Shown here: one piece after another, positions 1 to 64,000 of the stretch | How the letters are laid out: every line of letters begins with the position of its first letter | Position numbering within the stretch: the stretch's first letter is position 1 | DNA from: Caecitellus pseudoparvulus | Taxonomy: Eukaryota; Protista; Bigyra: Bicosoecida | DNA length: 64,000 nt | NCBI GenBank assembly: GCA_965644315.1 | Contig: CBFFRQ010000198.1 | Span: forward strand, 1-64,000 | Direction: 5' to 3' | Translations under genes and position numbers: made by a program | Notes under the pieces: generated by a model | Told to the model about the DNA's origin: nothing | Seen by the model: only the letters and a program-made list of their open reading frames with translations | Databases searched by the model: none

Positions 1-40
1 ACATAGCGTGGGGCGTGTGCGAATATATAATAAAAAACAC
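1..40 (+). repeat. Inner end of left terminal inverted repeat
   Basis: acatagcgtggggcgtgtgcgaatatataataaaaaacac is the exact reverse complement of 20141-20180; identity stops at position 41 / 20140. Confidence 0.95.
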
Positions 41-146
41 TCTCTCACATTTTAAAATATAAAATATGAAAATCATAAAAATATATCTATGATAAAATAT
101 CTAAGAAAATTTCAAAAATCTCTAGAAAAAAAAATTCTAAAATAAA

Positions 147-183
147 AAAATATGTTTAAAGAAAAAATATTTTATCTAGTATA
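147..183 (+). promoter_or_regulatory. Promoter of helicase gene (TTTAAAGA + TCTA), 37-bp copy 1
   Basis: aaaatatgtttaaagaaaaaatattttatctagtata is identical to 2223-2259; TCTA at 175-178, just upstream of ATG 191. Confidence 0.75.
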
Positions 184-190
184 TTATATA

Positions 191-1918
191 ATGGATATTC
201 AACAACCAAAATTCGCAATTGATAAACTTATTAAAATGTATGAAGAAGAAGCAATAGAAGACATAGTTAAAAAAGCACGTAATAAGAATATAACAGATGA
301 TGATTTATTATTAAAATGTAAAGATTACATATCTAAAACCATTTTTAAATGTGAAGATGCCGAAAAATACATAGTTAATGATAAATTTATATCTGATAAA
401 ATTTTTAATAAAAAATTACAAGTGTTCCCTAAGCCTTTAAAGTATTGGTTCAAAAATTCATATATTGGATTTAAAAAAGCAGTTGTTAAATTTCATCACG
501 AAGAATTAAAAGAAAACGAATTTAATTTATTACCACCTCTTAAATTTAAACCTGAACCATACGAACAAACATCAGATGATTTAAAAGAGAAAGTTGATTA
601 TTTATTAAAAAATTATTTCTTACGTGTCTTATCAAATGGAAACGAGGAGAATTATAATTATTTAATTAAATGGATAGCTAATATGGTTCAAGGTAATAAA
701 AATACGTCTATGATAGTTTTAAAAGGTCCTGAAGGTTGCGGTAAATCTACATTAATTAGATTTATTGAAGATATGCTAGGGCTTAAGAATGTTATTAATT
801 CATCATCTCAACCACTAATTGAAAAATTTAATATGGAACTAATGGCTAAAGTTTGCGTATACTTTGAAGAACTCACAGGAGGAACAACAAGAGGACAAAA
901 AGCAGCAGCAGCAGCAAGATTAAGAGATTATATCACGAATCCATATTTAAACTATGAAGAGAAAAATAAAAACCCATTAGAAAACATTAAGAATGTTTCA
1001 AATTTTATTTCTCTATCAAATGAATATTACGCAATCAAAGACGACCAAGGCAGACGATATTTTATTTTAGATATTGACTCAAGCTTATTAGGCAATAATG
1101 AATACTGGGATAATATTCATAATAATTATGTTCATAATGAAAAAATTTCAAAAGCATTATTTAATTTTTTTAATAGTGTTGATATTTCAGATTTTCAACC
1201 ACTTAAAATGCCTATAACTGATTCAAAAATTAAAGCTCATTTAAAATCTTTTGACCCTTATATATCATTCATAAGAGAAAAATATTTATTCAAAAATAAA
1301 GGAATAGATAAAATTAAATGTAGAGATTTATTTTTAAAATATGCCACCTATTATGAAAAGGTATATAAAGAAACTATAAACACTAAATCACGTAAAACAT
1401 CAGTTTTTTTCTATGATAGATTAGAACATTGGGGAATAAAAAAATATAATAAAAAATTAGACGGTCGTAATGTTTATAAAATTTCATTTGAGGAATTAAA
1501 GAAAATATCAGAAAACTATAAATGGAATTTCAAATCAGAATATGAAGACGAAGAAGAAGATGAAGAAGAGGACGACGAAGAAGAAATAGATTTTCAAGAA
1601 GAAGAAACAGAAAATAACCAAAAACCAGATTTTAAATCTCAAGCGTTAAAATATAAAAAAATATGTATAGAACAAGCACAAGAACTAAAAAAATTAAAGG
1701 AAGAATTAAGAGCGTTAAAATTAAATATTATTAAAAAAGAAGAGGATAAATACGAGGATGACAGCGAAGATGAAGACAGCGACGATGAAGAAGAGATAAT
1801 AACTTTATCAGATAAACACCAGAAATTAAATAAAAGTTTAAGTAGTATGACAGCAGATAAAATCTCTAAGAAATCTGAGAAACCAGAATCAGACGATTTA
1901 TTTAAAATTTCAATATAA
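191..1918 (+). CDS. Superfamily 3 / D5-like primase-helicase (helicase domain) with acidic C-terminal tail
   Basis: Walker A GPEGCGKST, Walker B VYFEE, motif C ISLSN, and GRRYFILD arginine finger. Start placed at 191 because the ATG at 152 lies inside the duplicated promoter. Confidence 0.88.
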   Translation: MDIQQPKFAIDKLIKMYEEEAIEDIVKKARNKNITDDDLLLKCKDYISKTIFKCEDAEKYIVNDKFISDKIFNKKLQVFPKPLKYWFKNSYIGFKKAVVKFHHEELKENEFNLLPPLKFKPEPYEQTSDDLKEKVDYLLKNYFLRVLSNGNEENYNYLIKWIANMVQGNKNTSMIVLKGPEGCGKSTLIRFIEDMLGLKNVINSSSQPLIEKFNMELMAKVCVYFEELTGGTTRGQKAAAAARLRDYITNPYLNYEEKNKNPLENIKNVSNFISLSNEYYAIKDDQGRRYFILDIDSSLLGNNEYWDNIHNNYVHNEKISKALFNFFNSVDISDFQPLKMPITDSKIKAHLKSFDPYISFIREKYLFKNKGIDKIKCRDLFLKYATYYEKVYKETINTKSRKTSVFFYDRLEHWGIKKYNKKLDGRNVYKISFEELKKISENYKWNFKSEYEDEEEDEEEDDEEEIDFQEEETENNQKPDFKSQALKYKKICIEQAQELKKLKEELRALKLNIIKKEEDKYEDDSEDEDSDDEEEIITLSDKHQKLNKSLSSMTADKISKKSEKPESDDLFKISI

Positions 1919-1959
1919 GATTTTTAATATTTAAGAAAATAATTTTCTATACTCACTTA

Positions 1960-2208
1960 ATGAATATAGAAAATTCTTTAAAATCAGAATCAGGAGAAAA
2001 GAAAATTACACCATCCAAAGAACCAGAAAAAGTCAAAGAATATAATAAGAAATATTATGAAAAAAACAAAGACCGAATTTTAAAACAAATGAACCGGGTT
2101 ATAAGGTGTGATATTTGCGAGAAAGATGTTAAATTTTATAATTACCCTAAACACTGCCGAGGATTAAAGCATAAACACTTAAAGATAATGAAAGCTTTTG
2201 AAAATTAA
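1960..2208 (+). CDS. Small basic protein with C2H2-type zinc finger (giant-virus/virophage type)
   Basis: KEYNKKYYEKNK followed by CDIC-x11-H-x5-H; TCTA motif upstream. Confidence 0.65.
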   Translation: MNIENSLKSESGEKKITPSKEPEKVKEYNKKYYEKNKDRILKQMNRVIRCDICEKDVKFYNYPKHCRGLKHKHLKIMKAFEN

Positions 2209-2222
2209 AAAAATATCTAAAT

Positions 2223-2259
2223 AAAATATGTTTAAAGAAAAAATATTTTATCTAGTATA
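2223..2259 (+). promoter_or_regulatory. Promoter of pPolB gene, 37-bp copy 2
   Basis: Identical to 147-183; TCTA at 2251-2254, ATG at 2269. Confidence 0.75.
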
Positions 2260-2268
2260 ATATATATA

Positions 2269-4224
2269 ATGGCTCAACAACAAAAACCCACATTCACACA
2301 AAGTGAAAATATAGCAGCTAAGACATTTAAAGCATTCAACCAGAAAACAAAGAAATATAAAGATGGAGATTTAAAAATATCTTTATTTGGAGTTTCTGAT
2401 AATGACGAAAGCGATTATTTAAATTTTGATGATACAATCGATAACCCTGAAGATTTAAAATATTATTCTCAGGCAGTAAGAGAGCAATTAAAAGGGACAA
2501 CAATAAAAACCACTCAAAATTATTTAAATGTATTATCTAAACTAGCACAATATAAAAATTTAGATTATAATATAAGCGTTTTATTTTCTATCGGATGGCG
2601 TAATATTTCCAATGGTTGGAAGAATCCAGGACAAAGAATCAAAATAAAAGATTTTTTCAACCAATACAACGCACCAAATATTAAATATGTTTATGGTGTA
2701 TGTATTACAACAAAACCACATATAGAACCAGAAGAAGCAGAAGCAGGGGCAAACAGTGAATATAACGATTGTTTATATTTATCTATCAGACGAGTAATAG
2801 GGCAAGACAGGATGAAACCTTTTACAACTGCAGGACGTTTAAAGAATTTTTTAAATTTAGATAGAAAAGATAAAGTGCCATTAAAGGACATTTCAAAAAT
2901 AGAAGATAAATTAAATATTAATATTAATGTTTATGGTTTTGAGAATCCTATTTTATCAACCAAATCTAACCCACAAACCGTTAATTTACAATACAAAGAC
3001 GGACATTTAAAAAATAAATATAATAAAAGAAAAGGATTATCAGGAATCAAAAAACATAAATCAGATTTAAAAATTATCATATATCAGGAAAATTTAGATT
3101 TCATTATTTATTATGATGGAATTACAGAAGAAAAGACCGATAAGATAACTTTTTATAAAGACATCTATAAAAAACATTTTCATTTTTACCAATCCAACAC
3201 AAAGAATGATATTAAATCAGAGTATGAAAAATATAAGAATGATATTAACGAAATAAAAAAAGATGTTGATATATTAAAATTCAAATCAATCTCAGATTTT
3301 ATTAAAAATGAATGTTATTATATTTCTCAAAAGTTAAACATTGAACCTTTAGAAAATCCATTAGAAATCCATTTTTTAAATAAATGTTTCAGTGGTGGTT
3401 TAATCCATTGTAAGAAAGGAAAATATAAAAATGTTAGATGTTATGATATTAACAGTCAATATCCCTATATTCTACAACATCAACATTTTTTAATGCCAAC
3501 TAAAACAGGTAAATTTGAGAAATTAACAGAAACTCCAAAATTTTATAGATTTGGAATTTATAGAGCAAGAATAACAGGAAAAATAGACGATGCCTTATTT
3601 AATGTGAAACAATCTAATTTTTACACTAGCTATGAATTAACCAGAGCAAAAGAACTAAATTATAATATTGAATTAATCCAAGATGGAAGATATAATTTTT
3701 TATTCTATGATTCTAAAAGCCGTGTTAATGGTTCAATGGTGTTTAAAGATTATATTAAAAAGATGATAACATTAAAACAAACCTTTAAAAATAATCAAAT
3801 CCCTAAGATGTTATTAAATCGTTTATGGGGTTTGTTATGTTCTAAGAATTTTAAAATAACATCATTAAAAACATATAATCAAAGTATAAACAATATTAAT
3901 TTTATCCATCCTTCTAATGATAATAAAGAATATGTAGTAAATTACAGCCCAGATAATCCATTTAATACCGATTTAAGCCGCTTAAGTTGCTTTCTCACAG
4001 CTAAAGGGCGTGTTTTAATATCTTCAATAATTGAAAAATACGTAAAAGACACAAGTAAAATATATAGAATTCATACAGACGGATTTATAACCGATAAAAA
4101 CATTATCATTAATAAAATTAAAGGATTAGGGAAAGACGAATTAAGTAATAATGAACTAGGAGGATTAAAAATAGAATATGAAAAAGATAAAATCAAAATA
4201 GTTAATGTAAATAAAATAATCTAA
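2269..4224 (+). CDS. Protein-primed family B DNA polymerase (pPolB) with N-terminal putative terminal-protein and OTU-like protease regions
   Basis: FSGG, motif A YDINSQYP, motif B KMLLNRLWG, motif C variant IHTDGF, LGGLKIE. NDCLY...NINVY...KDGH fits a Cys-His vOTU-like domain. Confidence 0.9.
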   Translation: MAQQQKPTFTQSENIAAKTFKAFNQKTKKYKDGDLKISLFGVSDNDESDYLNFDDTIDNPEDLKYYSQAVREQLKGTTIKTTQNYLNVLSKLAQYKNLDYNISVLFSIGWRNISNGWKNPGQRIKIKDFFNQYNAPNIKYVYGVCITTKPHIEPEEAEAGANSEYNDCLYLSIRRVIGQDRMKPFTTAGRLKNFLNLDRKDKVPLKDISKIEDKLNININVYGFENPILSTKSNPQTVNLQYKDGHLKNKYNKRKGLSGIKKHKSDLKIIIYQENLDFIIYYDGITEEKTDKITFYKDIYKKHFHFYQSNTKNDIKSEYEKYKNDINEIKKDVDILKFKSISDFIKNECYYISQKLNIEPLENPLEIHFLNKCFSGGLIHCKKGKYKNVRCYDINSQYPYILQHQHFLMPTKTGKFEKLTETPKFYRFGIYRARITGKIDDALFNVKQSNFYTSYELTRAKELNYNIELIQDGRYNFLFYDSKSRVNGSMVFKDYIKKMITLKQTFKNNQIPKMLLNRLWGLLCSKNFKITSLKTYNQSINNINFIHPSNDNKEYVVNYSPDNPFNTDLSRLSCFLTAKGRVLISSIIEKYVKDTSKIYRIHTDGFITDKNIIINKIKGLGKDELSNNELGGLKIEYEKDKIKIVNVNKII

Positions 4225-4260
4225 AAATATTATAAAGAATCTAATAAAAGATTTTTTATA

Positions 4261-6275
4261 ATGTTATTTAATATGAACTTGAATAAATTGAAAAAACAGG
4301 ATTTAAAAGAGTTTTTCAAATATCAATATGGAAAATATCCACCCTCAAATTTTAAAAAGAAAGATATTATAACAGTTCTAAGCCACGACATACAAACAGG
4401 GGCAGGAATAAAGGATTTTTTCAGAAGTAAAGCAAATTCAACATTTTCATTTTTAAAGAAAGGTTATAATAAGGTAAAAGATACATTTAAACCAGTTCAA
4501 AAAATAGAAGATACAATAACAAAGCCTTTTGATTATAGAACACGTCTAACGAATGAAAGCAGAAAAACACTAGAAGAAGTAGGCGATAAAGTAATTAATA
4601 ACATAACAATTATTAGAACACCAGTAAATAAAACGTTAGTTAGTATTTTAGATACGTTATCATTTGGATATTTTAAACAATTAATGGAAAATCACGGATT
4701 CGATAAATTTTTCCATTTAGCCTTAGTTTTATCAATAGATGGGCGATACGTAATTTTAGAGAAATTAGCAGAGGTTAATATATCATTCAATTATAAGAAA
4801 TCATATACAGAGCTTAGCGAATCAACAACAGTTGAAAACTATCAAGGAGGTTTAACATTAAATCAAATGGTGAATAAAACCCGTGAATTTATGGGCGATA
4901 AATTATTTTTTGATTATGACGCCTTCACTAATAATTGTCAAAATTTTATTATGTCAGTATTAACGGCAAATGGACTTGACAACCAAAGAAATAAAGAATT
5001 TGTTTTTCAGGATATTAAAGAGATTTATAATGAATTAGAAAAGAAAGCGTCTTATTTATCACCTTTCGCTAAAATGACAACACGTTTAGGGGCTTGGTGG
5101 AATAAACTCACAGGAGCCGGAAAAAATCAAGCTGATATATTAACAAAAAAGAAACCAATAAACTATGGAATAGAAACAAACGAAATTATTAAAATGTTAT
5201 CATTCAATTATAAAAATGTTGAGGTTATGGGCTCATCAGCTATTAAGGCTACTTTATATCCTTCAGATTTTGATTTATACGAAGTTGTAAAGGTAAAGAA
5301 CTTAGAGGATTTAGAAAATAAATTTCAAGATAAAATATTAAAAATAGTTCAATCTAAAAATATATATTTAGGAGATGTTAAAATTGGAGTATTTCCAGAA
5401 TTTAAAATTTTAAACAGATGATATATATGTATAAAAACGGGCGATTAATAGGATATCAACCAAAAACAAATTAAGAAAGATATTAAAAGATAAATTATAT
5501 TTTTTACCAAAACAAGAAAAACAAGAATTATTAAAACTCATTAAAGCAAAACCAACACCAGACGAATTAGATATTATAAAAGATAAATTAAGATATCATA
5601 TATTAAGATGGACTCCAGACAGAAATATTGAGACGGTTATAAAGAATTATCAACAAATAAATATATTAGTTTATTAGATGCTTTTAAAAGTGATGGATTA
5701 TTTAAAGTTAGACGTTGTAGGATTTACCAGAAATAAATTTATTGACTTTTCCATAATCTACGAATTACGAAACGAGAAAACAAACAAACGAATAAATAAT
5801 TTTATGGTTAATGTGAAAGATAATTTAAACGACCAAATAAGAACATATAAAATAAAGGGTCAATATTTCAAAGCTCTAAAGCGTGAATTCTCAAAATTAA
5901 AACATACTTTCACATATACAAAAAATAAAGAAACCAAAGAAAAAGCATTAAGAAGATTAAAAGAACTAACGGCATTTTTTAACGGTCAAGCAGGTATTAT
6001 ATATAGTGTTATTAATGATATTGAGGCGTTATTAAATGTTATAAAATTATCTGAATCTGAATATTCAAGCAATGAAAAAATAATTAATGTTATTCAAAGT
6101 TTTATATATAGATTATCCAATATTTATTCAGTTAATGAATATTTAAGAAATGAAAAGAATATTTTATTAAGTATAAAAGCAATATTGAAAAATCCTGAAA
6201 ATATGGAGGAAAACTTGGAACAATTTACAAAATATTTTATTTAAGATATTAAATAAATTTTCTAAATCTATATAA
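4261..6275 (+). CDS. Multidomain (poly)protein: permuted papain-like peptidase + Pol-beta-like nucleotidyltransferase; frameshifted after ~5415
   Basis: FFHLAL...YDAFTNNCQNF (His before Cys) and MGSS...SDFDLYE NTase motif. Fragments LRYHILRWTP and LKLDVV continue through indels into ORF 5678-6244 and end near the TAATG overlap at 6273-6277. Confidence 0.65.
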
Positions 6276-6896
6276 TGTCAATGAATAATAACGAAGTCAG
6301 AGAATTATTATTAAAACTAGAACAAAATAGAACTTTAGAAAATCAAACCGGTGCTGGTTGTTGTGATGAAAGAACGGTAGGCGGTCAAGATTTATTACGG
6401 AGATATTAAAAACAAAGAAAAAACATTTGATGATATTAATTATAAGCGTTTAGATGGATTGTTAGGAAGTAATAGAAGCCTTAGAAAAACCACCAAAGAA
6501 ACGAGGAGGCAGAGTTCAAGGCGATTTCTTCAACATGGTGGAGCTACTGGAGGTGCTAAACTAGGTGAAGAATACGCCCGAGAATTACAAAAACATTTTA
6601 AGCATTTAGAAGGTGGTGAGAGCTTCTGGGATGGTTTTAAAAGAGGTTTCAACTCCGTGATTGAAGCCCGTAACTAAAGTTGTTAAAAGCTGTTGCACCT
6701 GTATTACCTTATGGCAACGTAGTTAAAGTCTGGTCTAGAAGCTGTAGGATATGGGAAAGCACCAAAGAAAAAACGCCAACCATCAGAAAAACAAAAGAAC
6801 ACGGGGACAACTAATTAAAAGAATTGATGCACGAGCACGGGTTAAGCTTTAGGTGAAGCCTCTCGCTATATCAAACAGAATAATTTAATGGATTGA
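6275..6896 (+). CDS. Putative virion core protein with multiple Gly-Gly/GxG cleavage sites (frameshifted)
   Basis: TCTA upstream. Reconstructed pieces: QTGAG, VGG, GGATGG, LEGGESFWDGFKRGF, and a basic C-terminus resembling RGQLIKELMHEHGLSLGEASRYIK. Confidence 0.6.
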
Positions 6897-6956
6897 AATA
6901 CTTAAGATAAATATCTAAATAATATAATATTAAAAATTATTATATAATTTATTATA

Positions 6957-8822
6957 ATGACAGAAAATAAATTTAATATCATTCCATAGCGAACAGGCAG
7001 AACGTATGCGACGCCAAGTTATGGACGAAGTTAAAACAAACCCAAAATTATATTAATTATACATTAAGGGGGCAATTTCAAAACCAACCCAAGGGCACAT
7101 CCTACAGGCTACTTTTAATACATATGTCTCAACATTCTTTTAATACTGCTAATTTATCACAAATGAAACAAACTAAAAATTTAATTAGGAGGAGCTCAAA
7201 CAAGTAGAAGGACACAATTTAATAATGAATCAGTTAAAAAATAGAGCTCTACAATTAGAGCAATTAAGTGCAGGATTACCAGCAACAACAAAGACCACAA
7301 CAAGCAGCACAAGAAATACCAGATACCGTCTCTACTTCTTTAGAATTATTCTTTAGTTCTTTAACAAGTTCTGATTTTTCATTATCTTATATTTCATCAA
7401 TGAATAAAGAAGCAAAACAGGCATTAGGAAACTTGAAGCAATACGGGCTAGATTTAGATAAACAAACATTAGAAAGATACGCACAAATTACAGAAACACA
7501 TTTAGATAATTATTTAACTAATATAGATGAATTGTATTTAGGGCGTGATATATTCGGCTCATATCTTGAAAATAGAGACGGAAAACAAGAAAGGAAAAGA
7601 GGCGATTTATATTTGGATTATTTAGAGCGTATTGATTATTACGAGGTTATTTTTAAAATTTATTTAACATTACAAGCCCTTATTAATAGTTTTGGAACTT
7701 CACCAGATACCAGAAAACAGGCATTTAACGAACAATTTAAAAATATCATTATGGCACCTAAAAATAAAATATTTAATCCAGAATTAAAAAGAATTGATGA
7801 TATTTTAAAACGTGGTTATAAATCATTAAAAGACGTAATAAATAAAAGTGCATATGATGAAATTAAAGAATACTTTGAAACTGACAAGAAACAGAAAAAG
7901 AACCCAAGCTTAAAAGATAGAGGAGAAGAAAGGGGATTAAAGGATTATGAAGATATGAGAGAAGAAGAAAGGGAAGCAGAAAGGGAAGAAAATAAAAGAA
8001 AAAGGGCTATTGAAAAATTACTAAGAGACTTTGATAAACAAAATGAAAAGCTAAGAAAACATTTTAATAAGTTTGAGAATAAAAACAAACCATTAAAAAG
8101 CAAATCATCAATTAAAACACGTGAAAAAAGACTAAAAGCACTTGAAGAAATAATAGCGAAACTTCAAAACCTAGGAGTAGAAGCACCACCAATAGCACAA
8201 CCAGAAGGAACACCACCAAAAGCAAAACCAGCGGCACCAGTAGCACCAACAGGGGAAGCAAAAGAAGCACCAAAACAAGCGGAAGATGGAGGAATACCAG
8301 AATTTAAGCCACCACCAGCAGCAATAGAAGAAGACTCAGAAGACGATTTACCAGAAGCCCCACAACCACCCAGAACAAAACAGGCACAAACACCAGCAAC
8401 ACCAGCCCCAGCCGTTCCACCTTCTCCAGCTTCTCCACTTGATGCGACAATACAGCGACTATATGACGATTTACAAAATAAAGAAAAACGATTATTAGAC
8501 CATATAGATAAATACACGGAAGATGACGGAGCCATAACAAATAAGAAAGCAAGAAACCATAGAAAAGATTTAAGAAAACAATACAACAAAGCAAAAGGCA
8601 GATTATGAAGCACAAATAAGAGGAAGAGCAAGGGAAACACCAACAAAGCCACCAAGCGGGGCAGCTGCACCATATGATGATACAGACGGAACAGGAGAAG
8701 AGGATTTAACAGGGCAAGGAATGAACCCCGCAAAATTCACAACCAATTTTTTAAAAGGTTCCGGACCAATGTTTAAACAAATAGAACAAATTTTTAAAGG
8801 TAAAAGGCGTTTATGGAAATAA
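6957..8822 (+). CDS. Hypothetical coiled-coil / Pro-Ala-rich protein, probable core protein (frameshifted at both ends; intact part 7268-8608)
   Basis: ATG at 6957 after AT-rich TCTA region; 446-aa intact ORF; LTGQG and LKGSG motifs in the 3' fragment; followed by a long hairpin. Confidence 0.55.
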
Positions 8823-8912
8823 AAGATTTACAAAAACATTAAAAAACTTATAATAAAATATCTAGAAATTACAATATGATATATAGTTTTTTTAAGTTTT
8901 TGTAAATCTTTT
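8821..8912 (+). terminator. Intergenic ~31-bp imperfect inverted repeat (putative hairpin 3'-end/polyadenylation signal)
   Basis: aaaagatttacaaaaacattaaaaaacttata ... tatagtttttttaagtttttgtaaatctttt, starting at the upstream stop codon. Confidence 0.55.
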
Positions 8913-8928
8913 TTTCTAAATCTTAATA

Positions 8929-9724
8929 ATGCCTAGTTTTGAATTACTTGATTATAAAAACTCTAAATTAAAAAAGGATTATACACCGGTTGCCATTGTT
9001 AAAGGTGATGAAAACCACAAAGACTTTAATAAATTCTTATGTTTAACCGATAAAAACACGGGTCATAAAAGTATAAAACTACCTGATGATTTAATTTTTA
9101 ATATTCTCCCATCAACAAAAAGGGGAAAACGTGATATTTTCTATATTGCTGGTGCTTCTGGTTCTGGTAAATCATATCAAGCAAAAATTATTTGTAATAA
9201 TTATCATAGATTAAATCCGGATTTGCCTATATTTTTAATATCTAAATTAGAAGAAGACGAAACGTTGGACGAATTGGACTATATCCACCGTGTAGATATT
9301 GAAGATTTTATAGAAGAATTTAATATTAATAATGAAGATTTAGCGGGATTCTATATTTTTGATGATTTTGAAACATTAGAAAAACCTATTTTAGATAAAG
9401 TTATTAAAATCATTGATGATATATGTATTATGGGGCGACATAATAATTTAACACTTAGCCTATATCAGCACACAATCTAACAAACTATAAAAAAACGACG
9501 GTTAATTCTTAAATGAATCCAGCACATATTGTTATTTTTCCTCAAAGTCTTCCTCACCTCATCAATTAGGCTATTTATTAAAGAAATTATGGAGGATGTG
9601 ATAAAGACGAAATTAAGAAACTTACGCAAAGCTTAGGCAGGTGGACTGTGTGTCTTATACAAATTATCCGAATTATATATTATCTTCAAATTATGCTTAT
9701 CTTTTACATCAGGACGAAGATTAA
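8929..9724 (+). CDS. A32-like (FtsK-HerA) genome packaging ATPase, frameshifted after ~9460
   Basis: IAGASGSGKS Walker A, YIFDDFE Walker B, MGRH arginine finger; homologous-looking fragments continue to TAA 9722-9724. Confidence 0.88.
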
Positions 9725-9763
9725 AAAATAATATATGATATTATTATTATATAATATATTATA

Positions 9764-10350
9764 ATGAAAAAATCTAAAAAATCTGACCCAGAACATAACG
9801 AAGAATTAAGACAAGAACTTAAACGATATTATTTATCAAATAGTGATTTAGAATATTTATTTAATGATGATACAAATATTATAAGTTATGATAAACTATA
9901 TAATTATAGACATATTGACGAAATCTTCGATAAAAAGGGGCGTTGTGTGTTATTATATCTGACGTCTGACCCTAATGTCGGTCATTGGGTAGGCACTTAA
10001 TTAAAAAAGGAAACATTATAGAACATTTCGACCCTTACGGACACCCACCAGACACAGCAACGGAAAATTTAGAGGCTTATGAAGAAGTAGAAAAACAAAC
10101 AGGACAAGACGAACCCCGATTATTAAGAATGATAGACCAGGCGGGGTATGGTTTAGAATATAATAAATACCCATATCAAAAGAAAGGAGAAGGTATAGGA
10201 ACTTGTGGCAGACACACAGCGGCACGATTACTTTTATATAAATTATCTTTAGAAGATTATAAGAAATTAATGAAATCATTAAAAGATAAGAATTTAAAAG
10301 ACTTTGACGACGTAGTCACCAAATTTACATATGATTTATTAAAAAAATAA
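9764..10350 (+). CDS. Virion maturation cysteine protease (adenain/Ulp1 clan), one frameshift near 9995
   Basis: GHWV, EHFDPYG and YQ...TCGRH catalytic motifs are split between ORFs 9764-10000 and 9985-10350. Confidence 0.88.
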
Positions 10351-10385
10351 TTTTATTAAAATATTTTATCTAATATATATTAATA

Positions 10386-11530
10386 ATGTTAAATTCTACA
10401 ATGTATCAAGACGATAAAAATATTTATTATAATATTGATATTATCAACGGAAGAAGCACAAGCCAAGGCAAGATTAATGACCCTATTGCCAGTTTTTCAG
10501 AAACACGAGACGTGCCTTTAATTAATGATGCTAGTAAATATAAAATGTCTATTATTCGTTTTACTATGAATGGTATAAATGATTTACCTTTATTTATTCC
10601 AGTAATTGAAGAAGGACAAACAACCCCTAATAAAACCGTTTATAAAATCACAGTTCAACATAATCATATAGGCGGGCAACGTATACGAATTTACACAGCC
10701 CGTTATTTGGGAAAGCAACGATAGCAAGCTTAACTGCACCTTCAAATTTTGAAACACAAGGACAGGACGCAACACAAGAATATTACTACTGCCACACATA
10801 CGACCATTTTATTAATTTGGTTAATACTAGCTATTACATATTCTATAGCACAATTAAACGCATTAATTAAAGTAGATTTTCCAGCATTTACAGATTTAAT
10901 ACGCCCTTTTATAGTATATAACAACGCAAATAAAAAATTTGATATTTACTATCCCGCAGATAATGACGCCGGTTTTTCGTTTTATTTTAATTCAAATTTA
11001 TATAATCTTATTGTCTCATTATCCGCACGAATACAACGATTTAGACGAAGTTAAACAATATAGAATTATCCCCCGTAATTATCAGGGTTTAAACTAGTAT
11101 AACGTTAAATAGTGTAGATTATATTAAAATAGAACAGGAGGCGGTAAGTCTTAGGCACATATTGGAGCCCTATAAGTTCTATTGTTTTTACTTCTTCATT
11201 ACTTACCTATTATATCTGAGGGTGTTTCTCAACCTATCAAATTTGGTAATTCTAACAATGCTAATGCCGTTTCTTCGGTTTCTAATTTTGAACCTATTAT
11301 AACTGATATCAGCCTTAACTTTAGATGATGCTTATAATTACAAGGACTTTTTATCCTACATTCCAGGGGCTGAATATCGTTTCGTATCTCTTACAAATTC
11401 TAACCAACCTATAAGGAACGTGAATGTGAATATTTATTGGAAGTATCGGCTAACAGGTCAATTAGTGCCTTTGAAATTATCCAACTTATCCAATATCTCT
11501 ATGAAGTTTTTATTCCAGCCTAAATATTAA
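10386..11530 (+). CDS. Minor capsid protein (penton), multiple frameshifts
   Basis: YYNIDIIN...FSETRDVPLINDASKYKMSIIRF...LPLFIP is typical of virophage pentons; C-terminal AEYRFVSL...IYWK...MKFLF; lies immediately before MCP. Confidence 0.85.
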
Positions 11531-11625
11531 AAAATATCTAGTCTAAGATTTTTAAGAGTATACGTGATTTTTTAAAATAAAAATATAAGGGTTTATTTTT
11601 AAAAATATTTTCTAAAATATATTAT

Positions 11626-13507
11626 ATGTCTCAATATAGAAAAAGTTAAAGTTAATGGACAGCCCGAATCGTCCAACCTCAAGCTCAAGATATGCCGTAA
11701 ATGAAGGAGCAGTAAGTATCTACGTCAATACATCCAATTTCCAGGCTGCCACTGCTTCTAGTTCTTCACGTGCTTCTTGCAATATTACTGCACCTAATCA
11801 GCAATACGTTTATGGACCGTAATCTTGCCAGTAAGTGTTGATATTATGCGGTAAAATTACTGCTACAATTACCACTAAAGATGGTAATCCCGCAGCCTTT
11901 CCAGTAGGATACCCAGGAAAACCCAGGTTTAACAGGACTGCCAGTTTTTACCCCCGGTGATTCTATCGCCCCCGCTGCTTATCCTTTCCAATCTTGTATG
12001 AGCACCACCACCGCAAACTATTAATAATTCCACAGTCTTCCGTGAATTCTTCAAGATGTAATTTATGAAATTCTTAAAATGTCAGCTTCTAAAAGATAAT
12101 CATAAAAGCAAGAACAACACCTTCAATGCTTGATAAATACGTCTCATTATAATGACAGCACGCACACTTTCTAACAGTCAGTATTGAAAGGATATCAAGA
12201 CAGCTTTAAATAATGATAATGTGCCAAATGGTGCTTTTCAAGGTTTTCAATGGGTTAAAGAAAATGGAGAACCTGCCGTAGCTGCTGATTATCAATGGCA
12301 AACACAAACAGGAACCGCCGTTTCTTGGAGTCAAACCGTATATTTTAAACTAACCGTCACGGAAAACTTAATTTTAAGTCCTTTCATTTTTAATGAATCT
12401 CAAGAAGATAACGTAGGCTTATACGGTTTAAATAACATTAAATTAATGTTTAATGTTGGCGATGTTTCAAGAATGCTAAGATATACCACAAACCATAATT
12501 TATTAAATGATTGGAATTTCTCATATTCTCCCGTAAGCTTAAACGGTCAAGAACCTTTTAAAAATGCCGTTATTAATTGCACTTTTAGAACACCAAGTTT
12601 AAGTCTACCTTTACCAACTCGATCTATCGTGCCTTATATGGAATATCCCCGCTATATTACTACTACCGGGGCTAATATTGCTGATGGTTCAAGTGCTTCA
12701 CTAACAAGCCAAACCATAACACTTTCTCAAATTCCTGATTTACTCTTAATTTATGCTAAACCTAATTTATCAGGTAATAACACATTAGGCGACCATTATT
12801 TACCCGTTAAAAAAATTTCTATGAATTTTATGAATGTAGCCGGTATTTTATCAAGTCATACCAAAGAGCAATTATTCCACATTTCACAAAATAACGGCTT
12901 AGATATGGACTGGAACGAATACTGCGGCGAAGCCTGGACCGACCAAATCGCAACCGCAACTACTGGCGGTATTCCTGCTTCTAATGGTAAAGTTTCATTA
13001 TGTGGTGGCTTCCTCGTTTTACGTCCTGGGGTTGACTTTGCTTTACCTGCTGGAGTTGCTAGTGGTTGTGGCGGAAATTTCAACCTTCAATATACCGTTG
13101 AAGTAGAAAATAAAAGCGGTCGTGCCGTTCAATCTCCTACATTATACACAATGGCTGTTAATAGTGGTTTCTTTGTTTCTGAAAACGGGCAATCAGCAAT
13201 TACAACCGCTCCATTAAACGAACAAGACGTAATCCAAGCACCTATTGAAGGCGACACAATGTCATTAAAACGATATGTTGGCGGTAGTTTCTGGGATAAA
13301 GTAAACTCAGGATTAAAAAAAATAACAAATCATGAAGCTTATAAAATGGCTTCTAAACTTGGAAAATCTGCTTTACGTGATGTAGGTATGGAAGGAAAAG
13401 TAGCAGCCGACGTTTTAGATAAATTGGGATTAGGTGTAAATACAGGAGGTGGAAAAACTACAGGTGGAAGAAGACGAAAAAATAACCTTCAAAATTTATT
13501 AAGTTAA
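11626..13507 (+). CDS. Virophage double jelly-roll major capsid protein; 5' ~600 nt frameshifted, 12221-13507 intact
   Basis: ENLILSPF, GLYGLNN, YMEYPRY, SQTITLSQIPDLLLIY, EQLFHISQNNGL, GNFNLQ, NSGFFVSENG; C-terminal YVGG site followed by an amphipathic/basic tail. Confidence 0.92.
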
Positions 13508-13573
13508 ATAATTTAATTTATTGTTTAAGAAATATTAAATAATAAAAAAAATAATATATATTATATTAATAAC

Positions 13574-15475
13574 ATGTATAATAACGCAAAATATCAATAT
13601 GAAATGAATAAATTAGAAGTGTATAGCGAACCTGAAACAAATGCAAACGTTGCGAGATTAAAAGAAGCCACTAATTATTTTTCAACTGCGGGGACTGCTT
13701 ACGGAACTCAAGACACTATAAACGCAAACACCAATTTTAAAGCTATGTTCTTTACACAACCTCTAAAAGATGTTTTAAAAGCTCCAGACGATAGGGGGTC
13801 ATATTCACGATTAAGCTTAAATTATTATTGCGAAATTGAAACAACACTAAACGAACAATTAAATTTAAATGTCAGGTTAGATTATTACGATAAAGACGAA
13901 AATTATATTTCCTCTAGCAATGAAGCCGATATTTTAAACACAGACCATTTAATAGATATTCAAATAGTAGGGGACGCCTTACAATTTCCAGCGAATACAA
14001 AATATATTTATTTGGCAGCTAAAAATAACGCAAATTTTAACACTACATTTAAATTTAAACATGCAACGGCTAAAACTTCAACCGCTCAAGAAGTATTATT
14101 AGCAGACCCGCCCACTAATTCAAATCGTTTATTTGTGATACTCGGTAACTCGACGCAAGGCACTCCTGCTCCAATACCCCCATCTAATCCATCATATGAA
14201 ACCGTCACCCTTGATAAAGCCTCTAACCCTTCTTTAATCTTTGATAATGGTTCATCAACAATGGATTTAACATATAATAGCGATGATGAATTAAATATTA
14301 ACGGAAATTTAGGATTTGGAGGGACTGAAGTTTTACTAAATCAAGACGATAATAATAAAATTTTAACTTTATCAGCTAAAAACGCCTCAACCGCTCAATT
14401 TAGAATTGGAAACGACCCAAATAAACAATTAACTTATTTTTATGAAACAGGGGCAATTTATCTGAGTCCTAGTTGTCGTATTTTTCAAACTGATACCGCT
14501 TTTAATGATGATTGTTTAACCAATAAAAAATATGTTGATGATGAAATAACTAATAATTGTGTCCAACTTACAGGAAATCAAAGCATAGCAGGAAATAAGA
14601 CATTTTCAGGAATTACAAGCATAGAAGCTTTGCTAGATATGAATAATAATAAAATTGAAAATGTAGCGACCCCAACTATAGGAACTGATGGAGCTAATAA
14701 AGCTTATGTTGATAGTGTGGCAGGTGGTAGCAGTTTTAATAATAATATTAATTTGAATGGTAATAATATTGAAGATGTAGGAGAGATTCAAGCCGATAAA
14801 TTAACGTTAATTCGTCCGGATGGTTCTTTGGTTTCATATTGGATAGAACAATTAAGCAACGAAACAAGATACGTTAATATGAGTGGTGGTAGCAGTTCAG
14901 AACACGCCTTTTATTGTAATAATTCAGGTGGAGCGGTTCAGCGTTTTTCAGTTTCTAACACAGAACTTAAAACAAATGTTAAATTAGATATGGGCAATAG
15001 AAATATTGAATGGTTAAAAGATGCTACAACACAATATCACGCCCCAAATTACGGGCAATTATTAGAAAGAACGGCAAAATTTCAAAGTTATAAAATAGCT
15101 CTTAATGATGTTTTCACCGCTAACACTTGGAAAACATTTGTTATGGATGATGTTATCCCCGTTGAATCATACCAAACAGGAACATATATTTTAAGTGCTA
15201 CTATAAATTTAGTAATTGATGGACCAGGACAAACAACAGCAGTTGTATTTGGTAGAATGACCGTTCCTAATTCTGCTTCAGGTGAGGATAACACAATCGG
15301 GCGAATATTTATGGAAGCTGAAGCAGCTAAAAATTACGGACAAATTACATTATCTAGAGTTATGACGGTATCTTCGGCGGGTAATTTTCCTATGTGGCAT
15401 GTGGCAGTCAAAAGTGATATAAATGAAAATATAGACGTTGAAATAACATATAAAATGGATAGAATATCAAATTAA
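13574..15475 (+). CDS. Fibre / receptor-binding-like protein
   Basis: Tail-fibre-type motifs LTNKKYVD, VQLTGNQSIAGNKTF, LDMNNNKIENVATPT..DGANKAYVD, LDMGNRNI; beta-rich C-terminal head. Confidence 0.65.
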   Translation: MYNNAKYQYEMNKLEVYSEPETNANVARLKEATNYFSTAGTAYGTQDTINANTNFKAMFFTQPLKDVLKAPDDRGSYSRLSLNYYCEIETTLNEQLNLNVRLDYYDKDENYISSSNEADILNTDHLIDIQIVGDALQFPANTKYIYLAAKNNANFNTTFKFKHATAKTSTAQEVLLADPPTNSNRLFVILGNSTQGTPAPIPPSNPSYETVTLDKASNPSLIFDNGSSTMDLTYNSDDELNINGNLGFGGTEVLLNQDDNNKILTLSAKNASTAQFRIGNDPNKQLTYFYETGAIYLSPSCRIFQTDTAFNDDCLTNKKYVDDEITNNCVQLTGNQSIAGNKTFSGITSIEALLDMNNNKIENVATPTIGTDGANKAYVDSVAGGSSFNNNINLNGNNIEDVGEIQADKLTLIRPDGSLVSYWIEQLSNETRYVNMSGGSSSEHAFYCNNSGGAVQRFSVSNTELKTNVKLDMGNRNIEWLKDATTQYHAPNYGQLLERTAKFQSYKIALNDVFTANTWKTFVMDDVIPVESYQTGTYILSATINLVIDGPGQTTAVVFGRMTVPNSASGEDNTIGRIFMEAEAAKNYGQITLSRVMTVSSAGNFPMWHVAVKSDINENIDVEITYKMDRISN

Positions 15476-15493
15476 ATTATATATGTTTTTATA

Positions 15494-15766
15494 ATGATTA
15501 TTGATATTAAAAAAAGTAATAGAAAAAATAAACGTTTCGTCGCTATATTTCATGATGGAACTAAAGCACATTTTGGATATAATGGAGGAGAAACATATAT
15601 AGACCATAAAGACAAAAGAAAACGTGAAAATTACAGAAAAAGACACAAAAAAGATTTATTAACGTATGACCCTAAAAGACCAGGTTATTTATCATTCTTT
15701 TTATTATGGGGTGATGATGATAATTTAAAAGATGCCGTTAAAACATATAATGAAATGTTTTTTTAA
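15494..15766 (+). CDS. Tlr6F-like small conserved protein of Polinton-like viruses, virophages and giant viruses
   Basis: KKSNRKNKRF...HFG...YIDHKDKRKRENYRKRH...PGYLSFFLLWG pattern. Confidence 0.7.
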   Translation: MIIDIKKSNRKNKRFVAIFHDGTKAHFGYNGGETYIDHKDKRKRENYRKRHKKDLLTYDPKRPGYLSFFLLWGDDDNLKDAVKTYNEMFF

Positions 15767-15825
15767 AACAAAAATAATTTATTAAAGACGGCGGATAAAA
15801 AATAAAAATCTCTAGTATAATATAT

Positions 15826-16389
15826 ATGAATTTAGAAAGCGGATTAATGCTAGGGGGTGCTTTAGTATCCTTAGGAGTGTAAAGCTCTTATAATTGCTGG
15901 AAAAATGGAAGAGCTAAAAAATTTAAGGCGGTCAAATTTGGGGCTGTTGTTATGAGTTGTAAAACTGGAAAAAGTAGAATGTGTGAAAAATTAAAAGGCA
16001 ATAATAAAGTGCTTTTAGTCGACGTCGGTGAAAGTGTAGAACGTGAAAACGGGGTTAATTCAAATGTTAATTATTTAGTAAAAGCTAAAGAATACGTTGA
16101 TAAATTAAGAAAAGATTTAAAAGACCATTCTTTATTATTGGTTGTTTCTTCAATTGCTGAGGCTAAATTTTTGGGTTGTGATGATAAAGCCATCGTATGT
16201 TTAACCCCCTCTAATGATTTATTTAGAAAAATCACAGAAAATGTCCCAGCTGCTGAATTAAAAAAAGTTGAAGCCGACAGAATGGATTTAATCAGCAGTT
16301 GCGGTCAGGATTTATTAAATATCTTTGATAGTTTTGATAATTTATATAATGTTATACGAACCACATTCAAATTATCTAACAAGTTCTAA
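15826..16389 (+). CDS. Putative membrane-anchored P-loop-like protein, interrupted by in-frame TAA at 15880-15882
   Basis: TCTA promoter precedes ATG 15826, in frame with ORF 15952. Hydrophobic GLMLGGALVSLGV, then AVVMSCKTGKS and LLVD. Confidence 0.5.
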
Positions 16390-16516
16390 AAAAAAATAAT
16401 AAGGTTTATTATTAAGACGCTCTAAAGGTGTTAAATAAAAAAGTAAAAAACAAAATAAGAGACAAAATATAAAACCTGATATTAAATATATTTTCATAAT
16501 GTCTATAAAAATATAT

Positions 16517-16978
16517 TTATATTTTAATCTTTTCAATTGGTTTTAGTTCTGTTATGGGTATTTCTAAATGAATTTTATTTATACCTCTATCATGCCTACA
16601 AATGTTTTTTTTATTGAATGTATTAAATATTTTTGATTTATATTTAATATAATATAAACCATCGCTGAAATTAAATAAGAAATAAAAACGTTTATTAGGA
16701 TGTTCTAATTTAGCAGCTTTTATATGTCTTATCTTTTCAATGTTTATTATTGTTGTTGGGTATTTGTTATATGTATTATTTCGGCTCTTCAACTCTATAT
16801 TATATTTTCCGTCTTTTGTTATAAAGTCAAAATGATTAAAAAAATCAGTTGTTTTGTAAAATTTGTTTTTGGTTATTTTATTAAGTCTTTTTAATACTTG
16901 ATGTTCTTTATTAAATCCTTCATCTCTTGATTTTCTTAAACTATTTATATATTTTTGAGTCGGTTTTGTAAAATCCAT
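16517..16978 (-). CDS. PD-(D/E)xK superfamily nuclease
   Basis: E...HFDF...IELKSR motif; TCTA upstream. Confidence 0.7.
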   Translation of the reverse strand: MDFTKPTQKYINSLRKSRDEGFNKEHQVLKRLNKITKNKFYKTTDFFNHFDFITKDGKYNIELKSRNNTYNKYPTTIINIEKIRHIKAAKLEHPNKRFYFLFNFSDGLYYIKYKSKIFNTFNKKNICRHDRGINKIHLEIPITELKPIEKIKI

Positions 16979-17010
16979 ATTATCATGACTTAGAAAATAT
17001 ATTTAATGAT

Positions 17011-18069
17011 TTATTTTTTCTTAGAGTTTTTTTTATATTTTTTCACTAAATCAGGAACCTGAGAATTTATGCGTTTGGCTTCTTCGTATGTTTGCTCTTT
17101 GTATCCCTTCCATTTTATACGATAATATTTTTTATTCTTAATCTTTTTCTCTCCTGTTATCTTCTCTACTTCATAGCGTTTATTATCTTCTATTTCTTCT
17201 GGTTTATCTTGTTCTTTTGGATTATATAAAAGTTGATTTCGTGTGTATCCTGTATTATCTATACCTTCAATAGTATATATTGGCGGTTGTCCTGGTGTAA
17301 TTAAAACACCTTCTATTTTTCTTAGTTTGTTTTCATATCTAAAATCACCCGTTCTAAATAATGTTCCGTGTAATCTTTTACCGTCTATATTTTGTGGATA
17401 GTCTAAAATAATTTTTACTAAATCTCCACGTTTCAATATGTCTTTTGGTATATATGGCATTTTGAAAAATTCTTTAATTCCTATTTTTGGTCGTTTTAAT
17501 ATTATTTCATTATATAATTTCATGATTTGCGGGATAGTTTCTACCCATTCTTTATTTTCTTGTTTATGGATGAGTTCAAAATTTTTTTGTTTCAGTGCTA
17601 TAATACGCCCTAACGTTTTATTTAATGCTTCAACAACTGCTGTTTGCCTATGTCTTGCAACTCTTGAATTTTTCAACGTCGCATTATCTGAACTCTCAAA
17701 ATATTTTTTAACATCCCCTTTACATTCTTTGCCATCATCTGTTTTAAATATCACGGATGGAGGGTTTAAATATTTTCGTTTCCATATTCTCTTTAACGCT
17801 TTCAATACGGTTTTGCTTTCTTTATTTTTTAATGGCTCAGCATCTGCGGCTTTTGTTGCTACATCTACCACAACTAATAAATATTTATAGCCTTTATCCT
17901 CTGGTAAAAATAATAAATCACCTTGTTGAATACTATCTTTAATTAATGCTTTATGTTTTGGTATCTCTTCGCCTTTATCTTTCTTTGGAGGTTTGGTTAA
18001 TGTTGTTAATTCTGATTTTTTAGAATCTTTAAAAATTTTCAATTCTTCCAAAATCTTATCTGATATCAT
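17011..18069 (-). CDS. Retroviral-type (rve) DDE integrase with C-terminal chromodomain
   Basis: QGDLL, YKYLLVVVDVAT, KTDDGKE, VEALNKTL; chromodomain YEVEKITGEK...YYRIKWKGY. ORF intact. Confidence 0.92.
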   Translation of the reverse strand: MISDKILEELKIFKDSKKSELTTLTKPPKKDKGEEIPKHKALIKDSIQQGDLLFLPEDKGYKYLLVVVDVATKAADAEPLKNKESKTVLKALKRIWKRKYLNPPSVIFKTDDGKECKGDVKKYFESSDNATLKNSRVARHRQTAVVEALNKTLGRIIALKQKNFELIHKQENKEWVETIPQIMKLYNEIILKRPKIGIKEFFKMPYIPKDILKRGDLVKIILDYPQNIDGKRLHGTLFRTGDFRYENKLRKIEGVLITPGQPPIYTIEGIDNTGYTRNQLLYNPKEQDKPEEIEDNKRYEVEKITGEKKIKNKKYYRIKWKGYKEQTYEEAKRINSQVPDLVKKYKKNSKKK

Positions 18070-18102
18070 TAATAATATATAGATTAATATATTATTAGTA
18101 AT

Positions 18103-18654
18103 TTAAAATTTATGGTCTGGGTATTCCTCTTTTAAGTATTTAATTAAATCTTCTTTTGTTTCATATCTGGTATAAAATCCATTGTTCTTAATTCTGGTTA
18201 TCATTTTAATAAAAAACTCATCTTTTAATAATTCTTTTAATTCATATGATACCGTTTTTATATTTTTTGGTAGCTTGGGTAATATCTGAGATTTTAAAAT
18301 ATAATGTTGTTGAACGAAAGCCTCCGGGCAGTTTGTCCCTAGTGTATCAATAATAAATTGTCTCTTGGATAAATCATCAATATATAAATTTATAACTTCT
18401 AATAAATCTATTAATTGTTCGAATGTTTTAATTTTATTTTTAATGTCTTCTGTTTCTGCTTCAACTTCTAATTTAACTTTTTCTAAATTCTCTAATTTGG
18501 TTTCTTTTCTGATTTTTATAGATGGTTCATTAAATATTGAGTAATAAAAGAAATACGAATAATCCTCAATTTTACAAAATTTATTAATTAATGAGTGATA
18601 AGAATTCAACTCCCTCTTATGAATTGTTAATAATGTCTTTAGACTTTTTGTCAT
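18103..18654 (-). CDS. Hypothetical viral protein
   Basis: 183-aa ORF in AT-rich DNA with upstream TCTA; no recognised motif. Confidence 0.6.
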   Translation of the reverse strand: MTKSLKTLLTIHKRELNSYHSLINKFCKIEDYSYFFYYSIFNEPSIKIRKETKLENLEKVKLEVEAETEDIKNKIKTFEQLIDLLEVINLYIDDLSKRQFIIDTLGTNCPEAFVQQHYILKSQILPKLPKNIKTVSYELKELLKDEFFIKMITRIKNNGFYTRYETKEDLIKYLKEEYPDHKF

Positions 18655-18838
18655 TATATATACTTAGAATATTTATTTTTTAAATTATTTTTTAGATTTA
18701 AATAAATTAGTTTTAAGAAAAAAATAATCTAGAGCTTTTTAATATATCAAGATGTAATTTATATAATGTATTAAATCAACGTTGTATCATAAGCCATAAT
18801 ATCCATTCATTTTATAAATATTAATTATCAAATAATAT

Positions 18839-19375
18839 TTATAAAAATTCATCTTTTGAGACTGTTTCAAATAATCCTAATCTTTCGGCATTGTCTGGAT
18901 GATATACAACCGGTATTAATTCATCTAAAACATTTTTATATTTCCTTTTGTGTTTTTCTTTATGTCTTAGAATTTTTATATATTCTTTTAATGTATTTGA
19001 AGACCATTTAAAATGTGGAACTACTGATATTAAATCAGAAAAGAAACAATCTTTCTTTTCTATTCCTTCTGCACTCCATTCCTTATCGGGATATTTAAAA
19101 ATCCAATCAATACTAAAATATTTAAATTTATGAAATATCTTAAAATTTAAATAACCATCATTATACTTATCTATTAGTTCTATTGTTAATCCTGATTTTT
19201 TTATATTCTTAATATCTTCAATTGTTATTTTTGAATTATCAGCCCCTTTTAATCTTGTAATTTCAATAAATTTCTCTCTTACACATTCTATATTGCCACA
19301 ACAACTTAATAAAATATCATCTTCTATGTTATTACAGGTTATAATATCATAATATAAATTAAAATCAATATTCAT
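18839..19375 (-). CDS. Hypothetical protein resembling giant-virus PDKxW-repeat families
   Basis: KYPDKEWS, PHFKWS and terminal ELIPVVYHPDN; upstream ATGTTTAAAGA and TCTA. Confidence 0.55.
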   Translation of the reverse strand: MNIDFNLYYDIITCNNIEDDILLSCCGNIECVREKFIEITRLKGADNSKITIEDIKNIKKSGLTIELIDKYNDGYLNFKIFHKFKYFSIDWIFKYPDKEWSAEGIEKKDCFFSDLISVVPHFKWSSNTLKEYIKILRHKEKHKRKYKNVLDELIPVVYHPDNAERLGLFETVSKDEFL

Positions 19376-19446
19376 TATAGACCTATATAAAATAAAAATC
19401 TTTAAACATTTATATAATATCTTGAAATATATTGTTGATTACTTCT

Positions 19447-20097
19447 TTATTTGCTTTTTTGTTTGCTTTTTTTGTCTTTATTTGCTTCTCTGTATTTTTT
19501 TTGATACTCTATATTCTTTTCTTTATTGACTTCCCTATATGCTTTTATTTTGTCTTTATTTGCTTCTCTGTATTTTTTTTGATACTCTATATTCTTTTCT
19601 TTGTTGGCTTCCCTGTATTTTTTCATTTTATCTTTGTTTGCTTCCCTGTATGCTCTTTCTCGTTCTTTAACTTTTTCTTTGTTTGCTTTATTATATTCAT
19701 TTTGATATTCCTTTTTTTTTTCTTTATTTAGTTCATAATACCGTTTTTTTTTTTCTTTTATTGTATCTTTATTCGCTTCATAATATGCTTTATACTTTTC
19801 TTTATTGGCTTTGTTATATTCTTTCATTGTTCTTCCTGGTATATTTTTATTTACACATTCCATTTTTTCAATATAATATCGTTCTCTTGCGTGTAATTCC
19901 TCTTTACTTTGACACGGGTATTTTTCAATTAAAATAATATCAAAATCATCATAATTAGCTAATTCTTTTGACATACAAGAATTTTTATTTATTTTATGTT
20001 GATGTTTTCTCTTGGATAATCTCTGAGTTGTTGAACCAATGTAAATTTTTCCACCTCCTACAAGCTTATATATTTTTCCGTCGTTGTAATTAACCAT
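19447..20097 (-). CDS. GIY-YIG endonuclease with C-terminal basic helical repeats
   Basis: GKIYKL...IYIGST..LSKR...ELHARERYYI; repeats KKYREANKDK. Confidence 0.85.
   Translation of the reverse strand: MVNYNDGKIYKLVGGGKIYIGSTTQRLSKRKHQHKINKNSCMSKELANYDDFDIILIEKYPCQSKEELHARERYYIEKMECVNKNIPGRTMKEYNKANKEKYKAYYEANKDTIKEKKKRYYELNKEKKKEYQNEYNKANKEKVKERERAYREANKDKMKKYREANKEKNIEYQKKYREANKDKIKAYREVNKEKNIEYQKKYREANKDKKSKQKSK
19470..19650 (-). repeat. 78-bp tandem duplication inside the GIY-YIG gene (26-aa unit)
   Basis: KKYREANKEKNIEYQKKYREANKDKIKAYREVNKEKNIEYQKKYREANKDK; near-identical DNA units. Confidence 0.8.
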
Positions 20098-20140
20098 TTT
20101 ATTAGAATAGTATATACTGTTCTTTTTAAGTCGTTTTTAT

Positions 20141-20750
20141 GTGTTTTTTATTATATATTCGCACACGCCCCACGCTATGTCTGATTTAGTGTTTAAGTGA
20201 TTTAGTGATTAAGTGTTAAGGGTTATAATGGATTTAGTGTTAAATGATATATGAATAAGTGATTTACAATGTATCTTTTTATTTTGTCATTTCGCCTCCT
20301 TTGATTGTTTCTAAAATAGGGTAATTGGATGGATGGTTGATTGCTTCAATTTTGTTTTGACTGATTGTTGATGAAGTGTTAAGAATAGTCTCAGAAAAAA
20401 TATATATATATATATTTATTATATTTTTTATATTATTTCTATTTATTGTAGTGATAACCCTTAAGATAACACTTATAAAATAGTAGTAAAAAGTAAGTAA
20501 AAAATATATTAAAGGGTTTATAAGTGATTGTTTTTATAGGGATAGTGTCTAATAAGTGTTATAGATATAATATAAATATATCTAAGAATGGTATTTATAA
20601 ATAAAGTCTAAAAATATAGTATAAAAATATATCTGTTTTTAGTCGCAAACTGCGGCAGCAGTTGAGACATATCGCTCATAAATTCATTTATGGATTTATA
20701 GTCCCCCGTCGGAAACCGGCCCGGGATAATGGGGGAAGTTGAATTGTGAA
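20141..20750 (-). repeat. Right terminal inverted repeat (~0.6 kb, outer limit uncertain)
   Basis: First 40 bp match 1-40 inverted. Non-coding AT-rich sequence with short (tga/g)tttagtg/ttaagtg repeats at 20182-20245 runs on until host-like GC content begins. Confidence 0.75.
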
Positions 20751-21124
20751 CTGATGGAATGTCTGAGTGGGTTGCGCTGGCTGCGCACCCCCCCCACGAG
20801 ACCGAGCTCTGGCCCCCTCGCGGGCATGTGGACCTTTCTACCAAGGGGCGGGCGTTGAAACGCCCTAGCGAAGCGGCGGCTTATACAACGGACTCACGTC
20901 TGTGCTGGCTGCAGATCCATTAACATGGTAGCCGCTGTGGTGTACATCGTGGCGCATTCGTGCGCGACGGTGAGCAGGACACCACGTGTGATGCCCCAGC
21001 TGCACCGCGCCTGTGGCAAGCGTGGAAGCGAATTGCAATGCATTGAACTGTCTAACCCTTTTGTATTCCACAAACAAGCCATTGAACAGTGGATGTGGTT
21101 GAGACACGCAGCACAGCAAGCAAT

Positions 21125-21208
21125 CAAAAGGGTACAAATACGATCAAGCACACAGGTCTGCAACTTGCAGAGTATTCCTGTACACTGGATCCTATTTGTA
21201 CCCTTTTG
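21125..21208. repeat. 84-nt fold-back palindrome
   Basis: caaaagggtacaaatacgatcaag pairs with ctggatcctatttgtacccttttg (2 mismatches); inner tctgcaa-c-ttgcaga. Confidence 0.75.
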
Positions 21209-21667
21209 TCGGAGAGAACTAAATCTATATTCCATGTATCCATTATCTGCTTATCGAAGTATCTGGGCGGCTGCTCACGATTGCCGGGGATTGGCGGCGC
21301 TGCTCCTTCGTTGAGCGGAGGAGGTGCACCGGCGGGTGAAGCTTGTGAGAGAAATCCGACCTCGGCTGTCATAGGACCGCCTCGCCGCCAAGGAGCCTCG
21401 CCGGGTGCGCTGCTGCTCCACCATTTCTGCAGTGTCTGACATGTGCCCCATGGTCAGACGGCGTGTGCGCTGCAGAGGGTTCTCAACCTCTCCGCTGCCC
21501 CTGCCAAGGTCTGCCCTTTCGCTAAAGCTTGCACGCGGACAGGCAGCATTGTGGGTCGAAGGTGTACCTGGTGCACCGGGCATTGAATGGCTGAGGTCTA
21601 CAATGCCAGCTTGGGAGCTGCGCGCCGCTGCAGGAATCGGCAGGGCTGCTAGCTGGTCTGGTGCACT

Positions 21668-23695
21668 CTAGCGGCGGGCTGGAAGGTTGGGCGCCTGATT
21701 TGCTTGCCCCGCTAGTGGTTGCGAGGCGACCTGTGCCTCAGCGCCAGCTGCTTCATCGCTGCGTGCAGAGGTGGGCTTCAGTTTGCCTGCACGTAGTAGG
21801 TTGGCCACGTTGCCTGCACCTGCCTCGGTGATGGACAGCAATGCTGTCTTCTGCAAGTCCAACAATGATGTTGGCTGGGCTGGACGTGTACCTGATTCCG
21901 TCCTTGGCGTGTCTGTTGTCATGCCGCTCGTTGGCACTGCGTTGGGAGAGAATGCCACTGACACGAGGGCGGCTCCCCTTGGACCCAGTGCCTGTAGCAC
22001 GGCATCAGCATCGCTACGTGAACTACAAGCTACACCTTGCCGCACCATGTCACCGGGTAATAGCAGCACAGTGCTCAAGCTGGTGATGGTACAGAGCGCG
22101 GCTGGCTGGATGCGAGAACCCCTCACCAGTCGCTGTGCCAGGGCTGACACAATGTCCACGAGCGTCGGCACTCGACTGCCCACAATCTGCCCCACAGTGC
22201 TGTCCCCTGCACTGTCTGTGCTGTCCAGCTCAGGCAGCAGGGCCCGGATGCGGGCTCCGACACGAGCCAGCACTGCCCGTGCCGCTGAGCTGTACCCACG
22301 CACCATCACCAGCAGAATAGCAAGCAGAATGACGCCTTGTGAAATGAAAAGCAGAGCATCCGTGACTCCCCGCACTCCTGCGGGTGGGCGGAGGCTGTTC
22401 ACGCCCACCAGCACCACCTCCAGCAGGATGCCGCCTTGGGCCATGACATCCAGGTCTGTCAGCTCCTCCAGACACCAGGGCCGCCGCCACCGCACGAGAA
22501 GCAAGCTGCCCAACACCACGCCACCCACCACACACAGACGCAGAATGATGTCAGTGGTCAGCCATGTGACACATGCCACGACAGCGACAAGGGCGGTCTG
22601 CGTCGCGAGAAACGTGTGTGTGGGCAACAGCCAAGCGAAGCCCCAGCATGCTGCCTGAGCTTGCTCAGCCTCAGTGACAGCGGCCTCCGCGATGGCACTG
22701 TTCTTATGGCCGCCTCCATGAGCCACAAGGTTCCGAGCTTGCACTGGCGTCATCTGGATGTTGTGGCTGTTTGACACGAAGCCACGCACGGAGGCGCCTC
22801 GCAATGCAGCGGTGCTCGCTCCTCGCCACTGCCGCCAAGCCATGAAGGCGACAAAACCCACACTGCCTGCCAGAATGTGCAGCACGAGGGGGAAGATGAA
22901 TGGAGTAGTAGCCTCTGTGATACCACCTGGCGCGTTGGCATCGGCCAGTGCTTCGTGCTGAAGTCGCAAGTCAACCAACTCGGCGTGCAGCTGCAGCAGA
23001 GCTGGCAGCAGGCGGACGTACGCAGCTACTGGGAGCCACAGCAACACACTGCAACACACACCACGCGTTGTGCCAGCTGCAGGCTCGGTAAGACCCAGCG
23101 TCAGTGCGGATGCCAGGAGCAGGAAGGCACCCAGCGCCACCATGAACAGGTTGCCGGCGTTGCCTGGACTGGATGGGTCGCCACCACCTGCAGCACACGC
23201 CACAGAAGGCAGGCTTGCCAAGTTGCTGGAGCCAGTGATGCCAGACAGCACAGCCATGCCACCTGCGCTAGCTGAGTCAGTGCCAGCATCGCGAGTATAC
23301 AGCGTGCCGTTCAGATTTGAGGCGGGTTCGCCTGCCCACGGCATGGCCAGCTCACACGTACCTGCCCACTGATGCAGGGAGTGTGCTGACGCCTGGAGAG
23401 AGTCTGGGCCCGATGGGGCGAGGATCGCGATTTGCGCTGAAATGCCCATGAACCACAGCATGATCCGCAGTCCGCCGAAGAACAGGCTGGTGGTGAGGTT
23501 TTCAGGAGACTTGGCATACTTGCGGAGAACAAACACTGCCAACGTCATCGCCATGATGACCTGCAACACAGCAGAGCCAATGGCTGCACATGCTGACGAT
23601 AATCTGGTGTCAGGATGCTGCTCACAAACTGAACAAGGGGGCGTGGCAGCCCAGTGCCTCCCTGATGTCCCCATCGGACGTGATCGTCCCTCCAA
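21668..23695 (-). CDS. Host multi-pass membrane protein (about 9 hydrophobic segments); true 5' end uncertain
   Basis: 675-aa ORF with Cys-rich segment followed by repeated TM-like helices and a low-complexity tail. Confidence 0.55.
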   Translation of the reverse strand: MEGRSRPMGTSGRHWAATPPCSVCEQHPDTRLSSACAAIGSAVLQVIMAMTLAVFVLRKYAKSPENLTTSLFFGGLRIMLWFMGISAQIAILAPSGPDSLQASAHSLHQWAGTCELAMPWAGEPASNLNGTLYTRDAGTDSASAGGMAVLSGITGSSNLASLPSVACAAGGGDPSSPGNAGNLFMVALGAFLLLASALTLGLTEPAAGTTRGVCCSVLLWLPVAAYVRLLPALLQLHAELVDLRLQHEALADANAPGGITEATTPFIFPLVLHILAGSVGFVAFMAWRQWRGASTAALRGASVRGFVSNSHNIQMTPVQARNLVAHGGGHKNSAIAEAAVTEAEQAQAACWGFAWLLPTHTFLATQTALVAVVACVTWLTTDIILRLCVVGGVVLGSLLLVRWRRPWCLEELTDLDVMAQGGILLEVVLVGVNSLRPPAGVRGVTDALLFISQGVILLAILLVMVRGYSSAARAVLARVGARIRALLPELDSTDSAGDSTVGQIVGSRVPTLVDIVSALAQRLVRGSRIQPAALCTITSLSTVLLLPGDMVRQGVACSSRSDADAVLQALGPRGAALVSVAFSPNAVPTSGMTTDTPRTESGTRPAQPTSLLDLQKTALLSITEAGAGNVANLLRAGKLKPTSARSDEAAGAEAQVASQPLAGQANQAPNLPARR

Positions 23696-25639
23696 GCGCG
23701 GCTGTCTTGGCTGGCCCTGTGGGTGTTGCTGGGCTTGTTAATGGCGTGCTCTGCGCATTCCATGCCCCTAGGACTGCCTGGGACAGCTATCATGACCGTC
23801 CGTACAGTGCTGGGACGATCAAGACTGCCACCCCATCATGGAGAAGAGACGGTGACGGCGCTCTCACATAATGCGGCTGAGTTGGGCGTCGCTCCGTCAC
23901 TGCTGGATGGAAAAGGTTCAGTGGACGCCGCAAAGAAAAGGGAAGCGACTGACAAACGAGAAAAGATGTTCTACAGGTACATCGAGCTCTCTGAGGCCAC
24001 GGATTACAAGGCAGGAACCCTGGCAGGCACGGCACACGCCGTCACAAAGGAAGACTGGGCCGCGCAGGTTGCCGCGAACACAGCCCTGGCCTGCTCTGCA
24101 CACACCTTGCAGGTCCAATGGCAGTCTGTGGGAGTGACTCTTCTTCTCGGCGATGTATCCAGCCCACCACACTGCCAGGCCATGCCAGCGGAGCGAACCA
24201 GTCCCGCTTCGCCGCTTCCACATCCTGGGCTAGCTGAAGCGATACCCACAGCAACACGGCCCAGCCGCACCACAAACAGCGTGACCAGAATGGACGTCGA
24301 CAATACCCAGCCACGCGCTCCCCGAGCAGGCGTGCACCGAAAGATTCACCAGCTCCACCTCAAGGTTGGCCGCCTCCGCCTCAGCTGCAAACGCCAGTGC
24401 CGCATGGGTCAAAGGCCCGGCCGGCCACATGCAACGTGCAGCGCAACAGTACATAGGTGCAGAAGGGTGGGCTTTCTTATATGCCTCTCGTCAGTAAGGG
24501 GGCAACCAGCTGCAGCGCTGGGCGCTGGAGCAGGGCTGGCCTTGTGCTGGGTGGTGTGGAGGGAGTTTCATCCTGAGCGGCGGACAATCACAAGCCGCTT
24601 GTTGAAATGCCTGGAGCACGGTGGAGGCAGTACACATGCGACGAATACGCTTCACATGTCTACGTCCACCTCGCCCTCCAGCACCGGGGAACTTCACCCT
24701 GCCATGAAGAGGCGGCCGGAATGCTCAGCTGCATGGCAGAGGTTGGTGTTGGCGGTGCGAAACGCGAAGCCACTCCGACACAGGGCGCTTCTGGCTGGAC
24801 GAATGGTGCTGCTAGAAAGATTGGAAAACTGCATGTCGAAATGATTCCACTGGATACATGAAGCAGTGAAATGTGGCAAATCTTTCTGAACTGTCGCCGC
24901 AAGACGCCAACAACGTTGTGCCGGAGAGCTACGCAAAAGTCACAAGAGACTCACAAGGTACTGGATTTCGCAATACACTTCCATGTTTTTCATGCACTGC
25001 TCCCCACAGGCATGCACAGGCTGGACGTAGCGGACGGCAGTTGCCCTGTCCACGCCACAGCCCCCAAGCACCTCTACAGCGCCTGACGTGCATGTGCTGT
25101 GACCTCCACCGACACCAGTCGCTCGTCCAAGCGCACTGCCCACCAAGGCCTGCCTTTGCTCCCACAAGTATCATGACCACGACTGAGGCTGCAGGAAGCT
25201 GCTTGAAGATTGATCTCTCTCACGCCGTGTGCCTTAGCCTTGTTGTCTGCCCAGCAGCTGGCCGAGGGTGCCCTGTGTCGAGCGTGGGTGAGGTGATCAA
25301 GGAAGAATGCAGGCGCCCATGCAGGCTGTGGCAAGGCTTCGATATCGCAGCTCAAGCCACTTGACGCCCCAAATCACGCCCTCCTTGCAGCTTTTGGCCT
25401 GACCCCAGCCCCAAGCTTGCGAAGCCTGGCCCGTCCAGGTACAGCGGATGGCAGCGAACGAAGCCAAGCCTCCACTGCAACCTGCGCCCATCATCCAGAG
25501 AAGCACCCCCACAAGTGCAGAGTGCACACCTATGCAGCAGCAACCCACGGTCTGAACAGCTCCATCGGCGTTCGTCCGTGGCGAGTGCTCGTGTCGCCCC
25601 AGACAGCGTCCTTGACTGCCTCTGCCTCGTTGTCCCCTG

Positions 25640-26960
25640 TCGCAAGCCACGCCTGATGAGCAGCTGCTCGAGCTCCACCCAGACCCATGAGCTCCCTATA
25701 ACCGCAGCAAGGACCTTCTCGTATGCTAGACGGAAGCCAGCTTCATGTCAGACGCACACTTCCACACTTCGACCATTACTCAAGGCAACAAGCTCCCGAA
25801 CCACGCCCAAGTGGCCGATGGAGCTGGCCCAGACAAACCCGAAGTCAAGCCCGCCTGCATCCCCAATACTCGCATCCACAGTGAAAAGGCCTGCTTGAGA
25901 CAACACCCCCTGCACAGCAGAAAAGCGCCACTCTGAAATGCCCATCGAGCGTCGAACTCTCTCCGAGCATGCACGCCGCGAGTCTGCTCGTCAGCCAGCC
26001 TAAGCTGCTCACGAAGGACGATCACATGGCCGCCATGGCACATCTTCACAAGCCCGGCCCCAGATTCTTTCCCATTGCTTGCGTGCACGTCTACAGCTCG
26101 CCCCCTTCAAAGTGCGAGAAGCTCCCACAACACATCCACATGCCAGCCTGAAAGCAGCTCTTCACCTGGTTCCACCTCTCGCGTGTTCGTCAGCTGCCCG
26201 GCCACCATACAAGCTCAAAAGTGTCACCAACATCCCAGGTGTCCATGGTAGCATGCAAGTCGAATCCTGGCCTCAGGCCCATGGAGGCCTGCTGTGTGCA
26301 CGTCCACAACCCGCTCTCCTCCCAAAAGCGAAAGTCTCTACTCTGCCCGCAGAAGTAACGCAGCTCTGCGCCCCTGCCGAGTGCTTGTGCCGTCCCACAC
26401 GGCATCTTTGCCGGCCTGGACAACAGCCAGCCCGGCATCAAGCCTGTCCTGCAGTGGAATGATGCGGCTGCCAGTCAGCGCCAGCAGCTCTCGCGTGACA
26501 CCCACATTGACACCTTGGAAGGCAAAGCAGAAGGCAACCCCATTGCCCGCGTTCACATCCACAGTCCGCTGCCCAGTCAGAGCCAAGAGCTCTCGCACGA
26601 TTTCCTCATGGCCAAATGCGCACGCTTCGCAGAAGCCAGCCTCGGGCACACCCCTTAGCCCGGCAGGTACTTCCACTGCCCGGCCACCCTCCAAGGTCAG
26701 GAGCTCGCGGACCACTCCCAAGTGACCGTTCTTGCACGCACCCCAGAACCCTCCTTCGGGCCCAAGCTAGTCCCTTGCGTGCACATCCACGGCCCGCGGA
26801 CCAGTCAGAACTACGAGTTCACGCACGATGTCGACGTGACCATGCCCACATGCCTCCTGAAATCAGACCTTTCGCCCACCCAGGCCGCCAACATGCACAT
26901 TCCTTGCACCTTCACCTGCCAGCGCCAGGACGTCGCGGACTTCCTGCACCCTTCTGACTC
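25640..26960 (-). pseudogene. Degenerate ankyrin-repeat gene
   Basis: Repeats ACAFGHEEIVRELLALTG, GHLGVVRELVAL, GVVRELLTLEG and HGGHVIVLREQL lie in different frames with stops. Confidence 0.65.
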
Positions 26961-27687
26961 AACAAGCGGCCAGGCGTTTGGCTTCGCCTCTGCCACCTCC
27001 TTGTCCATCTCCCAGCATGAAAGGGCTGGTCAGGTCAAACGACATCATTGTACCCGACGGAACGAAAGAGCCTACCCATCCGAACGGTGCTTGCCATCCC
27101 TCCTCTGGCGCTGTTCTGTGCGGCTGTCCATCCACCGTGGTCCAGCAAGCAGATTCCGCAACTCCGCATGCACTGCAGCTGTCCAGTGTGCGCTGCAAGC
27201 TTTACAACAGCAACCCGCCTACACTTGAGTATATTCACCCCACCCCTGTCATTGACTTCTGCGCCTGAGTGCAGGTGTGAATTGCATCGCGCCTCGTTTT
27301 TGCGCTGGCGCTGTCACTGCTTCGCCCAGCTGCTGGCCACGCCAAACACCCACAGCTGGCGCTCCACCCTTCCTGCAAGGCCTGGCGCAGCAGCACACCA
27401 GATCCCAACTTTCAATCAAAACTACTTCACCACCACAGGCCTTCGCCATCCTGCACACCTGCTCAAGCTCCCCGCCAGACCGCGCAAGTGGCACACTCGA
27501 GCCACAGCAAGCAGCTTCGGAAACTCAGCAGTCTCAGTACGCCCACCCTGACCCCGTCCACACACAATGCGCCCAGCAGTCATCTGTGTTCAAGGTGCAT
27601 TGCCTTCACACAGCTCACCAGGTGCACAACGTCAGCCTACCCGCACACCAGCTTCGCACCATAGCCGCTGAGCAAACTCGACACATC

Positions 27688-30600
27688 TCAGTCTTTGGGC
27701 TGCAGGTTCTTAATGGCGTCAGTGATGCGCTGCTTGAGCGCAGTGGCCTTTTCCCTGAGCTGCTTCGCCACTTGGGAAGGGTCTGTTCCGGCAGCCAGGC
27801 CGAGGCCTCCGGCTAGCGGCATGGCGGAGTTGACCACTGCGCCAAAGGTGCTGCCGCCCGACATGGCCTGCACGCCCAGCAGGATGAAGACGAGCATGAT
27901 GACGAGCAAGACCACAAGCACCATGAGGCTGTACAGCAAGACGTCCCACGAGAGGCCCATGGCTGAGAGGGCTGCTTCGGTGATTTCCCGCAGCAGGATG
28001 TGTATGCCCGCCTTGAACTCCTGGCGGTCCAGCACGTTGTCGGACTCGATGACGTCCAGAGACGCGAAGATGCGCTTGGCCCGCTCGTTGGTCAGGGGCA
28101 GCGACGCATTGGCGGTGAAGTCCACGAACTCGTCGAAGGAGATGCCGCCGCCGTCTGTGTCAAAGGCGTCGTACAGCAGGTCGATGGCTTGGTCGGACAG
28201 GCGCCCGTTGACGAGGGGCAGGGCGGCGAACTTGTTGGCGAGCTTGGTCTTAGCGCCCGCCACGACGCTGTCCATGGCCGCCTTGGCCTTGTCCTTCGCA
28301 GCGTCCAGGGCCACCTTGGCCGCTGCAGTTGCCGCGGCGGTGGCGGCAGAGGCGGCTGCGCCGGGAGATGAGGTGTCTACTCCAGCCCGCTGCAGCTGCT
28401 CCACGAGGCCAGTGATGGTGTTGATGATGGTCTCCAGGCGGTCCTTGTTGAAGCCGCCGAACTGCAGGGCCAGCTTGCGCACGCCGGAGATGTCCCTGCG
28501 CGACAAGGACAGGATGGCGTCCACGATGGCCAGGGCGCCGTGCTGCTCCACCGGCACCACGCTCTCCAACAGCTGCATGATGTGCTCCTGCCGCTTCCCC
28601 AGCTCCTCTGCCACCGCCTTGCTCACTGCCAGCGCCTTCTTGGCAGAGCTGCCACTGGTGGAGCCCGCTGCAGACACAGCCGCCGCAGCCGCCGCGCCAC
28701 TCTGCCCTGCCGTCTGTGCGCGGGACGCGACAGAGGCAGCTGAGCCAATGACGGACTCAGCCTGTGATGCGGCGGCGTTGGAGACGTCTTCCAGGGCACG
28801 CAGACGGGCCTGCATGAGCGCGATGAAGTGCTGGATGACGCCGAGGGCAGCCACAAGCTTGGGCTCGTTCTGCACCAGCGCCTGCACGAAGACGGGGATG
28901 GTGGTGAGGAGCTCACCAGGGTTGCCGCGCAGGAGGATGCCGCCCAGCGTGACGGCCAGGAACTTGGGGTCACGCAGGCGCTTGGCGAAAATCTCGTCGC
29001 CACTGCCCTGCGACAGGAAGTCCGTCACCATGCCCAGGGATGCGAGGGCCCCCTGTGCCTGGGAAATGCCGCCTGAAATAGCCCCTGCCGCGCTGCCCAC
29101 AGCCCCCAGAGCAGAGTCCCGCGCACCCATGATGTCTGCACTGAGCAGGGAGGATAAGTTGGCGCCGCCCACCATGCTGCTGGCGGCGTCCTGCGCCTGG
29201 CCCGCTGCTGCGCTGGCAGATGCGCTCAGCGCTGCCATGGGCGCTGCCACAGACGTCGCAATGCCATGTGAGACTTGTGACGCCGCGAACTTGACCACCG
29301 CCATGGAGGCCTGTGCAGCCTGCGACACCTGCCCCTTGCGGGACCGGGCCGCCTTCCCTGACGTGTCGCGCTGCAGAACCGCCTGCACCTTGTCCACTGG
29401 CCCAAGCAGGCCCATGGCAGACTCGATGGAGGACGGCGACACGCTCTGCAACAGCTTCACCTCCTCGAAGCTGGTCAGTCCAGGGGGCAGCTCTTGGCCA
29501 CCATGGGACACGTCCCTGACGCGCTGCACGATGGCCTCGGCGGCCGGCTTGGGCAGGCGTCGCAGGAGGACGCGGATGAGGGAGTTCCGGATGCTTTCGT
29601 TGTGCAGCAGGGTGAGCTGCACGGTGTTTTGTGTCAGCATGACGCGGGGAATGCCAAGGATGCGGCAGAGGCCCGTCGCGACGTCGCCTTGCATGAGGGA
29701 GAAGAAGCCGATGAGGACACGGTCCACCTCTGGCAGGACAAAGGCCGGGTTGGCGCCCCACACAGCCCTGGACAACAAGCGCACAGAAGCGCCCTTCACG
29801 CCAAAGTACTTCTCCATCGTGCGGTTGGACATGCCCCGCAGGGACTGCAGCGGGTGCAAGCCCACCCCCACACTCCACCGCTGTGCCGCCTGCAGCACAG
29901 GCAGGACTTGGTCCAGCAACCAAGGCCGGCGGGTGGTCTCTTCGTCCCCGCGGTCGCCAGAGGATGCTGCCACAGCTGCAAGGGCAGGGCCGGCAGCCCG
30001 CGCCACGGGAAGAATGCGCAGCAGTTCTTCCGCAGGCGGCAGACGCCCTGTCACGAACTTCAGGATGGTGCTGAGCACGCGGGCCGTGGCACGCACAGGC
30101 TTGGCCTCGCCGCCAACGTCGTCGTCCTCCTCCCTGCAGAAGGGGATGTTGCTGAAGCGCGCAGACTCCACACGCGTCAGCAGCTTCAGAGCCCTGTCCA
30201 GGTCAATGCAGGCGCTGTCACGCGTCAAGTCCAGTCCCGCCTCGGCGGAAGCTCGTGCAAGGTCGTCGCGGACAGCCAGAGACTTGACGGCTGCCGCGGC
30301 ATCGTGGGAGGACAGCGTGCGCATCTCGTCTTCGTCGATCATCAGCTGCACCGTCGCAGAGCTGCTGCGAGCATCGCCCACCAGGCGGTGGAACTGGTTC
30401 GTGTGTTCCTCCTGCTTCTTGGCGAACTTGTCGCTCATCTCCGCCTCCACGAACTCGTCCAGGCGGTCTCGTTGCGAGTACAGATCAGACACGAACGCCA
30501 TCTGCATGCGCATGGCATCGTGCACGGGCAGGTTGGCGCCGTTCACTGCCTCCACCATGTCCAGGCGCAGCTCCTCAGCCACGGCCTGGGACGTGAGCAA

Positions 30601-33600
30601 CTCCCCGATGGGACGGTAACCTGCCATGGCCCGCGCATTCATGTGCTTCATCTGGGCGCGGTGCACGTGGAAGCGGCAGTGGAACTTGCCCCGCATGACG
30701 CTGACGGAAAAGGCGGGGTAAATGGGCATGCCTTGCAGGTCCAGGTTCTTGAAGGCGACGCCCATGGGCGCGTCGAAGTTCCCGTTCAGCCCGAAGGTCA
30801 TGGTGCGCTTGTCGTAGTCCACGGCGCAGCTGATGATGTCGCCGTTCTCCCACTCACTGCCAAAGGAGCCGTCAGCCCCGCCATTCCACTTCTTCCGACG
30901 CTGGCCGTCCCAGGCCCACGAGTTGGGGTCGTCGCCAACGCCATTGTTGCGCTTGGTCGTGAAGGCGTTGTTCACCCAGCCCACCTGCAAGTACCGGTCT
31001 CGCCCAGAGAACATCTGCAGCTCGTAGTAGTACTTGCCTGACGTCACCGCTGCGCCTGGGATGGCTACAGTGGGGAACGTGGACGCCTTGCTGGTGTTCA
31101 AAGAGTACCGGACACGGCCACTGCTGTCCCCCATGAACAGCCCATCGATGCCGAGGATCTGGTACTTCCGCCTGCCAGAAACCATGGGCAGGGGGCGCGT
31201 TGGCCCGCCAGCGTTGAACTCGGGTGCGTACTTGCTCTGCAGCACCTTGCGGCTCTCGCTGCCCGCATACCGCAGCGCGTCGTCGCTGTCGTCCATGACT
31301 GCAAAGTCAAAGTAGTCCTCCGCCTCTGCCACCTGGTCGCCGCCCTTCGGCGACATGGCTGAGCCGCGTCGGGGGCGTCCCTTGGAGTCCGGTGAGCCGA
31401 AGCCCTTCTTCTTGCTCTGCCCTGTCAGCAGACGCATGGTGCTCATCTTCAGCATGGCGTCCTCCTTGTGTTCGTCCAGATCCTCATCATCCTCACCAGG
31501 GTTGCCACTGGAGGAAAGGCGGCCGGGAGAGCCGCCCTGAGCTGGCTTGGCTTGCTCACTGCCAGGTTTCTGCTTCTCTTCCGCTTCAAATCCGCCTGGG
31601 CTGTCTGCCCGACCCGAGGCAGGGGTGGGCAAAGGAGGTGGTGCCTTGGACTCGCCAGCGCCGTCCTGCGGAACAGACGATGAGGACTCGTGAAGTCCAC
31701 TCACACCAGAGCCAGTCAGCGTTGTAGAAGGCTCTGCACGGGCATCGAAAGCCGAGGGTCGGTGCCCGGCGCCCAGTCCGCTCAGGTCCACCTTGGACAC
31801 CTGCGTGGAGGGATCCTCCGCGTGGCTTGCTTCGGACAAGCAGATGAAGTTGTTGTCCATGTCCAGAGTCATCAGCTTGATCTTGCGGTCGGCGCCGGTG
31901 GTGATGAAGAGGAAGTCGATGGCAGCGGACTCCCTGTCCACCCGCAGAGTTGGCATGGAGTAGCTGATCCACGGCTCCATCTTGTGCCGGAAGTCCTTGC
32001 TCATGGGCACGATCTGCGTGATGCTGCCCTCGTGTTGGGGTGCCATCTCAGCCACCACCCTCCAGTCCATCCACAATGACTCTGTGACGTGTGCAGAGCG
32101 AGGCGCACCGAGTACGGCCAGCAGCCGCCCATGTGACGTGCCAACCAGGATGATGTCGTTGGGGGTGGGCATGCTGGGCCGCGGCGCATCCACCACAATG
32201 GTCTCCTCCTCTTCACTCATGGACGCTTGCTTCTCTGTGGCAGCAGCCACGTAGTCCAACCACACCTGCCGCTGTACTTTGCCGTCATCGTCGGTGGCCT
32301 CCCACTTCACCGCCAGGGGGTTCGCGATGGACGAGACCTGCGTAATTCGCTCCCCTGTAGACAGCTCGATGACGTCGGCGGCAAAGTGGTTCAGAGCACG
32401 CGCTTGCTCCATGACATTGCTGAAGTAGATGCCACCAGTGCTCGTCACCGTCGCAAACCACGACAGAGCTCCCCAAGCCTTCTGGTTGGCAGGAACGTGG
32501 TCGATGAGCGGCAGTTGGCTTTTGTACTTCAACTGCAGCCCAGTCACTGGCGCTGCGGCAAACTCCCGGGACGCCTCTGTGTCTGGCTCCAGTCTGTTGC
32601 GCACTTCTCGCGTGGCCCCGACAAAGGCAGATGGGAAGGCGAAGAAGTACGACACGATGCCGACGGGGATGCCGTCATCCGGAATGAGGCCGTGCAGCAG
32701 CAGGCGTGCCTGTCGCTCCTTCTCCAGGGTCGCCTCGTCCTCGTCTTCCAACTGCCCATACCCGTTGCCGCAGTGGAATACATAGATCTCCCGCCCAGCA
32801 GTGAGCAAGTACTTCGTGTCGTAGTCGCCAGTGGCTGGGTCCAGGAGGGGCCAGTGTGCTGTGAAATTGTTCAGGCGCCCTGGAAGCAGCTTGGCGGTCA
32901 TGTGCTTGGCCGACTTCAGCCACTCCGTCGTGGCGCCCAACGGCTCGGCATCCAGGTGAGTCAGTCGCCAAGGCACAATGGACTTTGATGCAGTCTGCAC
33001 GAAGAGGGCTGGCTCTTCCTCTGTGGGGTACCGCTTCGTGCTTTGGACGAGCGCTCGAGCGTCCATGAAGCACTTGCCGTCCTCCCCCGTCAATGGAATA
33101 TCCAGCTTCTCCAGCCTGACGGGAACGGGCTCGTACCCTTCGCCAGGCGGCACGCTCATCTTTCCCAAGAAACCTGGCAGGTCGCTCTCGCCTGAGTCTG
33201 CAACATCCGCGGCCGAATCGTGCACTTCGACAGGGGCGAAATCGCCTTCCACACGGTCGTTGGAGATGCCCCACACGCAGACACCGACTTTGTCAATGCC
33301 TACCAGAGCCACTGATCGCGCCTCGTACGTCTCCCGCTCAGCACGGCACAAAGACTTGACTGCTTCGCCCTCCGTCTGTACGCCGTGGCCCAGCTCTTGG
33401 ATGTACTGCAGGCCGGCGTTCACCTGCCACACGCGCACAGAACCTCGGGAGTCGCCTGTAACGAGGCGCAAGCAGGCGTGACCTTCATCCGAAGACGAGT
33501 TCCGGATAAAAGCGGCGGCAGTGATGCCTTCAAGAGTGGCCACTGACGACGTCGGGTGCGGCACTATGAGGTGTGGCACGATGCTGCCACCACAGTGCTC

Positions 33601-36600
33601 ATCGTCAGCCCTTGATGTTGCAATGCCGTGAATATCGAACATGGCTGTGTTGAAGTCGATGGCTTCAGATATGGCTCGCAGGCGCTCAGGCGCCTCTACT
33701 TCCTCCACAGGAACGTATTTGCCTGCGCCAAAGTCTGGGGCGAAGGCAAAGTCCTCCTGGCGCACCCGCATGTGCATGAGCGCATCGGAGTAGGATGATG
33801 CAGTAAACACGGGGTACAGCGACCCTGAGAAGTCCATCTCGTCACCTTGGAAAGCCAGGGACTTGTCAGTGTACTCGCCGTTCACAGCAAACCACATCTT
33901 GCGGTTGGTGGCGTCAAGCAAGCAACACAGCGTGTCGCCATCGTTCCATCGCACGCCCCACGACTTTCTTCCATTGTGCCACAAGAGGCTGCGGCCTCCA
34001 TCTGCACCCCATGAGTGGCCATCGTCCCCCGTGCCACAACCATTCGCACAGCGTGCCACGAACTCCTCATCTGCCCACCCAGCCTGCACGTCATTGTGGC
34101 TGCCGTGCACCATGTGCATCTCCACGTACCACAAACCACCGCACACTCGCCCTTGTGGCATGCCGGCGGTGGGGAACGAGCCACCAGCACCCCAAGCACT
34201 CAAGTTGTCATCGATACACAAGAGCTGCGACCCCAGCAGCTGCAGACCCAGGCGGCGATGTGGTGCTGGAAGCGTGACAATACTGTTGGGCGCAGATGGT
34301 GCCAGGCGCATGCAGTCTGCGGGCATCTCTTCGCCACCGGCACCCATACCGGCCAAGTCCAAGGACAGCTCAGAGCTGCTGAAGCTGTCCCGTCCGGAGG
34401 CTGCCGCTCCGCCGCCATGCCCTGCACCCGAGGAACTTGGCCGTCCTGGGCGGGCACTGAGCGCTTGTTGCATAGCAGCGGATGAGGGTGGGAGGTCCAC
34501 CTCCTCTGCGATGGGCGAGAAGCCAGGCGGGCCACCGAGGAGGTCTTCTGCGGCTGTCAGAGGCGGGCCCAGTCGGAACACGAACCTGTGTGGGACGGGC
34601 GTAGTGCTTGTTCGGCAGGAGAAGGCAGGCATGAGCCCTTCAACGAAATCAAAGTGCTGGAACGCGACAAAAGCACGGCTGGACCAGTCACCCTTGACCG
34701 TGCACATCATGATGCGGGCATCCACATCGACAGCACAGCCAAACACCAAGGATTTGCTTGGCACGGCGCCTTCATCGCCACCTTCCACATCCTCAAAGTC
34801 ACGGTCAAGGGTCCCAAACCTATCATGCTGGTACAAGAAGCCGTGTCTGGTGCCAGCTTCAAAGGGCAACCAGCCCCACGAGTGTGCGTCGTGCCCGACA
34901 CCAGCTTCGTCGCTGTTGCCCTGGAAGGCGACATCGGCCCACCCAATGGACAGCTCCTGCAGAGAGGAAGCATCGCAGCCAGGCTGGCGGCAGTACTCGA
35001 GTTCAAAGTAGTGGCGGCCCCCAGACACGAGGGCATCACGCATGACAACGACAGCTTGTTGAGCTGATGTCAGCACGCCGCCAGAATCGGACACCTTCAA
35101 CGGCACCCACCGCACATCGCAGTCCTCGGACACGCGCGCGTTGCCGTAGTACAGCAGCAGCAGGCCCCTGTTGAAGCGCGTGTTGATGGCACCGAATACC
35201 TGCCGCAGGCGCCTGCCGTAGGGCCGGAATCCCAGCCCGGCAGGACTTGTCGCCTCAGACATCTCACCACCCACCGCAGCGCCCAGACGCGAGTCCTCGT
35301 CCTTGAAGTGAGCCAGCGGAGTGGGGCACACCCCAGCGCCAAAGCTAAACTGAACGTGCAGGGTCTGCACAGTGGTGGTCGTGCGCCCTTGGATGAAGGG
35401 CACGACCGCCAGGTCTGCCTCGTGCAATGCCTCCTTACCAAAGGCCATGCACTTGGAGGACGTGGAGCCGTCCACAGTGATGAACATCTGCCGCTCGTTC
35501 ATGTCCAGCAGGATGCCGATGCGAGACCCACTGCTGAAGCGGGGGACGTTGAAGCCTTTGCACAGTTGGATGCCGTCGGGAGCAATCGGCACGTGCTTGG
35601 CTCGCTCCTCGCTCACGAGCCACACATTGTTGTTCCATGCGCGCTTGAGCCCTTCGCCCTCGGCGTGGCCCGCAGACATGGCCTGCACAAACTCGTATTT
35701 GGCGATACCGATGCCCAGGGAGCAGTCCTGGGGCAGGTCATGCAGGGTCACTTCCCAGTACCACTTGCCTCGCGTCATGGCGGCAGCCATGTGCGCACCC
35801 ACGGCGAAGCGCCCCCCAGCACCACCCACGTCCACAGTGTCCAGCATGTACTTGAGGTCGGAATAGTCCCCCACCTCCTCCTCGCCATCTTCGTACCTGA
35901 TGTGGCTGAAGTCCTTTGCACCAGCTGCCGCCCCGACAGTGGACACCTGCTGTGGCTGCACAGATTCGTGATCGTCGTACAGCGCAAATCCACCTTCCTC
36001 ATCATCGCTGCTCGACGACATGTCCAGGTCAGGTGCTGCACCTTCCGCCACCTCGACGGGCTCAAGCTCAGACGCCACACTGTGACGGCTCTGCACTGAC
36101 CGAGATGTAGATGCACGCATTGAGCGCATGCCGTGCCCTGTGCGAGCTGTCTTCCCTGCGCCAACTCCGTCCGCTCGCTTCACTGCCCGGCGGGCGGTGG
36201 GGGGTTTGGCAACCGTCACTCCGTGGTGCAGCAGCGCCGTTCCTGCGCAGATGGTGGGCATGGGCTTGTCGTCCGGCAGGCAAGACACGACAGCCGGGAG
36301 TGGCTCCGGCACGGCCAGTTGCGATTCCACCACATCCGTGGGGTGCTTGAAGTACACCTGGCGACGGCCAATTGCTGCACCTTCAGATCCACCTTCTGCA
36401 CTCCGCAGGATGTCTGCCTTTGACAACGGCACAGGGGGCACGGATGACACCAGGCTCTCTGCGTATGGGCGGAAACCTGGTGGGGGCGCGAACTTCAGCG
36501 GGGCGCCCAAGCCTGAACCGAAGCCCAAGGCCAGGCTCACGCCTCCAGAGGCAGTGGCGATGCAGACGGCAGGGCACATGGGCGCAGAGGTGCCCATGAA

Positions 36601-39600
36601 CTCATTGTGGTCGGCGTCCCGAGGAATTCCAGTCGCAAAATTACACGTGGCGACGCCCCATCCTCCAGTGTAACTGCCGTTCTTCCCGAACATCATGATC
36701 TGCGCGCCAATGTCAATGGCAACACACACAGTGTCCCCTGCTTGAATGGCACGCTTAGGGTCGTCTTGGTCGTCACTCATGAACGACTTTGCATGCGTAG
36801 ACTGGTCATCTCCGCTCTCAAATTTCAGCCAGCTGTTGCCGGGATCAGGGATGACCAATGCCCAGCTGCGATCCACGTACCCAAGTGTGTTGTATGAGGT
36901 GTCAGGTGTGAAGGGGTTGGGTTTTGAGCGGTCGGGCTGGTACCACCCGATGCGGATGGGGTTGCCTTCGTACAAGGTGGACTCAGCATACTTCTGAATG
37001 TTCACTTCGTAGTACCACTTGCCGCTCGTGGCGCCACACGCCATGCCAAAGAGCTTCATGCCAAAGTTCCGTGTGACGGCCATCTTGCGGTCTACCACGT
37101 CCCAGTAATCCTTTCCGTTCCCAATGCGCCACATGTCAGCCGGGTTCCACGCCTGGAACTGCTGCTCGTTGGCGTCATCTGCCTCGTACGCCTTCAAGGC
37201 CGCGGCAGTGGTCCGTACTGTGAAGCCATCCTCCACCACCTCCGTGCCCTCCCCTGAGCACCAGAAACTGAGGCCATACCGCACAGACATGGGCAGCACA
37301 CACGTCGGGCGGCTTTGCTCACCCACTTGGCGCTCAGGTGGCTTCAATACATCGCCGATGAAGCCAAAGTCATCTGACGGCCGCAGGAACTTGCAGCGCT
37401 CCTCTGACGGCATCGCTGCGGCGTCAGGGGCAAAGGCACGCACTTGTACCTTGGCGCTGCCAATGCTCATCACTGGCGTCAGCCCCCCAAAGTAGACGAC
37501 GTGGTTGAACGCCAGTACCATCTCTGGGGTGTCCAGCTGCGTCCACACGTCTCCGTCCAGACGGAAGAAAATGGACCGGCTGTCCATGTCCACCGCCAAG
37601 CACAGCGTGATAGAGTCTTTGAAGTACTGCTTGCCCTCCGTCTTGTACTGAGCATCAGGATGCGATGTGATGTACGCCACCCTGCTGGCTGGGTGCCAGC
37701 TGTACGTGCCTCCGCGGATTTCGCCGCGCAGGGGCGCGATGGCCCACTCGCCTTGCACACCACCCAGGTGTTCGTTGTAGTCCACCGGCTCCAACTTGCG
37801 CGAATCATCCATGAAGCCAATTGCTACCATCTTTCCGTACCCCTCCACATCCTTCACGCCGCTGACCTCCACTTCAAAGTAATGCTTGCCGCGTGAAACG
37901 CGCAGCTGAGGCATGGCGATCCAGGACAGCCCCTGCTCTGCACGGTCTTCCACCTCCACGGAGAACGTTCCGTTCATAGACACCACCGTGTCGGCTCCCG
38001 GCGTCAGGACCTGCAGCATTGCACCTTCAGATGAGCCTTGCGCAGCGGCAGGCCGGGCTGTGACGGCCGCGGCTGGGCCTGCCGCACCGGAAGTGTCGTC
38101 CTCCACGCCGGCACTGCCAGACTGGATAAAGGGCAGAGAAGGGCGAAAGCTGTGCTTCAGCATGGTCGTCACCAAGTACGCCAGGTACTTGATGCTGGAC
38201 TTGGTGCGTGAGAGGCTTTCTGAGGCGTTGGGGGAGTCGATGCACAGCTGGTTGATGCCCACGACCACCTGCTCCAGGGCCAGCGTGCCCATCAAGTGTG
38301 ATGCCCGATGCATGGGGAACTGTGCCACCACACATGAGATGCGCTGGCCGAACTCTGCCACGGCGTACTGCACGCGGGACTCCACCTTCTCCACCGACGC
38401 TCGGATGGTCTCGGAGTCATATGCCTGCCCGATCTCGCGAGCCATGCCCTCTGCCAGCACCGGCCGCAGCAGGTACTGCACCACCGCCTTGGGCAGCAAG
38501 TACCCGTGGACAGGGGACCACTGTGTTAGGGACCGCTCAGCTCGGCGCGCACGGGGCAGGATGAAGCTGGGCACAAACATGCGCACCATCGCCTCTCGGG
38601 TGGACATGCGAACTTGCATGTCCTGAGCGTTGGCCTGCAGCCCTGCAGCCACACGCCGCCCCCGCACCCGAGTGGGCAAAGGTGCTGTCGCTGCGCTGCC
38701 TAAGCCTGCCGCCTCCTGCGCTTCACGTTGCTGCCGCTCAGTCCGTGCAAAGCCCGCCTCCTCCGCGGCGTCCAGGAACGCTGTGGCAGCTGCATGCCGC
38801 TTGATCTCAGCCGCGATGTCGTCCTCCGTCTCCGCCTCGGCCTTGCCAAAGCGCCCAGAAGGAGCTGACCGCACGGCCTCCGTGGCCGCCGTATCCATTG
38901 GCGCAGTGCGCAGGACCTTGCCGCCTGCGCCTGCTGCCTTGCGCTGTGTCTTGGGCAGCCGTGCCAGCTCGGGCGTGGGCCCTGGCACAATGGGCTCCTT
39001 GGCCTCGCTGTGCCACGAAAACTGCCCCTCCTTGCTCATGAAGGCGTCTTCTTCCACAGACTGGGTGATGGCTTGGGCGGAAGACAAGGAAGGGGGTGAG
39101 CACCACAGACTCTGCAGCGCAGGAAGCGGCGCCCCTGCCGCAGACAGGATGAACGGCGCAGTGGCGACGAAAGCGGGCGGCACGTACGTGCGGCAAGCCA
39201 TACGACTGACAGCCAGGTCCTGCCGCGCCAGGCGGTACGCTGCCGCCACGATGGCTCGAGACTTCATGCTCTTTTCTGACGAGGCGCCTGTCCCTGACCC
39301 GTCGCCAACAGCGGCACCGACCGCATCCCCCAAGTCAGACTTGGCGGCACCACCACCTCCCCGTGCCCGATCCTTGCTGGACTTCTCAGACGCCTTCAAG
39401 CTCGCAATGGCCTTGGACAGTGTGACAGACTCACGCAACTGGGCCCAACGTTCAGCGGCACTCAGTTTACCCTCACTACCGGGTGCCTTGCCGTGGGCAT
39501 TGGCTGCAGAAGTCATCTGTGCCATCTGGAACACTGACAGGGACAGCACTCGCTGCATGTAGGTGGCCTCGGAACGCGCCGTGTGCTGCAGGCGTAGCAT

Positions 39601-42600
39601 GTACTGGATGTCATCGTCTGTGACGGGCCCGCGCACCTCTCGCAACGCATGCATGGCCATGTCGGCCCTGCCCTCTTCCGTCTCCAGGTCATACGACTGC
39701 TTCGCGTCGTCGTACGAGTCGGGGAACTTCTCCCGCAGCTCCTCTACCTGGGAATCCAGGAATTTGTCCAAGGGGCCCACCTCGCGCTGCAGCATGCGCT
39801 CCACCAGCTTGAACTGCTCGCTGGCAGGCAGCGTGCTAACTGTGTCCAGCTCCTCAATGCTGGCCAGGTTGCCCCATCGCCGCACCGTGGAGCGCATGGA
39901 GTAAGCCGACACGACCGCTGGCGAGGCAAGCCCTTCGAACATGTTACGGCGGTGCATGGACAGTGTGCGCCCACATGCCGCATGCATGACAGACAGCGCA
40001 AAGTACACCAACATGCGCCCGTGCAGCCTGTCTGTGGGCGGGGAGCCGACGCTGGACACAATCAGGTTTGTGCCGACGCCAAACGCGCCCGAAGCAGCAG
40101 CCGAGCGGTCCTTCACGTGGTCGCGTACTGAGCAAATGATGCTGGTCAGCTCGTCGATGCCAGCACCGACGCGGCCATCTCGAAGGTGAATCATGCCCTG
40201 CAGCGCTGGGGACAACGCCGCCAGCGACAGCCGCTGCAACATGTCAGGTAGGTCGCGGTTGACAAACGCTGACGAGGTGGTGCGTCGGACGCCTGTCGTG
40301 CGCCCTGCGGCGGAAGAGCCGACGCCGCCGCCTGAAGCTGCCGAAGCCAGTTCACGGCAGACTGGCGAAGACATGAGTGCCGCAGTCGGATCTCCCGACT
40401 GCACTGGGGCAAAACCAGACACAGCATCGTGCAGGGCAGTGTCCACGTAGTCAATGTCACCCAGGTCCCCACCGTCGCCCGCCAGCATGGCCCACAGACG
40501 CAAGAACGTGTCCAGGGTGAACAGGCGCACCTGGGCTTGGCGGTAACTGGGGTTCATCACCCGCTCCATGGCCGTGGAGTGCTGGAACACATCAAGCGTC
40601 TCGTAGTTGCGGCGCAGGAAGTTGCACTCCTGGACGAACAGCGCCGGACTGCGCACGTGCTTGCCCTTGAGCAGCTCAGACACGATGCGGGCTGCCGAGT
40701 CGTCGTGCAAGCCGTACAGGTGGTCTTGGATGGGCCGCTTCGCCCGCGTACCAGCGTTGCCAGCCTGTGCTGCTGGTCCGGCTTGCGTCTCTTGCTTCTT
40801 TGCAGTCGACCTCCGTGCTGGTTCAGCTTGCAGCTTGCGCGTGCTGGAGGACTCATCTGGCTCTGCACCTGGCGGACTTGATGGCAACTGTGCCGCATGC
40901 TCTGGCGCCACCTTGGACGACGCGCCTGCCTTCTTGCCTCGGCCTGAGCCCTCCCGGGCATCCGTCACAGACCCTGGGTTCCCCACGTCATCCGTATCGT
41001 CAATATGGTCTCTCGCAGCGCCTGCTGCAGTATGGGGCGTGCGAGCAGATTTCTGCTTTGACGCCTGCCGTTTGCTGGCCTGGCGTTTCAGCCGGGCGCT
41101 GGGCCCGCCACTTGCAGCGCCACCAGTTGGAACAGCCTTGGGCTTGGCGGCAGCCTGAGCTTGTGCAGCTGCCCCAGCACTCACCAGGTCTGTCGTCGGG
41201 CTGGTGCTGTCGGGATTGCCTGTGAAAATCAGTAAGCCCAGCTTGTACAAATCCCGCCGCCGGCCTCGCACGGCGCCCATGAGCAGCTGGCGCTTGCGAA
41301 TGTCTTTCGGGTCCTTCAGCTGTTTGAAGCTGTTGGCTGACGAAGGCAGGGAGGCACCCATGAACAGACGAGCTGTGTTCGAGGGCAGTTGCAGGAAGGA
41401 GCGGGCGGCTGAGTCCACCGCCGCGACGTCGCCCCAAATCATCATGGCCAGGGTCATGAAGCTCTCGGGAGGCACGCGCAGGGCCATGGTCAGGGGCAAC
41501 AACAGCTCGGATAGGCCAGGGATGGCCCGTGCGTGGTGCACGCTGGTAATGTGCGCCAGTACGTGCACTGCCCGCAGCGCCGGGAAGACTCGCTTGTCAG
41601 GGATGAGGGCTGTGCCGATGTCAGCATCGCGGTCGAAAACAACAAAGCTCATGGGCTTGTTCATCACCGTAAGCGCCCACAGCTTGTCAAGGTCGGGCGC
41701 AGAGGTGGACACGGCATCGTCTGCCACCATGTTGGTGAGCAGGCTCATCACCAGCGCGTGAGGAATGCGCCCCGACTCGTTCCACGTCCGCAGCTCGTCG
41801 GCGATGACAGAGGAGCGGATTTCGGCGTCACGCAGTCCATCCTTGGGGGGCCGGCCACCCTTGCTCAGCCTAGATGCCGGCAACAAGTCCTCCACGCTCA
41901 CCTTCACATCGTCCACGAGCGTGTCGAACTCCGAGGCCATGGACTTGAGCGCATCATCCTTAAAGGTCCCAGGCAGGACGCTCTGCAGGAACTCCTCCTC
42001 GTCGCTGGAGGAGTCTTCGTCAGAGGTGTCCTCGCCAAACGAGTTGGCCTGCTGGAACATCATGTCCTCCCACATCTTCAGCCACGCCTCTGCCTCAGAC
42101 TCCGACACCACGAACCGGCGCATGGCCGCCTCCACGTGCTCCTTGCCCTTCTCCCCAGCCTCCTTCCCCGCCTTCTCCACCAAGTCTCTCACCTTACTCT
42201 CCTCCTTCTCCAGGGTGATCAAAGCGGTGTCAGCCAGTGCGCGCGCTTGCGACAGGCTCAGCTTCAGCTTCAACGCCATGTCCTGCAGTGTGCGCATGGC
42301 CTGCTGCAGCACCTCCGGCTCAAGGTACTTCGCCGTCGCGGCAGCGGCGCCGGATGCCGCGGCGTTCGCCGCTTCCTGTGCGTTCTTTGAAGCAACACCC
42401 GCTGCAGGGCTCAGCTTGGCCACGAGCTGCGCCTGCGCCAGATCCATGGCACTCTGCATGACGCTCTTTGCCATCTTCACAGTCATGAGGCGCCCGAAGA
42501 CGCGCCCGCCGCCCCACAGCTCCTTCAGCACGCTCTGTGCTGCAGCGCCGTTCCTCGCCAAGCGCTTCTGCAGTCTGGATGCGGCTGACTCTACCTTCTT

Positions 42601-45600
42601 GGACACCGCACTCTTTGCCTTCTCCGCCTGGGCCAGCAGACCATCATCCTCATCCAGCAAGTGCGACTCCGTGGCCAACAGACTCTGCTCCACCTTGCGC
42701 TCCACAGCATCCGCAGCTTCCTTCGCAGACAGAACACGAGCCTTGACAGCGGTCATGCTGCGGCCCATCGTGGACACAAAAGCGTCCCGGAGTGACCCAG
42801 CGGCATCCAGGATGCCTTGCTCCTTCCCCCACGCCTCCAGCTCCTCAGTGGTCCCGCTTTCCAGAAGGCGCAGAGCCTCCTTGGCCTGGGGAATACTCGT
42901 AGCAGCTGCCACGACAGCTGTACTGGCCTCGCCTGCCTGCACAGCTGGAGTGATGGCGGCCGGCTTGCCCAGCGCAGACTTATCAAATGCAGCCACATCT
43001 GCCTCACCCTGCGCAAGCGCCTGGCTTCGCGGCGTCAGCTGCTTCAACTTGCCCGGACGTGGGCGCTGAGGCTGCAGCACATCCTTAGGCTGCCCTTGGG
43101 CAGGCAAAGGGGAGCTCCCGTCATCGGCAACTGCGGGCGACGCGCCACCCGCTGCCAATGCTGCAGCCACTGCGGTGCCACCTGTTGCCCCTGCCAGAGC
43201 CAGGCGTGCCCGACTCCCAGCCTGTGCGCCCTGCTCCTGCGCGCTGGAGGCTGCAGCTGCCATCGCAGCCTTGGCCTCCTCTGCTTCCACCTTGAGAGTC
43301 GTGTCGAAGTCATCACGCAGACGCGCCACGCGCTTGAGCAGCTCCCGGCGCAGAACTGCGCTGCGCATGGTGGAGCGCCGGAACACGTTGGACAGCAGCA
43401 GCATCTCGCGCTGGCGCAAGCGGTTGGCACCCATCTGCACGGGGTCCACCGTCTTGCGAACACTGTCCAGCTCCTGCACCAGCTGGTCTTTCAGGCGCTG
43501 CACAGTGGACCGCAGCTTCACTGCACCGGCCTCCATGCGCTGCCGCAGGGCGCTGGTGGCTTGCTTCAAGTGCCCCGCAGCAGACACTAGCCCTGCCACA
43601 ACGTGCTCCGTGGAGTCCCACAGCGCAGGTTTGGCGTCCTTCACTTTGTGCGCCAGGGCTTCCAGATTCAAGTCCTCGGGGAAAAGAGAGCCAGCTGCCT
43701 GGCCAGCTGCGGACTGCAGCTCGTGCGCTGCGCTGGCCACGTGATGTTCTGCCTCCCCCATGGCACGCTGCAGGCCAGCTTGGGCATCAGCGGCCTTTGC
43801 CTGCGCTGCTGAGGCATGCTGTAGAGCCTTGTCCTTCAACTCTGCCGCTTGGCCGGCGACTTCGCCCAGCTTGGCGGTGGCAGCGGCACGGGCACCCTCA
43901 GCCTTTTGCAGCATCTCCTCGCGCTGCGCTGCGCCTCGTTCCTGCAGGTCAGCCAACTTCTCACGCCCTGCCTCCAAGACAGCTGTGCCGGCCTTGGCAG
44001 CAGCCTTGCGCGCCATGCCCATGATCTCACGGCGCAGCCTGCTCGACATGGCTGAGAAGTCCAACATGGCGGCGAGGGACGTCAGGAGGCCCTTGCCTCG
44101 GTCTCCACCTGGCAGAGTAGGCAGCAGGACGGGGTCAGAGGTCCCCGTGGAGATCTCCTTGCACGCCACTCGCACCGTGGCTTCTGCGGGGGAGATGGGG
44201 GCCGACGCATTGTATGGTGCCGCCACATATGTGATGCTGTACCGGCGCAAGGCATCCAGAACGGGCCCCTTGGAGCCTGGGAATGCCGCGCTGCGCTGCG
44301 TGAACACCCACGGTAGCTCTGCCTTACGCAGGGGGTGGCCCATGACCACCTTCAGCAGGGCGAGCAAGGATGAGACGGGGGCGTGGTAAGACCACACCTG
44401 CATCTTGGACCCATTCCCATGCACAAACATGCTGGGTGGGGGGCTCTTGTGCCCCACGTGCAGCCAGGGGTACTTGCCCCGCAGCGACTTGCGCACAGGG
44501 CGCTCACCCTCCCCTTGCAGGCTGTAGCTGGAAAAGTCCTGTCCCCCCGACACCTCCGCCTCTTCCGGACCCAGCACCGTCTTCAGAGGGTCCTTGGCAA
44601 ACTCCTCGGCCGCAGAGGCTGCCATGCGCCACAGCACGTCCACGTGCTGGTCTGTGAGGCCCTGTTCGGGCGCCTTGCTGCCCTTCTTGGAGCGGTCAGC
44701 CGCCATGCCGCCGCCAGTGGACGACTCCACGTCATCTGCCGCCAGCGCTGCCTGCAGCGAGGACAGCCATGCTGTGAGGGTGTCGATTTGCTGCTCCCGT
44801 GTGCCGCCACACAGCTCAGAGTCGCCCAGCACCTCCGTCAAGGACGGGGCAGTGGCGTGCAGAGCGGGGTCGCTGTGAATGTCTCCGATCGTTGTGGAGG
44901 GAAGCTGCACGCCTGTGATGACGGGGGGCACGACATCCTCCCTGTACACCTTGTGCACCTCCGCAGGTGACGTCGTGACGTCCCCCGCCTTCATGGCCAC
45001 GAGGTCTTTAGACACTGGCCAGCGCACGACTGGCCCTGAGGCGTACGTGACGTCGTCCCCTGGGTCCACGCCCTTCTCCTCAGAGGGGTCCACCTCCGAC
45101 ATGATGTACTTCATGCCGGGCGTGATGGTATCCAGGGAACGCTGCACGGCCAGGCAGTCCCGCACGCCGATCTGGGACGCCAAGAACGCCTTAGCGTGCC
45201 CATCACGGTCCAGAGGCAGGGCCAGAGGGTTCACCTCCGATACAGGAGTGGACGCCACCTCCTCCACTGCCTGGGAGGCCTTTACCTTCTTCCCCGCCGT
45301 GGGGCGCGCTGAAGCCAGCTTCTTGGACAGATACCGCGAGTGCAGGCGGGCATACTGGATCGGCTCCGCATCAGCCATCACGCCGTGCAGCATGCGGGTG
45401 TTGCAGTTGTCGTCGTGGCGCACCTTCTCAGACAGCAGCGCAACCAAGTGGGCGCCTGAGGACGCGTTCAGCAGCACCTGGTCGCGGCCGCCGCCCACGT
45501 GCAGCGCAGCCTGCATGGTAGAGGAGCTCTCCGAGTAGTCCGAAGTCTTGCCCACCTCCTTGGCCTCGCGAGTCTCCACGTGCTGCAGGATGACATCCAC

Positions 45601-48600
45601 CAGCACCGCCAGCAGGTGGTGCACTGGCACGCTCAGCTTGGCAGCAATGTCAATCATGAGGCTGATGGAAGAGGCACCGGCGAAGGACCCAGACAGCAGT
45701 GCAGACATGATGTGAGCTGCAGTGGGCACGGGGAGGAGCACGCTGCCCCAGCGATCGACCAGCGGCACGATGCGCGGGAAGGCAGGATTGGCCGTGAGCT
45801 CCTGCAGCAGCCGCGTGAAAGAGTGGATGTCAGTGGCCTGCGTCAGCTCGATGGCACGCATGACGTCAGCACAGGCCGGGTCGTCCTTGAGCAGGTCGGC
45901 TGCCACCTCCACGTCGCCGTGTGCGAGCCTGGCCAGCGTTGCGGCGGTGGGCACGAGGTCCGTGGACAGTCCCACGGACGAGACGAAGTTAGAGTTCGCC
46001 GCGACGTACCGCGCGAAGCGGGGCCCTGAAGCTGACGACATGATACCGGCCAGCAGGTCAGGAGACACCTCCAGGGAAGTGGCCACAGGGACGAAGGCGC
46101 CCAGGTCGCTGAGTTGGGTGCGAATGATGCGCACCATGGAGACGAAGTGCTCCTCATTGGGCACGGAGAACGCGGAACAGATGGCAGAGGCACCTGCCAC
46201 GAGGAACTCAGTGCTGCCTGTGGCCAGACCCACCAGCCCGTACGCAATGCGAGGGTTGCACGACGCGGCCACAGCAAGCGACCGCACGTCCTCCATGAAG
46301 GATTTCTGCCCCGTGGCGACACCGATGAGGGAAGCTGCGTCACGCAGACCCATCTTGTCGCCCAGGCGCAAGCCGGCAGAGACGATCTCCTTGGCGTCGT
46401 CCGCTGTCGCCGCAGACACGAGGCTCCAGTACGCAGTGGCAGTGCCTGGCAGCTGGTTCTTGGCCTCCAGCATCAGCGCGCCCATGAGCATTTCCAGGCG
46501 CTCGTTAATTGTGCGCATGGCCTCCTGGCGCGCCGTCTCAGCCAGCTGGCTGATGAGGGCGGCGTCGTCCACTGCGTCCGCGGCGGTGGAGGCAGCTGCG
46601 CGCTTGGCAGCCTCCGCCTCAGCCTGCACTGAGGCGGAGATGTCTGCGGCACGCATGAGCTTGTGCCCCGTGGAGCACAGCACCAAGTGCAGCAGGGACA
46701 CGATGGCGTTGAAGAGGGCTTCAGAGGCCACCCTGTCGTCCTCCTTCAGCGCAGTGGTAGTCTTGGCTGCGCCAGTGGCAGCAGCGGCCATGCTGTCCGT
46801 CATGCGCGACACCTTGCCCACCTTGTCGCTGATGGCGGTGGACACGGAGGGGTCCACCAGGCGGGCGTCAATGAGCAGCTTCACCAGCTCCTGCGCCATG
46901 TCGTGCACAGACAGGAGGGGGCTGGAGCGCAGTGCGGTGAGGATGGCAGTGGGGGAGATGCCGGACTCGTCCGCCCCCTGCGCCACCTGCAGAGACTTGA
47001 TGGTCATGGTGGTGTTCAGGGTGAAGTTGGACGCCGTCACGACTCCGTCGATGATGAGCGGCAGCAGCGCACGCAAGTGCTTCACCACCGCCAGCATCTG
47101 GCGGAACTCACGAGGAATGGAGTCAGTGGTCAATACAGACTCTGACTCGAAGTCCGCTGCCATGGACGCACGCAGCGCTTCCACCCACGGGCCGTACTTC
47201 TCCGCTGCACTGCCGGCGGCTGACGGGTCAGCCCCGGCGCCCTGTGCAGCAGTGGGCGGTCGTACCAGCATGCGCCACGCCTTGCCGAAGCACTTCTGCA
47301 TGGTGCTCACGTGGTAGTGCCCGATGTGCGACACGACAGCCTTGTGCCCCTGTCCAGAAGCGGTGCCGGAGCCCTGCACACCCGCAAAGGCGCCCTGGCT
47401 GCGGTCCGCCGACTCTGCCTCTTCCTCCTCGTCCCCGTCAGACAGGCGCAGCAGGCTGTCCACGTCAAAGCTGCCAGCGTCCATGGACGCCAGGCCTGCC
47501 ATGATGAAGAAGGCAGCACCCACACCCCTGCACAGGTCAGGGCCCACCTGCGTTCCCAGCAACGGCGCGATGCCCCCGAATAGTGTCCCCAACCGCTGCA
47601 GCAGGATAGAGTAGCTGGACACGAAGCCCTCCTCCTTGGCGTAGGCAAGGGCAGTGGCCCGCGCCAAGTGGGCAGGGTGAGGCGGCACAGAAGTGTGCGA
47701 CAGCAGCGTCTGCACCGTGCCCTGCAGGTTGGTCAGAAAGCTGAACACATTCGTGGCGATGGGCGTCAGCTGCTGCACGACGGAAGAGGACGCCATGAGA
47801 CGCTCCATGACCTGAGTCGCCGCACCACCCCCCTGAATGTGTTCCAGCACCTCAGAAGACGTGTCCTGGTCCGCGAAATACGCCACTGCAGCCCGCAGGC
47901 GCTGAGGGTTCTCTGTCAGGAACGTCACAGCCTGCTGCAATCGCTCGGGGGGGTTGATGTCGTAGTCCCAGTCGTTGATGCGGCTGAGGGAGTCGGGCTG
48001 GTGCTGGTCGCCCAGCGTGCGCCCAATGAGCCCTGCGGCATCCCCAGCCGACAGGGACAGCACGATGTCGCCTGCGGGCGTGCGCAGCTTGCTAGACAGC
48101 GGCTCCAGCGCGACAGACGCCACAGTCTTGCGCTTGTGGTCAGCGGGAACCAGCTTGGAGGTCGCGCCCGCAGCGGCGTCCGACACCAGTCCTGACAGCG
48201 CAGCCCCATCCTTCTCCACAGCAGCGGCAAAGCCAGCTGCAGCACCCCCCGCGTTTGCAATGGTGGCTTCCACTGGCGCCACCTTCTTCAAGTGGAACCA
48301 CAGTCCAGTGTGTGACTCCAACTGCTGGAACAGCGTCAGCGGGTGCCCACCTGCTGACACGGCCGCCCCAACGGCAGACTGAGCAGCCGAGGCAGCAGAG
48401 CCCACCTTGTCCAGCAGCGCACTCTTGCAGTCCTCGACAAAGCCCAGCAGGGCACGCTGGGCGCGGGCGGCGAACTTGGCCGACTGGTTCATGGAGTTCG
48501 ACACCATGTCCACGAGGGAGGCGCTGACGCCGAAACGCAGCAGCCAGCCGCTGTTGAACAGCGCGAACGGGTTGCCGAAGAGCAGCTCCAGGGCCAACTC

Positions 48601-51600
48601 CAGTTCCTCAGCACTGCCCCGTGCGCCAATGAACTCCGCCACAGCTCGCAGGACGTGGGGCGGGATGCCCAGCTCGAACTGCACTGACTTGCCCGACAGC
48701 ACCGCCTGAATGGCAGACGGCATGAGGTTGGCCTGCACCTGCTGCGCCATCTTCGCGCGCAGGCCGGCCAGGGTGCAGCACCGACACACCGTCCACGCCA
48801 CCGCCTCCAGGCGCTCCATGAGCGGCAGGTGCTTCTCGAACTTGCCAGCAGCCCCACTGATGTCCATGCCGGCCTGTAGCCCAGCGATGACGAGGGCGGA
48901 CAGGGAAGGGAAGTGTCCCATGGACGCCCGCACGCAAACGGACAGCAGCACGTACTGCTCCATGCCCAAGGAAGTCTCCAGCTGCTTGCGGTTGGCGGCC
49001 AGGGCCTGGAACTTGGCGGGCAACACGCTGGCCCAGTCTTCGTTGGCTAGGGATGCCGCCACTGCCTCCAGCGTCTCGGGCTTGGTCGCTGCCACCCGGA
49101 ACTCGTCCAGGCCCTGCCCCAGCGGCGGCCAGGACGTCAGGTTTCGGGACATGGCAGACGACATGAGCACGCCCAGCTGGTACCGCCGCACGAGCACATC
49201 GCGCACGAAGGAGCTAGTGGCGCCCACGCCAAAGTTCTGTGCGCGCAAGAGGTCGCGGAAGGACGCGTCCACGCCCGTGCACAGGCTGGCCTCAGTCACC
49301 AGCTGCAGCACGTGCCACATGAGGGAGCCCTCCGATGTGTCGAACATGGACCCAGCCTCGTGTGCCTGCCCAGTGAGCAGCATGCGGAAAATTGCCAACG
49401 TGTGGTACCGAATGCGGCTGGCCTCACCGCCACGCAGCTTGGCCTGGCTGGCAAAGTCATACGTCGTGCGCACCTTGCCCAGCATGGCGCGCAGAATGGG
49501 GTCCAGCAACGCCTCCACGCCTGTCTGTCCGCCCACTCGGTCGAAGACGTTCTCAGCCAAGCCCTCCGCCGCAGACACAGCGGCCCCCGACGCGACAGCT
49601 TCCCGCGCAGCGGTGAGACTGGACACGTTGGCCCGGTCCAGCATGACGCCCAGCAACTTCACGATGCGGCGTTGGTCTGCTGGAGCCATGGACGTCATAC
49701 TCTGCAGCAGGCGCGCGACAAAGGGCAGCTTCAGGCGCAGCACACTACGCAGGGTGTGGGACCCCACCGCCTGGCTGGCGGCATCCTCCAGGGCTGCACG
49801 TGGACCACGTGTCACCACGCCGTCCAGCACTGTCGTCACGCACTGGGGCGCCTCCGCTGGCAGCTTGGCGGCAGTCATGATCTTGTCCACCGCCTCCAGA
49901 CGGGTGATGCCGCTGGCCACCAGCAGCATGGCGCGTTGGGAACCGGTCAGGCCGGGGATGTCGGGCGGGTCCATGAGGGCCGCCGCCTCGTCGCCCAGCT
50001 CCTCGATGGTGTCTGCCATGGACTTCAGCGAGTGGTCCAGCTCCTCGCTCACGCCCAGCTGCCCTGCCACGGCCTGCACTGCAGAGTTCGTGGAGGCCTT
50101 CCGCAGGGCTTGGGTGGCGGCGTCAGCGCCGCCTGCGCTACGGGCCGCTTGCAGCGCCTTGCTGACAGTCACGTTCCCCAGCACGACGTGCTCCGCGATG
50201 CGATCGATGCGCACGTCAAAGCCTGTCGCAAAGCCTGCAAGAATGAGCGGCAGGCGGTGCAGCTCGGCGGGGATGCTGGCCAGCGCGTCCTTGCTCAGAC
50301 CCGCCAGTGCCTCTGTCCCCGCCATTTCAGACAGCTGCCCCAGCATCTCCTTCAACACCAGGGCACCTGTGCGGGTGATGTCCACAGACTTCTTCCCAGA
50401 CGCAAAGGCCAGAATGGCGCGCAGAGCAGAGGCCTTCACCCCCACTAACTTCTCGAACATGGGCCCCAGCAGAGTCACCGTCTCGTCCACGTCACCCCGT
50501 GCGGCAGCGGCGAAGCCACGCAGCGTGTTCTGGAACGTACTAAGCGCTTCTGTGATGTCTTTCGGATTGATGGCGCCGTACGCCGCCCGGATCTCAGGCG
50601 GCAACTCATCCGACACGTACTCCTCCAGCAACTCGTCCATGGCCGCCTTGCTGGCCAGAGCCGCTTTCTGCGCCGCCTCGCTGCCAGCCAGGGCGTCGGC
50701 TGCCTTGTCTAGGCCCTTGCCAACAGCCGCGCCGTCCTGGGACGTCACTGCCTCGGCTGCCGCACTGCCGGCCTTGGCAGCCTTCTCCCCAGCCTCAGCG
50801 GCGGCCTCCTTCGCTTCCTGGGCCTTCTTCAACAGCTCGTCCTTGGCAGCCTGCATCTGCGCCAGCTTAGCCTTGGCTTGCTCCACATGCGCCTCAGTGT
50901 GCCCCTTGGCTCGCATGAGAGCGGCCTGGCGTTCCTCCGGGCTCATCTTCGCGAATAGCGTGGCGTGGCCAAAGGCGGCATCCACGGCTGAACCAGCGAT
51001 GGCGCCAACCCGGCCCTTTGTGTGCTTCGTCACTTGCTTCTTCACAAGCCCCTGCAGCTTGTCCATGATCAAGTCGATCAGCAACGTCTGCAGCTGGGGG
51101 TCGCTGAGCAGGTCTGACACGTCCTTGTCGCGCGCAGACAGGACGCGCTCCAGCAGCTTGCCGAACTTGGTGATGGCGTTGCCGACATTCACCTTCCCCA
51201 CACCCGGCACCTCCACTGTCTTGTCTCCCAGGGCTTCTGCCGCCAGGGCCGTGCTGTCTCGCATCAGGGCCTCGGGGTTGTCCCGGTATGCCTGCGCCTG
51301 AGCCTGGGCCTTGTCCAGGGTCGCCTGCCCCTCCAGCAGGAAGGGCGCCGCCTTCTTCAACGCCGCCTCCACTGGCGCATACACCTCCCCCATGCGCTTG
51401 CGCACCTCCATCTCGGCAGCGGCACGGATCTCCCGCGCCTTGGCCACGGCAAACTCCTTCCCGGCCTCTTTGGCAGCTGCAATCTCCGCTTCAATGCGCT
51501 CCTCAGCTTGCGCCATGAGCTTCTCAGCCTCCAGCTGCCCCCGGCGTAGAGCGGCCTCCTGTGCCTCCTCCACAGCCTTCACGATGGCAGCGGGGGCCTT

Positions 51601-54600
51601 GGCGTGGAACTCGTGTGCACGGGCCAGGTGCGCAGGGGCAGCCTGTGCGAAGGCACGGGCAGCGCCGACTGGGTCCGCGGCAGCGCCCGCCAGACCTTGT
51701 TTCGCAGCCCCCGCACCAGCCTGCAGAGCAGCGTCCAATCCAGGCGCAGAGACGCCCAGCTTGCTCTGTGCCATGGCGGATGCGCGTTGGGCCTGCTGCA
51801 AGGCGCCGTCGATGGCGGCGTTCCCTGCACCCACCACGCCGCTCATGTGTGGTGCAACGAGGACTGTGCACAGCTCGTTTAGCAGGTACAACGCCGTCTC
51901 CTCGGAAGGTGACGTGATGACCCGCGCGGCCAGGTCCATCAAGCGCAGCATGCGCTTGTCCACGTTCTGGTCCTCCAGGAAGTCCATGAGGGCCGCGACG
52001 ATCTCGCCTGTCGCACGCATGCGGTTGGCTTCGTCAGACGTCACCATCAAGTGCACAGCTTTGGACAGCTTCACGATGCGGGCGATGAGGCGCTCATCCT
52101 TGACCGGCGTCAGCTGTGTCGCCACTGGTGGCAGTGCGTCCATCACTGCCGACATGTCCCGCCGTGCGAAGGCGATGAGCAGTCCTGCGAGCGTGGGATC
52201 CACCTTCAGCTGCTCGAGGGCCAGCTTGGCCAGGCGCTCAGGAGTCAGCTGCCCCTTCACCAGGGCCAGCTGCGTCTCCAGGTCAATGCCGGTGCGGGAG
52301 GCAGTGAGGGCCATGGCGTCCGCGAGCATGGAGGAGGCGGCGTCCTTGGACAGGGCAGCAGTGATGCTGGACACGTCGACAGACAGCAGCGCCTTGCCCA
52401 GGTCCTCCGCCGCCTGTCCGGGCTTGGCCTTGGTGCTCTTGCCATTCAGCAGGGGGCTCTTGGCCAGCACCTCCCGCACGATCTCCGATACGCTCTCCAT
52501 CATGATGTTCTCCGCTTCCCGGCGCAGGTTGTTGGCCTGGGCCAGACGGGCCGTCACGATGCCGAAAAAGGTCACGGCAGCAGCGGCGAAGGGGAGGAAC
52601 CGGTTGGGCTCGATGATGGCGCCCAGCACCCAGTACACGGCCACCAGGGTGAGGTAGCCCCCCCACGCGGTGACCATGAGGAAGAGGTACACGCGAAGCA
52701 GCGCGTTTACCAGCCAGCGCAGGGTGTACCGGAAGTGCTCCAGGCCCGTGAACTCCTTCTCAAAAGTGATAGGGGAGGTGGCGGAAGCTTGGTCCACGAA
52801 CTCCACGATCTTGGGCGTGCGCAGGTCAGACAGCTTCTCCACCCGCTCAATGACGATGCGGGAGGCTTGCTTGGGCAGCACGAAGCCGATGAGGCGCCCC
52901 GCCACCTTGTCTGTCCGCGTCATGACAGAGGACAGCACGCCTGATGAAGTGCTCGCCTGCTGATGCTGCCGTGCAGCCTGCAGCTGCCGTGCCAGGACGG
53001 AGATGCTGGACTTGTCCAGGGTCTCGTCCTCCTCGTCCTCAGCCACCTCCTTCAGGCGCCCGCTGCGGCAGGTGCAGCAGTACCACGCCGAGCACACGGA
53101 CTGTGGGCACCGCATGCAGCAGCAGGTGAGGGCTGCAGCCATGCGCTCCTCACGCTTGCGCTCCAGCTCCTCCAACACGTCCTCAGCCTCGTTCACGACG
53201 CCCTGCCCGATGGCCTTCGCAGACTTCGTCTCCACGGTGCCGCTGGCTTGAGCGCCCTTGTACAGGGCGTCGGCGCTGGCCACGTCGTCAGCGTTGGCTT
53301 CGCCTTCAAGCGCCTTGGCCTTCTTGCGCTGCTTGAGCTGGGAGTCGGTTGCCCGACGGTACCGCAGCAAGTGCGCAGCGGCCACAGACGTCTTCAGGAA
53401 CGACTTATACACGTCAGCATCGAGAATGTCGTCGCCTTCACGGGGGGTGGGCTGGTTGCTGAAGGGCATGGCGCCAGACGCAGCGGCCCGGTTGGCGCCT
53501 TCCGTGTCCAACGCAGGCAGACGTCGCAGACGATCCGCCTTAGAGCTTTCCATGGCCTTGGCCTGCGCGGCTGCCACGATGCTGGTGCCAGACGACGGCA
53601 CAGCGACGGCCACATCGGCACTCGCCGCACCCTCCCGCTCCACCTTCACCTCAGGTGCATCCAGCACGTTACCGTCGCCGTCCTCAGCTGTGGCCTGTGC
53701 TGCAGAGCTCGTAAACTGCTTGCCCTTGGCCTGATTGCGCTGCGTCTTTGCCTTTTTCTTGTTCTCGTCTTCCTCTTCATCCGAGGAAGAGGAAGACGAG
53801 GAGTTGTCAGCTGGCTCGTCCGAGACGCGCTTCAGGACGATGGGGAACTCGTACTGCCGCTGGCGCAGCAAGTACTCTGCGTCGTGGAAGGTGAGGCCGT
53901 GTGCAGGGCCGATGGAGGCGCCGTGCAGCAGAGGGCGCCCAGTCTGGAAGGGGTGGTACAGCGGCACCTGCAGGTGGTACAGGATGAGCTCAATCACCGC
54001 GACTCCCACGAATCCCGCCACGAAGAGGTAGATAATAATCTGGTTCACCAGCAGGTTCGTGGACCGGAACACCTCCCATGGCTCGTACAGAATGGAGTTG
54101 AACGTGAGCAGGTTGGAGCTCTGGTCCAGGTCAAAGGCCGTAGTGTTCACGAAGACCGTCTGGGAGTACAGCGCCAAGAACAGGAAGGGCAGCGTCGGCA
54201 CCAGCACTTGCAGCACCTGCAGCACGACAGACAGGAAGAGGATGAAGTTGGCCGCGGACTGGTCAGCAGCAATGGCGTTGGTGCGCTCAGCCAAGGGTGT
54301 GTTGCCAGCGGTGGTGCTTGCACCCACCGCCCCGCCCACCGTCACGCCCAGCGCATCATCGCCGGCAGCGCCAAAGTTGCACATGCCGCAGCAGCCGCCC
54401 CTCCGCCCCTCCTGCTGCTGCTCGTACAGCTCGCGCTGTTCGTTCTGCCAAGCCTTCGACAGCACCAGAGGGCGGATGCCCTTCAGGTAGTTCAGCTCCT
54501 TATCACGGTCTACGGCCAACTTCAGTTCAGACTCGATGACGGAGGCCGTCAACGGCGCGGCCAGCTCCCGGTGCGTGCGGCAGAAGGTCTTGTACGCCTT

Positions 54601-57386
54601 CTGGAACTGGACCAGGGGGATGTAGTCGGACTCCACACCCGTCACTTCACACTCCGACGCCAGGAAGAACTTCAGCATGCTGCGCTGGTACAGCTGCTTG
54701 CTGGACACTTGCTCCTGCACCAGAGCACTCTTGTCCTTGAAGCGCACCGTGCGGATGACAGTCGTGCGCTCCGTCTCGACGGTCACGTTGAAGCGCTTGC
54801 GTAGGATGGTCTGGGCGGCCTCTGACAGCACATCCATCTCCGTGAAGCCGTTGCGCGCGCAGTACGCGACGTAGCCCTCGTTGAACACCGCCACTCGCTC
54901 CATGCTCTTGCTGACTGCCTCGAACTCCTTCTCTGGCGCGACGGAGGACGGGTTTCGCAGGCGCAGCACATCCTTCAGCACTCCCCACCGAGACCGCCGC
55001 AGGCCAGGCGGGAAGGGCTGGCAGAACACAAGTCGCGCGACGGCACTGAGGAAGGAGATGTCCCGCTTGGGCGTCTGGTAGTAGTCCCGGATGTAAGAGG
55101 AGATGGAAGTGGTCAGCTTGGGCGCGATGAGCCAGGCGGCCAGGGAGGTGGCCTGGAAGTATCCCCAGTCCAGTTCCGGCAGCGCGCGCAGCTGGGGCAC
55201 GGGGTCCATCAGCTCCAGCAGTTGGCCCCCTGCTGCGGCCTTGGCCTTGGCTGCGTCCAGCTCCTGGCTCTTGGTCTGCCGCACCATGTACGAGTGCAGG
55301 TAGTGCCGCGCAAAGCGGTTGGCAAACACCGCCACCGCGGCGATGGAGAGGCCCATGAGAGTGGCCAGCAGCACGGACAGGCACACGGCAATGACCAGGG
55401 GAATGTTATTCAGCAGGGTGATGACGGAATTCTTGAAGGTGCCCTTATCGTCCACCTCGTACCGGAAGAAGCCAATTTCTGACTTCTGCCCCAGCACGTA
55501 CCGGCGGCTGGCTTCCGTCACCAGCTGCACAATGTCCCCAAGGATGGCTTCAGAGATCTTGCCAGACTCCTGCGTGCCCAGGCCTGGGCCACGACCTGCG
55601 ACAGCCCCCTGCTGAGAAGCAGGCGCCGCTTGCAGCACGGACACTGGGCAGAAGCCAGGGTTGAACCGGGCAGGCACTTCACGAAAGCGTGGGTTCAGCA
55701 TGGAAGCTGAGAAGGCGGACAGCCAATGCGGCTCAAGCTGCAAGTACACGTCCTTGGTGGCAAAGAGCCATCGCCCTGCGTTTTGCTGGGCCAAGTCAAT
55801 GGCGACGATGGCGTCGTACGACGGCTCGCGGTCTACCCAAGCCTGGATGCTCTGCAGCACGCGGCGCGTGGCGGGGTCCAGGGACACGCCAGCTGAGAAG
55901 GCACCTCCATCAGACACGGCGTAGCCTTCTGCGCGGATAATTTGGTCATTCAGGAGGCCAGCATACACGCCGCCTCGTGTGACGGAGACGCTGTGCTCGT
56001 GGACGGGGACACTGCCCAGCGTCGTCCCGCATGTCAAGCCGTCGACGAAGGTCGCGTTGTCGGAAATGAACTCGGAGTCGCACAAGTCTACAATCATGCT
56101 ACAAGACAGCTGAGAGGAGCCGGTGCCGCTGTTGGCGGCGCCGCCCTGCTCAGGTAAGCCGCAGCTGGAGCTGTCCTGGAACAGCTCTGTGCGGGCCGGG
56201 GCAGTGGCGCAAATGACGCCGCTGGGCTCTGACGCGTTGACACGGACAAAGGCCCCTGAGGCGTGCGGGTAGCGAGCAGCAGACGTGGTGATGTACACCT
56301 CCCCACCTCGGGTCGTACAAAAGTCAGACAGCGTGGGGCTGGTAGAGTTGTCCGTCGCGTTGAAGCTGGAAAAAGTGGGGGAAGTCGCATTCAGCAGGGA
56401 CAGGTCGCACTCTGCCCGATACCGCGTGCCGATGTCGATGGAGGAGTCTGTGTACACGTCTCGCAGGTTCACAATGCCTCGCTCCGCTGACACGCTGACC
56501 CGCCCGCCGACGATGCTGGTGAGGTCCACATGCATCGAGTCAGCTGCGTAGACAGACACGTGGCCAGTGGGGCCCAACACCACCTCCTTGCCGCTCTGGA
56601 AGGTGCCAGGCGGCGTCTGCACCACCAGATCGGCAACGTTGGAAGATATGTACAGTGTGCCGTTGTACTGGTACGGCAGTCGCAAGTCCACTTCACACGG
56701 GATGGCGGCATTTGAAGTGGAGATGTTCACAGAGTTTGCCGCTGAGTCCAGCGCCAGAGCTGTCTCGGGCAGGGTGGCATCAATGATGGACTGGAAATTC
56801 TCCCTGATGAAGCGGAACGTCTGGTCCCGCGGCCTGGACATGCGGATGGACAGCTGCACTTGGTCGTTGCTCTTCGGCGTGTCCAGCAGCGTCAGGCGGC
56901 AGAGGTCGGCGGAAAAGTACAGGTCGCCGTTGGGGTCAAATGGGGGGCTCACATCCCCAGGCCGGTAGAAGAACTGCCGGTACAGCGAGTACAGTGAGGG
57001 GATGACCTGCGGGGGAGGGTTGGGGGGTACAAGTGTGAAGAGTACACGGTCGCACAGCGAACGCGGCGCCGCCGCACCATGCTGATCGTTAGCAGCAACG
57101 CCAAGAAGCAGAGGCGCAGGGTGGTGCCCTGTGTCCGCGTGATGCGCATGTGTGTGAGGGGGAAGATGACCTTGCCTGCCAGAGGGTCGTCCAGCTCAGC
57201 CCTGCGCTTCGCGGAGGCTGCCTTTTCCTGCTCCACAGCTGCCTCCTCCAACTCGGCGTCTTCGTGGGACTGCAGGAGCATGGACACCTCCAACTCGCCC
57301 ATGAGGGAGGACTGGTCGGCATACGCCTTTGCAGTGCGTGTTTCCTTTCGGGGGACGTCCCCCGCCTCGCCAGAAGCTGCCGCCAT
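27688..57386 (-). CDS. Giant (~9,875 aa) multi-pass membrane protein with six SPRY domains, probable beta-propeller, helical regions and C-terminal EF-hand pair; exons 57386-57078 and 57006-27688
   Basis: 29.3-kb uninterrupted ORF. A 71-nt GT-AG intron (57077-57007) joins MAAASGEAG...LLLTISM in frame to VIPSLYSLY...DVSPP. SPRY motifs GK(W/H/Y)Y(F/Y/W)E; EF-hands FDTDGGGISFDEF and LDVIESDNVLDRQEF. Confidence 0.85.
57007..57077 (-). other. Spliceosomal intron (71 nt)
   Basis: GTGCGG...ccaaccctcccccgcAG with pyrimidine tract; removal restores the frame. Confidence 0.8.
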
Positions 57387-59055
57387 GTGGAGGAGCTGTG
57401 ATGGTGTGAGTGCACGCTCAGGGCTCCGCCGCACAGCCTGTCGGAAGGAACGGCAGCGCGGGGGACGTGCAGACTGGCGGCAGGGCACGGAAGAAGCTCC
57501 AAATGTCGCTTGTGCGGAGATGTTGCGCACACACCGTTTGGGGGCGTCGCGTGGGCGAGTCTCGGAACTACGACAATCACTTCGTCGGCAGCGACGAGGA
57601 GGAAAAACCGACCCGGCCAGCAGCGAGAGCACGGCACCACGAAGGTCTCGAAAGGTAGAGAGGGTGGCGTATGGTACAGAAAAGGAGGTGGGTTGCGCTG
57701 GGTGATGGGAGTATGCGGCATCGGTACTTTTGACAGGGGTAGTGAGACGAGGTGCTGGTGCAGCAACTGCCGCATCAACCTGAAGCAACTGCCGCCGCCC
57801 AATGCCGACCCACACATGCAGCGCACCAGAGAAGTGAAGGAGGTACATTGGCGTGGACTTCTGCCCAGCAGGGCTGGCTCCGCGTCGCTGCATTTGCCTA
57901 CACTCGCCCTGTTTCCCGCAAAGGACACATGAGCCTGATGCCTCTACTGCGTGCATTGGCGCAAAGGTTTCAACGACACGTGCCCTGCCTGCCCCCTCTG
58001 GTATGCCTATGATGTTCCATCCTTCCAAATGCATTGCAGGTGCTGCGTGTTCCCCCCAAGCCCTTCCAAGTGGCCTGTGCTTCTTCGCGGTGCCACACAA
58101 GTCCTGCCTCGTTCAAGCACAGCAGCCCACAGCAAGTGGCACGGGTGGGGTCGCAACGCCAGAGTAGCTTGGTCGCAGTGTGTTGTCTGCCTTGATCGAC
58201 AAAACCGCTGGCTGTGGCAGTGCAGCGGTTGCGTCTGCCTTTCGACGTTGCCAACAGCCGGCAAACCAGGGCTCGTGCATGCCCGCACATACGATCAAAG
58301 GGGGGACACAAGAAGTGGGAAGGCTGCAAAGAACTCAAGTCCAACTACACTTCAGCGCTTTCTCTGACTCCCCACCTGGATAAAGATCAGAAACCCAAGC
58401 TGCTGGCAAGACCGTGGAGGAACTCCTCCCAGCATGTGTACAGGCGAAAAGCACGTGAATAGCACGCGACCAGAGTCCACGACGCTATGCATGCCTTTAT
58501 TTCATCGATCTTGGTAACCTGTTGGTACCTTCTTCGCAACGGCTGTCTCTCCAGCTACTCCCGGCTGCCAAGGTGCATGCGGAATTGCGGAAATTGCTTG
58601 CTTGTCCCCGTCCATCTGCCCACAAACACCACAATCGCAAAGATTCGGGTCTAGCGACGCGACCAGTTGGATGGCACTGATATGTTTATCATAGCCTATG
58701 ACAGGCAAGCGACACGACATCTACTGCCCCTACGAACAAGGTCCATGTGTGTGAAGCAATGAAACAGCGGAGCTCCTGTACAAAATCACGTCTGCAGCGC
58801 CAGTGCTGGGGCTTTACCGGGTCCGAATGTCCATGTTCGTGTTGTGAGATGTGGCTGTATTGTCGCGGGTTGGTTCGTTTGCTTATTTTGCTCCGGAGAT
58901 TCCCAAAAGCTGAGTCCTTTCTCAAACCTCACTAAACCTCTACACATCTTCACGCCACCGCTGACATTGAGCAGTCTCTGGGTTGAAAAGTTTCGTCAGC
59001 ATGAGCGGTTGACGAACATGGTGATGCATTACGCCAAGGCCTGGCACCCACCCCC

Positions 59056-60933
59056 TCACGGCGGCACCTCGTCGTCATCCCCGCTGGCTGACTGGTCATC
59101 GTCCATGTCCATGGGCCCACCTTCGTCAGGCAGGTCGCCGCCAGAGACGAAGGCGGCTGTGGGCCCAGGCGGCACGCCCTCGTCGTCGTCGTGCTTGGAG
59201 TATCGCGATGTGCCTGCCGTGCGAGCCTTGGTGCGGCCTGTCGTCTTGGCTGTGGTGGGGGCCGGCACACCTGCAAACACGGCATCCAAGGCTGCCTGGG
59301 TGGTGTCCAGCGCCTCGCCCTCATGTGGCGCGTCCGGCACGACGCCAGATGGGAAGGCCCTCATCAAGGCTTCCTCTGCCAGGGTGTGCTGGAACTCGGA
59401 GGGGGCATCCTCGCCGCTAGGGGCACTCATGCCAGCAACCCGCTGCAGCGGCGCCAGCGCAGTGCCCTTCACCCACGCCTTCACGCGCGCCTGCAGCATG
59501 TTGTTGCCGTCCACCGAGTTCAGCAGGGCTGTCAGGCCCTCCATGGCCACGCCTCCAGCGCCATTTGCGTTCGAAGTGCGCAGGGCACGCAGCAGCGCCA
59601 CGAGCAGCAGGTTGTGGCCGTTGGCATCCATCACTTTGGTGGCGATGTCGCCGGGGCAGGAGTCGAAGAGGTTCGAGACGGCCCAGGCGGCTTCCTTGGC
59701 CACGTCGCCATGCGTGCTGTTTAGCGCCTCGTACATGCCCGGCACGAACCAGTCGCACGAGATGACTGCGTCCTTCTGTGCTGCCACGCCGGCGGTGATG
59801 TTGGACAGCGCCCAACACGTCTCCTTCTGTACTACGCGCCGCATCTGCAGGAGGGACGGGGCGATGGGCAAGAATCCCGCCTCCAGCACAGCGTCTGTGT
59901 CAGCTGCAGAGCCAGTCACCAAGTTCCCCACAGTGCGTAGAGCAGGCAAGTGCACGTTCTTGCTGGGGCTCTGGAGCAGGTTCACGATGGCGGGAATGAC
60001 ACCGGGAGCGGCGCCTGCTGGCTCAGACAGGCCCCGGAAGAACTCCAGGCGCGCGTCCTCGCCACTGGTCATGTACGACAGCCCCCACAGCGCATCCACC
60101 AGCAACTCCTGGTCACCGCCTGAGCAAGCCCAGGCGGCACCCGGCGCGTTGCCTGTCGCGTCCAGCACGATGCGTGCGAGGGCGGTCATGGCCAGCTGCA
60201 CTCGGTCGTCAAAGGGCGGCGATGGTTTGCCTCGCACCATGTTGCTGATGGTCCATGCTGCGTTTCGCATGTACGACAGGGGGGGTGCCGGCACTTCCTC
60301 TGGCCACGCCCCCTGCGGCAGCGTGCGCACAGCCGCCTGCAGGGCGCCACAGCCCAGCACGGCGTCACGCGCCTGGGACGAGTCCCCTGCGATGTTGCCC
60401 AGCCCCCACATTGCCTGCTCCTTCAAATTCATGTCGTCCGTGGAGGTGAGAGCGGCAACGAACTTGACGTGGGCGCCGCACTGCATGACAGCCGCGCAGT
60501 GGTGTGAGTCCCCGCTGGCGATATTGGTCACGGCCCACGCCGCCTCGAAGCGGATGGCGGGTGTGATGTACTCGGTGATGAAGTCACACAGCGCAGCCAC
60601 GACATCTCCGCGTGAGCACACCAGGTCCACGGCGGGGTTGGACTCAACGCTCAAGATGCCACGCAGGTACTTCACAGCCTCCACTAGGGCCCCTGGCTCA
60701 TCGCTGGTCAAAATTGTGTCGCATGCGTTGTTGAATTTCGTAGCCTGGGGCGTGGGGGGGCAGCAGGGCCTACATGTGAGGTTTGCGCCAGCAGGCTCAA
60801 TGTCCGCACGCTGCACGTTGGCACGCACATCGACGCCAGGGGGAATGGCAGAGGAGAAAGTGTGGCCTCCCGCAGACGGAAGCTGTGAGATGGACTCAAA
60901 GCCACTGGTGCCCTGGGCCTTCGAGCTGCTCAT
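59056..60933 (-). CDS. Importin-alpha-like armadillo-repeat protein (no recognisable IBB domain)
   Basis: FEAAWAVTNIASG, EQAMWGLGNIAGD, RNAAWTISN, PALRTVGNLVTG, KETCWALSNITAG, KEAAWAVSN. Confidence 0.9.
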   Translation of the reverse strand: MSSSKAQGTSGFESISQLPSAGGHTFSSAIPPGVDVRANVQRADIEPAGANLTCRPCCPPTPQATKFNNACDTILTSDEPGALVEAVKYLRGILSVESNPAVDLVCSRGDVVAALCDFITEYITPAIRFEAAWAVTNIASGDSHHCAAVMQCGAHVKFVAALTSTDDMNLKEQAMWGLGNIAGDSSQARDAVLGCGALQAAVRTLPQGAWPEEVPAPPLSYMRNAAWTISNMVRGKPSPPFDDRVQLAMTALARIVLDATGNAPGAAWACSGGDQELLVDALWGLSYMTSGEDARLEFFRGLSEPAGAAPGVIPAIVNLLQSPSKNVHLPALRTVGNLVTGSAADTDAVLEAGFLPIAPSLLQMRRVVQKETCWALSNITAGVAAQKDAVISCDWFVPGMYEALNSTHGDVAKEAAWAVSNLFDSCPGDIATKVMDANGHNLLLVALLRALRTSNANGAGGVAMEGLTALLNSVDGNNMLQARVKAWVKGTALAPLQRVAGMSAPSGEDAPSEFQHTLAEEALMRAFPSGVVPDAPHEGEALDTTQAALDAVFAGVPAPTTAKTTGRTKARTAGTSRYSKHDDDEGVPPGPTAAFVSGGDLPDEGGPMDMDDDQSASGDDDEVPP

Positions 60934-61176
60934 GGCGGCAGCGGGCTGTTCGCCGAGGCAATGCGCCGATCAACACGCCAACGGAAGCGGCCTACACGAG
61001 GGTAGAGGGTGGTGGAGCACACACAGGGGTGGAGCCCAGAGCCGCTCAGCCGCGTGCATGACACTGTTGATTGTGTGGTTTTGTCATGCGAGGGTGCATT
61101 GTCCTCGCTTCTCCGGCACCTGCCCCTCCAAACGGAGCTGGTTGTGGCCCAAACGCCCCACACTCTGCCACGCCGC

Positions 61177-63644
61177 TCACCGGCCTCCGAAGTGTGAGGG
61201 GTCCTTTGTGGCCCCCCACACATCGTAGTTGGTGACAACGAACAGGGCCAAACCAGTGATGGCCAGCAGCGGTCCGTGAATGCACAGCAGGCGGAAGGCC
61301 ACGCGCAGCGGCAGCCATGGTGGCAACTCCGCCGCCGACCCGCCCTGCACACCTTCTTCCCCCTCCTCGCCATCTTCCATGTCCAAGAACAGGTCCAGCT
61401 CACTGGCAGGCAGTGGCTCCAGGGCTGCGCCAGAGGACGAGTCGCCCTCCTCCGCCCCTCCACCCGCCAGCTCCATCACTGCAGACATGGCGTCATCGTC
61501 ACCCCCCTCCGCGCCAGACCCAGCCGAGGTCACGGGCTGTGGCTTGAGCAGGGCGGCTTGGAGCCGTGCCAGGCGGCGCTTGCGTGCCAGGCGCTGCGCC
61601 ATCCAGTCCGCCACATCCGCCTTGCTCAGCTGCAGCAGCTGCCGGATGGCGGGGAAACGCAGGGCTTCGTACAGCAGCCCCATGCTGGCCAGCGTCGCAA
61701 TGGCGGCGATGATCAGGGTCATGTTGTTGGCTAGGGTGGTGTTGTCGGTCGACTTGGACAGGAGGATGCCGACGGCTGTGAAGCCCATGATGGTGCTGGC
61801 GGCCCACAGCGCCGCGGCCAGGGCGTACTTCCCGAAGAACCGCCAGCGCCACCCAGCCGCCATCATGCGCAGGTCACGGTAGGAAAAGTACAGCTGCAGG
61901 CCACTGAGGTCTTCAGGCGTGGAGCTGATGTCACCGTCGCCCTCCTCCGCGGCCACGGGGTCGACAGCGCCTTGGCCTTGCAGCAGCGCCTCGGCCAAGT
62001 CGCCGTCTTCCACCTCCTTGTCCTCCACGCCTTGCGCCTTGCGCAGGCGCTTGGCCAGCTCGACGACGCGCTTGTTCACGGAGCGGGTCAGCTTGTAGGG
62101 CATGACAATGAGCATGACGCCCAGCGCCACCACCCCCGGCACAAATGCCGTGATGCCCTTGATCACCCACAGCGTGCTGTCGTTTTGGGCATGCAGGTGG
62201 TTCTTCAGGTCCCCTGGCCCACCCACAAAGCCAGCAGCGTACAGGGCCATGAGGGGAATGGAACTGCCCATGGTGCCCACCACCATGCCTGGGATGGCTG
62301 TGAGGCTGGTGTACACGCTCTCACGCCGCTGGCCAGTCAGCACCTCATCTAGGTCCACGCAGTCAGACACCATGACGTTGGCGGTGAAGCCGAATATGCC
62401 AATTCCATACCCGAAGAAGAATGCGCTCACAAAGAACAGCACAGGGCTCTTGATCATATACGCGATGAAGGTAAGGGGTGTCCACAGCATGATGATGGCG
62501 CAGCCGCCCAACACGACAGTGCGCCGTTCAAAGCGCAGCATGAGCCACGTGGAGCTGAGAATGGACAGCAACTGTGCCACCATGAATACGATAACCACGA
62601 TCGACATGTATGCCGCACCATCCACTTCCAGTACGTAGTTCAGGGCGTACACAATCAGCGGCGTGATCTCATTCAGCAGGGAAGAGGCCAGCAACACCGC
62701 CATCATGCGCAGCCACTGTCCGTTCTCAGCACATGTACGCACGGCCGGGATGATGGCTTGGTGGCTGCGCCCAACGTACGCTGCGCTCTCCTTTACAAAC
62801 AGCCCCACGGCGATGTACGCCAGTGCCCCCGCCGCTCCGCTTGAGTATCCGATCCACTTGAACGCTTCGGCGTCCCCAAGGGCAGCTTGCAATGCACCAG
62901 ACAGCACAGCTGCAAGAACAGTCCCAAGAGCACCACAAATGCCAATGATAGCGAAGAGCAAAGAACGCCTGTTGGGGTCTTGCGTCAGCTCCACAGCCCA
63001 CGCGCTGTAAGGCACTGACACCACTTCCCCCAACCCATTCGTGATGATGAGAAACACAAACAACCATGTTTTGGCAGCAGCAACATCATGAGGTGGTGCC
63101 AGCAGCAGTCCACCCGCAACGGCCAGCAGCGGCCCTCCCAGCATCACCCACGGTCGCCTGAGCATGGATGATCGCGGATTCCGTGCGCGCTGGGAAGTTG
63201 ACCGGAAAGACTCACGCAGCAGCAAGCCTCACGCACCGGCGGCCTGAAATGCACAGAAAGCGGCTCATGTTGTCACTCAGGTACCCCACAGCTCCCTGAA
63301 TATACATCACAACAATACCTGCACGTTTTCAATGCTGGAAGTGCGCGCAAAGCTGGCTCATTGCGGTTGCCCTTGGTGGCAAATCTGGCAAGCAGCACCC
63401 CCCACAGCAGGCACTCACCGGCGAAAAAGCGGGCCAAAGCAATGTCAAAGAGGCTCACGCCGACCGTGTTTGCGTAGAAAACAGCGAGCAGCGTTCCGCT
63501 AACGTAGCCCATCAGGTCAGAAGGGATGGCGGGGGAGACGAAGGCCAGCATCCGCCAAAGGGGAAGCTTGGCAGCTGCCTCATCGTCGCCGACACTGCCA
63601 GGGGCACAGCAGCCGCAAAGGCTGCCTCCACGAGATCCACCCAT
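61177..63644 (-). CDS. MFS transporter, GPH/MelB-MFSD2-like family; exons 63644-63419, 63318-63237, 63157-61177
   Basis: Splicing two GT-AG introns yields GYLSDN...GRRRPW (motif A); also VPYSAWAVELT.DPNRRS and SDCVDLDEVLTGQRRES; 12 TM plus extra C-terminal hydrophobic helices. Confidence 0.85.
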
Positions 63645-64000
63645 GGTAACACAGGTTGAGGTCAAATGGAGCCACGTGGGAGGTTCAGAAATGTGTTGGT
63701 TTGCACCTTGTGATTTGGGATTTGCCTAACCCGCCCAGTGTCCGGCGCTGGATGCGAGTGCTGGAAGGGCGCTCAATTTCCGCAATTCAACCGATGTCCT
63801 GAACCACGCTGTGCAGCTTCATGCGGAGTCAGGGAGCGACAAGACGATGTCAGAATGCCCCACACACGGTTCAACATAGGGAATCAATCTATTTCACGCG
63901 ATTTTGTCTCAGATTTTTGCGTGACGAGGCGCGTGTTACTCTGCTGGTGCTGGCTCTTGTGTGTGGAGCCGGACTTGCCCGGCCAGGGGGCAGAGCAAAG

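Follow-up and report, generated by a model that had tools for sequence, protein, structure and literature searches.

The window, a 64,000-nucleotide stretch of Caecitellus pseudoparvulus DNA, carries on its minus strand a stop-free open frame of 9,754 codons (27688–56952). Exon 1 (57078–57386; 103 codons, with its ATG at 57386), read directly and by comparison with a second copy of the gene on contig C79 (below simply C79), encodes a predicted acidic cytosolic N terminus and the first half of transmembrane helix TM1. It is followed by a 71-nt GT..AG intron with a pyrimidine tract (57007–57077) and by exon 2 (27688–57006), which is in frame from 57006 and contains the ORF that starts at 56952. 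With exon 1 added, the predicted protein has 9,875 amino acids, the length proposed in the first-pass annotation, and a mass of about 1.04 MDa. Both exon 1 and the intron, which TM1 was proposed to span, are supported by C79. Exon 1 differs between the window's contig (C198) and C79 by eight synonymous changes and one non-synonymous change, and the intron, whose splice sites are preserved, by about nine mismatches and an indel of 2 nt. Across the 8,606 codons that align without gaps, the two copies differ by 772 synonymous and 256 non-synonymous changes and by no indel; dN/dS is 0.10, and the ratio is 0.015–0.15 in every 500-codon window. The gene is real and selectively maintained along its whole length. 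The locus lies close to a contig end; it is the sole complete locus and encodes the only full-length family member in this genome.

Residue numbers below count from the ORF start at 56952 rather than from the exon 1 ATG, and all protein features lie on the minus strand. The first 518 residues (55399–56952) form a predicted luminal or extracellular domain with a beta-helix-like fold. In the AlphaFold2 model (m8d5cc26fb36f), this ectodomain is beta-rich with pLDDT 80–95; for the protein's N terminus overall, pLDDT is 76 and pTM 0.65. The ectodomain contains ten cysteines and seven N-X-S/T sequons, in line with the Cys-containing, beta-rich domain of ~500 residues that had been claimed. Its family-conserved part begins at about residue 205–220, and the cysteines at 248, 264, 284, 308, and 435 are conserved in the family (31–52 alignment rows). 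Since it carries conserved cysteines and sequons, we place this domain outside the cytosol. The predicted fold from about residue 25 to 334 aligns with the beta-helix "putative adhesin" 4qrk_A (Z 10.7, rmsd 3.3 Å over 153 residues) and with other beta-helices at Z 6–7.5; 4ygu, 3pet, and beta-solenoid surface proteins are further examples of this type. The likeness is one of fold only, at 13% identity, and a Foldseek search returned nothing at E ≤ 1e-3. The domain here differs from the beta-helix adhesins in having conserved cysteines and in being the extracytoplasmic part of a multi-pass protein from a eukaryote.

The ectodomain is followed by TM helix a (55342–55398, aa 519–537; Kyte-Doolittle score 2.62), whose position is kept in relatives, and by a conserved, predicted cytosolic alpha/beta domain (54247–55341, aa 538–902; pLDDT 80–96). 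Structure comparison of the model of this domain found no known fold above noise; matches to the EF-hand pair and the beta-helix prevailed in the fold searches, so that the TM core was barely probed against known folds. A pair of TM helices, b and c (53983–54246, aa 903–921 and 972–990), with a short outer loop between them, is supported by Kyte-Doolittle analysis, the family alignment, and AlphaFold2. Together, the conserved ectodomain cysteines, helix a, the alpha/beta domain, and this pair constitute family module I, which jackhmmer delimits to an envelope of aa 420–1007. A second pair, d and e (52543–52692; Kyte-Doolittle helices 1421–1439 and 1452–1470), forms a hairpin carrying the motif W-x-LGAIxNPxxFLPYA, here LGAIIEPNRFLPFA. 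Thus, the N-terminal helix and two helix pairs of the earlier reading are found in their places, and its LGAIIxP..FLP motif proves to be a family signature: residues 1441–1457 align with 47 relatives, with the proline and leucine invariant. The "N" position is asparagine in most relatives, glutamate here, and serine, alanine, aspartate, or lysine in others. In the AlphaFold2 model of a homologue, the hairpin has pLDDT 84–93.

Between the hairpin and the last TM helix lies a predicted cytoplasmic loop of 8,205 residues (aa 1471–9675). The loop is very large and anchored at both ends, as had been described, but its computed mass is 871 kDa and not ~1 MDa. Its first part (37936–52542, aa 1471–6339) is Ala/Leu-rich and non-repetitive, with no Pfam match and no internal repeats; patches at aa 3491–3722 and 5053–5306 are common to the relatives P0002 and P0004. 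Composition and a homologue model suggest that this arm is presumably helical. It is followed by five SPRY domains (33742–37935; aa 6340–6508, 6625–6789, 7046–7204, 7291–7461, and 7590–7737) found with PF00622 and an iterated HMM, and then by a putative propeller-like region (31828–33720, aa 7745–8375), the WD40-like region of the first-pass annotation, in which WD-like motifs are visible by eye only, with neither a Pfam or PDB sequence match nor a significant internal repeat. A Ser/Gly/Pro-rich low-complexity linker (31087–31827, aa 8376–8622) leads to a sixth SPRY domain (30658–31086, aa 8623–8765; Pfam 76.6 bits). The five tandem SPRY domains and the additional one listed in the first-pass annotation are therefore all present, five of them being significant by Pfam and the one at aa 6340–6508 coming from an HMM of the protein's own SPRY copies. 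For the C-terminal half, PF00622 scores 166 bits, above the Pfam gathering cut-off. A second Ala-rich region, presumably also helical from its composition, completes the loop's large segments (28213–30657, aa 8766–9580).

The C-terminal module begins with an EF-hand pair (28003–28185, aa about 9590–9650) that matches EF-hand_7 (PF13499) with 20.9–25.2 bits, below the gathering cut-off of 30. Both loops are non-canonical, the first being one residue short and the second one residue long. At the homologous position, relatives have EF-hand pairs above the cut-off with canonical loops, and the family profile matches calmodulin at 1e-19. Thus, the two EF-hands previously noted lie where they were reported and are homologous to true pairs, although they score weakly and are degenerate here, and calling this particular protein Ca2+-regulated is doubtful. 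The pair is followed by TM helix f (27871–27927, aa 9676–9694; Kyte-Doolittle score 3.53), which is kept in 14 relatives, and by a conserved Gly-rich segment, FGAVVNSxxPxxxGxG (27787–27864, aa 9697–9722), in which the phenylalanine is invariant in the family alignment. A charged tail of about 30 residues ends the protein. Only one of the two terminal TM helices that had been proposed is strong; the second corresponds to the Gly-rich segment, which is weakly hydrophobic and no clear TM helix, although it is helical in the homologue model. The order EF-hand pair, LGLS, TM helix, FGAVVNSxxP (aa 9528–9748) aligns with 14 relatives.

An exhaustive HMMER search identified about 100 relatives of 1,200–5,600 residues, with 102 representative proteins at E ≤ 1e-3 and 23 at E ≤ 1e-10. 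They come from several eukaryotic supergroups and include choanoflagellates, an ichthyosporean, and ciliates; the genera named are Rhodelphis, Roombia, Salpingoeca, Bicosta, Chromosphaera, Protocruzia, Tetrahymena, and Paramecium, and further members stem from metagenomes. On one relative's contig, the neighboring genes are eukaryotic. TM positions are conserved across relatives. At least 12 have both the N-terminal membrane modules and, at their own C terminus, the C-terminal module, which argues that both ends belong to one ancestral protein and bears out one giant gene whose product has a membrane anchor at either end. The AlphaFold2 model of a 1,200-residue Roombia member has a pTM of 0.61, with the conserved modules at pLDDT 80–95. 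Arm length varies from about 340 residues in Roombia through 2,000–4,000 in most members to 8,205 here.

Three uncharacterized members illustrate the plan: Tetrahymena malaccensis KAL4475110.1 (3,975 aa, "hypothetical protein"), Paramecium sonneborni CAD8105620.1 (3,691 aa, annotated "EF-hand domain-containing protein"), and Rhodelphis marinus EP00736_P000306 (3,628 aa). They share with the window's protein the TM pattern and the order of modules, from the conserved part of the ectodomain through a TM helix, the cytosolic domain, the TM pair, and the NP hairpin to the long arm, and on to the EF-hand pair, the final TM helix, and the FGAVVNS segment. The window's protein differs in being 2.5–3 times longer, in its EF-loop indels and hairpin glutamate, and in its six SPRY domains and propeller-like region. 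As no relative scanned contains a SPRY domain, these domains are a lineage-specific insert and not part of the core plan. We found the family described neither in Pfam nor in any solved structure or paper, in agreement with the earlier label "undescribed"; the window's protein is an oversized member of it.

Is the protein related to ryanodine or IP3 receptors? It resembles them in its megadalton size class, large cytosolic mass, SPRY domains, of which the sixth matches RyR2 SPRY2 (PDB 4p9l_A) at E 5.7e-13, and EF-hand pair preceding C-terminal membrane helices. However, when the entire frame was scanned with hmmscan, as two halves and as ten pieces with E values up to 1, neither RIH (PF01365) nor MIR (PF02815) was detected, and the first-pass annotation had not seen them either; Ion_trans (PF00520), the RyR TM domain RR_TM4-6 (PF06459), and RYDR_ITPR were likewise absent, and no GGGIGD, GG[IVL]GD, or related pattern occurs in the protein. 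Searching PDB with phmmer, RyR chains matched the sixth SPRY alone and the N-terminal half had no match. In addition, most of the membrane helices are N-terminal, behind an ectodomain, and the C terminus has one strong TM helix in contrast to the six-helix pore domain of RyR/IP3R. We therefore reject a relationship to these receptors, and the comparison drawn earlier does not hold; since SPRY domains are missing from the relatives scanned, the likeness stems from shared generic modules and not from ancestry.

The explanation we favor, at a probability of roughly 60%, is that a single gene encodes a multi-pass membrane scaffold or sensor of an undescribed family, in which the membrane core is split between the ends of one chain. 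The N-terminal end would contribute the signal-anchor, the disulphide-bearing, beta-helix-like ectodomain, a TM helix, the cytosolic alpha/beta domain, the TM pair, and the LGAIxNPxxFLPYA hairpin; the C-terminal end would contribute the EF-hand pair joined directly to the last TM helix, followed by FGAVVNSxxP. We infer that this last helix packs with the N-terminal ones, such that the cytosolic arm, probably helical and of very variable length, would be a closed loop fixed at its two ends. Something outside the cell or in a lumen may be bound by the ectodomain, and in most members the EF-hand pair could link Ca2+ to the movement or packing of the last helix. The arm of the protein in this lineage may have gained the six SPRY domains and the propeller-like region as docking sites, and the EF loops degenerated. 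Judged from sequence, the protein most likely serves as a scaffold or sensor with both of its ends fixed in the membrane.

Part of the locus is repeated elsewhere. A block comprising the last 2,010 codons and about 2.7 kb of 3′ flank (24963–33717) is multi-copy, with at least 20 copies near contig ends at 89–98% protein and about 91–95% DNA identity. The copies are 5′-truncated, share one orientation, and span the last 1,500–2,000 codons, with the same two sharp breaks, at aa 7745 and at aa 8244. These roughly 20 copies, the telomere-truncated C79 copy, which is cut by TTAGGG repeats, and the spread of the family over several supergroups had escaped the first-pass annotation. Because conserved stand-alone copies of the 3′ third exist as well, a portion of the protein may function by itself, and it is conceivable that the frame is not one unit: the 3′ 1,500–2,000 codons could work mainly as an independent tail-anchored SPRY/EF-hand protein, or the full-length locus could be a chromosome-end chimera that stays open only by chance or through its recent origin. 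The sharp break points would fit this, as would the ORFs of 1,300–1,700 codons that the copies retain with dN/dS of 0.09–0.16 among themselves, the grouping of the C198 3′ end with the C170 copy, and the higher divergence of C198 from C79 in the 3′ part. However, C79 is collinear with C198 through both break points to aa 8606; dN/dS is low over the entire frame; no coding-looking sequence or evident start lies upstream of the copies, several of which are interrupted within the first third of their length by stops or a frameshift; and distant relatives end in the same EF-hand and TM module, indicating that the full architecture is ancestral. We consider this reading unlikely. In C79, dN/dS is equally low although the C-terminal module is missing, so the C terminus may be dispensable, unless C79 was truncated only recently.

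We think it rather improbable that the protein is a giant Ca2+-regulated ion channel, functionally like RyR/IP3R though unrelated, in which about seven helices from both ends form an oligomeric pore gated by the EF-hand pair and the cytosolic assembly. Features that a channel might have are an EF-hand pair that immediately precedes the final TM helix in almost all relatives, the very large cytosolic domain, and conserved polar residues within or adjoining membrane segments, namely the asparagine of the NP turn and the N-S in FGAVVNS; one relative, P0112, also bears a precomputed PF00520 tag. This tag was not reproduced at E ≤ 0.1, however, and we saw no Ion_trans, RyR, or IP3R domain, no selectivity-filter motif, and no pore-like feature. 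The conserved TM residues are mostly aromatic, glycine, or proline, the NP-turn asparagine is replaced here and in several relatives, and the EF loops of the window's protein have indels.

Very improbable is that the copies are silent donor cassettes, kept open by occasional use, that recombine into the full-length gene to swap its cytosolic SPRY/propeller/EF part: the presence of just one complete locus, itself close to a contig end, alongside about 20 truncated copies in like position and orientation, purifying selection on copies that lack any evident start or coding sequence upstream, and a star-like tree with the full-length gene nested among them would suit such a system, but variation in a cytosolic part has no obvious benefit, mosaic tracts were not demonstrated, and pN/pS among copies never exceeds 0.35 in any window (0.03–0.15 in the second Ala-rich region), so that nothing suggests diversifying selection.

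A bolder reading, quite a long shot, would make the family a new and ancient class of membrane machine in eukaryotes that works as a Ca2+-coupled channel or else as a mechanosensor, with a transmembrane core built from the two ends of a chain of as much as a megadalton. In this protist, the C-terminal module would also have become a chromosome-end multigene family that could supply or exchange the C-terminal half of the core. If so, the C79 copy, with no C-terminal module of its own, would be one possible recipient of the C-terminal part, through the products of the copies or through recombination.

Contig C198, 64,447 bp of a 30.6-Mb assembly and analyzed here over positions 1–64,000, carries on its minus strand a single open frame of 9,754 codons in the ORF listing (27688..56952); this frame, whose numbering we use for residues, or exon 2 supplied the queries throughout. 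At ~63% G+C, stops would make up ~3% of random codons, and we infer that chance cannot account for the frame. The first-pass annotation had extended the gene upstream through an intron and a first exon, and this model is borne out: 103 codons run from an ATG at 57386 to 57078, the intron (57077–57007) has GT..AG borders, and exon 2 continues in frame from 57006. Hydrophobic helices sit at the positions claimed and all six proposed SPRY domains were confirmed. The predicted mass of the product, ~1 MDa, is very high for a membrane protein.

Upstream of the giant gene lie ordinary host genes for an Arm-repeat protein (59056–60933, minus strand) and an MFS_2 transporter (61177–63225, minus strand). 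G+C content in 2-kb windows is 22–34% across bases 1–20,130 and 58–67% in the remainder, which is protist DNA. The low-GC block contains tightly packed ORFs, adjoins the ~60% G+C host DNA at ~20.1 kb and gave no megablast match to phage records. Two long ORFs between this block and the giant gene (21668–23695, minus strand; 23723–24844, plus strand) have no Pfam match and may be spurious, since the DNA is so G+C-rich.

Exon 1 and the intron could be tested independently, because another contig (C79) carries a second copy of the gene. Eight of the nine positions that differ in exon 1 are synonymous, and the 71-nt intron shows ~9 mismatches and a 2-nt indel, with splice sites and pyrimidine tract kept. 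The C79 copy aligns with the giant protein over 8,607 residues (97.4% identical) without a gap, and dN/dS between the two is 0.10 (Nei-Gojobori; 772 synonymous and 256 non-synonymous differences), ranging from 0.015 to 0.15 throughout when calculated per 500 codons. With no gap in the alignment and a low dN/dS in every window, the frame is coding and under constraint along its entire length. Homology between the loci begins sharply at 57,666, 280 bp upstream of the ATG. Since the flanks farther upstream (57667–64000 on C198; C79:319,380–328,667, stretch L023) are unrelated, the pair represents a segmental duplication rather than alleles. At codon 8606 the C79 copy enters, in frame, ~860 bp of TTAGGG repeats (L022:1184–2047 = C79:355,204–356,067), and a second TTAGGG array lies ~7.6 kb beyond the first, at the contig end (L022:9642–9995 = C79:363,662–364,015). 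Chromosome breakage with addition of a telomere cut the C79 gene short. The middle of the gene and its five-SPRY region are confined to the C198 and C79 copies, and the genome contains no further full paralogue.

What does so large a protein resemble? Pfam matches are limited to SPRY and a weak EF-hand. For the proposed EF-hand pair there is thus a Pfam match, but its score falls under the Pfam cut-off, and the stretch called WD40-like has visible WD-like motifs but no statistical support. Likeness to the ryanodine receptor is confined to RyR-type SPRY2, the only part matched in a PDB sequence search. Word-indexed protein searches with the N-terminal 1,560 residues (under a whole-length size filter) and the C-terminal 2,009 residues returned nothing, and the ESM Atlas gave no usable look-alikes for either end. 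The first-pass annotation had also suggested looking for relatives sharing LGAIIxP..FLP and an EF-hand. A family was found: exhaustive HMMER with residues 380–1560 retrieved 102 cluster representatives, with 23 at E-values below 1e-10. Many of these relatives match the N-terminal modules of the giant protein (aa ~300–830, 900–1060 and 1400–1630) and, when the whole protein was compared with the HMMER matches, their own C-termini match aa ~9563–9738. Because relatives match both the N-terminal modules and the C-terminal module, the two membrane-bound ends are parts of one ancestral protein.

Across the family, the TM pattern and the signatures W-x-LGAIxNPxxFLPYA and FGAVVNSxxP are conserved, and the signature columns are correctly placed in an alignment of near-full-length rows (A3). 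Relatives have true EF-hand pairs at the position homologous to that of the giant protein. Against PDB, one family profile (A4) matched EF-hand proteins only, such as EFCAB6 (1e-44) and calmodulin (~1e-19), and two others (A5 and A6) gave no matches. Named sources include Rhodelphis marinus, Roombia truncata (a "mini" form of 1,213 aa), Salpingoeca infusionum, Bicosta minor, Chromosphaera perkinsii, Protocruzia, Tetrahymena and Paramecium, and one metagenomic member has Myb, Hikeshi and kinase genes as neighbors. With members in Holozoa, Alveolata, Cryptista, the Archaeplastida-related Rhodelphis and Caecitellus pseudoparvulus itself, the family is probably ancient; none of the ~30 HMMER matches whose source was looked up is from an animal, fungus or plant. 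The arm between the membrane ends varies 25-fold, from ~340 to 8,205 residues. As the relatives scanned contain no SPRY, the SPRY and propeller-like block is an insertion in the C. pseudoparvulus lineage. Four more SPRY-bearing open frames of 5,895–7,774 codons occur in the same genome (C69:637223–637738, C13:531655–532260, C18:822782–823936 and C42:239115–239435), and it seems that this species makes a habit of giant SPRY proteins.

Some matches and names attached to family members were set aside. A weak DUF7807 match on the Roombia tail, seen in 1 of 15 members, was discarded. The name "cytochrome c biogenesis protein CcdA" on P0106 and P0107 (3,100 aa, in the P0017 cluster) looks like an annotation artefact, as Pfam on P0017 gives EF-hands only. 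A precomputed Ion_trans assignment (PF00520) on P0112, a metagenomic protein of 3,593 aa, was not reproduced by hmmscan at E ≤ 0.1, which gave weak EF-hand matches only. Judging from negative searches, in which we found no Pfam entry, solved structure or paper describing it, the family appears to be new.

Structure models were obtained with AF2 for the Roombia member (60-row alignment; pTM 0.61, with pLDDT 80–95 in the conserved modules) and for the exon-2 N terminus of the giant protein (1,038 aa, 65 rows; pLDDT 76.2, pTM 0.65). Foldseek found nothing in PDB at E ≤ 1e-3 for either model, and a structure-atlas search with the Roombia model reached TM ≤ 0.14. With VIA-align, the EF pair was the only part of the Roombia model to match known structures, and the cytosolic domain of the N-terminal model gave winged-helix matches at noise level only. 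The ectodomain in the latter model is beta-rich and aligns with the beta-helix "putative adhesin" 4qrk_A (Z 10.7, rmsd 3.3 Å over 153 residues) and with other structures of this type at Z 6–7.5. Five of its cysteines, conserved family-wide, and its seven N-glycosylation sequons both fit an extracytoplasmic location.

How might such a protein work? Most likely it is a membrane scaffold or sensor with a cytosolic arm held at both ends, in which the ectodomain would be the binding part and the C-terminal helix would pack against the N-terminal helices. In most family members, the EF pair could act as a Ca2+ switch on this last helix. Ca2+ control of the giant protein itself is doubtful, because both of its EF loops carry one-residue indels (a deletion in one, an insertion in the other). 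A channel is a less likely alternative, and nothing in the giant protein suggests a pore.

The 3′ end of the gene is also found elsewhere in the genome. A block corresponding to 24,963–33,717, which comprises the last 2,010 codons and ~2.7 kb of 3′ flank, occurs at least 20 times, with 5′-truncated copies on contigs C136, C147, C19, C170, C211, C81 and C190 (stretches L002–L008) and ~12 others; these retain the final 1,500–2,000 codons and show identities of 89–98% in protein and ~91–95% in DNA. Wherever contig size is known, the 3′ end of each copy faces a contig end and the copy lies no more than 45 kb from it. The copies are presumably subtelomeric, a position deduced from contig ends in all cases except C79. 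They begin exactly at aa 7745 or aa 8244, and the sequence upstream is common to copies of the same class, unrelated to C198 and stop-rich, without a coding look. Several have stops at aa 8010–8157, one is frameshifted at ~aa 8187 and one has a stop at aa 8793. Pairwise dN/dS among copies is 0.09–0.16 for aa 8244–9754 and 0.19–0.30 before aa 8244; in their tree, which has a star-like shape, the 3′ end of C198 falls among the copies. Because dN/dS among them is low, the copies have evolved as coding sequence. They may be independent tail-anchored proteins, or they may serve as recombination donors. A process resembling antigenic variation was rejected as the main explanation, since pN/pS exceeds 0.35 in no window.

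A membrane core split across the two ends of a chain, joined by an arm of such variable length, is an unusual design with implications for the anchoring and regulation of very large proteins. As ciliates are genetically tractable and have their own members, function could be tested in Tetrahymena or Paramecium by knock-out and tagging. Finally, the 3′ third of the gene, amplified at chromosome ends and still subject to purifying selection, raises a question of its own, namely how new genes originate at chromosome ends.
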